Shown here piece by piece: positions 1-64,000 of a DNA stretch of 64,000 bases. Made by a program: the position numbers and the translations under genes. Position 1 is the first letter of the stretch. Each line of letters starts with the position of its first letter. Origin of the DNA: Mustelus asterias. Taxonomy: Eukaryota. Where the stretch lies: positions 39,618,001 to 39,682,000 of the forward strand of contig NC_135821.1 of NCBI RefSeq assembly GCF_964213995.1. Reading direction: 5' to 3'. Below the pieces are notes generated by a model, which saw only the letters and a list, made by a program, of their open reading frames with translations, was not told the DNA's origin and ran no database searches.

Positions 1-1201
1 GACACACGGAACAGCCATGGGGACCAAATTCGCACCTCAATATGCCAACATCTTCATGCACAGGTTCGAACAAGACTTCTTCACCGCACGGGACCTTCAA
101 CCGATGCTATACACTAGATACATCGATGACATTTTCTTCCTTTGGACTCATGGTGAACAATCACTGAAACAACTCTATGATGACATCAACAAGTTCCATC
201 CCGCCATCAGGCTCACCATAGACTACTCTCCGGAATCGGTTGCATTCTTGGACACACACATCTCCATTAAGGACGGTCACCTCAGCACCTCACTGTACCG
301 CAAGCCCACGGATAACCTCACGATGCTCCACTTCTCCAGCTTCCACCCGAAACACGTTAAAGAAGCCATCCCCTACGGACAAGCCCTCCGTATACACAGG
401 ATCTGCTCGGATGAGGAGGATCGCAACAGACACCTCCAGACGCTGAAAGATGCCCTCATAAGAACAGGATATGGCGCTAGACTCATTGATCAACAGTTCC
501 AACGCGCCACAGCGAAAAACCGCACCGACCTCCTCAGAAGACAAACACGGGACACAGTGGACAGAGTACCCTTCGTTGTCCAGTACTTCCCCGGAGCGGA
601 GAAGCTACGGCATCTCCTCCGGAGCCTTCAACATGTCATTGATGAAGACGAACATCTCGCCAAGGCCATCCCCACACCCCCACTTCTTGCCTTCAAACAA
701 CCGCACAACCTCAAACAGACCATTGTCCGCAGCAAACTACCCAGCCTTCAGGAGAACAGTGACCATGACACCACACAACCCTGCCACAGCAACCTCTGCA
801 AGACGTGCCGGATCATCGACACAGATGCCATCATCTCACGTGAGAACACCATCCACCAGGTACACGGTACATACTCTTGCAATTCGGCCAACGTTGTCTA
901 CCTGATACGCTGCAAGAAAGGATGTCCCGAGGCATGGTACATTGGGGAAACTATGCAGACGCTGCGACAACGGATGAATGAACACCGCTCGACAATCACC
1001 AGGCAAGACTGTTCTCTTCCTGTTGGGGAGCACTTCAGCGGTCACGGGCATTCGGCCTCTGATATTCGGGTAAGCGTTCTCCAAGGCGGCCTTCGCGACA
1101 CACGACAGCGCAGAATCGCTGAGCAGAAACTGATAGCCAAGTTCCGCACACACGAGGACGGCCTCAACCGGGATATTGGGTTCATGTCACACTATTTGTA
1201 A
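1..1201 (+). CDS. Penelope-like retroelement ORF (C-terminal RT + Cys-rich linker + GIY-YIG endonuclease), 5' part outside window
   Basis: Uninterrupted frame from window start: GTAMGTKFAPQYANIFM, RYIDDIFFLW (RT catalytic motif), LYRKPTD, HPKH..IPYGQALRIHRICS thumb, PCHSNLCKTC linker, NVVYLIRC..YIGET..LRQRMNEHR (GIY-YIG) and GLN near the end. The Cys-rich linker suggests the Neptune-type group. Confidence 0.95.
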   Translation, partial: THGTAMGTKFAPQYANIFMHRFEQDFFTARDLQPMLYTRYIDDIFFLWTHGEQSLKQLYDDINKFHPAIRLTIDYSPESVAFLDTHISIKDGHLSTSLYRKPTDNLTMLHFSSFHPKHVKEAIPYGQALRIHRICSDEEDRNRHLQTLKDALIRTGYGARLIDQQFQRATAKNRTDLLRRQTRDTVDRVPFVVQYFPGAEKLRHLLRSLQHVIDEDEHLAKAIPTPPLLAFKQPHNLKQTIVRSKLPSLQENSDHDTTQPCHSNLCKTCRIIDTDAIISRENTIHQVHGTYSCNSANVVYLIRCKKGCPEAWYIGETMQTLRQRMNEHRSTITRQDCSLPVGEHFSGHGHSASDIRVSVLQGGLRDTRQRRIAEQKLIAKFRTHEDGLNRDIGFMSHYL

Positions 1202-1405
1202 CTCCCACAGTTGCGTGGACCTGCAGAGTTTCACTGGCTGTCTTGTCTGGAGACAATACACATCTTTTTAGCCTGTCTTGATGCTCTCTCCACTCACATT
1301 GTTTTGTTTCTTAAAGACTTGATTAGTTGTAAGTATTCGCATTCCAACCATTATTCATGTAAATTGAGTCTGTGTCTTTATAAGCTCTGTTTGTGAACAG
1401 AATTC

Positions 1406-1450
1406 CCACTCACCTGAAGAAGGGGCTAAGAGCTCCGAAAGCTTGTGTGG
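1406..1450 (+). ncRNA. Minimal type-I hammerhead ribozyme in Penelope 3' end
   Basis: CAC-CTGAAGA(1414-1420)-A-GGGGC-TAAGA-GCTCC-GAAA(1437-1440)-GC-TT-GTG. Contains the CUGANGA and GAAA boxes, 5-bp stem II, CAC/GTG stem I, and palindromic AAGCTT in place of stem III. Confidence 0.8.
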
Positions 1451-1511
1451 CTTTTGCTACCAAATAAACCTGTTGGACTTTAACCTGGTGTTGTTAAACT
1501 TCTTACTGTGT

Positions 1512-2275
1512 TATACAACCTCACCATAACATTCCAACTCTTATACTCAATACTTTGATTTATAAAGGCCAATGTACCAAAAGCACTCTTTACGACCCTA
1601 TCTACCTGTGACGCCACTTTTAGGGAATTATGTATCTGTATTCCCAGATCCCTCTGTTCTAGTGCACTCTTCAGTGTCCTACCATTTACCTTGTATGTTC
1701 TACCTTGATTTGTCCTTCCAAAGTACAATACCTCACACTTGTCTGCATTAAACTCCATCTGCTATTTTTCAGCCCATTTTTTCTAGCTGGTCCAAATCCC
1801 TCTGCAAGCTTTGAAAACCTTCCTCACTGTCCACTACACCTCCAATCTTTGTATCATCAGCAAATTTGCTGATCCAATTTACCACATTATCATCCAGATC
1901 ATTGATATAGATAACAACCAACAATGGACCCAGCACTGATCCCTGTGGCACACCACTAGTCACAGGCCTCCACTCAGAGAAGCAATCCTCCACTACCACT
2001 CTCTGGCTTCTTCCATTGAGCCAATGTCTAATCCAATTTACTACCTCTCCATGTATACCTAGCGACTGAACCTTCCTAACTAACCTCCCATGTGGGACCT
2101 TGTCAAAGGCCTTACTGAAGTCCATGTAGACAACATCCACTGCCTTCCCTTCATCCACTTTCCTGGTAACCTCCTCGATAAACTCTAATAGATTGGTTAA
2201 ACATGACCTACCACGTACAAAGCCATGTTGACTCTCCCTACTAAGTCCCTGTCTATCCAAATATTTGTAGATCCT
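1512..2275 (-). mobile_element. CR1-clade LINE RT fragment
   Basis: SQHGFVRGRSCLTNL, YMDFSKAFDKVPH, SGVPQGSVLGP, KFADDTK, MEFNADKCEV. Confidence 0.95.
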
Positions 2276-2284
2276 AATGTGCAA

Positions 2285-2388
2285 TGAATGTACAAACTCC
2301 ACACAGACAATGACCCAAGCCGGGAATTGAACCCAGGTCCCTGGCGCTGTGAAGCAGCAGTGCTAACCACTGTGCTACCGTGCCGCCC
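2285..2388 (-). mobile_element. HE1/V-SINE tRNA-derived head fragment
   Basis: Reverse complement reads GGGCGGCACGGTAGCACAGTGGTTAGCACTGCTGCTTCACAGCGCCAGGGACCTGGGTTCAATTCCC (A/B boxes). Confidence 0.85.
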
Positions 2389-2547
2389 CAAATGCACCTT
2401 ACCTACACATCTTTGGATGTAAATCACTTTGGGATATCATGGAATGCATGATATAAATTCAAATTATCTTTTCTATTTTAGAGTTTTGTGTACCCACTTT
2501 TCCTAACTTTTTATTAAAGAGCTTGTTGAGGAACAGGAGTAAGCCAT

Positions 2548-2932
2548 TAAAAAAAAAAATATTCATTCATGGGGCATGGGCGCCACTGGCTGGCTAGCAT
2601 TCATTGCCATCCCTACTTGCCCTTGAACTAAGTGGCTTGCTAGTCCATTTCAGAGGGCATTTGAGAGTCAACCACATTGCTGTGGGTCTGGGGTCACATG
2701 TGGCCAGACCAGGTAAGGACGGCAGATTTCCTTCCCTAAAGGACATTAGTGAACCAGATGGGTTTTTCCGACAATCGACAATGGTTTCATGGTCATCAGT
2801 AGATTCTTAATTCCAGATTTATTTTTATTAAATTCAAATTCCGCCATCTGCCGTGGCGGGATTCGAACTCGGATCTCCAGAACATTAGCTGAGCTTCTGG
2901 GTTCATCGTCTAGCGATAATACCACTAGGCCA
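2548..2932 (-). mobile_element. Second tRNA-derived SINE family ('SINE-B')
   Basis: Shares GGCCTAGTGGTATT..GTTCGAATCCC head, AAAACCCATCTGGTTCACTAATGTCCTTTAGGGAAGGAAATCTGCC body and GGGATGGGCAATAAATGC-like tail plus A-tract with about ten other copies in the window. Confidence 0.85.
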
Positions 2933-3242
2933 TTGACTTGCCATTCAGCCCCTCAAGCCTATACCTCATTCAGACAGATCTGTATGTTGCCTTCACCAAC
3001 TTGCCTTGATACCATCATCCCCTGTCCTCCTGCAAACCAAATAATCTGTTAATCTCACTGCTAAAACTTTCAGGTCACCGAGGTTTTGGCGGGAAATGTT
3101 CCAAATTTCAACGACTACCCTTTGTGTGGTTCCTAATGTCACCTCAGAACCCCCAAGCTCTAGTTTGAAATTAATGCACTCTTTTCCCCTCCTCCAACCC
3201 GGAGGAAATCATTCTCTTTATCTACCTTACTATATTCTTTCA

Positions 3243-3555
3243 CAGTTACTGGTGCAGAAGCAGGCCATTCGGTCCATTGAGCCTGCACCGACAACAATCC
3301 CACCCAGGCCCTATCCCTGTAACCCCACGTATTTGCCCTGCTAATCCCCCTGACACAAAGGGGCAATTTAGCATGGCCGATCAACCTGACCTGCACATCC
3401 TTCGACTGGGGGGGATCCGGAGCACCCGGAGGAAACCCACGCAGACATGGGGAGAACGTGCAAACCCCACACAGACTGTGACCCGAGGCCGAATTGATCC
3501 CAGACCCCTGGTGCTGTGAGGCAGCGGCGCTAACCACTGTGCCACAGTGCCGCCC
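3243..3555 (-). mobile_element. HE1/V-SINE, CR1-type tail
   Basis: tRNA head, V-core (CTCCCC.TGTCTGCGTGGGTTTCCTCCGGGTGCTCCGG) and GAATGGCCT.CTTCTGCAC tail. Confidence 0.9.
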
Positions 3556-3754
3556 ATCATCTCAATGGGATCACCCCTTGGTCTGTATACTCAAAAGGAA
3601 TACAGACACTCTCAATGTAATTTGTTTTAATTATTGAATCTTATTAGTGTCTGGCTGCACGATACCCCCTCAAAAATTCATATATTCTTTCTGAGGATGG
3701 CACAGAGAAGTGAATACAGCATTCATTGTCAAAAAGATCAAAAATAGATTTAGT

Positions 3755-4063
3755 GGGTGGCACGGTGGCAGGCATTGCTGTCTCACAGTGCCAGGGACCC
3801 AGGTTCATTCCCGGCCTTGGATGACTGTCTCTGTGGAGTTTACACATTCTTTCTGTATCTGTGTGGGTTTCCTCTAGGTGATCCGGTTTCCTCCCACAGT
3901 CCAAAGATGTGTGGGTTAAGTGGATTGGCTGTGTTAAATTAACCTTAGTGTCAGGGGGATTAGCAGGATAAATATGTGGGGATAGGGCCTGGGTGAGATT
4001 GTTGTCTGTGCAGGCTCAATGGGTTGAATGGCCTCCTTCTGCACTGTAGGGATGCTATGATTC
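3755..4063 (+). mobile_element. HE1/V-SINE, CR1-type tail
   Basis: Same head/core/tail as above on the + strand. Confidence 0.9.
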
Positions 4064-4102
4064 TAGGTGTACAAATTTGACCATGGGTCGAAAGCAAGGT
4101 AG

Positions 4103-4519
<417 letters not shown>

Positions 4520-4804
4520 TAGATCTACACTTGATTGTTTGTCGCGTAATTGGATTTCCGGATACTGTCTTCTTCCAGCTAAGTGTGTGATTAGCAACTG
4601 GATATTATTGTTATGGAATATTCAGATGTATAATTTTGTCTGATAGAATTTTGCATAAAGGGACCGTTTTAAACTTTTAGTAGCAGGAGAATTGTGGAAC
4701 GATTGTAGATTTGGCCCAGGTTCAATTCTCTGTACAGCCAATTGTGAATTTTCACAACCTTTAGATGAAAGTGATGTCTCTGTTGCCCCGTGTTGCCTCT
4801 GCAG

Positions 4805-4998
4805 GTGATTAAAGCAGTTGAAGAAGGGTTCCGTCTCTCTGCTCCCATGAACTGCCCTTCCAGGCTCCACCAGCTCATGCTGGAGTGTTGGCAGAAGGAT
4901 CGCAACGACCGGCCCAAATTTGCACAGATCCTGAGCATCCTTAGCAAGATGGGTTGCAATCCTGACAGCCTGAAAGCCATCCCCAACGGCTGCCACAG
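4805..4998 (+). CDS. EPHA10: Eph receptor exon (kinase subdomain XI and end of kinase)
   Basis: ctctgcAG|GTG..CACAG|GTAAAT, 194 nt, phase 0/2. Encodes [64 protein letters not shown]; GFRL and SILSKM resemble EphA10. Confidence 0.9.
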
Positions 4999-5829
4999 GT
5001 AAATGCCAAGCAGAGTCTCGTGCCCCTTGCCTAAGCTCGTGTCTAACTGATCGGATTGGACCTTGGGCTGGTCGTACGATGGTTCGCAGTGTTTTATTTA
5101 TGAACTTTTTTACTGGAGATGACGGAACTACACTGCATGCAGATTTCACCATTAAAGTCCCCTTGTGATTCTCTAATCATCCACCATCTGCTCCGTCTTA
5201 ATAGCATCGAACTTGATATTTGTGGATGTAACATCTGCCTCGGGTAGTAACGTATCAACTATATTTTAAATGTAAATGACTTCAGAATCAACACACGGTC
5301 TCCTCTTCAACTTTATGCTCAGAAACATGAAAGATAAATATAAAAGAGACTACTTTGTATACATTTGTGTTCCTTAATCCTTTGAGAGCCTTCGACTGAT
5401 CTTGCTACCAGGGTTTTAATCCAGCCCGGACAGATAAAAGGTTTCATTTTTAATTGATACGGTATAAGTTTGTGAGGTGTTTGGAAAGTCTCCTGACAGG
5501 GTACCTTTATAAATGAAAGTTCAAAAGCACCAAACATTGCACTGTTGAGCATAAAACATCACGCATTCAACAGCCTCATTCAGACGAGCCACAAGGACAT
5601 TGGTCTTAGAAAGAAGCAATTCTTTTTGTGAATGTATGAATTAGGAGCATTAGGAGTTCTCCTGAATAATTGTTTAAAACATTAATGAAGATGCTAAAGG
5701 GTTTTTTTTTCACCTTGAATCAGGTCCATGATCTGGGACTGCTTAATGAGATATGTCATCCAGCATTTTCGTTGTCCTGCACTTGATTTGACAGCACTTC
5801 ACACGGACAACAAGTATCTATAAGTGGAC

Positions 5830-5970
5830 CTGGGGTCAATTCTGGCCTCGGGTCACTGTCTGTGTGGAGTTTGCACATTCTCCCCGTGATTGCGTGGGTT
5901 TCCTCCGGGTGTTCTGGTTTCCTCACACACTCCAAAGATGTGCGGATTAGGTGGATTGGTCATGCTAAAT
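5830..5970 (+). mobile_element. HE1/V-SINE 5' half, split by a CR1 insertion (3' half at 8868-9000)
   Basis: V-core ends CATGCTAAAT at 5970 and resumes TAAATTGCCCCTT at 8868. Confidence 0.85.
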
Positions 5971-8867
5971 GAGGACCTGACTGGGCCTGGAGGTCTGGAG
6001 TGCATCTGCTTCAATGCGAGGAGTGTAACGGGTAAAACAGACGAACTTAGGGCCTTAATGCTTGTGCGGAATTTGGATGTGGTTGCGGTGACGGAAACTT
6101 GGTTAAAAGAAGGACAGGACTGGCAGCTGAATATTCCGGGGTATAAGTGTTTTAGGCGAGACAGAGGAGGGGCTAAAAAAGGTGGGGGAGTAGCGATATT
6201 AGTTAAGGAGCATATTACCGCGGTGCAGAGGGTAGACAACTTAGAGGGGTCATGTACTGAGTCGCTGTGGGTGGAACTCAGAAACAGGAAGGGTGCAGTC
6301 ACTATGCTGGGGGTGTACTACAGACCACCCAACAGCCCACGGGAAGTGGAGGAAAGGATATGTCAGGAGATTCTGGATAGGTGCAGAAAACATAGGGTTG
6401 TTGTAGTGGGGGACTTTAATTTCCCTGGCACAGACTGGAAAGTGCTTAGAGCTGGGGGACCGGACGGGGAGGAATTTGTAAAATGCGTACTGGAAGGTTC
6501 TTTGGAACAGTATGTAGATAGCCCGACTAGAGAGGGGGCTATACTGGACCTAGTTCTGGGAAATGAGCCCGGTCAGGTCGTCAAAGTTTCGGTAGGGGAA
6601 CATGTGGCAAATAGTGACCACAACTCTGTTAACTTTAGGATAGTGATGGACAAGGATGAGTGCTGTCCTACGGGCAGGGTGCTAAATTGGGGGAAGGCTG
6701 ACTATAGCCGGATTAGGCAGGAATTGGTGGATGTTGATTGGGAGAGGATGTTCGAGGGTAAGTCCGCGTCTGGCATGTGGGAGTCTTTTAAGGAACTATT
6801 GATAAGGCTGCAGGATAGGCATGTGCCTGTAAAAAGGAAAGATAGGAAAGGTAGGATTCGAGAGCCGTGGATAACCAGGGAAATTGAGGATCTGATTAAA
6901 ATGAAAAGGGAGGCGTACGTTAAGTCCAGGCAACTGAAAACAGATGGAGCTCTGGAGGAATACAGAGAGAGTAGGAAAGATCTCAAACGGGGAGTTAGAA
7001 GGGCAAAAAGAGGTCACGAGATGTTCTTGGCAGGCAGGATTAAGGAGAATCCTAAGGCATTCTATTCATACGTTAGGAACAAAAGAGTTGTCAGGGAGAA
7101 AATCGGACCTCTCAGGGACAAAGGAGGGGAATTATGCTTAGAACCCAAGGGAATAGGGGAGATCCTAAATGAATACTTTGCATCGGTATTCACGAAGGAG
7201 AGGGGCATGTTAACCGGGAGTGTCTCGGAGGGAGGTGTTGACCCGTTAGAGAAAATCTCCATTACAAGAGAGGAAGTGTTAGGTCTTTTAGGGAACATTA
7301 AAACTGACAAAGCCCCAGGGCCTGATGGCATCTATCCTCGACTGCTCAGGGAGACAAGAGGTGAAATTGCTGGGCCTCTGACGGAAATCTTTGTCGCTTC
7401 TTTGGACACGGGTGAGGTCCCTGAGGATTGGAGGATAGCGAATGTGGTCCCGTTGTTTAAGAAGGGTAGCAGGGATAACCCAGGAAATTATAGGCCGGTG
7501 AGCTTGACGTCCGTGGTAGGGAAGTTGTTGGAGAGGATTCTTAGAGACAGGATGTATGTGCATTTAGAACGGAACAATCTCATTAGTGACAGACAACATG
7601 GTTTTGTAAGAGGGAGGTCGTGCCTTACAAATTTGGTGGAGTTTTTTGAGGAAGTGACAAAAACGGTTGATGAAGGAAGGGCCGTGGATGTCGTCTATAT
7701 GGATTTCAGTAAGGCATTTGACAAAGTCCCACATGGCAGGTTGGTTAAGAAGGTTAAGGCTCATGGGATACAAGGAGAAGTGGCTAGATGGGTGGAGAAC
7801 TGGCTTGGCCATAGGAGACAGAGGGTAGTGGTCGAAGGGTCTTTTTCCGGCTGGAGGTCTGTGACCAGTGGTGTTCCGCAGGGCTCTGTACTGGGACCTC
7901 TGCTATTTGTGATATATATATAAATGATTTGGAAGAAGGTGTAACTGGTGTAATCAGCAAGTTTGCGGATGACACGAAGATGGCTGGAATTGCGGATAGC
8001 GAAGAGCATTGTCGGGCAATACAGCAGGATATAGATAGGCTGGAAAATTGGGCGGAGAGGTGGCAGATGGAATTTAATCCGGATAAATGCGAAGTGATGC
8101 ATTTTGGAAGAAATAATGTAGGGAGGAGTTATACAATAAATGGCAGAGTCATCAGGAGTATAGAAACACAGAGGGACCTAGGTGTGCAAGTCCACAAATC
8201 CTTGAAGGTGGCAACACAGGTGGAGAAGGTGGTGAAGAAGGCATATGGTATGCTTGCCTTTATAGGACGGGGTATTGAGTATAAAAGCTGGAGTCTGATG
8301 ATGCAGCTGTATAGAACGCTGGTTAGGCCACATTTGGAGTACTGCGTCCAGTTCTGGTCGCCGCACTACCAGAAGGACGTGGAGGCATTGGAGAGAGTGC
8401 AGAGAAGGTTTACCAGGATGTTGCCTGGTATGGAGGGTCTTAGCTATGAGGAGAGATTGGGTAGACTGGGGTTGTTCTCCTTGGAAAGACGGAGAATGAG
8501 GGGAGATCTAATAGAGGTATACAAGATTATGAAGGGTATAGATAGGGTGAACAGTGGGAAGCTTTTTCCCTGGTCGGAGGTGACGATCACGAGGGGTCAC
8601 GGGCTCAAGCTGAGAGGGGCGAAGTATAACTCAGACATCAGAGGGACGTTTTTTACACAGAGGGTGGTGGGGGCCTGGAATGCGCTGCCAAGTAGGGTGG
8701 TGGAGGCAGGCACGCTGACATCGTTTAAGACTTACCTGGATAGTCACATGAGCAGCCTGGGAATGGAGGGATACAAACGATTGGTCTAGTTGGACCAAGG
8801 AGCGGCACAGGCTTGGAGGGCCGAAGGGCCTGTTTCCTGTGCTGTACTGTTCTTTGTTCTTTGTTCT
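5971..8867 (+). mobile_element. 5'-truncated young CR1 LINE with essentially complete ORF2 (APE + RT), one frameshift
   Basis: CFNARS..VTETWL..GDFN..SDHN (APE); NYRPVSLTS, QHGF, DFSKAFD, GVPQGSVLGP, FADD (RT). Frameshift in (TA)n at ~7912-7922, 3' (TTCTTTG)n tail, TAAAT duplication at 5966-5970 and 8868-8872. Confidence 0.97.
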
Positions 8868-9019
8868 TAAATTGCCCCTTATTATCAGGAGGATTAGAAG
8901 GATAAATATATGGAGTTACAGGGATAGGACCTGGGTGGAATTGTTGTTGGTGTAGGCTCGATGGACCAAATGGCCTCCTCCTGCTCTGTAGATTCTATGA
9001 AAGCATGTGGGACCAGTAA

Positions 9020-9355
9020 GGTGATGGCATAGTGGTATTGTCATTGGATTAGTAATCTAGAGACCCAGGGTAATGCTCTGGGGACCTGGGTTCAAATCCC
9101 ATCACGGCAGATGGTGAAGTTTGAACTCAGTCTGGGATTAAAAAGTCTTATGATGACCATGAGACTGTTGTTGTAAAAACCCATCTGGTTCACTAATGCC
9201 CTTAAGGAAAGGAAATCTGCCGTCCGTAACCGGTCTGGCCTACATGTGTCTCCAACCCACAGCAATGTGGTTGCCTCTTAAATGCCCTCTGAACAAGGGA
9301 TGGGCACAAAAAGGAGGCCTAGCCTGCGATGCCCATGTCTCATGAAGGTATTAAA
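9020..9355 (+). mobile_element. SINE-B copy
   Basis: GGCATAGTGGTATTG..GGTTCAAATCCC head, CCCATCTGGTTCACTAATG body. Confidence 0.8.
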
Positions 9356-10004
9356 AACAATGACCTCACTCCCTCATGCGCAGACGTTAACAGATGAGTG
9401 AATCTTAATCACTGGAAACAGCTTGATATTTGTGATTTATTCATGACCTATCAGATGGTACAGTGCTCACCATGCGAGCAGATTCAGCAATGCCCCCTCC
9501 CCTGACCGACAGCAGGGCATCACTCGCCCCCTCCTTCACCCCCAGTCGGGTGTGTTGTCTGCATCTCTCTTCCACCCTCCTCCCCACCCCTCTCCCTTCC
9601 TTCCTTACCCTTGCCTTTGGTGGTGAATGAAAAATGCTCCCGTTGGGACCATTTTGTTTTACGGTTAAGTAGAACATTTTTGTTGATGGGAAATAATTCG
9701 GGAACAAATTGTACTTGGGGAGAAATGTTTGAGTACTTGATTATGTGTTTTCTGTTTCCATTATTCACCAATTAGATTGAAACACTTAACCTGATGAGGA
9801 AAATAAATTGACTTCATGGCTCAAAAAATATGATATTAAACACAGATACAAGAAATCATGTTGTAATGAGGTTAAATGGGGGCAATTTAACTGTCATCTT
9901 ACTCCCCCATCATCACGGTGACATTGTAGATAGTTTTGACTGTAACAATCCATGTGGTTGGTGATGAGGTCACTAGAGTATTAAAGATTGCGACATAACC
10001 TCAT

Positions 10005-10580
10005 GAGAACCAGGAGCAGAGTAGGCCATTTGGCCCATCCAGCCTGCTCGCCATTCAATAAGGTCATGGCTGATCTACTGGTGGTCTTACTTCCCCTTCC
10101 CTACCTACCCCCACTCATAACCCTTCATCCCTTTGCAAATCAAAAATGTGTCGAACCCAGCCTTAAATATATCTAATTATCCAGTCTCCACTGCTCCAAA
10201 CACACTCTGAGGGAAGAAATTCCTCCTCACCTCTGTCTTGTGATCCCTTACTTTTAAACTCTGACCCTTGGTTCCAGATTCCCAAAGGGAATCCTCTCCG
10301 CACCTACCCTGTCAATTCCCCTCAGAATTGAATGTTTCAAAAAGATCACCTATCATTCTTCTCATCTCCAACAGGTATTGGCCCCAACAGCTCTACTTTT
10401 TCTCATAAAACACCCTTTCGTCCCAGGAATCCTCTGCGTAAAGCTTCTCTGAGCTGCTCATAATGCAAGCATCACCCTCCTTAAATAAGGTGACCAAAAC
10501 TGTACACAGTATCCTGGCCTTGGTCTCACCAATGCTCTGTACAGTTCTAGCATAATTTCCCTACTCTCTTACCAATCACC
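10005..10580 (-). mobile_element. Decayed CR1 3' end
   Basis: AGGAGCAGAGTAGGCCATTTGGCCC tail and GACCAAAACTGTACACAGTA (YCVQFWSP on minus). Confidence 0.8.
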
Positions 10581-10673
10581 TTTTCTCTCTTCCTACCATT
10601 CCTCTTCAAACTGTCCTCATCCACTGTCACTCCTCCTATTCTCACTCCCCCTCATAGTTCCTCCCTGTCCCCT

Positions 10674-10752
10674 CTCTCTCCCCTCACTCGCCGTCTCTCT
10701 CCCCTCATTCGCCGTCTCTCTCCCCTCATTCGCCGTCTCTCTCCCCTCACTC
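10674..10752. repeat. 21-bp minisatellite (CTCTCTCCCCTCAYTCGCCGT) x~3.7
   Basis: Direct tandem repetition visible. Confidence 0.9.
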
Positions 10753-11361
10753 CTGGTCTATTTCTCCTCAATTCAACTTACTCATTCCTCTCAGCTTCTC
10801 TCTCTTGATGCTTGTTGTGTCTCTTGACTCTCTGTTTCTGTGCATGCCTTACTTTTCCCTCTGCATTACATTGTCTGTCACTCACTATCTATTGGCAGCG
10901 CAGCCTCTGGCAGACCGGACTCTAACCCTCTTTAAAGTTTAGCTTGGAGGGAACGAAAGCGCTTGGCTATGTTGCCCGGTCTTTAGCGAAAGATCCTTTG
11001 CAGACATTTTTTCTGTATTTCTTATGAAAGAAAAGCCTCACATTGCTCAGTGGTTTGCTGCTTGATGTGCGGGACAGGTCATTTTTGTGACACTGATGGT
11101 GCAGGACAGGTCATTTTCGAACACTTGTGCTGACTGAACTACTTTACAGAACTGAGCTGAAATCTGTCAGAATTATTTCATCTCAAATACGGCTGGGAGG
11201 AATGTGTCATATTCCTCCACTTGCCTTGTCACTGATTTCCACATGATCATCATCAGACTGAGCTTCAGATGCATGCCACCCCACCCCCCATTCCATCAGT
11301 CACTATGGTCACATTGCTCTCACTGCCTCTATCAGCAGCAGCCGAGAATGTGGAGCTGAGT

Positions 11362-11627
11362 TTAAAGTTTTATTTATTAGCGTCGGAAGTAGCCTTACAT
11401 TAACACTGCAATGAAGTTACTGTGAAAATCCCCCAGTCGCCACATTCTGGCGTCTGTTTGGGGACACTGAGGGAGAATTTAACACGGCCAATGCAACTAA
11501 CCAGCACGTCTTCCGGACTTCTCCGGGGGAGAACGTGCAGACTCCGCACAGAGAGTGACCCAAGCCGGGAATTGAGTCCTGGTCCCTTGTGCTGTGAGGC
11601 AGCATTACTAACCACTGTGCCACCATC
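11362..11627 (-). mobile_element. HE1/V-SINE with alternative tail ('tail B')
   Basis: Head plus AAATTCTCCCTCAGTGT..GTGGCGACTGGGGGATTTTCACAGTAACTTCATTGCAGTGTTAATGTAAG..AATAAATAAAACTT on minus. Confidence 0.85.
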
Positions 11628-11869
11628 CTACCTAGGTTGCAAACAGATCTGCCATGATCTTATTGAATGGTGGAGCGGGCTCGAGTGACCTACTCCTGCC
11701 ACTAATTTCTATGTCTGTAGCTACTGGAGCTCTTCTACACTTACTGGTTACCTCATGATTTGACTTTCAACTCTACCAAAGCCTGGACCTAACCTGAACT
11801 AAATCCAGTTCATCCATCAGTCCTTCTTTCTCTAATTTCCCTGTCACCTAAATGATGAGATTTTTTTTT

Positions 11870-12135
11870 CTATTTGTTCATGGCAATGTCATTGGCAAGG
11901 CCAGCATTTTTAAACATTGACCCTGTAAGGATGGCCTTAGGACCTTACTGAACCAGATGGGTTTTCTGTGCCTCAGTCACCTTTACTTGAGTCTAGCTTT
12001 CAATTCCAGATTTATTTTTAATTGAGGTTTTTTTTTTAAATCCATCAATTAGTTGGATTTAAATGCAAGTGCCCACAGCATTAGCCTGGACCTCTGGATT
12101 AATAGCCCAGAAACCATGATGCCACCATCTCCCTG
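11870..12135 (-). mobile_element. Degenerate SINE-B copy
   Basis: TGAACCAGATGGGTTTT, TTCCAGATTTATT and CATGATGCCACCATCTCC segments. Confidence 0.6.
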
Positions 12136-12507
12136 ATTGTTTTGCCTTTGTTATTAATTTAAATCCAAATTTTCACCCAGTGCCAACCTTTGCAACCTGT
12201 TCCAATCTTGTCTACCAGCTCGTGTTCATTTTGACCTCCTGTTACTCCCTCCCCTTCCGTTTCACTCCTGCATTGGTGACAGATCCTCCAGCTGCCTCAG
12301 CGCTATGGCTGCTACCTTTAACCCCTTCTGTGGCAGCTTGGTCCAATTGGCAAATGTCTTGAATCAGAAGTCAGAAGGTTGTGGATTCAAGCCCCACTCG
12401 AGGGGACAGAATTTTCTAGCCCCTCCCCTGTTAGAGGTTTTCCTTCGGCAGGGCTGGAGAGCCATTGCAATCTCCATTCACACCGTGCAGGACCAGAAGG
12501 TCCCATT

Positions 12508-12965
12508 GGTCATAGAGTCATAGAGCAGTACAGCATGGAAGCAGGCCCTTCGGCCCAACTGGTTCTTGCCAACCACAGTGCCTTCCCATTGCCCGTGTTT
12601 GGCCCATATCCCTCAAATACTTTCCCATCCATGTACTTACCCAAATGCTTTTTAAATGTTGCTGTTGTACCTGCCTCAACCACTTTCTCTGGCAGCTCAT
12701 TCCATACATGGATCACCCGCTGTGTGAAGAAATTACCCCTCAGGTCCCTTTTAAATCTTTCCCCTCTCACCCTATACCTACGCTCTCTGGTTTTCAATTC
12801 CCCTTTCCTGGCAAAAGGACTGTGGCCGGAATTTTACCGGCCCGCTCGCCACAGGAATCGGAGCGGCCAAGGGGAGGACCGTGGAAAGATCGGCAAGGCT
12901 ATAAAATCCCGTCCTATGTAAGTTGACCCTATCTGTGCTGCTCATGATTTTATACACCTCAGTAA
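12508..12965 (-). mobile_element. CR1 3' end carrying a MITE insertion
   Basis: RGERFKRDLRGNFFTQRVIHVWNELPEKVVEAG and (CATAGAGT)n tail. Confidence 0.9.
12824..12914. mobile_element. Short TIR MITE (PIF/Harbinger-like)
   Basis: GGCCGGAATTTTA...TAAAATCCCGTCC termini, flanks TGT/TAT, interrupts the CR1. Confidence 0.7.
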
Positions 12966-13039
12966 GGTGTGTATATATATATATATATACACCTCAATAA
13001 ACCTCATGGTGTGAAGGGCTGGACAATTCCGACCTAGGT

Positions 13040-13480
13040 CTTAAGAACAGAATCTAGGCTCGCATTTCAATGACGTAGTGAGGGAAAATCTTAATTGTTG
13101 GTGCGGTGATTGTTTCTTTAAGAGCAACTCAGCAGAGTAAGGGTCACCCAGCCTGGGAGACCAATCGGGACTCAGAGTAGGGAATCACCCCAGGGGGAGG
13201 AGTTCTCTTAGGCAGAGTCATTCCAGAACCAGCTGCAGACATGCTGCTGTTCTTGTAGATCCTTCTAAATAAATCCTTTGCTGTTCACCAATGGAGTCTC
13301 AGAAAGAGCATTGTTACCGTTGGCGACGCTGTCTTTAAGATGAGATGTTCAACCGATCCCTGTCTGCTCTCCCAGACGGATGTTCACAATCCCATAGCAC
13401 TTTTGGAAGAAGATCAGTTGATTACAGAGTTCACTTGCTGTCTCTGAGTGCTTATTGGTTGCTGTGTTTGTCTAGCGTAC
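13040..13480 (+). mobile_element. Decayed Deu-domain SINE (SacSINE1/AmnSINE-like), split by a candidate solo LTR
   Basis: GCTGTCTTTAAGATGAGATGTTCAACCGA..GTCTGCTCTCCCAGACGGATGT..ATCCCATAGCACTTTTGGAAGAAGA resembles the Deu core as I recall it. Confidence 0.55.
13102..13318 (+). mobile_element. Candidate solo LTR
   Basis: Starts TG, has CCAAT and AATAAA (~13268), ends ..TTGTTACC, flanked by GTTGG (13097-13101) and GTTGG (13319-13323). The terminal CA is not intact. Confidence 0.45.
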
Positions 13481-13532
13481 ACTTCAAAAGTAATTGAATC
13501 AGCAGTAATTGGGTTTTTTTTGCATTCCAATT

Positions 13533-13810
13533 GGGCGGAAAGATTTTCTGCGCTTTCAGAGGGGTATTACTAACGGCACCACCCCATCACTGTCATGAAG
13601 TGGCCCACCCGTGGATAAGTTGAATTAACATCAGCCCTGCATCAGCTCAGCAGACTTGGCACCCACCCCGCGTTCAAGATCTTGCTTTCCTGCAAATTGA
13701 GTGCTTTAAAGGCTCGGATTTCCAATTAAAACATTGGCTGGGATGGTCGCAGGCAGGTTGGAAAATTTGGTGACCTAGCAAAATGTGTGGCACATGGAGA
13801 AATCCCAGCC
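13533..13810. mobile_element. Degenerate TIR element of the same MITE superfamily
   Basis: GGGCGGAAAGATTTTCT...GGAGAAATCCCAGCC termini. Confidence 0.5.
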
Positions 13811-13945
13811 TTTGAGTGTGGAACTCACTGATCAATACAGGTGTTCAGCCCTAAGCTCAGTGTTAGTGAGTGGGTCCGTCTGAGGGGTCCTAACCAATCT
13901 GAAATGCTGGAATCTCATGATGGTGCAGCACAGCACTGACAGAAC

Positions 13946-14897
13946 GGGTGGAATTTCATGAGAAAAATTCTTAAGTGTCCAGCTGGCGTGAAAATGGGAG
14001 GGTTGCAGATCCATTTTTTGGGTGAGTTTTTACACCCAGTCGTATGCACATAGTGTGTGAAAAAATAGGCTAGACGGTTTTTAGTTGCTAGGGGCTGTGG
14101 GTAGGGCTTAATTCACCAGCCAGCCTGATCAGGCAGCAGAGGGAGCTATTGCGCATGTGCAGACATCTGAGGCTGCACATGCGCAATTCAAACAGCAGAG
14201 GCCTGACAGAAAGAGAGAGATCTGTCAGGCCTCTGCTGCTGCAGCCGGCCTCAACACAGAACCTCCTCCCCCCCCACCCCGATGCCCAAACAATCGCGGG
14301 GGCCCGTGGCCGATCACAAGCCCCACATGGCCTGAAAATGTAACCGTCACCGCCCAGACCGATCACACACCTGCCCCGCCAATCTGCCTGTTGGCAGAGT
14401 GACAGCAGGCCCCCCCCCATCGATCAAAGCCCTGCCCCCCCATAAGCCCTACCCCTGGCACTGCTCAGTGGGCATTGCCAAGGTACCAGGCTGGCACTGC
14501 CCAAGGGGCACTTCCACAATTATCCTTGACCTCCTCGGGGGCCTCCCTGGCGTTTGGCTCTTCCGGCCAGAGCAACACAACTGTTCCATGTTCATGGGGA
14601 GCAGATGTTTTCCTTGCCGGAGAGAACCTCTCCCGGCGCAGCTATAAAGGCGAAGTGAACCTGGACGATTGGGCGCCAGGCTCACTAAAGACATACAAAA
14701 CACTATTGAAATATTTTTCCATAATTTATTCAGCCTCTTGCCGGAAATGGGCGAGAGGTTGACCGTGCTGGAAATCTGGTGCCGGTAAGATTGTGAGAAC
14801 TGGGAAATCGGGCGCGATCCCGATTCCTCGGCTCTCGTGAGATTTTTCCGGCTTGCTCCACCCACCGATGGGAGAGGTGAGCCGGTAAAATTGCAGC
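13946..14897. mobile_element. Longer non-autonomous TIR element (GC-rich interior)
   Basis: GGGTGGAATTTCA...CCGGTAAAATTGCAGC termini like the short MITEs; CpG-rich interior with no credible ORF. Confidence 0.55.
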
Positions 14898-15237
14898 TGG
14901 TAGGTAATTGCCGTTGAGTGATCTGTATCTATATACCTTGTTATTTTTGTTCAAAATTTGGGACATTTTATCTGATAAAGCACTGGAAAAGCAGATGCAC
15001 GATATTTTTGCATCGTGAGATGTAAAAGTGGAAAAGCAAACTTTTAGTGTCATTTTCCAAATCGGAAACCTCCAGATTGCCCAATCAGAAACCAGATTCT
15101 CCAGTCGCTGGCCGAATATGTGACAGCCTCGAGTGAAAAGGAAGGGACACAGACGGCAGAAGATGTCCATTCAGGAACCATTCGAAAACACTTCGCTATT
15201 TGCAATATCAGTGACCTCCTCTCCCCTCTGTTTTCAG

Positions 15238-15408
15238 CAGCAGACCTCAGAACCTGCACATTCCCCTCATGGAGCAAAACTTCCCGGCATTCCCATGCTT
15301 TGACTCCGTGGGCGAGTGGTTGGACGCCATTGAGATGGGCAGATACAAGGACAACTTCACAGCTGCCGGATACTGCTACCTGGAATCGGTCGCAAGAATG
15401 ACAGTCCA
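15238..15408 (+). CDS. EPHA10: Eph receptor exon (linker + SAM N-terminal part); start could be 15238, 15241 or 15244
   Basis: Polypyrimidine tract + CAGCAGCAG acceptors, donor CA|GTAAGT, phase 2/2. Encodes (SS)RPQNLHIPLMEQNFPAFPCFDSVGEWLDAIEMGRYKDNFTAAGYCYLESVARMTVQ; this frame is not in the ORF track. Confidence 0.9.
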
Positions 15409-15430
15409 GTAAGTGATCTTTCTCTTAGAC

Positions 15431-15908
15431 CAGGGGGTGGGCAACCTGCGGCCTGGGGGAGGGGGCACATGCAGCCCATCTGGGTTCTGAGTGCGGCCTA
15501 CGCGACATTTTGTTGACTATTGTCCAGGTGCAGGGTTGCCACTTCCTGCTGACTTCCATCCATGTTGTTTTCCGATGATTGAAGTGATTCACACATAAAG
15601 CAAGGGCAAGTGAAGGGAGGTGCATACTGATTGCTCACAACATTGACTGTGAGAGCCGTGCGCTCCCTCTGTGTCCAAAGTGTAAATATTTATTTTGTTT
15701 TTATCATTTGAAGTTGACGATCGTTCTATTAATATATGAATGATGAAGCATTTTCTATAACTCGTTATGAAATGTTTGTCGTGTATTAAATGCTTTTAAT
15801 CATATTCAAGTGTCACAGTTAGTGCAACATGCCCAATTTCAATCTGGTGGCCCACTGAGATGAAGGAGGGTCACTCTTGCGGCCCCCTCACTAGGTTGCT
15901 CATCACTG
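15431..15908. mobile_element. hAT (Charlie-like) non-autonomous DNA transposon
   Basis: TIRs CAGGGGGTGGGCAACCT / AGGTTGCTCATCACTG, subterminal GCGGCC motifs, 8-bp TSD TCTTAGAC / ATTTAGAC. Confidence 0.85.
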
Positions 15909-16155
15909 ATTTAGACAATTTGCCATTCGTCTGTCCACTTCTGCCACGGTGCTGATATGAAAGTGAGAATCGTGCATTAACTATCTGTCTGATGTGTTTA
16001 CTGCGATTAAAGCTTCTGGGGTCACTTATATGTCTTGCATACCTCCCGACTTATCCAGGAAGATCCCAGACAACTTGTACAGATTTCTTCATCCCCCCCA
16101 AACCTTGTGACTGCGCCACTCCCTGCTCTGCAAGCAGTGAGATTTGGGGAGTGTT

Positions 16156-16209
16156 CTGGAACACGGTGCGCCTGGAACGTGGTGCACCTGGAACATGGTG
16201 CGTCTGGAC
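16156..16209. repeat. 16-bp tandem repeat (CTGGAACRYGGTGCRY) x~3.4
   Basis: ctggaacacggtgcgc ctggaacgtggtgcac ctggaacatggtgcgt ctgga. Confidence 0.85.
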
Positions 16210-16540
16210 ACAGCTCAGGAATGTGTTAAATTAAGTTTACAGCATAGAACGGCCATAAAGCAACCATAATAAATCCCCCCCCTCCTGTTTGAATTTGATG
16301 TTCACCAGATTGAGCCTGAGGTAGAGTGACCACTGTATGAACATAATCATAGATCACAATGCACCACAACTCTACTACAGCTTTTGTTTTTTACCCCCCT
16401 TTATTTCCTCTGTGTTTACAATGCCAAAATTGAAGAAATCTCAAAGAAAAAGACTTTTAAATGGGCCAAAAACCTGACATATCCTGTCTGTAAATGCTCT
16501 TGCTACTTAAAACCGACATCCTTGGTCCTGTCACATCATC

Positions 16541-16871
16541 AGGGCGGCACAGTGGTTAGCACTGCTGCCTCACAGCGCCAGGGGCCCAGGTTCGATTCCC
16601 AGCTTGGGTCACTGTCTGTGCAGAGTCTGCACGTTCTCCCCGTGTCTGCGTGGGTTTCCTCCGGGTGCTCCAGTTTCCTCCCACAGTCCAAAGATGTGCG
16701 GGTTAGGTGGATTGGCTGTGCTAAATTGCCCCTTTGTGTCCCAGGATGTGTAGTTTAGAGGGATTAGTGGGGTAAATGTGTGGGTTTGTAAGATAGGGCC
16801 TGGGTGGGATTGTTGTCAGTGCAGACTCGATGGACCTAATTGCCTCCTGCTCCACTGCAGGGATTCTATGA
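16541..16871 (+). mobile_element. HE1/V-SINE, CR1-type tail
   Basis: Head, core and tail as in other copies. Confidence 0.9.
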
Positions 16872-17806
16872 TCAAAGGACTTAATGCATTAAATAGTTAC
16901 TTAAAAATAAATATCCCTGTGTGACGCATGGGCACTTGCTGTCACAGGCTGCAGGGTAGCTATTTTCAGTGCCTGCTCCTACACTGGGAATACAGTGCCA
17001 TTGGCCAGCAGTGCTTTAATGTTCAATTGGAATGAAGACAAAACTTGCCCGTGTTGACCTGAACTATTTGATTCAGCACATTGGCTGGTATTGTGGCTAA
17101 TATCTGCGCCAGAGTACAAGGAGGCAGAAGGTGCTGAAGGAGGCAGTGTCCTTGACTGCCAGTGACAGCCAGGGTGGCTACACTGGCTATGTGTACAACA
17201 GATGGTCCAGATCTGCGATTGGGTACCGGGAGCTCGCAGAGCCAGGTCCCCACAGTCAGAGACAGGCTGGTGTGCCAGACCCTGTTGGCATGACTGGCAG
17301 GAGTGGGCAGGCTGGCTCTGCTGCCTGATGAGACATATGATGCCCTGCTCATGGAGCATCTTATCAGTTTCAGCTTACCAACTCCCATTTATGCCTTCAT
17401 TCTCACCAAGCTCCTGTTACAGTTTGACTGTAAAGATCTGCTTTGCTTTCCGTTCTTTCCCACGCTTTATTCTGCCGGAATCTTAGAAAGATTTGCACCT
17501 CATGGTTTTCCCAATTCATTAACAATCAATATTCAGCACTTTGAGAAGAAGGAAAAGAATTCCCACTCCCACCCATATTCTCCTATTTTAATTTATGTTG
17601 ATATTTATTTTTAAAAAGGCACATGGAAACATAAAATGGTTACAGCACAGAAGGAGGCTCTTTGGCCCATTGTGCCAATGCCAGCTCTCGGCAAGAGCAA
17701 CTTGTCTAACGCTACTCCCCCGCCTCTTACCCGAAACCCGGCAAACCTTTTCTCATCATTCTCTCCACTCCTGCTAATCTAGTTCACTGTTGAATAGAAC
17801 GGAATA

Positions 17807-18110
17807 GGGCGGCACGGTGGCACAGTGGTTAGCACTGCTGCCTCACAGTGCCAGGGACCCGGATTCAATTCCAGCCTTGGGTGACTGTGTGAAGTTTGCA
17901 CATTCTCCCCGTGTCTGCGTGGGTTTCCTCCGGGTGCTCCGGTTTCCTCCCACACTCCAAAGATGTGCAGGTTAGATGGATTGACCGTGCCAAATTGCCC
18001 CTTAGTGTCGGGGGATTAACAGGGTAAATACGTGGGGTCATGGGGACAGGGCTTGGGTGGGATTATTGTTGATGCAGGCCCGATGGGCCGAATGGCCTCC
18101 TTCTGCACGA
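17807..18110 (+). mobile_element. HE1/V-SINE, CR1-type tail
   Basis: Near-consensus full copy. Confidence 0.9.
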
Positions 18111-18457
18111 GAATGCTTCCAAGTTTTGAGTCATCTGTAACGTTTGAAATTTGTATGCATGCCCAAGGCTAGGCTATTAATGTACAGACCAGTACTAAAA
18201 ACATGCCACAAAGTTAGAAAACATAAAAGAAACCTAAAATCCTAGGCCCTCTGAACTGTTCAACCGCAGCAATTGATCTTGGGGTTGCTAGGCAAAGAGA
18301 ATCCAAACAAATCTCGATCACTCACTGAAATGCTTTTTAATGTTTAAATGCAGCCATGGTGGGGTTTTTGCAAAAAAAGTTGGATTGTTACAGATGCAGT
18401 TTTTTTCTTTTCGTATTTGAGCCATAGTTTCTAATTTCTCCCGTGCCTGTTCCACTT

Positions 18458-18745
18458 AGGGGCGGCACGGTGGTACAGTGGTTAGCGATGCTGCCTCACA
18501 GTTCAATTCCCGGCTTGGGTCACTGTCTGTGTGGGGTCTGCATGTTCTCCCCATGTCTGCGTGGGTTTCCTCCAGGTGCTCCGGTTCCCTCCCACAATCC
18601 AAAGATGTGTGGGTTAGGTGCATTGGCCATGTTAAATTCTCCCTCAGTGTACCCGAACAGGCGCCGGAGTGTGGCGACTAGGGGATTTTCACAGCAACTT
18701 CATTGCAGTGTTAATGTAAGCCTACTTGTGACTAATAAATAAACT
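18458..18745 (+). mobile_element. HE1/V-SINE, tail B
   Basis: Head and core, then AAATTCTCCCTCAGTGTACCCGAACAGGCGCCGGAGTGTGGCGACTAGGGG..AATAAATAAAC. Confidence 0.9.
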
Positions 18746-19597
18746 ATTTTTTTGAATGTACCAACAGCCTGAGTAAAATATGCCCATTACATTTTAATTT
18801 AAGATGGGGATATTGAGGCCTCTATATGTAGAAAAGGGGACTGCAGAACCTGAAGCAGATTAAAGCCTGTCTCTGGATTCCACCGGTATTGTCACTGTAG
18901 GTGAATCTTGCGTGATAATAAAACAGCATCTAATGTTGTGCGACAGCCCCCGACTGAACCTTTAATAATCAACTGGCGCTGTCCTCTACAAGGAAGTTAC
19001 AATTCCAATCTCCCAGGAACCAGCAAATCGAACCAACCGTACTTGAAAACAGCTCATGCAGTCTAACAGCTTTAGGCATAGCTTCTGAATGAATGGAAAA
19101 ATGTGAAGCAAAGGCATGTCTTTCAGAGTTTGTCCATGGCTTGGGCTGCATAAGTTGATAAATGTTGAAAAGTAGCAAAACCTCCAGCCAAAAATCCAAT
19201 TGTGGTTCAATGAAAAACCTTTGACAGAGAATCGGACAACCTTATTACGCCGAGTCTATAGCGCAGGAACAGGCTATTTAGTCCAACTGGTCTATGCTGG
19301 TGTTTATACTCCCCAGCGCCTCCTTACCTAACCCTGACAGCAAATCCTTCCATTCCTTGTTTGTTTATTTGGCTTCAACTTAAACAAAGTTATTCACCTC
19401 AACTACTCCAACTGGTAGTTAGTTCCATATTCTCAACATTCTCTGGGTAAAGAACTCTTCCCTCAATTTTCTGTTGTATTTATCAGTGACCTTCTGGTAT
19501 ATGGGGGTAGGACCTGGGTGGGATTGTGGTCGGTGCAGACTCGATGGGCCGAATGGCCTCTTTCTGTACTGTATGGTTTCTATGATTCTATGTATTA

Positions 19598-19654
19598 TCT
19601 CTAGTTTGGGGGTGGCAGTAATTCTCTAGTTTGGGGGTGGCAGTAATTCTCTAC
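19598..19654. repeat. 25-bp tandem duplication (TCTCTAGTTTGGGGGTGGCAGTAAT) x2
   Basis: Perfect direct repeat visible. Confidence 0.9.
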
Positions 19655-19934
19655 ATGCACTTAGCTCCCTGCTGCGTTCCCCACTGAGTCGGAAAGATGT
19701 TGTACCCAACACAGGCCAGACTCTAACACCCAGACCAGATGTGACTGCTGGATGCTAAACAAAGAAAAACCACGAGCAGTACCATCAAACCAGAAGCACC
19801 CCCCCCCCCAAGCCTTGAATCTCCTTTCCGAAAACCATGAACCCATACCCTCCCCCTTGACTAGAAAAGTTAGCGTATTCAGTAAGGTCATCTCCATAGT
19901 CTAATCCTAAACCAAGACATTCAACCGCAACAGG

Positions 19935-20310
19935 GAGGCTCTGGCCTAGTGGTATTATCTCTGGACAATTAATCCAGAATCTCAGCTCATGTTCTGGGGA
20001 CCCGGGTTCGAATCCCACCATGGTGGATGGTGAATTTGAATTCAATTAAAAAAACCTGGAATTAAGAATCTACTGTTGACTATGAAACCATTGCCAATTG
20101 TCGGAAAAACCCATCTGGTTCACTAATGTCCTTTAGGAAAGGAAATCTGCCGTCCTTACCTGGCCTAGACGTGACTCCAGAGTCACAGGTGACTCTTTAC
20201 TGCCCTCTGAAATGGCCGAGCAAGCCACTCAGTTCAAGGGCAACTAGCGATGGGCAGTAAATGCTGGCCAGCCAGCAACACCCACGTCCCACAAATTAAT
20301 TTTAAAAAAT
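19935..20310 (+). mobile_element. SINE-B copy
   Basis: GGCCTAGTGGTATT..GGTTCGAATCCCACCATGG..GGGCAGTAAATGCTGGCC. Confidence 0.85.
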
Positions 20311-20387
20311 TGATCCTATCAGTCCATTTCTTGTTGCTTTGCACTCAGCGAGTTGGCACAAAGTCCAGTATGGATGCAAAGTCCGGA

Positions 20388-20595
20388 AGGGTGGCATGGT
20401 GGCACAGTGCTGAACACTGTGCTTTTCATTCAATCACCATGCCAGGGGCCTGGCTTCGGTTCCTGGCTTAGATCGCTATATGTGTGGAATCTGCATCTTC
20501 TCCTCGTGTCTGTATGGGTTTCCTCCGGGTGCTCCGGTTTCATCCCACAATCCGATATGGTTAAGTGCATTGGCCATGCTAAATTCCCCCTCAGC
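20388..20595 (+). mobile_element. HE1/V-SINE, 3' truncated
   Basis: Degenerate head plus core. Confidence 0.75.
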
Positions 20596-20691
20596 ACGTG
20601 CCGTCTAGGCTTGCAGGTGGAAAATGGTCACATGGGCAGGTCGTGCAAAGGCCTGTGCTAAAACTACCAGAGCCAGAACGTTCAGAAAAAA

Positions 20692-21003
20692 GTTTAAAGT
20701 TTATTTATTAGTGTCACAAGTAGGTTTACCTTAACACTGCAATGAAGTTACTGTGAAAATCCCCTAGTCGCCACACTCCGGCGCCTGTTCGGGTACACTG
20801 AGGGAGAATTTAGCACGGCCAATGCACCCTAACCAACATGCCTTTCGGACTGTGGGAGGAAACCGGAGCATGCGGAGGAAACCCACACAGACACGGGGAG
20901 AATGTACAAACTCCGCACAGACAGTGACCCAAGCCGGGAATCGAACCCGGGTCCCTGGCGCTGTGAGGCAGTAGTGCTAACCACTGTGCCACCCTGCTGC
21001 CCA
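20692..21003 (-). mobile_element. HE1/V-SINE, tail B
   Basis: Full copy on minus strand. Confidence 0.9.
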
Positions 21004-21508
21004 AAAAGGGGAAAACCAAAGAGAGAGTATTTTTTTATATGGAAAAAAATATATAAAGGAATTGCAATACAAGCTTGTTGTAAGTATGCAAAAGAAGTAT
21101 GTGATTACTTGGGTCATTCTCTTCATCCAAATCCATCTGACCTTGATGCAACATCTCAAAACTCCCCCAGATTCAATGCCTGTGCCGCTTCATCCATCTC
21201 AATTGAAACTGTCACCCAAGGAACAGCCTTTAACCATCAGCCTTTCATGGCGTGATGTGAGTCTATTCTAATCTTTTCAGTTTTGGTCAATTGTGAGAGA
21301 TTTCAATAAAACACCGTGGCAGGTAATTTAATGGATGAAGTGCCACTAGAAATGGGAACTTGTACAAGCTGATTATGTCAGTGTGATTATTATACTTAGC
21401 TGTGCTTTTCATTCAATCACCAGCCTGGCCCCCATCCTTAGCCGCCGTAATGGGAATGGATAGCAGCCGACGGCAAGCACTGAATTCTGTGTGGTTTTCC
21501 TTCCGCAG

Positions 21509-21623
21509 GGACGTAATGAGCCTGGGGATTACATGTGTCGAACACCAGAAACAAATCCTGAGCAGCATTCAGACTCTACGAGCACAGGTTATACAAATGC
21601 ACGGACGCGGTGTTCAGGTTTGA
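21509..21623 (+). CDS. EPHA10: Eph receptor last coding exon (SAM C-terminal part + PDZ-binding motif)
   Basis: ttccttccgcAG|G GAC.., phase 2. Encodes DVMSLGITCVEHQKQILSSIQTLRAQVIQMHGRGVQV*; the C-terminal GVQV matches EphA10 as I recall it. Confidence 0.9.
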
Positions 21624-22145
21624 CAGCGGCATTCGCCTAGGTCTGCTCTGCAAACTGCATTCTTGACAAATTACCAACGGAAAGCTGCCTGGTGGAAAGC
21701 AGCGTGTTCAAGAGATGATGCCAGTGCGTGGGGTGGCCGGGGAAGAGGACCCAAGACCCGGCCTTTATATTCGCTTTTTTAAAAAAAATGAAATGATTTC
21801 AACGAGGGGTATCTTGGAAAGGATTGCTCAGGCAACCGGCCACATGGCGTTCCTGGAACGCGGAAGAGGATAGGATGCAAGCGGCAGTGTTTAAAGTTAC
21901 CTTTTCTATATTGGCTCTGTTTATCTTCGATCATTGTGGTTTGGACAACGCTGTTCACTTTGATGAATGCGGAGCTGGTACAGGCACTCTGTGTCACCAG
22001 ACTGTGAACTTCAGACATCAGCTTGGATTCGAGAAATTCTGTTTTAACCGTCGGTTGAGTACCCAAGATCATATGTTCTCGTACCATCATTGAAAACATA
22101 TTCAGTCATATAACTCGTGTGCCCAACTTCTTTAAGGCTATGAGT

Positions 22146-22190
22146 TGTGCGTGTGTGTGTGTTTGTCTGTGTGTGTGTGTATGTATGTGT
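22146..22190. repeat. Imperfect (GT)n microsatellite in the presumed 3' UTR
   Basis: Visible dinucleotide run. Confidence 0.9.
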
Positions 22191-22709
22191 CATGTACACT
22201 TCTGGCCACACATTTGAGTCTTGGCAGTACAGGACCTCAGAGGATGAGATGCCCATTTCATTCTTAATCTGGCTCCCTGAAGGTTTAACTGCTCAGCAAG
22301 TGCCTGAGAATAGGCCACATTTATTTTGTTAGCTAATTTCATCTCATAGTTCAACAGCTGTGGGCTAAACTTAAAAAATGAATCTCGCTACAGATGGGTC
22401 AGCAATAAGTCTTGTGGCCTGCAATGTATCCAAATCCAAATATCCAAATCCAAGTATAGCTAAACTATATCCAATACAGGGTAACAAATCTTGGAAGTCC
22501 TCTTTCTGAAATAGTGGCGACTGGGCCTTCATGACTTGAAAGGTTATAAAAGGTGGGGTCATAAAGACTGTTCATTACATTTAAAATGATTCTCTAGGCT
22601 TAAGCAGAGGAAATTAGTCGCAGATAACAAGGATTCATGATTTGCGTCAGTTGCATTGGAAATTATGTCCTGGAAGTGTGCTTACACGCTTCATGGCTAT
22701 CGGTGAGTC

Positions 22710-23070
22710 AACACATGGATAATCCATCTAACCTCACTGGTGGTCAAATTATTGGAACAAATTCTGAGGGAAGCTATAAGTCATTATTTAGAGCGGTCTG
22801 GAGTAATCGAGGGCAGTCTGTGTGGATTCGCTAAGAGGAGGTTGTGTCTGACGAACTTGATTGACTTTGTGAGGAGGTGACAAGGAGGGCCAGTGAAGGC
22901 ATTGCATTTGATGTAACCTCCATGGATTGTAGCAGTGTTTTGACAAGGTCCCACATGGCAGGCTAGTCGCAAAGGAAAAAGCCCGTAGGATCCAGGGGAA
23001 AGTGGCACATTGGATCCAAAATTGACTCAGTGACAGCAACAATGACATAGATTAGTGAAAGTTGTTTGCA
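22710..23070 (+). mobile_element. Old CR1 RT fragment
   Basis: TGTCTGACGAACTTGATTGAC (CLTNLI), TTTGACAAGGTCCCACATGGCAGGCTAG (FDKVPHGRL). Confidence 0.8.
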
Positions 23071-24340
23071 TAGTCCCCAAGTTAACTCCTGGCCAATCAA
23101 GACAGCTTGCAATTGTGAGCGGTGCACTTATTCCTTTCCATTTTGATCATGTTCTGCTTTATCTTTTCATTGGACCCACATTGACCTTTCTCTATTAACG
23201 CAGCCTCGTCTGCCAAAGTAAAGACTTTCCCACACCTATTCGCGGATTTCTCATCAGGAACCAGATGATAATGTTGGAAATAAAGATCCTATTTCCAGAT
23301 CAGGGACTTTTTCTGTTCCCTCGCTGCCCCCAATAAGCTAAGGGGCAAGAGTTAATCTCAGGGAAGTCATAACACTCTTCCCGCCCCCAGTATCGATTAG
23401 GATTCAAGCACAATCTCTTGTCCAACCTAAACTCCATGGACCAGCAATTTCCAGGTTACCTTTATCTCCACTTTTCCAGACATGTGCATCATTGCATAAG
23501 GGGCTGGATATTGTTCCTACTGGTCCTGAATTTAACCTATTTTAAATTTGCTTTCTATCCAGAGGTGAACTAATTTTTACTTTTCAGGATATTTAGTTTC
23601 ATTCATCTTGCTAACTTCACAGTTTCTTGGCCCAATCTTACTCCTTTAGCTGCTTCAGTTTGGCAGGAAGGGTTAAATCACAGTGATTAAAACATTGACT
23701 ATTCTTAGAGCTTTCGAAGAGCTTTGTTCATTTATTAGGCAAACACTAATTTCATTAAATGTTTAGTCTGTGTCAAGTGAAGGAGAGAAATTGATCAAAT
23801 TTAATAACCAAATGCTCATGTAAGAATAAGATGTATTTAATCCCATCTCAAACATTTCCGAGACAATGATCTTTGCAGTGATGCCCATCCTGCAACTTTA
23901 CAATACCTAACCCATAACTCAATTTAATCTATGTATTCTCAATTGTTTCATGAGAGGTGATGTTTTTGAGCTGAAATGCAGTCCCATTTTTAATGATTTG
24001 GCAATGCGGTGCAAAGCAGGTTGGCATTTTCAAGTTGTGTTCTAAACAGTTAAGCTCACCAAGCACAGAATTGGAAAATGATCCTCAAAATAATCTGTTT
24101 AGGATCTATTGAATCGCTGATCACCAGTCAATATGACTTTCATTGCATTGGTTTTAAGAAAACATTACATTGGAATTGGAGTAATTTGTACTCTCTGATG
24201 GTCTGAGCTCCTTATAAGGTACTCTGATAGAGGAGAGCAAAAAGCTTGATCTTCATGTGCTTTAATTGAAGAGTGTTGCAGAGATTGTGTTTTAACGTGC
24301 CTGAGGGTGAAGCCATGTTCAGCATTGTCTACACACCATT

Positions 24341-24530
24341 GTCTCACAGCACCAGATTAAAGTCCAACAGGTTAATTTGGAATCACGAGCTTTCAGACGC
24401 TGTTCATTCATCAGGTGAAGGAGCAGCGCTCCGAAAGCTCATGATTCCAAATAAACCTGCTGGACTTTAACCTGGTGTTGTGAGACTTCTTACTATGCTT
24501 ATCCCAGTCCAACGCCAGCATCGCCACTTC
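24341..24530. mobile_element. Non-coding Penelope terminal repeat in inverted (fold-back) arrangement with hammerhead core
   Basis: 24341-24411 is the reverse complement of ~24414-24486; the right arm matches the Penelope 3' end at 1435-1510; minus-strand CAC-CTGATGA..GAAA-GC-TC-GTG at 24384-24417. Confidence 0.85.
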
Positions 24531-25040
24531 ATTTCTACGAGGTACACAACTTGCAAGCATCGCAACCATTTTCCCTGTAGATCCAACATTTAATAGGGAA
24601 TGCTCCTGTTCCTAATCTGTTTCCGTTTGCGTTGTCAATGCAATTTATCTGACCCGTTTTAAGCTTTCGTTTTGGCACAAGAGGCAGCCTTGAAAAACAC
24701 TGAACCAGTTCCATTTTGGTTTGAATAAGAGTGACCAAGTGAATTCTTCACAATGAAATAGGTTAACCCCAAAACCAAGGAGTTCTGCAATTGTTAACAA
24801 AATCCTAATTAATTTATAAAACTGCTGAGGACAGTCAGAAGCAGATTCATCATTGATTCTCTTTAGTGTGGTATTCCACATGTTGGTTTATACCGATGGC
24901 ATCCTTGGTATGACTTTGGGGCCCATTTTTCCCCCTCTCTCCCTCCCACACATCACTTAAGCCTCCCACTAGTGTTGCTGCTTCATATCCACCCAGGTTC
25001 AGATCCGGACTGAGCTGGACTCCAACACTTTAGAGTCATA

Positions 25041-25166
25041 GGCCCTGATTTTACCGGCACAGCCGTCCTGAAATTGGGGCGGGCGAGGCTTGCAGAACGG
25101 CATTCCCCATTGGCCTCGGGCGCAATTTTACGAGCCTCGGGCAACCGTGTCAGTAAAAGTAGGGCC
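25041..25166. mobile_element. Short TIR MITE (PIF/Harbinger-like)
   Basis: GGCCCTGATTTTAC...GTAAAAGTAGGGCC, 3-bp TSD ATA/ATA, inserted in a CR1-type tail. Confidence 0.8.
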
Positions 25167-27242
25167 ATAGCGTTTTACAGCACAAAAAGTGACCCTTTGG
25201 CCCATTATGACTGCTACCAGCCATCAAGTACCCATCCATTATAGTCCTGTTTTCCAGCACGTGGTCGTAACACTCTCTTCTACTTTTGAAGAAAAGTAGG
25301 CAGTGGGAAGCTGTGAAGACCTCAGTCTCCAACCAGCACAGGTAGAACCTTTACTGAAATAGCACAGTTGCTCCCATCGTTGCTTTCAAACACTTCCCAT
25401 CATAATACATCGTCTTCACTTCGGAATTGGCCACAGTTCCGTGACTGTAATCGATCATTCACTCATTGAACGGTAGATGGCCCTCGCACGCCATCTCTCT
25501 CTCTCTCTCTTTGCCATTCCAGAACATGGCGCCACAGCAAGACATAGGTTGGGTGAGTGGTACTTGGCCATAGGTTAATGGGCTTCACTAGTTCCTTCAA
25601 CCAGCACATTCAGCCATCTTTCTAGGCATACTCTGGCACAGCTCCTGTCCATTAATTCATTGGATTAGTGAAGCTCAGGAGTTATATGACTGAAAGAACA
25701 GAGATGTTTTCGAGAAGGAACTTTCTAAAGAATTGTGATGCATATAGGAATACCATTGAGTTTTCTTTTAAAAGACTGAACCAATTTGATTCTTACAGCA
25801 CTTGCATCTTTCAAATTCTCCTTGTGGGCTATAATGACGGTTAAATAAAATTCAGCAGTTGTTTTATTAACCTGCTCTCAGATTAAACAAAGACCTGTTA
25901 CAACAGTTAACGTGTAGCGCCAACAATATGCCATCGTACGCTTATTCTTTTGTAAGAAATCGGGGTGAAAGCTAACCGTCCCAGCGTAGCACACAACCCA
26001 AGGCTGACCAGAGTAAAAGGTAAACCAGTGCACGGGGATTAGGTGAGTTTTAAGTACCTGTAGCTACCGGGTCTGTTTTACGATGCAAGGGATAGCAAAA
26101 GGGCTTGTATTTACATAATGCTTTTCGCATACTACAATTCTTCCGACGTAACTTTTTAATTTATTTTCTGGTCCCCTGCATCATGTCCCAGTTGTAGTGA
26201 TACACAGATGCCCTTCTCCAGCGATTGGTCAGTTGATACCCACCCATTAAGAAGGTCACAGGAACCTCTTGTGCGAGATTAACTTTCAACCATTATTCTG
26301 GGGGAAAAAAAATTTGTTGACACTTGACAACTTTCAGCTTGTTTTAGCACCGGGATTGCCTTAACACTGAGATGAAATCTTCCTGGCACCCTGGAGACAG
26401 GTCAGGAGATGGGACTGGGAACAAAATTTGAAGTGAGCTCGTTGAGTCGGTTCCCTATCTCACAGCAACCTAGCCAAAAGTGAGATTAGTGTGACAGAGG
26501 ATACCTGACCAGCAATGACAATTGGTTAATTAGGACCAATTTGGGGTCCAATTGGGAACGAGGAGCTGTTATTACTGGGATCTTCCCAACACCACATAGG
26601 CTCATCACTCGGGCCAAATAAAGCCTGGCAGGTACCTGGAGATGCATCCTAGAAGCAGGCCGGCAGCCATTGGTGAATCCTCTAATCCCTCCAACTCAGA
26701 GCTGCAGGGATTGGATGGCCACAAACACATGAGATTTCTCCCTCCACAATGATGGCATACCAGCTGTGGCCGTTACTTACTTTTCACACGTCTTCCGGGA
26801 GCAACTCCATTTTGAGGCACCCCCCTTGAGCTCAGCATATCCCAGATGAACAGAAGTTCTTTGATGTCTTGACCAGTACCATCAAGCCGGTCCTTTTTCC
26901 AGCATGCTGTTTATTAGGCCCAGTTGTTGCCATGTTCACCAACATAACACAGTGACCATATTGCAAAAAAGTACATAGTGACCTATTGCTTTGACGCATC
27001 TTGAGGATGTGACGAGACACTATATAAATACAAGTTTGTTTTTGCCTTGGGGTACTTTATAACCTTAAATCTGATTTTTTTAAAAAGGAATCATTTTATT
27101 GAGGTTTAAGAATGTTACCTACAGGAAGCATCTTAGTTTGCAACCTCTGCCTGCAGACCTCCATTTTCACTGGGAGAGAATACTTGAAGCCAGTTGTGTA
27201 AATTTCTAGGCACCACATGTTAAGAGAATGTCTCAAAATTTT

Positions 27243-27381
27243 GGGAGGGATTCTCCGGTCTCATCCTTGGCAGGATTCGTTGCGAGCGAGAATGGTGAAT
27301 TTGGTGTTCCAGCCAAAACTCCGTTCATTCTCAGCGGCACCGGAGAATCCCAGCCGCGAATGAGGATGGAAGATTTCAACC
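27243..27381. mobile_element. Short TIR MITE, related in opposite orientation to 58233-58368
   Basis: GGGAGGGATTCTCC...GGAAGATTTCAACC; interior GAATTTGGTGTTCCAGCCAAAACTCCGTTCA is the reverse complement of the 58233 copy interior. Confidence 0.7.
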
Positions 27382-27659
27382 TATACTTTCAAATGGAGAA
27401 TGAATTCAACTTCCGAGCGGACTGCAGAGCACTGTCACAAGATGACCGTCATCTCAGTTGAAGCCTTTTGCAATGGTTCAGCATTGGAGGGCACACACCA
27501 TCATCCATGTGAATTTCTAAAGTGAGGGGCAAGCATTTTCAATTTTAGACTGGCCAATTGTTTTTATTAATGGGCCTCCCCTGTTGGGGGACAGCTGTAG
27601 TTCTGATGGCAATGGGCTTCACTGTATGCCAGCACATTGGTCCGTACGCAACAGGATTT

Positions 27660-28270
27660 GGGTGGCATAGTTGTTAGCACTGCTTCCTCACAGCGCCAGG
27701 GACCCGGGTTCAATTCTGGCCTCTGTCTGTGTGGAGTTTGCATATTCTCCCCGTGTCTGTGTGGGTTTCCTACTAGTGCTCTGGTTTCCTCCCACAATCC
27801 AAAGATGTGTAGGTTAGATGGATTGGCCATGCTAAATGGCCCCTTAGTGTCAGGGAGTTGTGGGGATAGGGCCTGGGTGGGGTTGTTGTCAGTGCAGGCT
27901 CAATGGGCCTAACGGCTTCCTTCTGCACTGAAGGGATTCTACGGTATGTAATATGTCAGTCTTTAAAGCGGCACAGTGGTAAGCACTGCTGACTCACAGC
28001 ACCAGGGACCCGAGTTCGATTCCCGGCTTGGATCGCTGTCCGCAGAGTTCTCCCCATATCTGCGTAGGTTTCCTCCGGCCGCTCCGGTTTCCTCGCACAG
28101 TCCAAAGATGTGCAGGTTAGGTTGATTGGCCATGCTAAATTGCCCCTTAGTGTCAGGGAGATTAGCAGGGTAAATATGTGGGGTTATGGGGGTAGGGCCT
28201 GGGTGGGATTGTCGTTTGTGCAGGCTCGATGGGCCAAATGACCTCCTTTTGCACTGTAGGGATTCTGTGA
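27660..28270 (+). mobile_element. Two tandem HE1/V-SINEs (27660-27942, 27968-28270)
   Basis: Two head/core/CR1-tail units. Confidence 0.85.
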
Positions 28271-28914
28271 GGATACTTACTGAGGTAAATACAGCGTTAC
28301 TGAAAAATAATATAGTCTGTGGTTAGAATTTGGTTGTGTCCTGCGCAGAAATTAAATTTTGACTCTCTTTGACTTGTAAAAACAGGGAGAAAGACTTCAA
28401 ACCAATGATGCTGTACATCAGGTTGGTTCAGAATTTCTTTTTTTTTTAAATGTTCATTACCTTTGTGTGAAGCAATGTAAAATATATTTAAAAATGCAAT
28501 ATATTTTTCTAATTTGTCGAGGGATTAAAACAACTGAATCATGGTGGAGTAAGTGGTTAAAATAAAAATAATAACTAGGTGAAGCTTGGGTAACACACGA
28601 AGCACTTGGCAAAATATATATGATACGTTATGATGGAGAAATGCTGAAGCTTCTTTGTCAGGGTCAGTGGACAGGGCAGAACAGGCAATAAAATACAGAC
28701 GTTATTTTGGGACAGTGATTGCAGTGTCTCCTCGAGCTGAAATGATGAGAGACTCGATGAGGAATAAGAAGTGTCTGGAATTTGAAGTGTGTGTGTGTGC
28801 ACATACGTCCATACCTGTCTGGTGTTGAATTTGAACAGTTTTGTATTTAGATTTTTTTTTTCTCCCATGTATAGTGATCCTTGTATTTGTATAGATTTTG
28901 CTGCCTTTGTGCCT

Positions 28915-29125
28915 ATTGTCTGAGTTTCCTCCGGGTGCTCCGGTTTCATCCCACAGTCCAAAGATGTGTGAGTTAGGTTGATTGGCCATGCTAAATTGCC
29001 CCCCTTAGTGTCAGGGGTATTAACAGCATAAACGTGTGGGGTTATGGGAATAGAGCCTGGGTGGGATTGTGGTCCCTACAGACTTGATGGGCCAAATGGC
29101 CTCCTTCTGTACTGTAGGGATTCTA
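28915..29125 (+). mobile_element. 5'-truncated HE1/V-SINE
   Basis: Core plus CR1-type tail. Confidence 0.85.
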
Positions 29126-29547
29126 TCCTATGAAAAACACAAGCCCTACCATTTATAAAGAATATGAATTCAATTTTATTAAGCATTGGACACGAACAAA
29201 ACCTGCCCAATGTTATAAAGGAGGGAATTAATTAGATTTTATCAATGCACATTTTTGCTTTTTTTGGAAAAAAAATTAATGTCATGCTAATTATTGTGAG
29301 CTGCGAAAGCTGGGGGAATCAAACACTGTCTATTTTAAGTACCCACTGTCAGCATCAAGTCGTGCCAGGTCTAGGATTGCTCTCTGATGCGTCTCAGCTC
29401 CAGTGCAAGAAAAGATCCCTCAGCTGCACTAAACTTTAAGATGCTGTAGGGGTGAAACTTCCAATACTGAGCCCGCTTTATACCCTGCTTGACCTTTTCG
29501 TACTAAGCCAGAAGAGAACAAGTTTAAAAGGTGGTCACCGATTCCTT

Positions 29548-30201
29548 GCGGCACAGTGGTGAGCACGGCTGCCTCACAGCACCAGGGACGCAGGTTCAAT
29601 TCCAGCCTCGGGTCACTATCTGTGTGGAGTTCGCACGTTCTCCCCGTGTCTGCGTGGGTTTCCTCTGGGTGCCCCAATTTCCTCCCACAGTCCTAAAATG
29701 TTTAGAGTAGGTGGATTGACCATGCTAAATTGCCCCTTAGTGTCGCAAGATGCCCGGTGGCACAGTGGTTAGCACTGTTACCTCACAGCGTCAGGGACCC
29801 AGGTTCAATTCCCAGCTTGGGTCACTGTCTGTGCGGAGTCCGCACGTTCTCCCCGTGTCTGCGTGGGTTTCCTCCGGGTGCTCCGGTTTCTTGTCACAGT
29901 CCAAAAGGTGTGCAGACTAGATGCATCGGCCATACTAAATTCTCCCTCAGTGTCCCCGAACAGGCACCGGAGTGTGGCGACTAGGGGATTTTCCCAGTAA
30001 CTTCATTGCAGTGTTAATGTAAGCCTACTTGTGACATTAATAAATAAACTTAAACTTAGATACGTAGGTTAGATGGATTAATCATGGGAAATATATGGGG
30101 TTACGGAGATAGAGTGGGGGAGAGGGCCTGGGTACGATACTGTCAGAGAGTTGGTGGAGCCTCGATGGGCCAAATGGCCTCTTCTGCACTATGATTCTAT
30201 G
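29548..30201 (+). mobile_element. HE1/V-SINE (CR1 tail) with a tail-B HE1 nested at ~29752-30058
   Basis: Outer copy stops after GCCCCTTAGTGTCGCAAGATG and resumes at AGATACGTAGGTTAG after the inner copy's AAACTT tail. Confidence 0.85.
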
Positions 30202-30837
30202 AAAGTCAGATTTCACCCTCATTGGATGAAGGTTTCCAAGATCTGAAGTCACTGCAGGTTTTGTACGCTGCAAGTAGCTTCAGGGGAAAGCCCAAGAGAA
30301 GTGCAGTCGATTTTCTATTCACTGATGTTGCTTTAAGGGTTGTAACACCACTCACATACACCTTTTCAGCAAATGGATGGATGGAACTGGGAACCGATGC
30401 TGAGAGCTCACTGTACAGCAGAGCACTCCGTGGCAGAGCGTTAGAGTGGGATTTTGGGAGTGTTGCCGATCTAGCCTGAATCTTGTCTGAAAGCGTCAAG
30501 TCAATACATGTTTGAAGTAGTGGCTGCTAAAACTGCTTCATCATTTAATTTTTCTGGGCCACTCCCAAATGAGATTAATATTGAAAAAATCATGGACTCA
30601 GAAAAACTGTTGGATAGCAACTATGGCATTGTCATGTTAGTGGACAACTATTCCAGAGTTCGAAACCCACCATCATAGCAGTATGAAAATGTGAATTTGC
30701 TTCAAAAGAAGTTTCAGAAAAGTTGGCATCAATAAAAATGACCATGAAGCTTTTGGCTTTTCATTGAAAACTCAACTGGTTTACAAATGTCCATACTTAG
30801 CCTGGCCAGTATATGATTCCAATTCCCATTGTCGTTG

Positions 30838-31030
30838 AATGAATCGCTTCATTGGATGTATTCAAGAGGCGGCTGGATATAGCACTTGAGACAAATGGGA
30901 TCAAAGGTTATGGGGAGAAAGCAGGATTAGGCTATTGAGTTGAATAATCAGCCATGATCGTGATGAATGGCGGAGCAGGCTCAAAGGGCCAAATGGCCTC
31001 CTCCAGCTCCTCTTCTATGTTCCTATGTCA
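30838..31030 (+). mobile_element. CR1 3' end
   Basis: TTCAAGAGGCGGCTGGATATAGCACT..GGGCCAAATGGCCTCCTCCAGCTCCT..TTCTATG. Confidence 0.8.
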
Positions 31031-31314
31031 GTCTTCTCCAGGGAAAGTAGGGATGGTCTATATATTAGCCATACGAGGAATGCTGATTGAATCATTATAA
31101 AAAGACCCTATAATTCCACAAAAGTTTAAAAACACCCTATGTGTCAGTTGTGATTTGTTGGTGATTTCATGCATTTGCCGAATCTTCTCTTAAAGCCCTG
31201 GTTTTCTAGGATATATTTTTATTACTGGGGTGAACCGTAAGTGTGTGATCAAGCCCAGACACCAGCAAGGTTAGAATAGCAGAAAGGATGAGTTAAACCA
31301 AGCTGTAACTATAA

Positions 31315-31632
31315 AGCAATGGCTTTATGTTGTCACTGGACTAGTAATCCAGACACCCAGGTTCAAATCCTACCATGGCAGATGGTGAAATTTGAATTCA
31401 ACAAAAATCTGGAACTAAAATATCAATGACCATGAAACCATTGTTGATTGTCGTAAAAACCCATCTACTTCATTAATGTCCTTTAGGGAAGGAAATCTGC
31501 CATCCTTACCTAGTCTTGCCTACATGCGACTCCAGAGCCACAGCGATGTGGTTGACTTTTAACTGTCCTGTGAAACGGCCCAGCAAGCCCCTCAGATCAA
31601 GGGCAATTAGGGATGGGCAACAAATGCTGAAT
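31315..31632 (+). mobile_element. SINE-B copy
   Basis: Shared body and tail. Confidence 0.85.
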
Positions 31633-32261
31633 GAATAATTACAAAGAATTGTCAAAGTTATATCACAGTTGCCCAGAGTGGGTGTGGGCTGCAGTTGCGA
31701 GTGTGATTGATACAGGGGGGACGTGCTTGCCAACGTTAACTCCCAGACTGGATAAAACTTTCTTTTGCCGCGGAGACGATCTTGAATTGCAATGGAAGCA
31801 TATTGAGTGTGGCAAACTGATGCCATATAGCGAGTGGTACACAGATATTACAAGACAGCAATATATCCAAGGGTTGAGTTGCACCACACATCACGTGAGT
31901 GAGAGTCGAGCAACTTCTCAGCATAATTTGATACCCAGGCATTAATGCTTGTAAATCATTGCAACTTATTTAGCTCCTGGTTTTAATTGTTGGCCAGGTA
32001 TTTTTCTATTTTAGGTCTTTTCCTCATTTTGTGGGCACAGCCACAGCTATCTTCCCTCATTCCCGTTGAGTTAACTGATCTCTGATGTGTTGGTAAAGGG
32101 TAGCTTCAATTGACGTAATTTTCCTGAGGCTTGGGGGCAATAGGAAAATAGGACTTAGGAGCGAGAGTAGGCCATTCAGCCCTTCGAGCCTATTCCAATA
32201 TTCAATGAGATTATGGTTGATCTGGTTGTGGTCTCAATTTCACTTTTCTATTTGCAATTGA

Positions 32262-32394
32262 CTCTGACAAAGGGTCATCCAGACTTGAAGCATTGGCTCT
32301 ATTCTCTCCCCACAGATGCTAACAGACCTGCTGAGATTTTCTAGCACTTTCTGTTTTTGTTTCAGATTTCCAGCATCTGCAGTATTTTGCTTTT
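32262..32394 (+). mobile_element. Short non-coding hammerhead-bearing unit (Penelope-tail/retrozyme-like family 2)
   Basis: CTCTGACAAAGGGTCATCCAGACTTGAAGCATTGGCTC..CACAGATGCT..GACCTGCTGAG..TTTCAGATTTCCAGCATCTGCAGTATTTTGCTTTT, homologous to 56736-56970 and 62993-63112. Confidence 0.7.
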
Positions 32395-32399
32395 AACTC

Positions 32400-32805
32400 A
32401 GGTTAATACTCTGGGGATCGGGGTTCGAATCCCACCATGGCAGATGGTGGAATTTAAAATTCACTAAACATCTGGAATCAAAAGTGAAACCATTTTGATT
32501 GTCATGAAACCCTATCTGTTCAAGAATGCCCTTTAGAAAATGAAATCTGCCGTCCTTGCCTGGCGTCACCCTACATGTGATTCCAGATCCACAGAATTTC
32601 TTTTTATTCAATTACGAAATGCGGGCAATGCTGGCTGGGCCAACATTTATTGTCCATCCCTAACTGCCCTCCATCTCCGAGAGCATTTGAGAGTCAACCA
32701 CATTGCTGGTTGACTCTTCAAGGTCAGGGGCAGTTAGGGATGGGCAATAAATGCTGGCCCAGCCAGCGGCACCCACATTCCATGAAAGAATAGTAAAAAA
32801 AAAGA
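32400..32805 (+). mobile_element. SINE-B with internally inverted duplicate of its tail
   Basis: Head/body 32400-32595, reverse-complement tail ~32600-32706, forward tail 32707-32805. Confidence 0.8.
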
Positions 32806-32901
32806 CAATTAATTACTCTGGGTCCGGCAAACCGTTTCTGGACGTTTACCAATGTAGACATTGGTAAATCCTGGAGTGAGTTCAGTGATGATGCCCTCCA
32901 T

Positions 32902-33215
32902 GGGGTGGCACAGTGGTTAGCACTGCTGCCTCACAGTGCCAGGGACCCGGGTTCAATTCTGTGCTCGGGTCACTGTCTGTGTGGAGTTTGTACCTTCTCC
33001 CCGTGTCTGCATGGGTTTCCTCTGGGGGTTCCGGTTTCCTCCCACAGTCCAAAGATGTGCGGGTTAGGTTGATTGCCCATGCTAAATTGACCCTAGTGTC
33101 AGGGGATTGGCAGGGTAAATATGTGGGGTTACGGGAATAGGGCCTGGGTGGGATTGTGGTCGGTGCAGACTTGATGGGCTGAATGGCCTCCTTTTGCACT
33201 GTAAGGATTCCATGT
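32902..33215 (+). mobile_element. HE1/V-SINE, CR1-type tail
   Basis: Full copy. Confidence 0.9.
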
Positions 33216-33294
33216 GGATCTTCTTGAAATCTAGTAAAAGCTACCAACTCTCTCAGGCAAATCTAAATGCCACAGATGCCCAAGTGCCCAGAAT

Positions 33295-33830
33295 TACTGT
33301 GTACAGTTCTGGTCATCCTATTATAGAAAGGATATTATTAAACTAGAAAGAGTGCAGAAAAGATTTACTGGGATGCTACCGGAACTTGATAGGTTTGAGT
33401 TATAAGGAGACGCTGGATAGACTGGGACTTTTTTCTCGGAGTGAAGAATGCTGAGGTCTATAGAGGTCTACAAAATAATGGGGGCATAGATAAGGTAGAT
33501 AGTCAATATCTTTTCCCAAAGGTAGGGGAGTCTAAAACTAGAGGACCCAGGTTTAAGGTGAGAGGGGAAAGATACAAAAGGATCCAAAGGGGCAACTTTT
33601 TCACGCAGAGGATGGTGAGTGTCTGGAACAAGCTGCCAGAGGTAGTGGTAGAGGCGGGTACAATTTTGTCTTTTAAAAAGCATTTATATAGTTACATGGG
33701 TAAGATGGGTATAGAGGGATATGGGCCAAATGCAGGCAATTGGGATTAGTTTAGGGGTTTAAAAAAAAAGGGTGGTTTGCCAAGTTGGGCCGAAGGGCCA
33801 GTTTCCATGCTGTAAACCTCTATGACTCTA
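33295..33830 (+). mobile_element. CR1 3' end
   Basis: YCVQFWS, RGNFFTQRMVSVWNKLPEVVVEAG, CTCTATGACTCTA tail; same subfamily as 51618-52830. Confidence 0.9.
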
Positions 33831-33974
33831 ATTGTACTCCAGCAAACTCCTACTGGTTTTCTTGAGTTTTCTACTCGCCCCACTTCAAACTTTTAACTCC
33901 TCAGCTCTCTGTCCAATTTTCGACACACACCTCACTCCGTGGCCGCTTGAACGGTCAGCATAATGTTCCAATCC

Positions 33975-34670
33975 TTTTCCAAAATGGAAGCAGTGTCAGT
34001 GGACTGGGGGGAATTCAGATACTGCACTCGTATTCAAGAAAGGAGAGAGAGATAAATCTGTCAACTACAGGTCCATCATTCCAATCTCAGTGGAGGGGAT
34101 ACTCTTGGAGACCAGAACCCGAGACAAAAATTGTGCGTTAATAAATTAAAGCCAGCATGCCTTTGATGAATACAAATCATGTTTGATCAACTTGACTTAA
34201 GTTCTTTGATAGAGTAATGGAGAGAGCTGCTGAGGGATACTGTGGTTAATGTTGTGTATAATGGCCTTCAAAAGGTGTTTGATAAACTATCATATAATAG
34301 ACTTGTTAACAAAGTTGAAAATCATAGGATTAAAAGGGCAATGATAGGAAATTGTCTAAGAGACAAAGACGGCAGTAGTGGGGAGAGGTTTGCAGTGGGG
34401 CCCCCAGGAGCTGGGATTGGAACCACTGGTCCTTTGATATATATTTAGAAACGTAGGAAATAGAAGCAGGAAGTAGGCCATTTGGCCCTTCGAGCCAGTT
34501 CTACCATTCATTTTGATCATGGCTGATTATCAAATTTAATATCTATAACTTAGACTTGGGTGTACGGTGTTTAATTTCAAAGTTTACAGATGACTTGATA
34601 CTCAATGATTAGTGAGGGGGATATTACAGACTTTAGGAGGATATAGACTGCTGGAATGGGCAAACACATT
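33975..34670 (+). mobile_element. Old CR1 RT fragment with a short CR1 tail inserted (~34448-34545, minus)
   Basis: AACTACAGG (NYR), CAGCATGCCTTT..TCATGTTTGATCAACTTG, TTTGATAAA, AAGTTTACAGATGAC (KFTDD). Confidence 0.7.
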
Positions 34671-34679
34671 GCTTCATTG

Positions 34680-37600
34680 TGTGGTCAGGATCTAGCAAAG
34701 GGTTTTGGGGATTGTTTATTCTCCCAGAGTATGATGCTCAAGTCTGCAGTTTCTCAAAACCACTAGTCTTTATTTGCAGCAAGCGTTTCAACATTTGGAC
34801 TTCTCCATGAGGTCGAAGCCTCTCCTCCTTCTAGATCTCCCGTACATCTCAGCCATGTGATCTGACAGTGTTACATCAGCATCATATATGCTCCTGATGT
34901 TAACCCTTTACTCCATATCACCGTCCGTAAATCTTTATCCCTATCATATTTATATCTTCCTTCATCGCTCCCTAAAATCTCAAAGCTCACAGGGTTAGCC
35001 TCTGAAGTGCCTTGACCATTCTCTCTGAAGTCATCCTGATCTCCTTTTAAGGTCAAAGATATTCCATGCCTTCCTTTCTGTCAGTGTGAGTGATCTTCTC
35101 CTGGGTGGCTCTAAAGTGTGTAATAGGGCCGCCTTCTTTATCATTAGGATCTGAGTAGTAAGCCCAAATTTATATTGGCTTTCTCTCCAAGGAGATAAAG
35201 GGACTACAGTTTCCTCTTCTGGCCTGTCTCAATCCTGTACGATCTTGAAGGTGGAACTTTTTCGATGAACATGCCTTCCTTCTGTTGCCTTGGACCCACA
35301 ATGTGTCTTTGGGTTTCAGCACTGGTAACTCGTGTGCTCTACATCTGTGATTGAAGTTCCGAGCCTGGTTGCTTCTCTGCTCTTCCTCACGCTATTTTGC
35401 CCTCTCGTGGTCAGTCTTGGTGATATTGGTTTGAGTTTTAGAGATGCAAGCTGTGTTATGAATCACCTACCCTTTAGTAACTCTGATGGTGAGGAACCAT
35501 TTTGTAGGGGGGAGGTTCAATAACACAGAAGGGCTAGTATAAGGTTTTTTTTCTTCAATACATCATTGACGGTTCGTATCCCCTTTCTCAACTTTTCCAT
35601 CCACTTGAGGTTAGCGAAGGGAAGTGGTGACGTGAAAAAAGCAACATTTGTTTGTGTAATAGTGGAATAATTCATTAGCAAAATGCAGCCATTGTCGGAT
35701 ACTGCAACAACCGGGATGCCGTGTGTGGCATAAATTCTCTTGAGGGATTGGGTGATTGCTTTTTCTGTGATACTAGCAATCTGTTTACTTCAATTCACTG
35801 AGAGTAATAACCAATGAGAATCTGGAGGGTTTCCCCCTCAAATTCAAATAACTCCATCCCCAGGCAACCCCACGGCCTTGATGGAAAAGAAGGTAATCAT
35901 TATCCTTTATATTTTTCTTAAGTTTACTTGTTAGTGTCACAAGTAGGCTTACATTAACACTGCAATGAAGTCACTCTGAAAATCCCCCAGTCGCCACATT
36001 TCGGCGCCTGTTCTTGGCTGTTTATGATACAAGTAAGACACTTAGAAATCATTTCTTCTATGGAGTGAGTAACGCCTGACCACAAGGTTGATTGCTGTGC
36101 TCTCATATGAACTTTGCTATTTCAAGATGACCTTCATGAAGCTTTGGAAGATTATCTGTGTGACTATATTCTCATTGAAGACTGGTAAGTCCTCAGTGCT
36201 GTGAGGTTCCTGTGCTGTTCAAAGTGGTGAAGTAGCATCAGATTAGTGGAGATGTCTTGTCATCTTTCCAGTCAATATTCTCAGATTTTGAGACATTCTT
36301 CATCTCATTGCTGCCAGGGATGGTGGTGCAGGCAGACACGATAGGGGCATTTAAGGGGCTCTTAGATAAGTGTATGAAGGTGCAAGGAATAGAGGGATAT
36401 GGATGAAGGGCAGGCAGAAGGGATTGGTTTAATTTGGCAACATGTTTAGCACAACATCATGGGCTGAAGGGTCTCTTCCTGTACTGTACTGTTCTATGTT
36501 CTATTGCTGGGCTTGTTCTGTTTTCCTGCAACATTTTTGCACTAGCTGGTAACTGCTGAATGATTAAGAATGTATATGCTTCAACCTCTTTGATGAAGTG
36601 TAAATCCTCTTGTTTGGTACCTTTTAATGGTATTCTTGACAACATGTCTGCTGTCATTTCATACCTCCTTTGGACTCGTATCTCATCAATCTGAATTTGA
36701 ACTGCTGGATTCCAGGTGGCATCTTCTCAATTTCTTTCATGTCCAGAAGGGTAATGAGTGGTTTACAGTCTGTTTTGATTTTGAAATGCAATCCCACAAC
36801 GCAGTCTGAAAATGTTTTGCATGGGCAAGTTACTGCAACTGCTTCTTTTTCTATCTTGACCTATCAGTGTTCTGTTTCTGTCAGTGAACTAGAGGCATAA
36901 TGGACTGGTCTACACTTGTCATCTCTCTGTACTTTTGCCCCCCAGACCTGTGGACAATGCATCTGCTGCTGCTGTGGTGGTCAATTCTGGGTTGTAATGT
37001 GCCAAGATCTCAATGGAGATTAAATGTTGCTTAATGCTTTCAAAAACATTTGGCTGGTCCACATTTCAGCACCACTATTCACCCTGTCTCAACAGTTGTC
37101 TCAAGGGCTCTTTGTCCGCTACTAAATTTGGTAGGATCTTGCCAACTTGGTTGACCATCCCAAGGCATCAGTGACACTCAGTTATGTTCCTGGTCTGTGG
37201 AAATTCCATGATTATTTTTGTTTTTTGTCGATTAACTGTAATTCTACTGGTTTATACTATATGACCAAGAAGCCTGACCATAGGTTTGGGGTACTCACAT
37301 TTTTCACTCAATGTTAGGCCTGTATCATGTAAGATGTTTGGGACTGCTCTGATACTGAGATCATGCTCTTCTCTTGTGGAGCCATGCGTATGACATCCAT
37401 ATGGCATATTACTCCTTCCATATCTTCTTGAGTGTGGGACATTGTTCCCTGGAAATTTTCTGGAGCGGACGCTCAAGGGTGAGCTAGTGAAGCAATAATG
37501 ACTGAACAACACTATAAAATGTAGTCAACAATCTGGGTTCTTTGTCCAGAAGCAATTGCCAAAATCCACTCTTTGCACCCTATTTGGCAAATAAAGCACT

Positions 37601-38410
37601 CTTGGCTGGTTTGACAAGGCTCTCATCCATTGAGCCCATTGGGTGGATCTCACATTCCACTGGTTTAGTTGCGTTAAATGCAGATTCCTCTCAAACTGTT
37701 TGGTTTTGGAACTATAACCATTCCTGAACACCATTCCGTTGGCAAGGTGACTCGTGAGATAATGCCTTGCTGTTGCATCTTTTCAGTTGCACCCTTGACT
37801 TTGTCCAAGAATTGGTGAGGGGCCGTCCTCAGTGTAAAGAGGAAAACTGGTTTAGCATCACCTGATATGCTACTCAGTCTTTAACTTCCCTGGGCCTGTA
37901 AACAGTTTTGGAAATTTTGAAATGTATTGCTGTAATTCTCATCAGTAACTTCATCCACTTTATAGATTAATTTCACTTTTAGATGTGCCTTTTCCACTCA
38001 GCAGCGAGCATTCTTGATTTTGAATGACATAGAGAGGTTTGAGAATTTCTCAATCTTTATATTTCAACTTTGCCTTGAGTTGACCTTTGACTTTTAAAGT
38101 TGCCCCACCAGGAACTTCTGATTTGATAGATATGGGATTGAAATCCGACCTGTCTGAGCTATTTGACTTCATCTCAGAAAACAGAAACCCCTGCTCCCGT
38201 GTTTAGCTTTTGAAACTCTTTGGGGTGTCCATTCACTTCCAGTTCAATACACCATGATTTGTTTTCAATTTCATTTCCCTTTCCAATGAAGGTTAATACC
38301 TTTGTGGTTCTGCTTTTTGTACGTGGCTCTGTTTTACATTTTTCTCCCGTTTTTTTGCATGTTGTCAGTGTTTTTGATCAACAAGCAGTTTTGAAATGAA
38401 CTGATTGGTA
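34680..38410 (-). mobile_element. Decayed Ty3/Gypsy LTR retrotransposon (gag end, PR, RT, RNase H, IN, PPT, probable 3' LTR)
   Basis: Minus-strand remnants in Gypsy order: HFKTAC*SK (CCHC end, ~38390), KLNTGAGVSV (protease, ~38200), CHMD..HGSTREEHD and GLTLSEKCE..LLGHIV (RT), ILAHYNPELTT..ADA.STGLGA and IEKEA (RNase H), LKRIYATHGIPVVAVSDNG (integrase, ~35700). Purine tract at ~34965-34980. Many stops and frameshifts; nested HE1 (35920-36010) and CR1 (36295-36505). Confidence 0.85.
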
Positions 38411-38411
38411 G

Positions 38412-38572
38412 AGAACCCTACAGTGCAGAAGGAGGCCATTTGGCCCATCGAGTCTGCACCGACTACAATCCCACCCAGACCCTATCTCCATAACCCCAAG
38501 TATTTAGCCCAGCTAGCCCCCTTGACACTAAGGTGCAATTTAGCATGGCCAATCAACCTAACTTGCACATCA
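38412..38572 (-). mobile_element. HE1 3' fragment
   Basis: CR1-type tail plus end of core. Confidence 0.8.
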
Positions 38573-38990
38573 TTGTATGTTACAACTGTTCCACAATAAA
38601 TGTGCCATCTGAGATGTGTGCCCATGTATTATTACTTGTAGGTTCTTAGTGTTGCATGTTTATATAATCTGTTGTCTAAACTTAGAGGGATGCTTTCAGT
38701 TTTTATTGTATAAGGACCCTCTTGTAATTAGCTTTGTCTCAAGCCAAATACGTCCAAGAAAAAGTACATATGTACAACCTTGAGTTTAGTTTTTCCACTA
38801 AGAACTGTGTAGTCTTTACAGCAGCAGCCTCATATTTCAACTGGTTTTTTGTTGCTATGCATAACTTCAGGTGTTTCTCTCCCCTAAAAGAAGTAGCTTG
38901 CAGTGGCCCCGCAAAACTATTTCTGCACGATTGTAGCACCCTGCTCTCACTGCTGAATAATCTTCTCGCTTATGTGGTTCATTCCCACCA

Positions 38991-39267
38991 TGATGCGCGA
39001 TTGATCCACACGGGAGACAAGATCGCACCCGGGAATAAAGGCTTTTATTCACAACAAGAATAGAGCACACTGCTTAACAATATTATCCCAGACTAAGGGC
39101 TACTATGAAGTAGCAGTGACCTTTATACCCCTGTAAGAAGGCGGGGCCAAACGGAGTGTACCACAGAACAATGCTAACAGGTGGAACACCCCAACCCTAA
39201 CCCCAACAGCAACAAGAATAACATATGTACAAGTACCCATAGTGGTAACCATCTATGGTTCACCACA
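38991..39267 (-). mobile_element. Solo LTR (277 bp)
   Basis: TG...CA termini, 5-bp TSD CACCA (38986-38990 / 39268-39272), minus-strand TATAAA (~39122-39127) upstream of AATAAA (~39044-39049). Confidence 0.8.
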
Positions 39268-40804
39268 CACCACATCAAAGACATTTCAAAATGGCTGTTG
39301 GCACACATTTCTCCATCTGATGGGCTTAGGTTTTGGCATGCTTTCTCTTTTATGGCCTATAAACGGAGTGATCTCACTCGATCACCTCTAGGGGACCTCT
39401 CCTTCCCTGCGATTCTGTTTCCTGAATTCATTTTGCCTGACAATCTGCACTGCTTTCACTAGTATTGAATCCTCTGTTGACTAAGAAACCTGATGATGCT
39501 TCTCTCGGACCCTGGCTATGAGCTTGTCTCAAATTAACTCATCATTTAAGATTCTGTTGCCACATTTCCCTGCCAGCCTGTAAGGATTGTTGATGAACAA
39601 ATCCAAGCTTTTGCCTGATCTTTGCTTTCTTTTATTAAACACCAATGCATGCTGAAAGCTTTCAGGATGTCAAAGTCCCATCAACCCCCTGCCTTGCTAC
39701 CACATTGTCAGAGATAGATCCCACTGCATCAATTAGTGTGCTGACTTGATCTTTTTAAAAAATCTTTTTATGTGTAATCCTGAACCTTTTTCTCCAGTTG
39801 TCCCAACTCTGGGCCTGTTGTGAGCCACCTGCACTTTGAAATGGTTTTGGGAGTGGTAGTCTGGATTCGTCTACCACTCTACTACTGCTTCTGTTTGTCC
39901 AAAAACATTCCCAAAGGTCTCAACCAGTCCCGACACTGTATATTGCTAAAATATCACCTTTATATGACCTAATATCAAGCCTGCCTACAGGCCTTTCTAT
40001 TTTGATATCAATTTACTCCATGGGTTAGCTGCTGACTAATCTCTGACTCATGGTCCATTAGCTCAAAGGTTCCCTTGAGAAATGTCCTCTCTATATCATT
40101 GACCTCTTCTATTTGTCATCCACCCCCATCCACTCTTTTCCTGGTGATTCCACTTTGCTTGCATTACCCTCCTGCTCATTGCAAGCTTTCAATCTGATTA
40201 TCAGCCTGATAGCTACAACCTTTGACCTTCTTTATTCATCAGCACGTTTGGGGCCATCCATCTTCGCAAACCTCCCGTTCAACTCTCAAATCATCATCTA
40301 CCTCAAAGCTATTTTCCTCTATCAAGCCACCTCCTCTACAGCTCTTAACTCTGCAAGGAACGAAATGATGTCCATCTGAGCGTATTGCTCCTATGTTTCG
40401 GGAGCTCTGTCAGTGTTTATCTGATCCCCCTGCAAGGTTACAAAGACAGATCTGTTGTTCATCTGCAACATCACCCTCAACTTTCCTTGCATTTGACTAT
40501 TTCACAATGGTCAAAGTTCATCTGAACCTCCCTCTCTTTTTCCTCCATAGTGTATGATTATTGTGTTAAATGAAGACACACTCATCTAAAGGATCCAATA
40601 CTAACTACCTCAAAAGCGAGGTGCCTCTTTTCACCTCCCCCTGTCCTTTCCTCTTTTAATGATCTTAAGAAATTTACAATATAAGTTAGGCATTACCCAA
40701 TTCTTCATCTTCCCGTTTACTGCAACTAAGGTAATGTCCTGTACTGTGGGCTTCAGTTCTCCACTGCTCTGGAAAGAAATAGCCATATAGCCTCCTCAAA
40801 TGGT

Positions 40805-41163
40805 AAGGCAATGGTCTAGTGGTATTGTCGCTAGACTTTCAATCCAGAAGCTCCTCTAATGTTCTGGGGACCCGGGTTCAAATCCTACCACGGCAGATGG
40901 TGTAATTTGAATTCAATAAAATATATCTGGAATTAAGAATCTACTGATGATCGTGAAACCATTGTTGATTGTCGGAAAAACCCATCTGGTTCAATAATGT
41001 CCTTTAGGGAAGGAAATCTGCCGTCCTTACCTGGTCTGGCCTACATGTGACTCCAGAGCCTCAGCAATGTGGTTGACTCTCAACTGCCCTCTGGCAACTG
41101 GGGATGGGCAATAAATGCTGGCCAGACAGCGACGCCCATGTCTCACAAATGAATTTTTTTAAA
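40805..41163 (+). mobile_element. SINE-B copy (near full length)
   Basis: Head, body and tail shared with other copies. Confidence 0.9.
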
Positions 41164-42214
41164 TACAGGCTCTCTACCTTATTGTAGCTCAGACGATGAA
41201 TGGTGGTCAGCTCGGCAAAGTGTGAAGGCACCACACATCACTTGTGAAACAGCATCCAAGCAGAAGTCAACAACTTAAGGAAGCACGAGGAGAAAAGGGA
41301 CTGAAGATGAGGAAGTGCGGTCCTGACTGGGAGCAAAATCTTCTGCTTTTATGGTATCAGTTCTATACTCCACCACCATCGCCCCTCCCAAACTATCCCT
41401 GACACTCACCGGACAGGCAAAATCAGTGCCAATTTCACCACTTTATCTCAAATGGATTCTTTGTAGTCAGCGCCAGCAGGTGATCCTATTCTCCAAATGT
41501 ATGATTTCCTTCTTCCTCACAGACTTTAATGAATTGTGATAATAAAAATAAATGGGATATCGAATGCAACATAAACGATGGAATATTCATGGCTGCCTTG
41601 TCAGACTGAAATTATTTTTTCCCCCAGCAGCTGCCTTCCTGTCACTTTGTGTCTAACATTATGACTTGGCCTGATAACATAATGCTTCAGCTGAAACATT
41701 ATTCAAAATCGCCTGTCTGCAGATTGATAAAGCCCGTGACAGGAGGCATTTTCCCTTGTCTCAGGTATTGTAATGTGCTTCTTATTACAGACAGATGGCT
41801 AGGTGTTTGGGAAAATTATATAGCGTGTACCTTCACTGCGGTGAGGTGGGTGACAGAAGAGGGTGATGAAATGTCTTCAGGCCTCACCTTGCTTATTTTA
41901 AAGCTCTCGTAATTCTGCAGGAGGGAGAACTGAAGGGAGGGGGACGGATGTTTTGCGCTATATTTACCCGCTGTTGTCCTTTAGTCGATCACTATCCGTT
42001 ATCTGCCTTTACTTAAAACCCCAGCTTTGTTTTTCAAGGCATTTTTGCACTGATTTCTGCTCCGTGTACCTCGATTGTGTCACAAGAATGTCCAGGAAAT
42101 CATAACCCTTGCACCAATTAAAACCAACAGATATAAAATTGTGACGTGAAATTGTGCATGAGGTTGTGCAATTTCCTGATGGGTGTGTCAAAGTGGAAAA
42201 TATAGCTGAAGAGG

Positions 42215-42366
42215 CGGCTAGATATAGCACTTGGGGCGATCAGGATCAAAGGTTATGGGGAGAAAGTAGGATTAGGCTATTGAGTTGGGCGATCAGCCAT
42301 GATCATGATAAATTGTGGAGCAGGCTCGAAGGGCCGAATGGCCTCCTCCTGCTCCTATCTTCTATT
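42215..42366 (+). mobile_element. CR1 3' tail fragment
   Basis: Same as 30838-31030 and 58500-58670. Confidence 0.8.
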
Positions 42367-42462
42367 TAGTCAATGGCATGGGAATTAAGAAAGGGACATT
42401 GTAACTGGTTCTACCAGGTTATGTTCTTCTGAGGCAGTCTTTCTTACTCTTGATGTAATGTG

Positions 42463-42835
42463 TTTTTTTTAATTCATTCATGGGATGTGGGCGTCACTGG
42501 CTGGGATGTTTCCCATCCCTAATTGCCCTTGAACTCCCTGAGTGGCTTGCTTGGCCATTTCAGAGGGCATTTTAAGAGTCAGCCACATTGCTATGGTTCT
42601 GGTGTCACATGTAGGCCAGACCAGGTAAGGATGGCAGATTTCCTTCCCTAAAGGACATTAGAGAACCAGATGGGTTTTTCCAACAATCGACAATAATTAC
42701 TTGATCATTATTAGACTTTTAATTCCAGATTTTTATTGAATTCAGATATCGCCATCTGCCATGATGAGATTGGAACCTCAGTCCCCAGAGGGTCTCTGGA
42801 TTACTAGTCCAAGAGTAATACCACTATACCACTGA
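42463..42835 (-). mobile_element. SINE-B copy
   Basis: Reverse complement of family consensus. Confidence 0.85.
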
Positions 42836-42952
42836 CCCAGGAATACCGACATACAGCACCTAAAGTAGAAAGGTGCTCCGATCTCCAGCACGGATAAATA
42901 AATCCGTCTATAATTCACATGGTAAATAAAATTAAATGATCCTTGAATTTTG

Positions 42953-43187
42953 GTGGCACGGTGGCACGGTGGTTTAGCACTGCTGCCTCACATCGTCAAG
43001 GATCGGTTTCTTCCCACACCCCAAAAGAGGTGCGGTTTAGGTGGATTGACCATGCTAAATTGCCCTTTAGTGTCAGAGGGACCAGTAGGGTAAATGTGTG
43101 GGGTTAAGGGGATAGAGCCTAGGTGGGATTGTTGTTGGTGCAGGCTTGATGGGCTGAATGGCCTGCTTCTGCACCGTAGGGATTCTG
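42953..43187 (+). mobile_element. HE1/V-SINE with internal deletion
   Basis: Head joined directly to late core, CR1-type tail. Confidence 0.8.
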
Positions 43188-44915
43188 TACAGCAATAACT
43201 GAACGGTTCTCATATTCTTGTAGTGTGATAGTATAATCAGATTGAAGCAGAAGGACTGAGAAGAAACCATTTCAATGCTCATTGGAATTGTCCCTGGTGT
43301 GGAATTCTTTTTTTAAAATTCAATTGCCAATACTTGTCTGGCAATCTGCTCATTTGGGTATGGGTAGAAATGGATTCTATCCATAGATTTTTATTTCAAT
43401 TATATGCTGCCATGATCGTGAGTGGTCATAAAACAGGAGTCAGATGGGAAAAGTCATTTGAAAAGAATATTTTTATCCTCTCGGTAATTTTAAATAAAAT
43501 ATTTCTTAAACAGATCAGAACACAGATGATCAGTTGTGACATTGCTGATTGGCAGGGTATTCTTGATGGGCCAAATGGCCTACAGCTACTTACTTATATT
43601 TCTTATTTCTTACATTTCTTATGTCCTTATCACAAGAGGAAACTTTTTTTTACACAAGCGTTGTTATGATCTGCAATGGATTACCTGAAATGATGATGGA
43701 AGCAGATTATTTGTACCTTTGAAAAGAGAATTTGGGAAATTATTTGAAAGGGGGAATGTTTGCAGGGTTACGGAGGAAAAACAAGGAAATAGAACTCATT
43801 GCACTGAGAGCAAAGTGGGGATGAGTTTCAAATTTTTGTTAATTTAAATGTTTTCTTTCTCTCTCAAGTTTCCAAATGTAAATGTGTATAAATCTATGTG
43901 CCTGTGCCTTTTGGAAAACCTGGAGGTGAACAAAATTGTACTAGGGAGCGAGAGGGGCTGAAAGACTTTGTAATTAGTGGTGAGTAATACACATGTTCAA
44001 TAACTAGGTGTTCTTGTCTCTTTTTTCCATGTGAGGAAAGGTCTGTATTCTGTTGCCAATATCAATTGCCTAATTGACCCCAATGAGGGCAAGTTGGTTC
44101 CTCAGACCACGGCAGAAGCTTGTACCATCAAGGTGGAAACTCACCCAGCCAAAGTACTTTGGGCCAGGACCCTTTTGGTTGGCTGAAAATTGAGCAGCGC
44201 CTGGATTGACAAGTAGATCTCTCTCCGACTTGCCACATATCTGGAGTTAATGAAAGATATAGAGCTACCGGTGAAGGTGCCACATTGAGAATATACCTAT
44301 GCCGTCTATAGCATTTAAACAATTAAATCCAGCAGCACAAGTAGGAATTATTGCCTTCAGGGGTTGGGGCTGGGAGTGGATCCGGGCTTGAAGTAGGCCA
44401 AAGTTTGGAACATTATGGTCTTGTTCTACCTATTACTGAGGGCCATTGTTACTTCAACTTTGCTTGGTTATGTTTTTTCTCATTTACTTCCAATAAATGT
44501 ACAAATGTGTCGATGACTACTATGTAAGTTTTCCACTATCACATTTAGTTCTAGTGATGGTTAGAAATGGATCAACCGTGTTTCCAACGAATAAAAGCAA
44601 ACTTATTTTGACATTTATTTGGTATTTATTAACTGTGTGTCAAAGCTAGAATTTGCTTTGAATATTAATAAAGAAAACTAGTCAGAAGAAATGATACTGG
44701 TATTAGTTTCTGTGTGTGGGCTTTCTGTTTGAAAAGAACCTGAAGGTACTTATTAATGTTCATGGTAATTAGCATTCCCTTGACATAAAAGGTGCAAAAC
44801 ACTGTGTACAACTCAAATGTGCTAATTATTTATTAATTACTGTCATGAGTGAAGACCCTTACTACACTTCTTGCCATGCCTGATGGAAAATCATTGTGTA
44901 CATGAGACACATTAA

Positions 44916-45273
44916 GGTGGCATGGTGGCACAGCGGTTAGCACTGCTGTCTCACAGTGCCAGGAACCGGGTTCGATTTCCGGCTTGGTTCACTGTCTGTG
45001 CGGAGTTTGCACATTCTCCCCATTTCTGTGTGGAGTCTGCACGTTCTCCCCGTGTCTGCCTGGGTTTCCTCCGGTTGCTCTGGTTTCCTCCCACAGTCCA
45101 AAAGATGTGCTGGTTAGGTGCATTGGCCATGCTAAATTCTCCCTCAGTGTACCCAAACAGAAGAGTGGCGACTAGGGGATTTTCATAGTAACTTCATTGC
45201 AGAGTTTCACAGTAACTCCATTGCAATGTTAATGCAAGCCTACTTGTGACACTAATAAATCAAGTTTAAACTT
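44916..45273 (+). mobile_element. HE1/V-SINE, tail B, with two short internal tandem duplications
   Basis: Duplicated TCTGTGYGGAGTYTGCACRTTCTCCCC and TTTCAYAGTAACTYCATTGCA. Confidence 0.85.
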
Positions 45274-45814
45274 AGCTAGATGCTGGTTCAGATAAGGAAG
45301 GACACCATTTATGGCGTCATCTATGTTAATTATAATTGTTGGGCTTCAGATTAAAGGCTCAAGAAAACATACAATGTTCACCGTTCAGCCAGCCAGGTTC
45401 ATTGCACGTATAAACCAATGCCAACCATTGTCCTAAGGCAGGGAAAAATTAGTTCTGCTTGTATCAAATTAAAAAATCAAAGTTCAGGAAATACACACAT
45501 TAACTGGGCCAACTTTCAGAAAGCATGCAAGATTTTTTTGCCATCTAATTTTTAGAAATATTATTAAGCGCATTAGTTCCCTCTCGTACCATACCTTCCC
45601 CTCCCCCCAACTTTGGAGTGGTTGTCATGCCTGACCCTATCCCTTCCCTCCCCCTATTAACATCTTATGTCCTGCTCCAGGAGATAATTTTGTCTGTAAT
45701 TCTAAAAATATGGAATTTATTGACAGGAATATTGGTTAATTACAAATAATATTAAGGAGTTACCAGTGTCTGAGACACAAAGCAATATGTGTGTTATCGA
45801 TATGTCTATAGTTG

Positions 45815-46160
45815 ACTGTCTACATTTCCCGCTGCCTCGACAAAACAGCCAGCATAATTAAGGATGCCACACACCCCGGACGTTCTCTCTTCCACCTTCT
45901 TCCGTCGGGGAAAAAGATACAAAAGTCTGAGGTCACTTACCAACCGATTCAAGAACAGCTTCTTCCCTGCTGCCATCAGACTTTTGAATGGACCTAACCT
46001 GCGTTAAGTTGATCTTTCTCTACACCACTGTAACACTACATTCTGCACTCTCTCGTCTCATTATCTATGAAAGGTATGCTTTGTCTGATTGGCGCGCAAG
46101 AAACCACACTTTTCACTTGTATACCAATACATGTGACAATAAATCAAATCAAAATCAAAC
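45815..46160 (+). mobile_element. Rex1/Babar-like LINE 3' end
   Basis: RCLDKTASIIKDATHPGRSLFHLLPSGK(frameshift)RYKSLRSLTNRFKNSFFPAAIRLLN and (AAATC)n tail. Confidence 0.75.
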
Positions 46161-46279
46161 CTAACCTCACCTCACCTATGCCCTCAGTAATGTGGGAAAG
46201 ACAAGTTCCTGTTTTCCCTGAGTCCCTGCAGCTTTGTGAAGTCAGAAGGCTTGGATGATTTACATGCTGCTTGCTGGTG

Positions 46280-46875
46280 ACATATTGGTAGTGTTACTAG
46301 ACTAGTAATCCAGACACCCAGATTAATGCACCAGAGATCTCAAACCACATCACAGCAGCTAGGGGAATTTGAATTGAATTAATCAATCAAACTGGATTTT
46401 AAAAAAACTAATCTCAATAATGCAGATCATGCAATGAACAGCAATTGTGAAAGAAAAAACCTCCCCCTCCCTCATCTCATTTACTAATGTCCTTCAGGGA
46501 AGGAAATATGTCCTTGTCTGGTTTACATGATACTCCAGGTCCACATCAATATTATTGACTCTTAAAGCCCGATGCAATAGAGTGCAAACCACTCCAGAAA
46601 AGTTAAATAAGAATAAAACCAGCTGGGGGAGGTGGTGGCATAGTGGTATTGTCATGAGTAATCCAGAGACCCAGGGTAATGCTCTTGACCCGGGTTCGAA
46701 TCCCACCATGTGAAATTTGAAATCAATAAAAATATGGAATTAAAATTCTAATAATGATTACCATTGTTGTAAGAAGGCATCTGATTCACTAAAAAAAATC
46801 TGCTGTCCTTATCTTGACTGGTTGATATGTGATTCCAAATCCACATCAATGTTGTTGGCTCCTAAATGTCCTAAG
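46280..46875 (+). mobile_element. Two degenerate SINE-B copies
   Basis: ACTAGTAATCCAGACACCCAG and GGTGGCATAGTGGTATTG..GGTTCGAATCCCACC heads. Confidence 0.7.
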
Positions 46876-46959
46876 CCATTCAGTTGTACCAAACTGCTAA
46901 AAGGCCTTTAAAAAAAGCAATGATGTCAGGCAGGCCACCAGGCATTGACCTAGGCATTG

Positions 46960-47742
46960 GAAAAAACAATGGGAAACCCAGCCCAGTTGACCCTGCAAAA
47001 TTCTCCTTATGAGTATCTGTGCTAATCCAAAAATTAGGAGAGCAGTTTCACACAGGCTGGACAAACTAATCAAACTGCAGCCTGATACTGCCATACTCAC
47101 AGCATCATATCTTACCGATCAAGTCCCACACACCACCATCCACACCCCTTCCGGTGAGAAAGGACATACCCAGCAGAGGTGGTATAGCACATTGGTGTAC
47201 AGTCAGGAGAAATTGCACTGGGTGCCTGCAACAATTACTCTGGACCTCACAAAGTCTCATGCCACCAGGTCATACATGGACAATGAAAAACCCCCTGCTG
47301 TTCACCATGCACAGCCACCCATCCCGCGGCTGATGAATTAGTACTCCTTCATGTTGAACCTGGATAAAGCACTGAGGGTGTCAAGAGTGCAGAATGTGCT
47401 GTGGGTAGGGGACTTAAAAGTCCAACACTTGTGTGGCCCGGTAGTACCACCACGGATCAAGCTGGCCGAATCCTTAAGGACATCGCTGCTGGACTAGGTC
47501 TGTAGGAGGTGGTGAGAGAACCAATAAGAAGGGAAAACATACTTGAGCTCTTCCTCACTAACCTGCCTGTTGCAGATGTATTCTTCCATGACAGTATCAG
47601 TAAGAGTGACCACTGCACTGTCCTTTTGGAGACAAATTCCCACCTTCACATTGAGGATTTCCTCCGTTGTGTTGTGCGGCACTACCACCCTGCTAAATGG
47701 GATAGACTTTGAACAGATCTAGTAACTCAAGACTGGGCATCG
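46960..47742 (+). mobile_element. Second CR1/L2-clade LINE family, APE endonuclease fragment
   Basis: NVLWVGDL..STTTDQAGRILKDIAA..VVREPIRRENILELFLTNLPVADVFFHDSISKSDHCTVL. Confidence 0.75.
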
Positions 47743-48148
47743 AGATGAGGGGTTTGTCGTATGAAGAGTGATTGAACAGTTTAGGCCTATACTCTCTAGA
47801 ATTTAGAAGATTGAGGGGAGATCAAATTGAGGTATTCAAGGTGATAAAAGGTATGGATAAATTAGATGTGCAGTGGATGCTTCCTCTTGTGGGGCATTCT
47901 AGGATGAGAGTTGTAGTCTTAGGATAAGGGGTAGCAAATTTAAAGCAGAGTTGAGGAGAAACTACTTCTCCCAAAGGGTTGTGAATCTGTGGAATTCACT
48001 ACCTCAAAGTGCCGTTGGATGCTGGGACAGTGAGCACATTAAAGAAGGAGTTAGATTTTTAATTGGTAATGGGTTGAAATGTTATGGGGGGGGGGGAAGG
48101 AAAATGGGGATGAAGAGCATATCAGCCATGATCGAATGGTGGAGCAGA
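47743..48148 (+). mobile_element. CR1 3' end
   Basis: RRNYFSQRVVNLWNSLPQ. Confidence 0.85.
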
Positions 48149-48149
48149 C

Positions 48150-50480
48150 TGCTTTGTCCTGGATGGTGTCGAGCTTCTTCAGTGTTGTCGGAGTTGCACA
48201 CATCCAGGCAAGTGGAGATTATTCCATCATACTCCTGACTTGTGCCTTGTAGATGGTGAACAGGTTTTGGGGAGTCAGGAAGTGAGTTACACTCTGCAGG
48301 TTTCCTAGCCTCTGACCTACTCTTGTAGCCACAGTATTTATATGTCCAGTTCAGTTCTTAGTTAATGGTAACCCCTAGGATGTAAATAATGAGGTATCCA
48401 GCAATGGTAATGGCATTGATTGTCATGGGAAGATGGTTGGATTTTTTCTTGTTGGAAATGGTCATTGCCTGGCACTATTTGGCATGAATGTTACTTACCA
48501 GTTATCAGCCAAAGCCTGAATGTTGTCCATGTCTTGCTGCATGTGGGCACGCACTGCTTCACTGTCTGAGGAGTCATGAATGGTGCTGAACATTGTGCAG
48601 TCATCAGCAAACATCCCACTTCTGACTTTATGGTGGAAGGCAGGTCATTGATGAAGCAGCCTAGAACTCTACCCTGAGGAACTCCTGCTGTGATGTCCTG
48701 GAACTGAGAGTAGACTGAAATTGACTGGGTCGGATTTAACCTGTATTTTCTGTATGGGTACTTTTCCACATTGGCAGGGAGATGCCAGTCTTGTAGCTAT
48801 ACTGGAACAGCTTCGCTAGGACGTGCGGCAAGTTGTGGAGCAATAGTCTTCAGTACTATTGCCGGAATAGAGACAGGCCTCATAGGCTTTATAGTATCCC
48901 AGTGCCTTCAGCCGTTTCTTGATATCACATGGACTGAATTGAATTGGCTGAAGACTGACATTTGTGATGCTGGAGACCTCCGGGGAAGAGCAAGATGGAT
49001 CATCCACTCAGCAATTCTGGCTGAAAATTGTTGCAAATCTTTGAGCCTTATCTTTTGCACTGCTGTGCTGTGGTTTTCCCATCATTGAGGAAGTGGGTAT
49101 CTGTGGAGCTTCTTCCTTCAATGGCTGGTTTAATTGTCCACCACCATTCATGGCTGGATGTGGCAGGACTGTAGGGCTTAGATCTGATCTGTTGATTGTG
49201 GGATCGCTTAGCTCTGTCCATCACTTGCTGTTTCTGCTGTTTGGCACACAAGTAGTCCTGTTTTGTAGGCAATGGCCTAGTGGTATTATCGCTAGACTAT
49301 TAATGTAGAAACCCAACTAATGTTCTGGGGATCCGGGTTCGAATCCTGCCATGGCAGATGGTGGAATTTGAATTCAATAAAAAATATCTGGAACTAAGAA
49401 TCTACTGATGACCGTGAAACCATTGTCGATTGTTGGAAAAACCAGTCTGGTCACTAATATCCTTTAGGGAAGGAAAACTGTCATCCTTAACTGGTCTTGC
49501 CTACAAGTGACTCGAGAGCCATAGCAATGAGGTTGACTCTCAATTCCCCTCTGAACAAAGGCAACTAAGAATGGGCAATAAATGCTTGCCACCAGTGATG
49601 CCCATGTCCCATGAATGAACTAAAAAAAAAGCTTTACCAGTCTGACACCTCACTTTCAGATATGCCTGGTGTTGCTCCTGGCTTGCCCTCCCGCACTCTT
49701 TATTGAACCAGGACTGATCACCTGGCATGGTGGTAATGGCAGATTGGGGGAAATGCCGGGCCATGAGTTTATAGGTTGTGGTTGAGTACAATTCTGCTGC
49801 TGCTGGTGGTCCACAGTGCCTCATGGACGTTCAGCTTTGAGTTGCTAGATCTGTTCAAAGTCTATCCCATTTCATGCCACACAACACGATGGAGGATATC
49901 TTCAAAGTGAAGACGGGACTTTGTGATCACTCCCACTGAGACTGTCATGGACAGATGCACCTGTGATGGGTGGATAGGTGACCATGAGTAAAAGTAGGTT
50001 TTCTTGTTGCTTCCCTCACCACCTGCCACAGACCCAATCCAGCAGCTATGTCCCTTAGGATTTGCCAGCTTGGTCAGTAGTGGTGCTGCTGAGCCACACT
50101 TGGTTATAGACACTGAAACCCTCCACCCAGCACCCATTCTGCACCCTTGCTGCCCTCAGTGCTTCGTTCAAGTGGTGTTCCAGATGGAGGAGTACTGATT
50201 CATCAGCTGAGGCCTGGGCGTTAGTTGGTAATCAGAAGGAAGATTTCTTGCCGATGTTTGACTTGATGACACTTTATAGGGTCAATGTTGAGAACTTCTA
50301 GGGCAACTCCCTCACTGTACATCATTTGTACCCCCACCATGGCTGAGTCTTTGCTGTAAGTCGGTCCTGTTGGTGGGGACAGGGTGGTGACGGTGGTGAT
50401 GATTCTGTGAATATGACTATATGTCGGGCTGTTACTTGACTAGTCTGTTGGACAGCTCTCCCAATTTTGATGCAAGCCCC
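48150..50480 (-). mobile_element. Second CR1/L2-clade LINE family, decayed APE + RT, interrupted by SINE-B (49268-49632)
   Basis: QDITAGVPQG, CFINDLPSTIKSEVG, SLQPIQFSPCDIKKRLKAL, SSHEWWWTIK, PGDQSWFNKECGRASQEQHQAYLK, LHFEDILHRVVWH. Confidence 0.8.
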
Positions 50481-50884
50481 CAGATGTTACTGATGCGGGA
50501 AGCAAAGGGATAACACGATGACTATGAAGCAGTTTCACTGTTTTTTTCCATTACCCTTAGCTTTCACACCTGGTCGGTTTTTCGAGCTGTGTTTTGCTAA
50601 AGATTAAGTCACTATAGCTGATTAGCCCAAGCTGTTTTCTGTTTTTACAATTTGTACAGTTCTACTCGCCTGCTCGTCTGTGGGAATATGGGAGGAGGTG
50701 CTTAGCAGGGCCATATAAAGGCCGTGAGCAGACAAAATAGGCTTGAGCATGTAGCCAGCTGAAGCTATATTGTGTATAAATGCATGTCAGTATAATCAGA
50801 ATCTGATTCAGCTGGACTGCATTGATGTTAATACTCCATGAGTCTCCTTTCTGTCTGTCTGTTTCATTACAACCTTTCAGTATC

Positions 50885-51178
50885 CCTGCAGTGCAGAAGG
50901 AGGCTATTCAGCCCATCGCATCTGCAGTGACAACAATCCCTGTAACCCCATGTATTTACCCCGCTATTCCCCTGACACTAAGGGGCAATTTATCATGGCC
51001 AATCAACCTAACCTATACAGCTTTGGACTGTGGGAGGAAACCGGAGCATCCGGAGGAAACCCACGCAGACTCGGAGAGAATGTGCAAACTCCACACGGAC
51101 AGTCACCCGAGTCCGGAATAGAACCCGGGTCCCTGATGCTGTGAGGCAGCAGTGCTAACCACTGTGCCACAGTGCCAT
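50885..51178 (-). mobile_element. HE1/V-SINE, CR1-type tail
   Basis: Full copy on minus strand. Confidence 0.9.
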
Positions 51179-51229
51179 CCATGTGCTCATGTATTCCCAT
51201 CTTTCATGTACTCATTTATTTTCTTTTCA

Positions 51230-53260
51230 CTGCATCTGAACTATTTGCCTTTACCACTTCATGTGATAGCGAGCTCTTAATCTATCCACTCTGAGTAAAG
51301 AAATACACTTATCTCCTTATCCCTTGTATTTATGACCCCAAATTTGAATTTTCTCACAAGTGGAAACATTCTCTTCGTATTGAGTTTGTCCAACTTCTGT
51401 ATGATTTTAATGACCTTTATCGGGTCACCTTGAGAAAAGCACAGACTTTTCACCATTTCCTGCGAGTTGTAAACTCTCAGTCCTGGCATTGTCCTTGTAA
51501 ATCTATTTTATGCTTCTCCAGTTATTCTACAGTATGTCCCTTTGACCGTATGGAGACTGGAGCTGTGCACATTGCCCTAGGGGTGGCCTGGCCACTGTCC
51601 TAAGCAAGTTTAACATCGAGTCATAGAGGTTTACAGCATGGAAACAGGCCCTTCGGCCCAACTTGTCCATGCCGCCCTTTTTTTAAAACCCCAAAGCTAG
51701 TCCCAGTTGCCTACATTTGGCCCATATCCCTCTATACCCATCTTACCCATGTAACTTTCTAAATGTTTTTTAAAAGACAAAATTGTACTGCCTCTACTAC
51801 TACCTCTGGCAGCTTGTTCCAGGCACTCACCATCCTCTGTGTGAAAAAATTGTCCCTCTGGACACTTTTGTATCTCTCCCCTCTCACCTTAAACCTATAC
51901 CCTCTAGTTTTAGACTCCCCTACCTTTGGGAAAAGATATTGACTATCAAGCTGGTCTGTGCCCCTCATTATTTTATAGACCTCTTTAAGATGACCCCTCA
52001 GCCTTCTACGCTCCCAGTCTATCCAGCCTCTTCTTATAACTCAAACCATCAAGTCACGGTAGCATCCTAGTAATTCTTTTCTGCACTCTTTCTAGTTTAA
52101 TAATATCCTTTCTATAATAGGGTGACCAGAACTGTACGCAGTATTCCAAGTGTGGCCTTACCAATGTCTTGCAGAACTTCAACAAGATGTCCCAACTCCT
52201 GTATTCAATGTTCTGACCAATGAAACCAAGCATGCCGAATGCCTTCGTCACCACTCTGTCCACCTGTGACTCCACTTTCAAGGAGCTATGAACATGTACC
52301 CCTAGATCTCTTTGTTCTGTAACTCTCTCAACGCCCTACCATTAACTGAGTAAGTCCTGCCCTGGTTCAATCTACCAAAATGCATCACCTCGCATTTATC
52401 TAAATTAAGCTCCATCTGCCATTCATCAGCCCACTGGCCCAATTGATCAAGATCCCGTTGCAATCTGAGATAACTTTTTTCACTGTCCACTATGCCACCA
52501 ATCTTGGTGTCATCTGCAAACTTACTAACCATGCCTCCTAAATTCTCATCCTAATCATGACAAATAACAGTACACCCAGTACTGATCCCTGAGGCAACAA
52601 CCCTCTACAACCACCCCCTGGCTTCTGTCATCAAGCCAATTTTGTATCCATTTAGATACCGTGAGATCCCGTGAGATTTAACTTTATGCAACAACCTACC
52701 ATGTGGTACCTTGTCAAAGGCCTTGCTAAAGTCCATGTAGATAACATCAACTACACTGCCCTCATCTACCTTCTTGGTTACCCCTTCAAAAAACTCAACC
52801 AAAGTTTTGAGACATGATTTCACCACTTTAGAATTCAGTACCACCAAAAAATAAATTCCAATTTTTTGTCAACATTTATTATTGGTATGCTGATCTGCAA
52901 TGCTGCTTTCTATAACACCATATGATATAGAAGCAAAATTAGGCCATTTGGCCCATCGGGTCTGCTCCACCATTCAATCATGGCTAATATGATTCTCATC
53001 CCCATTCTCCTGCCTTGTCCCCATAACCCTTGATCTCCTTATTGATCAAGAACCTATCTATCTCTGTCTTAAAGACACTCAATGACCTAGCCTCCACAGC
53101 CCTCTGCGGCAATGAGTTCCACAGATTCACCACCTCATCTCAGTTTTAAAGAAGTGTTCCTTCACTCTGAGGTTGTGCCCTCGCGTTCTAATCTCTCCCA
53201 CTAGTGGAAACATCCTCTCCACGGCCACTCTACCTCGGCCTCTCAGTATTCTGTAAGTGA
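51230..53260 (-). mobile_element. Cluster of CR1 fragments (51230-51615 old; 51618-52830 RT to 3' end; 52925-53260 3' end)
   Basis: YMDFSKAFDKVPH, KFADDTK, LVRPHLEYCVQFWSP, NFFTQRMVSAWN. Confidence 0.9.
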
Positions 53261-53556
53261 GTATTCAATGAGTATTCCTCTATCACATTGTTCTTCTTCC
53301 CTATTTATTTTCTAAGGAGGACGTAATATTTCTTGCTGGATTACCTCACATTTATCTATGTTAAAGTGTATTTGCCTCTTTACTGCTCAGTGTGCAAGTT
53401 CTCTTCTTGTATTATGCAGCAGTCTTTCCCTGCAAATTTTGATGTTTTGACTTGTTCCTAACTTGAAATCATTGTCGATTATGAAGACCAGAGGGGATAA
53501 CACCCGAATCCAAACTGCTCCACTTTGCTTTCACTAGTCAGGCCTCTGTTGTGAGA

Positions 53557-53683
53557 GGGCGGGATTTTCCAGCCGTGTTCATCCCAATGCCGAAAAATAC
53601 CGCCCGGTGTCAATGGAACTTTGCATGGTCTGTGTCCCACCCGCTACGATTCCTGTGGCGGGCAGGATGGGAAAATTCCACCC
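53557..53683. mobile_element. Short TIR MITE
   Basis: GGGCGGGATTTTCC...GGAAAATTCCACCC. Confidence 0.75.
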
Positions 53684-53687
53684 TCTA

Positions 53688-53850
53688 TGTCAGAAGGTTG
53701 GTGATTCAAGAGCCCGTCCTAGACTTGAGCACGAAAACCTCACTCGTGTGCAGTACTGAGGGAGTGCTTCACTGCCAGAGGTGCTCTCTTTCAGGTGGGA
53801 TGTTAAATCGCTTGCCCCCTCGGGTGTACATAAAAAAATCCCATGTCAAT
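53688..53850 (+). mobile_element. Deu-domain SINE fragment
   Basis: GCAGTACTGAGGGAGTGCTTCACTGCCAGAGGTGC..TCTTTCAGGTGGGATGTTAAA..AAATCCCATG. Confidence 0.55.
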
Positions 53851-53927
53851 TGGTTCCAGCATTGATCATTAGGTCCAGTTGATCCCCCCTCCATGGAATG
53901 TCCTCTGCCAGTTCAGTGATATCCCTT

Positions 53928-55282
53928 ACATAAGAACATAAGAACTAGGAGCAGGAGTAGGCCCTCCAGCCTGCTCCGCCATTCAATAAGATCATGGCTG
54001 ATCTTTTTGTGGACTCAGCTCCACTTACGTGCCCACTCACCATAACCCTTAATTCCTTTACTGTTCAAAAATGTATCTATCCTTGCCTTAAAAACATTCA
54101 ATGAGGTAGCCTCAACTGTTTCACTGGGCAGAGAATTCCACAGATTTACAATCCTTTGTGTGAAGAAGTTCCTCCTCAACTCAGTCCTAAATCTGCTCCC
54201 CCTTATTTTGAGGCTATGCCCACTAGTTCAAGTTTCACCCGCCAGTGGAAACAGCTTCTCTGCTTCTATCTTATCTATTCCATTCATAATCTTATATGTT
54301 TCTATAAGATCTCCCCTCATTCTTCTAAATTCCAGTGAGTATAGCCCCAGTCTACTCAGTCTCTCCTCATAAGCCAACCCTCTCAACTCCGGAATCAACC
54401 GAGTGAATCTCCTCTGCACCCCCTCCAGTGCCAGTATATCCTTTCTCAAGTAAGGAGACCAAAACTGTACACAGTACAGGTCTGGCCTCACCAGCACCTT
54501 ATACAGCTGCAACATAACCTTGCTGTTTTTAAACTCCATCCCTCTAGCAATGAAGGACAAAATTCCATTTGCCTTCTTAATTACCTGCTGCACCTGCAAA
54601 CCAACTCCTTGAGATTCCTGCACAAGGACACCCAGGTCCCTCTGCACAGCAGCATGCTGCAATTTTTTACCATTTAAATAATAGTCCATTTTGCTGTTAT
54701 TCCTACCAAAATGGATGACCTCACATTTACCAACATTGTACGCCATCTACCAGACCTTCGCCCACTCACTTAGACTATCTATATCCCTTTGCAGACTTTC
54801 AGCGTCCTCTGCACACTTTGCTCTGCCACCCACCTTCGTGTCATCTGCGAATTTTGACACTACACTTGGTCCCCAACTCCAAATCATCTATGTAAATCGT
54901 AAGCAAGTGCGGTCCCAACACTGATTCCTGAGGCACACCACTAGTCACTGATTACTAACCAGGAAAACACCCATTTACCCCCACTCTTTGCTTTCTGTTA
55001 GTTAATCAATCCTCTATCCATGCTAATACATTACCCGTAACACCGTGCACCTTTATCTTATCTTTGGTGCGGCACCTTGTCAAATGCCTTCTGGGAATCC
55101 AGATATACCACATCCACAGGTTCCCCATTGTCCACTGCACATGTAACATTCTCAAAGAATTCCACCAAATTAGCCAAACATAACTTTCCCTTCATGAACC
55201 CATGCTGCGTCTTACCAATGGGACAATTTATATCCAGATGTCTCGCTATTTCTTCCTTGATGATAGATTCAAGCATTTTCCC
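53928..55282 (-). mobile_element. CR1 RT to 3' end
   Basis: TQHGFMKGKLCLANL, KAFDKVPH, YCVQFWSPYLRKD, (CATAAGAA)n tail. Confidence 0.95.
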
Positions 55283-56735
55283 TGGCAGGTACTGAGTTCC
55301 AGACCTTAATTTGTATGTACAAAAAATATACTCATTTCTTCGCTACTTCTTTTGCCAATTATTGTAATCTGTGACCTTTGGTTACTGACTATTTCTCCCT
55401 ACCTTCTTTATCAAAACTCTTCATTATCTTGAATGCTTCTCTATGTCTCTCCTTAACCTTCTCCACTTTCATGGGAATAGTCCCAGATTATCCAATCTCC
55501 CTGTATAGCTGAAGCACTTCATTACTGGTATTATCCTGTTAAGCTTTTCCATGTCTTTACATTCTCCCTGAAATGTGGTGGCCAGAATGGTACACGTTAC
55601 ACCCCCTGAGGCCTTACCAGTGGTTTGTAGTTTAATGGCGTCTTTGTTTTTGTATTCATTGTCCCTATTTATAAAGCTGAGCATCCCGTATGCTTTATTA
55701 ACCCTTTGATCAACTTGCATTGCCTCCTTCAAAGATTTTGTAAATAAGAACCCCCAGGTCCCTGTGCTCTTCCGTCTCCTCCCTCAAGATAATAATACCA
55801 TCTTGTTCCTCCCAAATTACATCACGTCACACTTATTCTCATTAACTTGGATCTGCCATGTGTCTGTCTGTCCAAACCTATGTAGTCAGAGAATCATAGA
55901 GTGGTTACAGCACAGAGATTTGGCTTGCGGTGTCTGTGCTAACCCTCTACAGAACTCAACTAGTTCCACTTTTGCAGCCTTTACCAGTAACTCTACAAAT
56001 TTTCCCTCTTTGTATGCTTATCCAATTCCCTTTTCATCGATCATAGAATCCCTACAGCGCAAAAGGAGTCTGCACAACCACAATCCCACCCAGGCCCGAT
56101 CCCCATAACCCCATGCATTCACCCTAGCTAGTTCCCCTGACACTAAGGGGCAATTTAGTATTGCCAATCCACTTAACTGGCACATCTTTCGGAGTGTGGG
56201 AGGAAACTGGAGCACCCGGAAGAAACCCATGCAGACACGGGGAAAACTTGCAGACTCCAGACAGACAGTGGCCCAAGCCAGGAATTGAACCCGGGTCCCT
56301 GGCACTGTGAGGCAGCAGTGCTAATCACTGTGCCACCGTATCGTGAAGGCCATGATTGAATCTTCCTCCATCAACATCTCAGTCAATGTTCCAGATCCTA
56401 ACCACTTGCTGTGTAGAAAAGTTCCTCCTCTAATTACCTTTGGTTCTTTTACCATTCACTTTAAATTTGTGTCCTTTGATTCCTTCCATTAATGGGAACA
56501 ATTCCTTGCCATGTATGTTGTTTAGACCACGTGATTTTGAACACTTCCGTCCAATTGCCTATTGACCTCCCTTTCACTAAGACAAAAAGCTCCAGTTTCT
56601 CCAATCCATCCACAGAACTGAAGTGCCTCATCCATCGCACCATTCTCTTTTCAGCACCCTCACACCCTTCCAATGTCCAGAATTGGATGCTAATTGGAGA
56701 CTAAGTCAATGCTTTCTGAAGGCTCATTGTAACTT

Positions 56736-56970
56736 AAATAAAAGCAAAATACTGCGGATCCTGAAATCTGAAACAAAAGTAGAAAATCTCAGCAGGTCTG
56801 ACAGCATCTGTGGAGAGAGAAAAGAGCCAACGTTTCCAGTCTGGATGACCCTTTGTCAGAGCTGCTGACCCTGCTCTGACGAAGGGTGATCCTGACCCAA
56901 AAGATTGGCTCAATTCTCTCTCCATAGATCCTGTTAGACCTGCTGAGTTTTTCCAGCATGTTCTATTTTG
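56736..56970. mobile_element. Inverted pair of hammerhead-bearing family-2 units
   Basis: Left arm 56736-56862 (minus): CTGACAA-AGGGTCATCCAGACTG-GAAA-CG-TT-GGC. Right arm 56873-56970 (plus): CTGACGA-AGGGTGATCCTGACCC-AAAA. 10-nt spacer between them. Confidence 0.8.
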
Positions 56971-57754
56971 GCTACTATAACTCCTTTGTTTTGTCTTCTA
57001 TTTATAAAGCCAGAAACCTGCATGTATTGTTGATAACTTTCTCAACCCGCTTACCCACCTTCAATGATTTTGTTCACCTATACCCAGCCTGGGTCTCTCT
57101 GTCCCTGCACCCTGTTTTAGAACTACACTTTTTAAATGAGATTGCCTTTCATTATTCTTCCCATCAAAATGTATCACTTCACATTTCTCTGCCGTAAATT
57201 TCAGCTGCCGCATGTCCACCCACTCCACCAGCCTGTCAGCATCCTCATCAAATCTCTCCCTATTCTCCCCACAGTTCACAACACTTCCAAGTTCCACGCC
57301 ATCTGCAAATTTTGAAAATAAGCCCCGCACACTGGAGGCCCAGTCATTAACATAGATCAAGGAAAGCAGTAATCCTAACACTGACACTTGGGAAACGCCA
57401 CTGCAATCCGATAAACCACCGCAATCCTTTTCCTGTCACTCAACTAACTTTGTACCCATTCTGCCACTGTCTTTTTCATTTTCTGGATTTTAGCTTTGCT
57501 GGAAAAGCTATTATATAGCAGTTTGCCAAATCTGCTTGAAGTCTGCTACTGTCTTCCTCATTATTTGTTACGTTGCTTAGTTTTGTATAATCCACATTAT
57601 ATTCCCTACATCCAAGTCTAGCTCATTTACATAAAATGAGTAAAACAATAATCCTGATATTGAGGCACCACTCTGCACACTTCTCTCCGGTCAAAATAAT
57701 ATCCATTCAGCACTCCCCTCTGTTTCCTCTCCCTTAATCAGTTAGCTACCCAAG

Positions 57755-57987
57755 TGTAACAACTTTAATCAGGCAATTGAGGTCAGCTTACTTGAATATC
57801 AACTCCCTGATTAAGGGCCAAATTGATAGTCCAATCACGGACCATGCTCTGTACTTAAACCGGAGTGTCAGTTCCTCTGGCACCCCGGATGTCGACTACG
57901 TACTGAGAGCACTCTGTACAGTGTTGTTGGATCTTGTAAATAAAGGAATTTTGGTGAAGGGACTTCCACCTCCAAGGAATTATTACA
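57755..57987 (+). mobile_element. Solo LTR (233 bp)
   Basis: TGTAA...TTACA termini, 5-bp TSD CCAAG (57750-57754 / 57988-57992), CCAAT and AATAAA (~57939). Confidence 0.85.
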
Positions 57988-58232
57988 CCAAGTTAGCACC
58001 ATCTCTTTATTTCCCTGGGCTAATCATTTCCCGATCAAGTCTGTCAAGCGATACTATCTCAAATACCCTGTGACTACCCATTTACTGCATTGTCCTCATC
58101 ACCCATTTCTGTTCCTTTATCAAAGAACTCTACCATAGCCACAACTGATCTGCTGTTAACAAACCCTTGCTGACAGTCTTTTATCAATCCATCCTTCTTT
58201 GAGTGAGAAATAATTTTGTCTTTGATAATGTT

Positions 58233-58368
58233 GGGTGGAATTTTCCGGCCATTCACACCGGTGGGATTTTCCAATCCCGCTGCAGTGAACGGAGATTTGG
58301 CTGAGCACCAAATTCTCCATCCTTGCTTGCCGCAGTGGCGGGGCGTGAATGGCTGGAAAATTCCAGCC
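58233..58368. mobile_element. Short TIR MITE
   Basis: 24-bp imperfect TIR GGGTGGAATTTTCCGGCCATTCAC / GTGAATGGCTGGAAAATTCCAGCC, flanks GTT/ATT. Confidence 0.8.
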
Positions 58369-58754
58369 ATTCCCTCATAATTTTCCTGCCGCTGGCACGA
58401 GACTGTTGTTGGAGTGGCTAACCAGTGGTTACCAGGTTTATTTCTCCTTTGTTTTTGATTATCCTTTGCAATCTTCCAGTCTTGGACACTACTCGCCCAT
58501 AGAAATGTAGAAGATAAGAGCAGGAGGAGGCCATTTGGCCCTTCGAGCCTGCTCCACCATTCATTACGATCATGGCTGATCATCCAACTCAATAGCCTAA
58601 TCCTGCTTTCTCCCCATAACCTTTGATCCCATTCCCCCCAAGTGCTATATCCAGCCGCCTCTTGAATACATTCAATATTATCATCCAGAAAAAAAATTGA
58701 GAGATTCTGATTATAGCTGTTATTTCACCACAGTTTCCCTTATCAACCTAGATA

Positions 58755-61700
58755 CATAAGAACATAAGAACATAAGAAATAGGAGCAGGAGTAGGCCATC
58801 TGGCCCTTCGAGCCTGCCCCGCCATTCAACAAGATCATGGCTGATCTGAAGCGAATCAGTTCCACTTACCCGCCTGCTCCCCATAACTCCTAATTCCCTT
58901 ATCGATCAGAAAACTATCTACCCGTGATTTAAACATATTCAACGAGGAAGCCTCCACCACTTCAATGGGCAGAGAATTCCAGAGATTCACTACCCTCTGA
59001 GAGAAGAAGTTCCCCCTCAACTCTGTTCTGAACCGGCCCCCCCTTATTTTGAGGCTGTGCCCTCTAGTTCTGGTTTCCCTTCTAAGTGGAAACAATCTCT
59101 CCACCTCTACCCTATCCAGCCCCTTCATTATCTTATATGTCTCTATAAGATCACCCCTCTTCCTTCTAAACTCCAATGAGTACAGACCCAATCTGTTTAA
59201 TCTCTCCTCATAAGCTACACCCCTCATCTCCGGTATCAACCTGGTGAACCTTCTCTGCACTCCCTCCAAGGCCAATATATCCTTTCGCAAATAAGGGGAC
59301 CAAAACTGCACACAGTACTCCAGTTGCAGCCTCACCAGTGCCTTGTACAGTTGCAGCAAGACCTCCCTGCTTTTATATTCTATCCCCCTCGCGATAAAGG
59401 CCAACATTCCATTCGCCTTCTTGATCACCTGCTGCACCTGCAGACTGAGTTTTTGCGATTCGTGCACAAGGACCCCCAGGTCCCTCTGCACAGTCGCACG
59501 ATGTAATTTTTCTCCATTTAAATAATATTCCAATTTACTATTATTTCTTCCAAAGTGGATAACCTCACATTTGCTAACGTTATATTCCATCTGCCAGATC
59601 CTCGCCCACTTGCTCAGCCTATCCAAATCTCTCTGCAGACTTTCCGCGTCCTCCACGCAATTCGCTTTCCCACTCACCTTCGTGTCATCAGCAAACTTGA
59701 ATACCCTAGATTCAGTCCCCTCCTCCAGATCATCTATGTAAATGGTAAACAATTGAGGCCCCAGCACCGATCCCTGCGGCACGTCACTGGTCACCAACTG
59801 CCAACCAGAAAAGCACCCATTTATCCCAACTCCCTGCTTCCTGTTAGATAGCCAATCCCCAATCCACGCCAACACCTTACCCCTAACTCCGTGTGCCCCA
59901 ATCTTCTGCAGCAACCTTTTGTGAGGCACCTTATCGAACACCTTCTGGAAATCTAAAAACACCACCGGTTCCCCTCTGTCAACCGCACTAGTGACATCTT
60001 CATAAAAGTCCAGTAGATTCGTCAAACACGACTTTCCCTTCATGAATCCATGCTGCGTCTGCTTGATCGAACCATTCTTATTCAGGTACTCTGTTATTTC
60101 CTCTTTAATAATGGACTCTAGCATCTTCCCAACTACGGACGTTAAGCTAACCGGCCTGTAGTTACCCGCCTTTTGTCTACTTCCTTTTTTAAACAGTGGC
60201 GTAACAGTAGCTGTTTTCCAGTCAGCCGGCACTACCCCAGAGTCCAGCGAATTTTGATAAATTACTCCTAACGCATCTGCTATTACCTCAGCCATTTCTT
60301 TCAGTACCCTGGGATGCATTCCATCCGGGCCCGGGGACTTGTCTACCTTCAGTCCTATTAGTCTACCAAGCACCACCTCCTTAGTAACAGTAATTGTATT
60401 AAGGACCTCCCCTCCCACCAACTCTCAATCTCTAATATTCGGCAAACTATTTGTGTCTTCCACCGTGAAGACCGACACAAAGAACTTATTTAAAGTCTCA
60501 GCCATTTCCTTGTTTTCCACTATTAAATCCCCCCTCTCATCTTCCAAGGGTCCAACATTCACTCGAGCCACTCTATTCCTTTTTATATACTTGTAAAAAC
60601 TTTTACTATCATTTTTTATATTTTGAGCTAGTTTAGTTTCATAATCTATCTTTCCTTTCTTAATCGCTTTCTTAGTCGTTCTTTGTTTTTCTTTAAAGCT
60701 TTCCCAATCCACTAATTCTCCACTATTTTTGGCCACTCTGTACACATCTGATTTTATTTTAATACTCTCCTTTATTTCCTTCGTTATCCACGTCCGGTTA
60801 TCCTTTTTCTTACAGTCCTTCTTTATCACCGGAATATATTTTTGCTGAGTACTTTAAAAAATCTCCTTAAAAATCCTCCACTGTTCCTCAGCTGTCCTAC
60901 CTACCAGTCTGCTCGCCCAGTCTACATTAGCCAATTCCACCCTCATCCTATCGTACTCCCCTCTGTTCAAGCAGAGGACACTGGTTTGGGACCCTACTTT
61001 CTCACCCTCCATCTGTATCAGAAATTCCACCATATTATGATCACTCATCCCAAGAGGATCCTTCACAAGAAGATCCTTAATCCTACCTGTCTCATTGCAC
61101 AGAACCAGATCCAAGATAGCTCGCTCTCTCGTAGGTTCTGTAACATACTGTTCAATGAAACAATCCCGACAGCATTCCAAGAACTCTTCTTCAAGCCCTC
61201 CACGTCCAATTTGAGTCGACCAATCAATATGTAGGTTAAAATCCCCCATGATTATTGCCGTTCCACTTTTGCACGCATCCATTATTTGCTTGTTTATAGC
61301 CCTCCCCACCTCTAAGTTATTATTTGGGGGCCTATAGACCACGCCTACCAGTGTCTTTCTCCCCCTACTATTCCTTATCTCCATCCACAACGATTCCACG
61401 TTTTGCTCCTTAGAGCCTATGTCGTCTCTCACTACCATCCTGATATTATCCTTTATTAACAAAGCTACCCCACCTCCTTTTTCTACCTGTCTATCCTTCC
61501 TAAATGCCTGATAACCCTGTATATTCAGTTCCCAGTCCCGGTCACCCTGCAACCACGTTTCTGTGATGGACACTAGATCATATTCATTTGTATGGATTTG
61601 TGCCATCAACTCATTTACTTTGTTTCGAATGCTTCGTGCATTCAGGCAAAATGTCTTTATGCCAGCCTTTATCTGGACCCGGTTTGTTGAAGCGCTACTA

Positions 61701-62157
61701 ACATCTCCCAAGCCCTCTCCTCCTTTAGCTAGTTGTTTATTCACTATACTCCTGGCATTAGAGTAGACACATCTCAATCCTATGGTCTGACCTCTCCCCT
61801 TCTCTGTTCCCAGTCCACCTGCCCTCTTGCACTGCCTATAACCCTTCTCTGTTTGCGAGCTACCTTCCTCACTCTCAGTCACGTCACTTTGATCCCCTCC
61901 CCCCAACCTATCTAGTTTAAACTCTCCCCAGTAGCCTTAGCCAACCTTCCTGCCAGGATATTGGTCCCCCTGGGATTCAAGTGCCACCCGTTTTTAGTAT
62001 ACAGGTCACACCTGCCTCTAAAGAGGTCCCAATGGTCCAGGAACCTGAATCCCTGCCCCCTGCACCATTCCCTCAGCCACACATTCATCCTCCACCTCAC
62101 TCCATTCCTTTCCTCACCTTCCCGTGGCACAGGCAGCAATCCCGAGATTACTACATC
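58755..62157 (-). mobile_element. Near full-length CR1 LINE: ORF1 C-terminus (SGNH-esterase-like) + ORF2 with two in-frame stops
   Basis: ORF1 LLPVPR..WLREWCRGQGFRFLDHWDLF..HLNPRGT..LN* (61912-62155). ORF2 APE (ITETWL, GDFN, SDHN) and RT (FADD) lie in one frame broken only by TAA (60854-60856) and TGA (60425-60427). (CATAAGAA)n tail. Confidence 0.97.
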
Positions 62158-62875
62158 CCACGAGGATTGGGTGGCCTGTTAATTTTGAGTGTTGACAACC
62201 TATTCAAACGTCCTCACTAACTATTTTTATCCTTCTTCCTCACCCTGTGCTGCAATATGAATTTCATCCCCTTCTTTAAGAGAGAGAGACAGAAAGACAG
62301 AGATAGTTTGGTTCCACTGAAGTCAATGAACAAGAGTTAGAGCAGAGAGGGTATTCAGTTTATTGGAATAATTGACCTGATTATCAGACAGGCTCGATAA
62401 CAGGCAGCCGACACAATGACACGCGCCAAGCTGAATACCTACCCAGAGGACCATCAGTTTTAAATTTGACGGTTTACATTGGCACTTTTGGAAGTAAACA
62501 GGATGACATAACATTTCTGACTTTACAGAGGCAGGATTCAAAATTCATTGCAATCACATATGGCTTCATTTTTTCAATTTGTAAAACAATAAAATATTCT
62601 TTTACTCTAGTATAGAAGACTGAGCCATTTGAAATTTAATAAAAAAGGCTGGAGGGTTCGACAAGGTAGATGCTGGCTGAAACAAGGGAACATTAAAATC
62701 CGATGAATCTCTTGTTTCTCTCCCTACAGTTGCTGCCTGTCCTGCTGAGCCTTTCCAGCATTTTCTCTTTTCATTATCTTAAAATGAGGGCTAGACAACT
62801 TGGGGAAGCAATTAATACCAAGTGTAAAGAATTTGGAACTCTCTTCTACAAAAGACTGGGGATGCTGGGTCGGCG

Positions 62876-62952
62876 CGGAGGGAGGGGAGGGGGAGGGGAG
62901 GGGGCGGGGGGGTGGAGGGGAGGAGGCGGGGGGGTGGAGGGGAGGTGGTGGG
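62876..62952 (+). repeat. G-rich low-complexity tract (G-quadruplex-capable)
   Basis: About ten runs of three or more G with short loops. Confidence 0.75.
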
Positions 62953-62992
62953 TCAATAGATTTCACGGCAGAGATCGATTGATTTTTTTCTT

Positions 62993-63112
62993 CAGAGTTC
63001 TGAAGAAGATGTGCTCGAAACATTAACTCTGTTTCTCTCTCCACAGAGGCTGCCAGACTTGCTGAGTTTTTGTTTACATTTCAGATCTCCAGCATCCGCA
63101 GTATTTTGCTTT
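62993..63112 (+). mobile_element. Hammerhead-bearing family-2 unit
   Basis: CAGAGTT-CTGAAGA(63000-63006)-AGATGTGCTC-GAAA(63017-63020)-CA-TT-AACTCTG, with a 7-bp stem I, followed by the family tail; a more decayed tail lies at ~62705-62775. Confidence 0.8.
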
Positions 63113-64000
63113 GATTGTGTTGTTGGATTTGTGTTGGGTTAAGGTGGGAGGATGAAGTTGAGGAGCAGGTCAGTCGTATTTGTTTGAATGGGGGGGAGGG
63201 CATTTTTGAGGGGCTGAATAGCCTACCTGTGCTCCTAATATTGCTATGTCATTAACTATTGACTTCGCCACTGTATAATAAACAGCTGATCTGATATTGC
63301 CAGCTTTACACAATGGCCAAAGTTGAAAGCTCTGTCCGTTGTATCTTAACACTTATTTGGGAGGGAGACCCTACAATTGTGATGCTGCCAATTGCCACAT
63401 TTGCCTTGTGACTGACTCCTCAGTGAGATTCGAGCGAGTTTGTCACAACACAGTGGGCAGATTTTTAGTGGATCAGCAAGTCAGGTTAACACTTGGTTAA
63501 CATTTGACATTTACAGCAAATGGTAAAATTTCTTCAACCCATTGGTCCTGACTGACCAGAGGGCAGAGGAGAAACGAGGTGGAAATTCCCGACTCTTGTG
63601 GCAACCCAACTGCCACTTTTCTAAGGTTTCTTTTATAAACACTTGGATAGTTCAATTGTAACTGCTACGAATTGGGAATACTTGACTTGAGATCTTGCTG
63701 AGAGAGGGGACTGGGGATTTTACGGATTGATGGGTGAGAGAAGGATTGTTGTTGGCAACATGACTCTGGGAAAGAGAGGATGAGTCAGGAGTGTGGGATT
63801 GCTAACCCTTCTGATCGTTCTGGAACCCGCAACAATTAAAGATCAATCTCCATCTGTGAGCAGCCAGGCAGAGACATAACAGAGGCACCAAAAGGATGTT
63901 GTGATTTATTTAATTTTTCTTTGAACATTTATTTGATAGCTAGCATGTGGTGATAACATTGGAGATTGGAATGAAAGCTCATTGACGTACATTCAAGAAA

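Follow-up and report, generated by a model that had tools for sequence, protein, structure and literature searches.

A minimal hammerhead motif carried by a young Penelope-like element within an EPHA10-type gene intron of the shark Mustelus asterias

Metazoan Penelope-like elements (PLEs) carry minimal hammerhead motifs, described by Cervera and De la Pena (2014, PMC4209133) as type I motifs that lack stem III and have an extra base between positions 9 and 10.1, a G10.1-C11.1 pair, palindromic positions 15.2-16.2 and a short stem I. They lie in the pseudo-LTR and form many covarying subfamilies, mostly as single motifs, and no shark was found among the hosts named there. The function of these minimal hammerheads has been called unclear (PMC8557442). 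The PAc/Poseidon element of Anolis carolinensis (Frangieh et al. 2024, PMC11167929) combines an RT-GIY-YIG ORF with a hammerhead near the repeat-ORF junction and has two classes of 3' end, about 35 nt apart, that differ by a tail. The Neptune and Nematis groups of C-terminal EN+ PLEs, as set out in PMC8557442, have a C-terminal GIY-YIG domain with a CCHH motif, a CX2-5CxxC linker and a DKG motif, and their insertions are 5'-truncated and inverted with a tail of 30-40 bp. The shark family described here shares each of these traits with the respective system.

The motif lies in a 64,000-nt stretch of Mustelus asterias DNA (hereafter the window; NC_135821.1, positions 39,618,001 to 39,682,000 of the forward strand), which is part of the contig called C21 here in a 3.68-Gb assembly; negative positions lie upstream of the window. 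Like the amniote RECK and CTCL hammerheads (PMC6155905) and the HDV-like ribozyme of Cpeb3 (PMC10919898), it belongs to a class of self-cleaving motifs and lies in sense orientation in an intron. According to those sources, however, the RECK, CTCL and Cpeb3 ribozymes are single-locus, conserved and active as monomers, whereas the shark motif is a recent insertion without stem III or loop-loop contacts. Its multi-copy, young status would argue against a domesticated intronic ribozyme.

Anatomy and abundance of the hammerhead motif

As judged from sequence, folding and alignment, positions 1406 to 1450 on the plus strand are a hammerhead motif of the known minimal type I kind, ordinary for its class. 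Stem I is formed by CAC (1411-1413) and GUG (1445-1447), with a possible extension (1406-1408/1448-1450). The CUGAAGA box (1414-1420) is followed by an extra A (1421), by stem II (GGGGCU, 1422-1427, and AGCUCC, 1431-1436) and by the GAAA box (1437-1440), then GC, and U16.1-U17 (1443-1444). The palindrome AAGCTT (1439-1444) stands in place of stem III, AGCU being the predicted dimer helix by comparison with PMC4209133, and the motif anatomy predicts a cut between 1444 and 1445. An AATAAA that is conserved across subfamilies (1463-1468, 18 nt after the cut) is a candidate poly(A) signal, and a GU-rich stretch lies downstream of it (1486-1495). The boxes, stems, AAGCTT and AATAAA listed by the first-pass annotation were thus all present on the plus strand where it had placed them. 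The motif agrees with the metazoan PLE class in having CUGANGA, GAAA and an NUH triplet in which H is not G, an extra base between 9 and 10.1 (A1421), palindromic positions 15.2-16.2 (AGCU) without a stem III, and a location in the pseudo-LTR. The G10.1-C11.1 pair (G1422-C1436) was invariant in all 28 rows of an alignment of variants, its G and C being fixed by the search pattern.

Predicted folding gave stem II a pairing probability above 0.9 in the monomer. That of stem I was 0.04-0.075 for the motif alone and 0.002-0.005 in a context of 260 nt, because AAAGCUU is predicted to pair with the downstream GGCUUUU instead; this competing hairpin, AAAGCUU/GGCUUUU(G) at 1438-1456 on the plus strand, hides the core in the predicted minimum-energy fold. 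Folding z-scores of the motif were not significant (-0.2 to -0.9), as expected since it needs a partner. A search with the Rfam hammerhead models, which had been proposed as a check, returned no hammerhead match to the motif even at E<=5 or 10; we do not count this against the motif because those models expect stem III.

Within the 64-kb window the two core boxes matched 11 times against 5.6 expected, which is weak evidence alone, and cores were counted genome-wide by sequence-pattern matching. An exact 37-mer had 1,859 matches and its reversed control none. Degenerate cores numbered 83,754 with U17 (control, 68), 61,007 with A or C17 (control, 77) and 1,384 with G17 (control, 48). Hammerheads are not known to cut with G at position 17, and 144,761 of the 146,145 cores, or 99%, avoid G there. 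The resulting figure of about 145,000 core motifs, roughly one per 25 kb, compares with about 4,000 in the coelacanth and about 9,000 in Xenopus as given in PMC4209133, where different descriptors were used. The axolotl, whose genome is much larger, has 126,247 reported type I motifs (PMC7229834), which are of the canonical retrozyme kind.

A further check that had been named was covariation of the two stems, and it was found among subfamilies in an alignment of 28 related rows, hand-picked from 58 distinct variants, with two identical rows dropped. Paired cells made up 98.7%, and five of the eight pairs changed on both sides (3/3 in stem I and 2/5 in stem II). None of 500 shuffles reached the covariation score, and controls in which the pairing was slid were only 24-56% paired. 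Given that the rows are related and hand-chosen, we read the covariation as support and not as a probability. The anatomy, the genome-wide counts and the covariation together bear out the assignment to the minimal type I hammerheads of Penelope-like elements. A second hammerhead family, with stem II GGGUC/GACUC and the palindrome ACGU replacing AGCU, had 3,678 matches; its palindrome (ACGT in DNA) was intact in 11 of 20 copies, CpG-decayed in eight and otherwise changed in one. Copies of this second family seem to begin just before the core, and they have a different 3' sequence with no AATAAA within the 66 nt examined.

The element and breakpoints at its predicted cut

The motif lies at the 3' end of a Penelope-like element whose ORF starts with an ATG at -1477 (C21:39616523) and codes for 892 aa without an internal stop. 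The RT-GIY-YIG frame, said to be free of stops in the window, is indeed open there (2-1201, plus strand) and continues upstream to that ATG. Its 3' part has the RT motif YIDD, a CX4CxxC linker (CHSNLCKTC, between RT and endonuclease) and a GIY-YIG endonuclease with CCHH; RVT_1 scored 38.5 bits and GIY-YIG 21.6 bits, just below the cut-off of 22.6. Penelope/Poseidon elements lack such a linker as they are described in PMC8557442, and by the linker and CCHH motif definitions of that paper alone the shark element is of the Neptune/Nematis type. The 3' non-coding end, or pseudo-LTR (1202-1510, plus strand), belongs to the short class of 3' end, without a tail of 31-38 nt. A 9-bp target-site duplication, TTATACAAC, flanks the insertion (left copy -1489 to -1481, right copy 1511-1519), and the target was an older CR1/L2-type LINE fragment on the minus strand (1511-2280, continuing upstream of the element). 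Four uninterrupted LINE copies among the examined loci show the target site once. Many insertions of the same family adjoin CR1-type coding sequence at their 3' flank, like the copy in the window.

Most of 30 sister copies were 97-100% identical to the window copy over the shared stretch, and on sequence grounds the latter is a young copy with an intact ORF. The 3' ends of these 30 copies fell at 1504-1511 in 13, at about 1542-1544 or beyond in 14 and between these in three; as mapped, the two classes are the known tail signature. The long 3' end joins the ATG, with 244 exact junction matches genome-wide. Where the core precedes a tandem junction (7 of 20 loci), the predicted cut falls 97-99 nt before the next ATG. 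According to PMC11167929, the ORF of PAc instead includes both the cut, 26 nt into it, and the tail, whereas the long end of the shark family stops at the ATG. Tandem and inverted insertions and the tail of 30-40 bp were found at the level of the family; the window copy itself is single, not inverted and tail-less. Its start lies 3-5 nt upstream of the ATG and its end is of the short 3' class, so it has no upstream repeat, no inverted arm and only one ribozyme. The earlier description of an intact-looking element thus holds for the unbroken 892-aa ORF but not for the upstream repeat, which is absent. A head-to-tail triple tandem of a related subfamily, with a period of 2,991, was among the junction matches, on C4 (69472038, 69475029 and 69478020), and is a candidate source locus of that subfamily. 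A putative splice-donor-like site, CGG/GTAAGC (1067-1075, plus strand; CAG/GTAAGC in another subfamily), lies inside the endonuclease coding region. Its GTAAG is kept in nearly all aligned copies and could mark an element intron or a U1 site.

If the ribozyme cuts the RNA of the element before it is copied, insertions might begin at the predicted cut. Genome-wide, 2,352 matches had a non-T base just before the first post-cut base. Among 30 inspected, 22 were true 5' breaks and eight kept the core, so that about 1,700 copies would start at the predicted cut, or about 2,300 after allowing for a chance T. At position -1 there were 914 matches, about half of them expected from a chance T after the cut. 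Position +1 had 5,012, mostly of a subfamily with a stem I strand shorter by 2 nt, and the estimate for those with a non-T base was about 450 (9/100 among the matches listed). At position -6, where two mismatches were required, 368 matches compared with about 1,200 expected at the rate of the cut. The peak at the cut is therefore roughly 3- to 7-fold above its neighbours. Cut-starting copies make up about 5% (about 5-7%) of an estimated 47,000 copies, an estimate that follows from 56 of 100 U17 matches listed being of the same type. In an unselected sample from Eph genes, 8 of 116 ends (5 insertions) fell at most one base from the cut, compared with 0.8 at each nearby position, and in two insertions both mirror arms started at the predicted cut. 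About half of the listed breaks at -6 were perfect fold-backs centred on the AAGCTT palindrome.

The breakpoint peak suggests that the ribozyme of this family can cut in vivo, perhaps in the element's own RNA, and that activity in the window copy should not be taken as zero by default. A structure-specific break at the edge of the competing hairpin, and not cleavage, could also give a peak of 5' breakpoints at this position, since in the window subfamily the edge of that hairpin's loop is also where the cut falls. For PAc, the authors of PMC11167929 found no RNA reads ending at the cut, whereas genomic copies of the shark family pile up there. A literature search turned up no account of PLE hammerheads in sharks and none of such a breakpoint peak; the supplements of PMC4209133 and 10.64898/2026.07.22.740005, which lay outside the search, may list sharks.

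The host gene and the fate of its transcript

Matches to shark Eph proteins placed the exons of the host gene on the plus strand from C21:39,166,139 to position 21,623 of the window. The element lies in a GT-AG intron of 13,226 nt (13.2 kb) between an exon ending at -8974 and one starting at 4253, and these flanking exons confirm the intronic position and sense orientation proposed for the motif. The plus-strand exons that follow encode the pseudokinase C-lobe with LWAAPE (4253-4402), the end of the pseudokinase domain (4805-4998), the SAM domain region (15233-15411, approximate bounds by tblastn) and the end of the coding sequence (21509-21623). The region had been called kinase-coding, but the domain is a pseudokinase: the catalytic loop reads HKILAAHK, with HKI for HRD, and DFG has become AGF, while the beta-3 Lys (VAIK) is still present. 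EPHA10 is described as an Eph receptor without the catalytic Asp of HRD and DFG (PMC8454701), and the host gene lacks both. The nearest shark proteins are named EPHA7-like or EPHA7 in databases; the name EPHA10 is given there to proteins of amphibians, fish and turtles that share the degenerate motifs, and another locus, on C5 and at 76%, could be EPHA7. The name EPHA10 is thus reasonable for a host gene that its motifs mark as EPHA10-type. The intron after the 4805-4998 exon also holds a long CR1-type ORF2 piece in sense orientation (5890-8789; 677 aa, then 324 aa in another frame). About 2.7 kb past the host stop codon is a decayed inverted pair of element ends (24346-24530), with a sense AATAAA near 24450; the pair may be within the 3' UTR or just past it.

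We are fairly confident that the hammerhead serves the element's own RNA and that the lone intronic copy is a passenger, removed together with the intron. When a transcript spans a tandem (repeat-ORF), the AGCU palindrome would let two motifs pair with each other, or one motif would be folded by the element's protein, and the motif so paired or folded would cleave just past CUU. No more than a few percent of the copied RNAs would have been cut, and reverse transcription would start about 60-100 nt downstream of the cut, which would account for both classes of 3' end. Within the host pre-mRNA, we predict that the monomer remains in the inactive hairpin and that the AATAAA is read through, which would lead to normal splicing of the 13.2-kb intron.

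The first-pass annotation had proposed that the motif and its poly(A) signal could cleave or truncate the EPHA10 transcript. The motif likely does not cut the host message: its being a monomer, the poorly formed stem I, the many cores and the lack of depletion do not support the proposal, which we regard as unlikely rather than refuted. The motif is a lone monomer, with the nearest other sense core in the gene 48 kb upstream, and the 472 kb of host pre-mRNA examined holds at least 14 sense cores. The orientation of elements was compared in 1.38 Mb covering seven Eph genes, with gene orientation taken from exon matches only. The 146 element ends found there comprised 53 inverted pairs and 40 solos, and the solos of the seven genes were not depleted in sense orientation (23 sense and 17 antisense, n=40; 95% CI of the sense share 0.41-0.73). 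Those with an intact core and AATAAA were 14 sense and 10 antisense, and all intact cores 32 and 20. The numbers in this comparison are small, and on two occasions a pair of adjacent copies entered it as separate solos. It also lacks a positive control, since CR1 pieces from these genes were likewise unbiased (107 vs 100). A monomeric minimal hammerhead of Schistosoma did not cleave, and its dimers did so little (PMC4209133), while the anole hammerhead cut only with the element's protein (PMC11167929); this inactivity concerns motifs of other species, which would limit its weight against activity here. Slow intronic ribozymes had no effect on splicing (Fong 2009, as described in PMC10919898). 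A 2026 preprint on tandem retrozymes that sampled one chondrichthyan reports that introns are avoided in Xenopus (10.64898/2026.07.22.740005); this would speak against full tolerance, although it deals with tandem arrays, not with orientation.

Alternatively, the AATAAA might serve for polyadenylation within the intron, by itself or together with a cryptic acceptor at 1400, and give a minor EPHA10 mRNA that stops in mid-pseudokinase, an outcome that we consider unlikely. It lies in sense orientation, is conserved across subfamilies together with the GU-rich stretch and forms with it a canonical-looking signal, which would count against the copy being a passenger; a CAG with a modest pyrimidine tract stands at 1398-1400. 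Against this, the pre-mRNA examined contains 335 AATAAA, three of them in the 13.2-kb intron, and sense copies are not depleted in the Eph genes. The acceptor at 1400 ranks 128 of 770 AGs in the intron by a crude ad hoc score that places the real acceptor at 50. A nearby donor site can suppress a poly(A) signal through U1, and the donor-like site at 1070 could do so here. The idea of a conserved acceptor ahead of stem I did not hold up, ACAG being found 10-15 nt before the core in only 102 of 210 cores; none of seven copies without ACAG had a junction to the 1070 donor. Thirty of 30 exact-core copies extend at least 36 nt beyond the AATAAA, and no run of A8 was found within 45 nt after it in 180 genomic copies. 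The lack of poly(A) in these copies would be weak evidence against use of the signal, and it says little because the elements start reverse transcription internally (PMC11167929).

A second possibility is that the element's protein or another copy of the motif acts on the intronic hammerhead in trans, so that the EPHA10 pre-mRNA is cut and full-length mRNA is lowered where the element is expressed. The copies that begin exactly at the predicted cut, several-fold above its neighbours, would fit such activity, as would the cleavage of the anole motif with its protein (PMC11167929) and the tuning of Cpeb3 by an intronic ribozyme (PMC10919898). However, the motif is a lone monomer far from the next sense core, the cut lies 2.8 kb from the next acceptor and would have to be fast, and by our estimate only about 5-7% were cut even among copied RNAs. 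Moreover, the region that the anole protein needs according to PMC11167929, namely the tail and the downstream ORF start, is missing from the window copy. We consider such cleavage of the EPHA10 pre-mRNA quite improbable. The broader idea that the family's hammerhead is a protein-switched nuclease that cuts in vivo and could also be switched on in lone sense intronic copies is a long shot; if it were true, pre-mRNA cleavage in sharks would have a layer under transposon control, made up of tens of thousands of intronic motifs.

The 3' repeat might also act as a promoter for a short transcript that covers the EPHA10 exons downstream of it (C-lobe and SAM) and has the motif in its leader. The 3' pseudo-LTR of Penelope in D. 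virilis holds transcription sequences, and its authors raise an effect on downstream exons (PMC2377424). That element, though, belongs to a different clade and species, and we identified no splice donor in the part of the shark element that follows the motif; we regard this promoter activity as highly improbable.

Elsewhere in the same gene, in the intron after the ligand-binding exon, two identical intact sense cores lie 280 nt apart (C21:39355558 and C21:39355838), with a tail, an ATG and about 100 nt of ORF between them. This apparent natural tandem dimer is a better candidate than the window motif for cleavage of the EPHA10 pre-mRNA, and a candidate for the release of a 280-nt RNA.

Meaning for the element family and its host

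For EPHA10, the passenger reading means that the motif is probably immaterial, being ordinary cargo of a very abundant retrotransposon. The first orientation test suggests that sense copies are tolerated in introns, and it provides a baseline against which similar candidates in shark genes can be set. With its intact ORFs, its tandem arrays and the breakpoint peak, this young shark family is a good system for testing the function of minimal hammerheads.

Follow-up and report, generated by a model that had tools for sequence, protein, structure and literature searches.

The window, a 64,000-nt stretch of the genome of the shark Mustelus asterias, carries several copies of a short non-coding unit that begins at a hammerhead-like motif. 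These had been read as a mobile unit of its own, non-autonomous and retrozyme-like, with ends set by self-cleavage and moved by a Penelope lineage other than that of the window's AAGCTT family. The locus thus raises the question of whether such an independent family exists here or whether the unit is a piece of an autonomous Penelope-like element (PLE), and of what fixes the point at which its copies begin.

Results

Copies in the Window and Their Hammerhead Motif

All five copies that the first-pass annotation had listed were shown to be related (Table 1; pairwise BLAST identity 74–85%, E 1e-38 to 1e-4), and the four better ones start at the ribozyme, as it had said, right at stem I or at most 3 nt from it. 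Instead of a single length of about 130 nt, two lengths of ~100 and ~135 nt were found, since the 3′ end of the unit lies at one of two points ~35 nt apart. Read directly, none of the five copies contains an intact ribozyme: the copy at 32262 carries the core changes G8>A and GAAA>GAAG, the minus arm of the head-to-head pair, with its +1 (the A of stem I) at 56863, has two core defects (G8>A and loss of the G10.1-C11.1 pairing), in the copy at 62996 stem II is shortened and the palindrome mutated, and the remnant at 62713, with a possible 7-bp target duplication, is missing the ribozyme head. An Rfam scan of the window gave no hammerhead family match at E ≤ 5. The layout of the motif on the long arm comprises a 4-bp stem I, the core, an extra A, stem II and a palindromic stem III, with the predicted cleavage site between 56829 and 56828, and ~8 unrelated bases lie between the two arms. 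A few bases 5′ of the copy at 62996 mirror that copy's own start. The 7-bp stem I claimed at 62993 borrows three bases from the junction and was for this reason rejected as covariation; in two copies of this type with natural upstream sequence the stem has 4 bp.

Table 1. Copies of the unit in the window and the hammerhead of the long arm.
Feature	Position	Strand	Remarks
Solo unit, subfamily A, long 3′ end	32262–32395	+	Starts at unit position +3; ribozyme core decayed
Long arm of head-to-head pair, subfamily A	56739–56864	−	Includes ~35-nt tail
Minimal type I hammerhead of long arm	56825–56863	−	Read directly; motif as defined in PMC4209133
Short arm of head-to-head pair	56873–56969	+	Without tail; G12 lost
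Remnant, older and more diverged copy	62713–62771	+	Recognisable only downstream of the ribozyme
Solo unit, older subfamily D, long 3′ end	62996–63114	+	Stem I AGTT/AACT

By its sequence, the hammerhead of the family is a minimal type I motif of the Penelope kind, in agreement with the earlier description as hammerhead-type and Penelope-related. The core, the extra base, stems I and II and the palindromic stem III are all present in the majority sequences of subfamilies A and B, and folding predictions for natural copies include both stem I and stem II. At core pair 3-8, 45 of 66 A copies have C-G and 48 of 50 B copies have U-A; between A and B this pair thus changes from C-G to U-A and a stem I pair from U-G to U-A, which are few events found with a search pattern that constrained the core letters. 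The palindrome AACGTT, given earlier as typical of the copies, is indeed the majority form of subfamily A (40/66 parsed copies) but was found in only one of the five window copies, the minus arm at 56863. Heads of subfamily D fall outside the parsing pattern (two rows were mis-parsed), and the D pairings are those of copies read by eye. Dimer cleavage has reportedly been described by Lunse et al. The short helix I, the extra base between positions 9 and 10.1, the G10.1-C11.1 pair, the palindromic 15.2-16.2 and the U3-A8 variant are shared with the minimal hammerheads described from metazoan PLEs (Cervera and de la Pena, 2014; PMC4209133).

An Autonomous Parent Element

A search for an autonomous element with reverse transcriptase (RT) and GIY-YIG endonuclease that ends in the unit was successful: the unit was found downstream of the endonuclease stop, on the same strand, in 18 of 20 loci. 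Among 30 loci picked by the N-terminal DNA of the ORF, seven were full-length copies with the ~135-nt unit at their 5′ end, ~0.7 kb upstream in six and 0.96 kb upstream in L119, where a SINE is inserted between; two of these seven (L119 and L126) begin at +2/+1. This 5′ link between unit and ORF was shown for subfamily B only, and the arrangement with a unit at both ends was pieced together from overlapping loci rather than from one intact copy. As the unit lies downstream of the ORF for RT and GIY-YIG as well as at the 5′ end of full-length copies, it is almost certainly the pseudo-LTR (pLTR) end of an autonomous PLE. In subfamily A, a match of at least 50% identity to the parent endonuclease was present in 16 of 30 loci picked by upstream DNA; for subfamily D, including the window copy at 62996, no link to an endonuclease was made.

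The element is ~3.3 kb long and has the order unit, ORF, 3′ UTR, TATAAA, 30 nt, unit. RT and GIY-YIG both fall within stop-free stretches of 732 and 518 aa. Pfam RVT_1 passes the cut-off in one stretch (E 6e-7; 29.8 bits against 29.6), GIY-YIG stays below its cut-off (E 0.001–0.006), and the GIY-YIG motif VYCI...YIGET was read directly in the ORF. The start of the long ORF seems to lie downstream of the unit; a short ATG frame inside the unit was rejected as the main ORF, as it ends in a stop in subfamily B. The linker before GIY-YIG, CX4CXXC, fits the CX2-5CxxC of Neptune, by which the parent would be classed as Neptune-type, although this linker is common to Nematis too (PMC8557442). Besides the linker, features described for Neptune- and Nematis-type PLEs (PMC8557442) that recur here are RT followed by GIY-YIG in one ORF, a pLTR hammerhead, a 30–40-nt tail, inverted 5′ arms and heavy 5′ truncation; in contrast to those elements, most copies here are reduced to one sharply bounded piece of 100/135 nt. 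The lineage was shown to differ from that of the window's AAGCTT family, as proposed, the two proteins being 30% identical over 361 aa.

The expected very high genomic abundance was borne out by 50 unit copies in an unselected 1.2-Mb sample, which extrapolates to ~1.5e5 copies in the genome. A profile of the 3′ core gave 36 matches in 0.8 Mb of genome and none in the same DNA reversed. Endonuclease matches of >45% identity numbered two in the 1.2 Mb, compared to the 50 units; the endonuclease search had 61,969 candidates at first look, which take in further PLE families and do not amount to a copy number.

Start Points and the +1 Boundary

Selection of subfamily A copies solely by the sequence after the cleavage site gave 30 loci, of which 28 were left for the mapping of start points once the query and a duplicate had been set aside. 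Nineteen start between −5 and +5 (one, L242, doubtful by eye) and thus within 5 nt of stem I, none between −91 and −6, five at −92 or beyond, three between +6 and +12, and one at +39, its head having been separated by a later insertion and lying 0.9 kb upstream. Most of the short copies have their first base at −1/+1 of stem I. A search for subfamily B by its 3′ part gave no matches, very common words being skipped, so that the unbiased counts given here are those of A. The starts are therefore tied to the motif; of the counter-reading that all copies are simple 5′-truncations of an element with start points unrelated to it, the element itself exists, but the unrelated starts were not found.

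The first T of TATAAA lies at −30 in 53 of the 58 copies with an exact TATAAA, across subfamilies with differing spacers. T occupies base −2 in 30 of 32 TATA-linked copies compared to 8 of 21 solos; since it is common in the former but not in the latter, the boundary is sharp. Its position 30 nt after TATAAA makes +1 the likely transcription start of the element. A cap signature (G at −1) was absent, with G in 2 and C in 11 of 21 solos, a set that includes three TATA-linked copies missed by the filter. TATA and Inr have been reported from pLTRs (PMC3846280), and the internal promoter of D. virilis Penelope is without TATA (PMC2377424). Four presumed-RNA contig sets of other organisms cover the unit; such contigs are blind to starts, strand and level and were not counted as evidence. 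The sequence 5′ of +1 resembles a 3′ splice acceptor.

Ends, Pairs, and Target Duplications

The 3′ ends of the units lie 65–100 nt past the cleavage site and not at it. Among 31 head-to-head pairs, many of them picked for one long arm, 26 joined a long and a short arm, four two short arms and one two long arms. Target duplications measure 8–15 nt, and shared flank words of at least 8 nt were found in 12 of 24 copies compared to 7 of 552 mismatched pairs. The two 3′ ends, the head-to-head pairs and the target duplications are PLE traits already known.

Majority sequences of short and TATA-linked copies differed in one of 100 columns in subfamily A (22 vs. 46 copies; p 0.004, uncorrected over the 100 columns) and in none of 100 in subfamily B (44 vs. 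10 copies), so that, in these small samples, a lineage of their own is not supported for the short copies.

Discussion

Taken as a whole, the data are best explained, with a probability that we put at about 70%, by a unit that is the terminal repeat segment of a PLE and by solo copies that are run-off cDNA stubs. The solos are likely short cDNAs that the PLE enzyme copied from the 5′ part of the element's own RNA in its uncleaved form. TATAAA at −30 would drive transcription from about +1, and the PLE protein would nick target DNA and, by analogy with the anole PLE in vitro, prime reverse transcription internally, at ~100 or 135 nt from the start of the RNA. With a linear, uncleaved transcript as template, the enzyme would then run off the RNA 5′ end and leave a promoter-less stub resembling retroviral strong-stop DNA; priming of both target strands would give the head-to-head pairs. 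This run-off step, considered separately and from sequence patterns, appears reasonably probable. Long copies would come from a template continuing upstream of +1. Such a template might be supplied by the 3′ repeat, by tandem read-through RNA, by a jump between templates, or by a circle ligated after ribozyme cutting. The stubs, which have no TATA box, are likely dead ends.

Retroviral minus-strand strong-stop DNA is a short cDNA that is primed internally by tRNA and reaches the 5′ end of the RNA, thereby spanning the terminally repeated region. In the shark family, nicked target DNA would be the primer and the product would be integrated as such; the analogy is one of working and not of membership. 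Poseidon of Anolis carolinensis (PAc; Frangieh, 2024; PMC11167929) offers the closer functional parallel, as its protein in vitro uses two internal RT start sites, ~110 nt past the hammerhead, that define a tail, primes both strands, takes uncleaved RNA as its main template, and requires RNA downstream of the start site; the two start sites, use of uncleaved RNA and priming of both strands would be shared by the shark element. PAc belongs to another PLE clade, and its ORF starts in stem II, whereas that of the shark element appears to start downstream of the unit.

It seems unlikely that the solos are 5′-truncations from the 3′ end that stop at +1 because of a splice acceptor or a site of RNA processing, or because the self-complementary AGCT pairs at integration. 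A pyrimidine run followed by AG was read directly 5′ of the core, the intron end in D. virilis is reported to map to helix I (PMC4209133), the unit head folds as an extended hairpin, and an overlap of exactly 4 nt is seen in 2 of the 10 head-to-head junctions that are near-complete. However, no upstream exon shared among the solos was found, and neither the fixed 30-nt TATAAA spacing nor the ORF-bearing copies starting at +1/+2 would be explained. A hairpin stall was rejected as the cause of the start, since such a stall should fall at the hairpin's 3′ foot (+39) and not beyond it.

Likewise improbable is a true non-autonomous family, SINE- or retrozyme-like, whose solos would be transcribed and re-copied in trans by the PLE protein. 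Solos do outnumber ORF-bearing copies (50 against 2 in 1.2 Mb) and have sharp ends and target duplications, PLE derivatives of that kind have been described (bioRxiv 10.64898/2026.07.22.740005; PMC8557442), and a weak initiator could survive in the C at −1 that many solos retain. On the other hand, they show no separate majority sequence in A or B and have no TATA box, and if the anole rule holds they lack the downstream RNA needed by the protein (PMC11167929). Non-LTR retrozymes and Sm-alpha are, as described (bioRxiv 10.64898/2026.07.22.740005; PMC6765202), similarly non-coding, PLE-related and equipped with a type I hammerhead, but retrozymes are defined there as tandem repeats with a ribozyme per unit, while the shark family is dispersed or head-to-head and a sub-sequence of an autonomous parent. 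No head-to-tail arrays were found in the 64,000-nt window, and neighbours in the loci examined are inverted arms. The separate retrozyme-like unit of the first-pass annotation was thus not upheld, as the unit belongs to both ends of an autonomous RT-GIY-YIG element.

Starts near the cleavage site (+36) bear on whether units are bounded by ribozyme self-cleavage, like retrozyme monomers. In the 1.2-Mb sample, 21 of 50 copies map to −10 to +10 and 15 to +34 to +44; these 15 include three fold-back junctions and at least one copy split by a later insertion, the rest being mostly old copies without a matching reference. Despite these 15 copies, the 5 of 30 subfamily D copies that also map near +36 and a motif maintained between subfamilies, self-cleavage bounds are very improbable: none of the 28 young A copies truly starts at +36, short copies contain the entire ribozyme, their start lying 35 nt upstream of the site, 3′ ends lie well past it, and among 21 late starters checked, four had a clear head further upstream (L235, L274, L277, and L314) and three were fold-back junctions.

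As a family, the shark unit is ordinary; PLE ends with minimal hammerheads are already known to litter animal genomes. Thousands of single hammerhead motifs have been ascribed to truncated PLEs (PMC4209133), and the same picture is seen here; the results and discussion of that paper contain no start-point analysis of single hammerheads, and two files of its supplement no shark term. The useful part is the sharp start, which follows a TATA box by 30 nt and precedes the cleavage site by 35 nt. It agrees with the in vitro finding that uncleaved RNA is copied by PLEs from an internal start, and it suggests a route to solo hammerhead stubs without a non-autonomous lineage. Annotators should class these stubs with PLE ends and not with SINEs or retrozymes. 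The family also provides a large natural dataset for asking what the PLE ribozyme does and how partial tandems arise. More tentatively, the ~150,000 copies may be integrated 'strong-stop' cDNAs, with each copy past the TATA box derived from a ribozyme-ligated circle or a template jump; if the PLE enzyme starts only at the junction of 5′ pLTR and ORF, linear uncleaved RNA would give stubs ending at the transcription start. The other PLE family of the window has this geometry in a weaker form. If this is true, the genome would be a census of two template states and a direct handle on the purpose of the PLE hammerhead.

Unit structure and abundance

The first-pass annotation had placed five copies of a hammerhead-bearing unit of ~100 or ~135 nt in the window, and all five were found there, with a mutual identity of 74–85% in pairwise comparison. 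None of the five contains an intact ribozyme, and an Rfam scan gave no hammerhead match in the window. Majority sequences were built from 66 copies of subfamily A and 50 of subfamily B, 144 of 321 profile matches being parsable (26 of these fell outside both subfamilies and 2 were mis-parsed). With +1 set as the A opening stem I, both majorities showed stem I (4 bp), the core, a single additional A and stem II (5 bp), and a palindrome of four bases stood where stem III would be; cleavage is predicted after +35. This is the same design as the minimal hammerhead of metazoan PLEs, for which a swap of core pair 3-8 has likewise been described (PMC4209133); here, the pair was C-G in 45/66 A copies and U-A in 48/50 B copies. 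In the predicted monomer fold of both subfamilies (genomic loci L016:1502–1540 and L115, unit head), the catalytic core would pair with the stem III side as an inactive extended hairpin. A short ATG frame (~22 codons), which may be an upstream ORF, runs from +56 onward (e.g., L115, L126), preceded by an acceptor-like pyrimidine run, and ends inside the tail in subfamily B.

The very high abundance anticipated from the window was borne out in a sample of 120 segments (10 kb each) located at round coordinates on the 26 largest contigs, where the 3′-core profile gave 50 matches (36 + 14). This density of ~42 per Mb extrapolates to roughly 1.5e5 arms in the 3.68-Gb genome. Reversed DNA of the first 0.8 Mb gave no match. 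Endonuclease matches above 45% identity numbered only 2 in this sample. The window's other PLE family (AAGCTT hammerhead) gave 139 matches in the 1.2 Mb. It had two 3′ ends separated by ~35 nt, and in 14 cases the start lay at -12 to -3 relative to the core; of two long copies, one had TATAAG 35 nt before the core. We take the window's tRNA-derived SINEs to resemble shark SINEs, and its SINE families are presumably HE1 and DeuSINE-like.

Repeats of the window
Feature	Position	Strand	Remark
Unit copy	32262–32395	+	
Unit copy	56739–56864	-	head-to-head with next
Unit copy	56873–56969	+	
Unit copy	62996–63114	+	subfamily D
Unit remnant	62713–62771	+	
AAGCTT-family PLE	296–1512	+	1.2 kb, 5′-truncated, 91% like L097
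AAGCTT-family PLE	24341–24532		head-to-head pair
Broken LINE ORF	5890–8789	+	AP endonuclease + RT
Broken LINE ORF	58856–61936	-	AP endonuclease + RT
Broken LINE ORF	1769–2362	-	RT fragment
tRNA-derived SINE	e.g., 16544–16879, 29548–29961, 50974–51175		many copies
Second SINE-like family	e.g., 40806–41093; from ~32410		latter directly after unit copy 32262

Parent element

Sequence upstream of the ribozyme was common to several of 30 unit loci, and a search with this DNA returned copies of graded 5′ truncation (longest >1 kb), the longer ones reaching a frame that encodes GIY-YIG and a CX4CXXC linker; 16/30 loci picked in this way had an endonuclease match of at least 50%. Of 20 long loci picked by endonuclease, 18 had a same-strand unit downstream, mostly 300–450 nt past the stop, and one of the other two has an assembly gap. 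The autonomous RT-GIY-YIG element ending in the unit, for which a search had been suggested, exists. The unit was also upstream of and continuous with the element in 7/30 loci picked by ORF N-terminal DNA, and partial in 2 more. The link was seen for subfamilies A and B on the 3′ side and for B only on the 5′ side, and was not found for D. The ORF matched RVT_1, with the GIY-YIG match below cut-off, and the element measures ~3.3 kb as assembled from offsets in overlapping loci. The linker points to a Neptune or Nematis type (PMC8557442). As suspected, the lineage differs from the AAGCTT family (proteins 30% identical over 361 aa). Two ORF-bearing copies, L116 and L125, start exactly at the TATA box, one of them directly beside a tail from the other PLE family; insertions may favour this A/T-rich box.

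Start points of the copies

So as not to select for the ribozyme, start points were scored in copies retrieved with nothing but the post-cleavage part; 30 loci, less the query itself and a duplicate, left 28 copies. Nineteen started at -5 to +5, none at -91 to -6, three at +6 to +12 and one at +39 (a copy broken by later insertion, its head 0.9 kb upstream), and five extended past the TATA box (-92 or further). Likeness of short copies to the parent was lost by -2, and the first base of an exact TATAAA lies at -30 in 53/58 cases, subfamilies with differing spacers included. Two ORF-bearing copies likewise start at +1/+2. An untemplated cap G at copy starts was not seen (2/21). That the units are cut off at a splice or pairing site is unlikely, and monomers bounded by ribozyme cleavage are very improbable.

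Older material gave a less clear-cut picture: among the 50 copies sampled, 1 started far upstream, 21 at -10 to +10, 8 at +22 to +29, 15 at +34 to +44 and 5 beyond, and subfamily D starts were scattered from -3 to +39 (28 non-reference loci). Among 21 late starters inspected, 4 were clearly broken by insertions and 3 were fold-back junctions, the remainder being without matching reference. Several old units (L274, L277, L314) contain, near the stem III palindrome, a repeat with a AAAATCCC-type terminus whose insertion imitates a start at the cleavage site.

Origin of solo stubs

Flank duplications of 8–15 nt were found in 12/24 copies vs 7/552 control pairs, which shows that the stubs (unit copies without the rest of the element) are genuine insertions. 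A self-propagating non-autonomous family is a little less likely still than a splice or pairing site, as the majorities of short and TATA-linked copies were the same over 100 columns, one polymorphic site in A aside. A long and a short arm were combined in 26/31 head-to-head pairs, and likewise in the window pair; tails and inverted arms are established PLE traits (PMC3846280, PMC8557442).

Truncated PLEs have already been published as a source of solo minimal hammerheads (PMC4209133), and bioRxiv 10.64898/2026.07.22.740005 links retrozymes to PLE pLTRs, with one cartilaginous fish in its supplements. A literature search, mostly at listing level, found no published description of this PLE family or of stubs bounded at TATA+30. 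The family is probably catalogued in Dfam/Repbase, being so abundant.

TATA and Inr are present in rotifer pLTRs (PMC3846280), and the D. virilis Penelope has an internal promoter without TATA (PMC2377424), so that the TATA reading does not hold for PLEs in general. In an anole PLE, the tail is set by two internal sites at which reverse transcription starts, extension takes place on both target strands, the main template is uncleaved RNA, and there is a requirement for RNA lying downstream of the start site (PMC11167929). By analogy, we infer the RNA steps behind the stub geometry observed here: the transcript would begin at about +1, reverse transcription would start at its 5′ pLTR-ORF junction, and synthesis would run off the 5′ end of the RNA, leaving precisely the 100- or 135-nt stub seen here, which keeps the whole ribozyme and leaves out the TATA box, while long copies would require a template extending upstream of +1.
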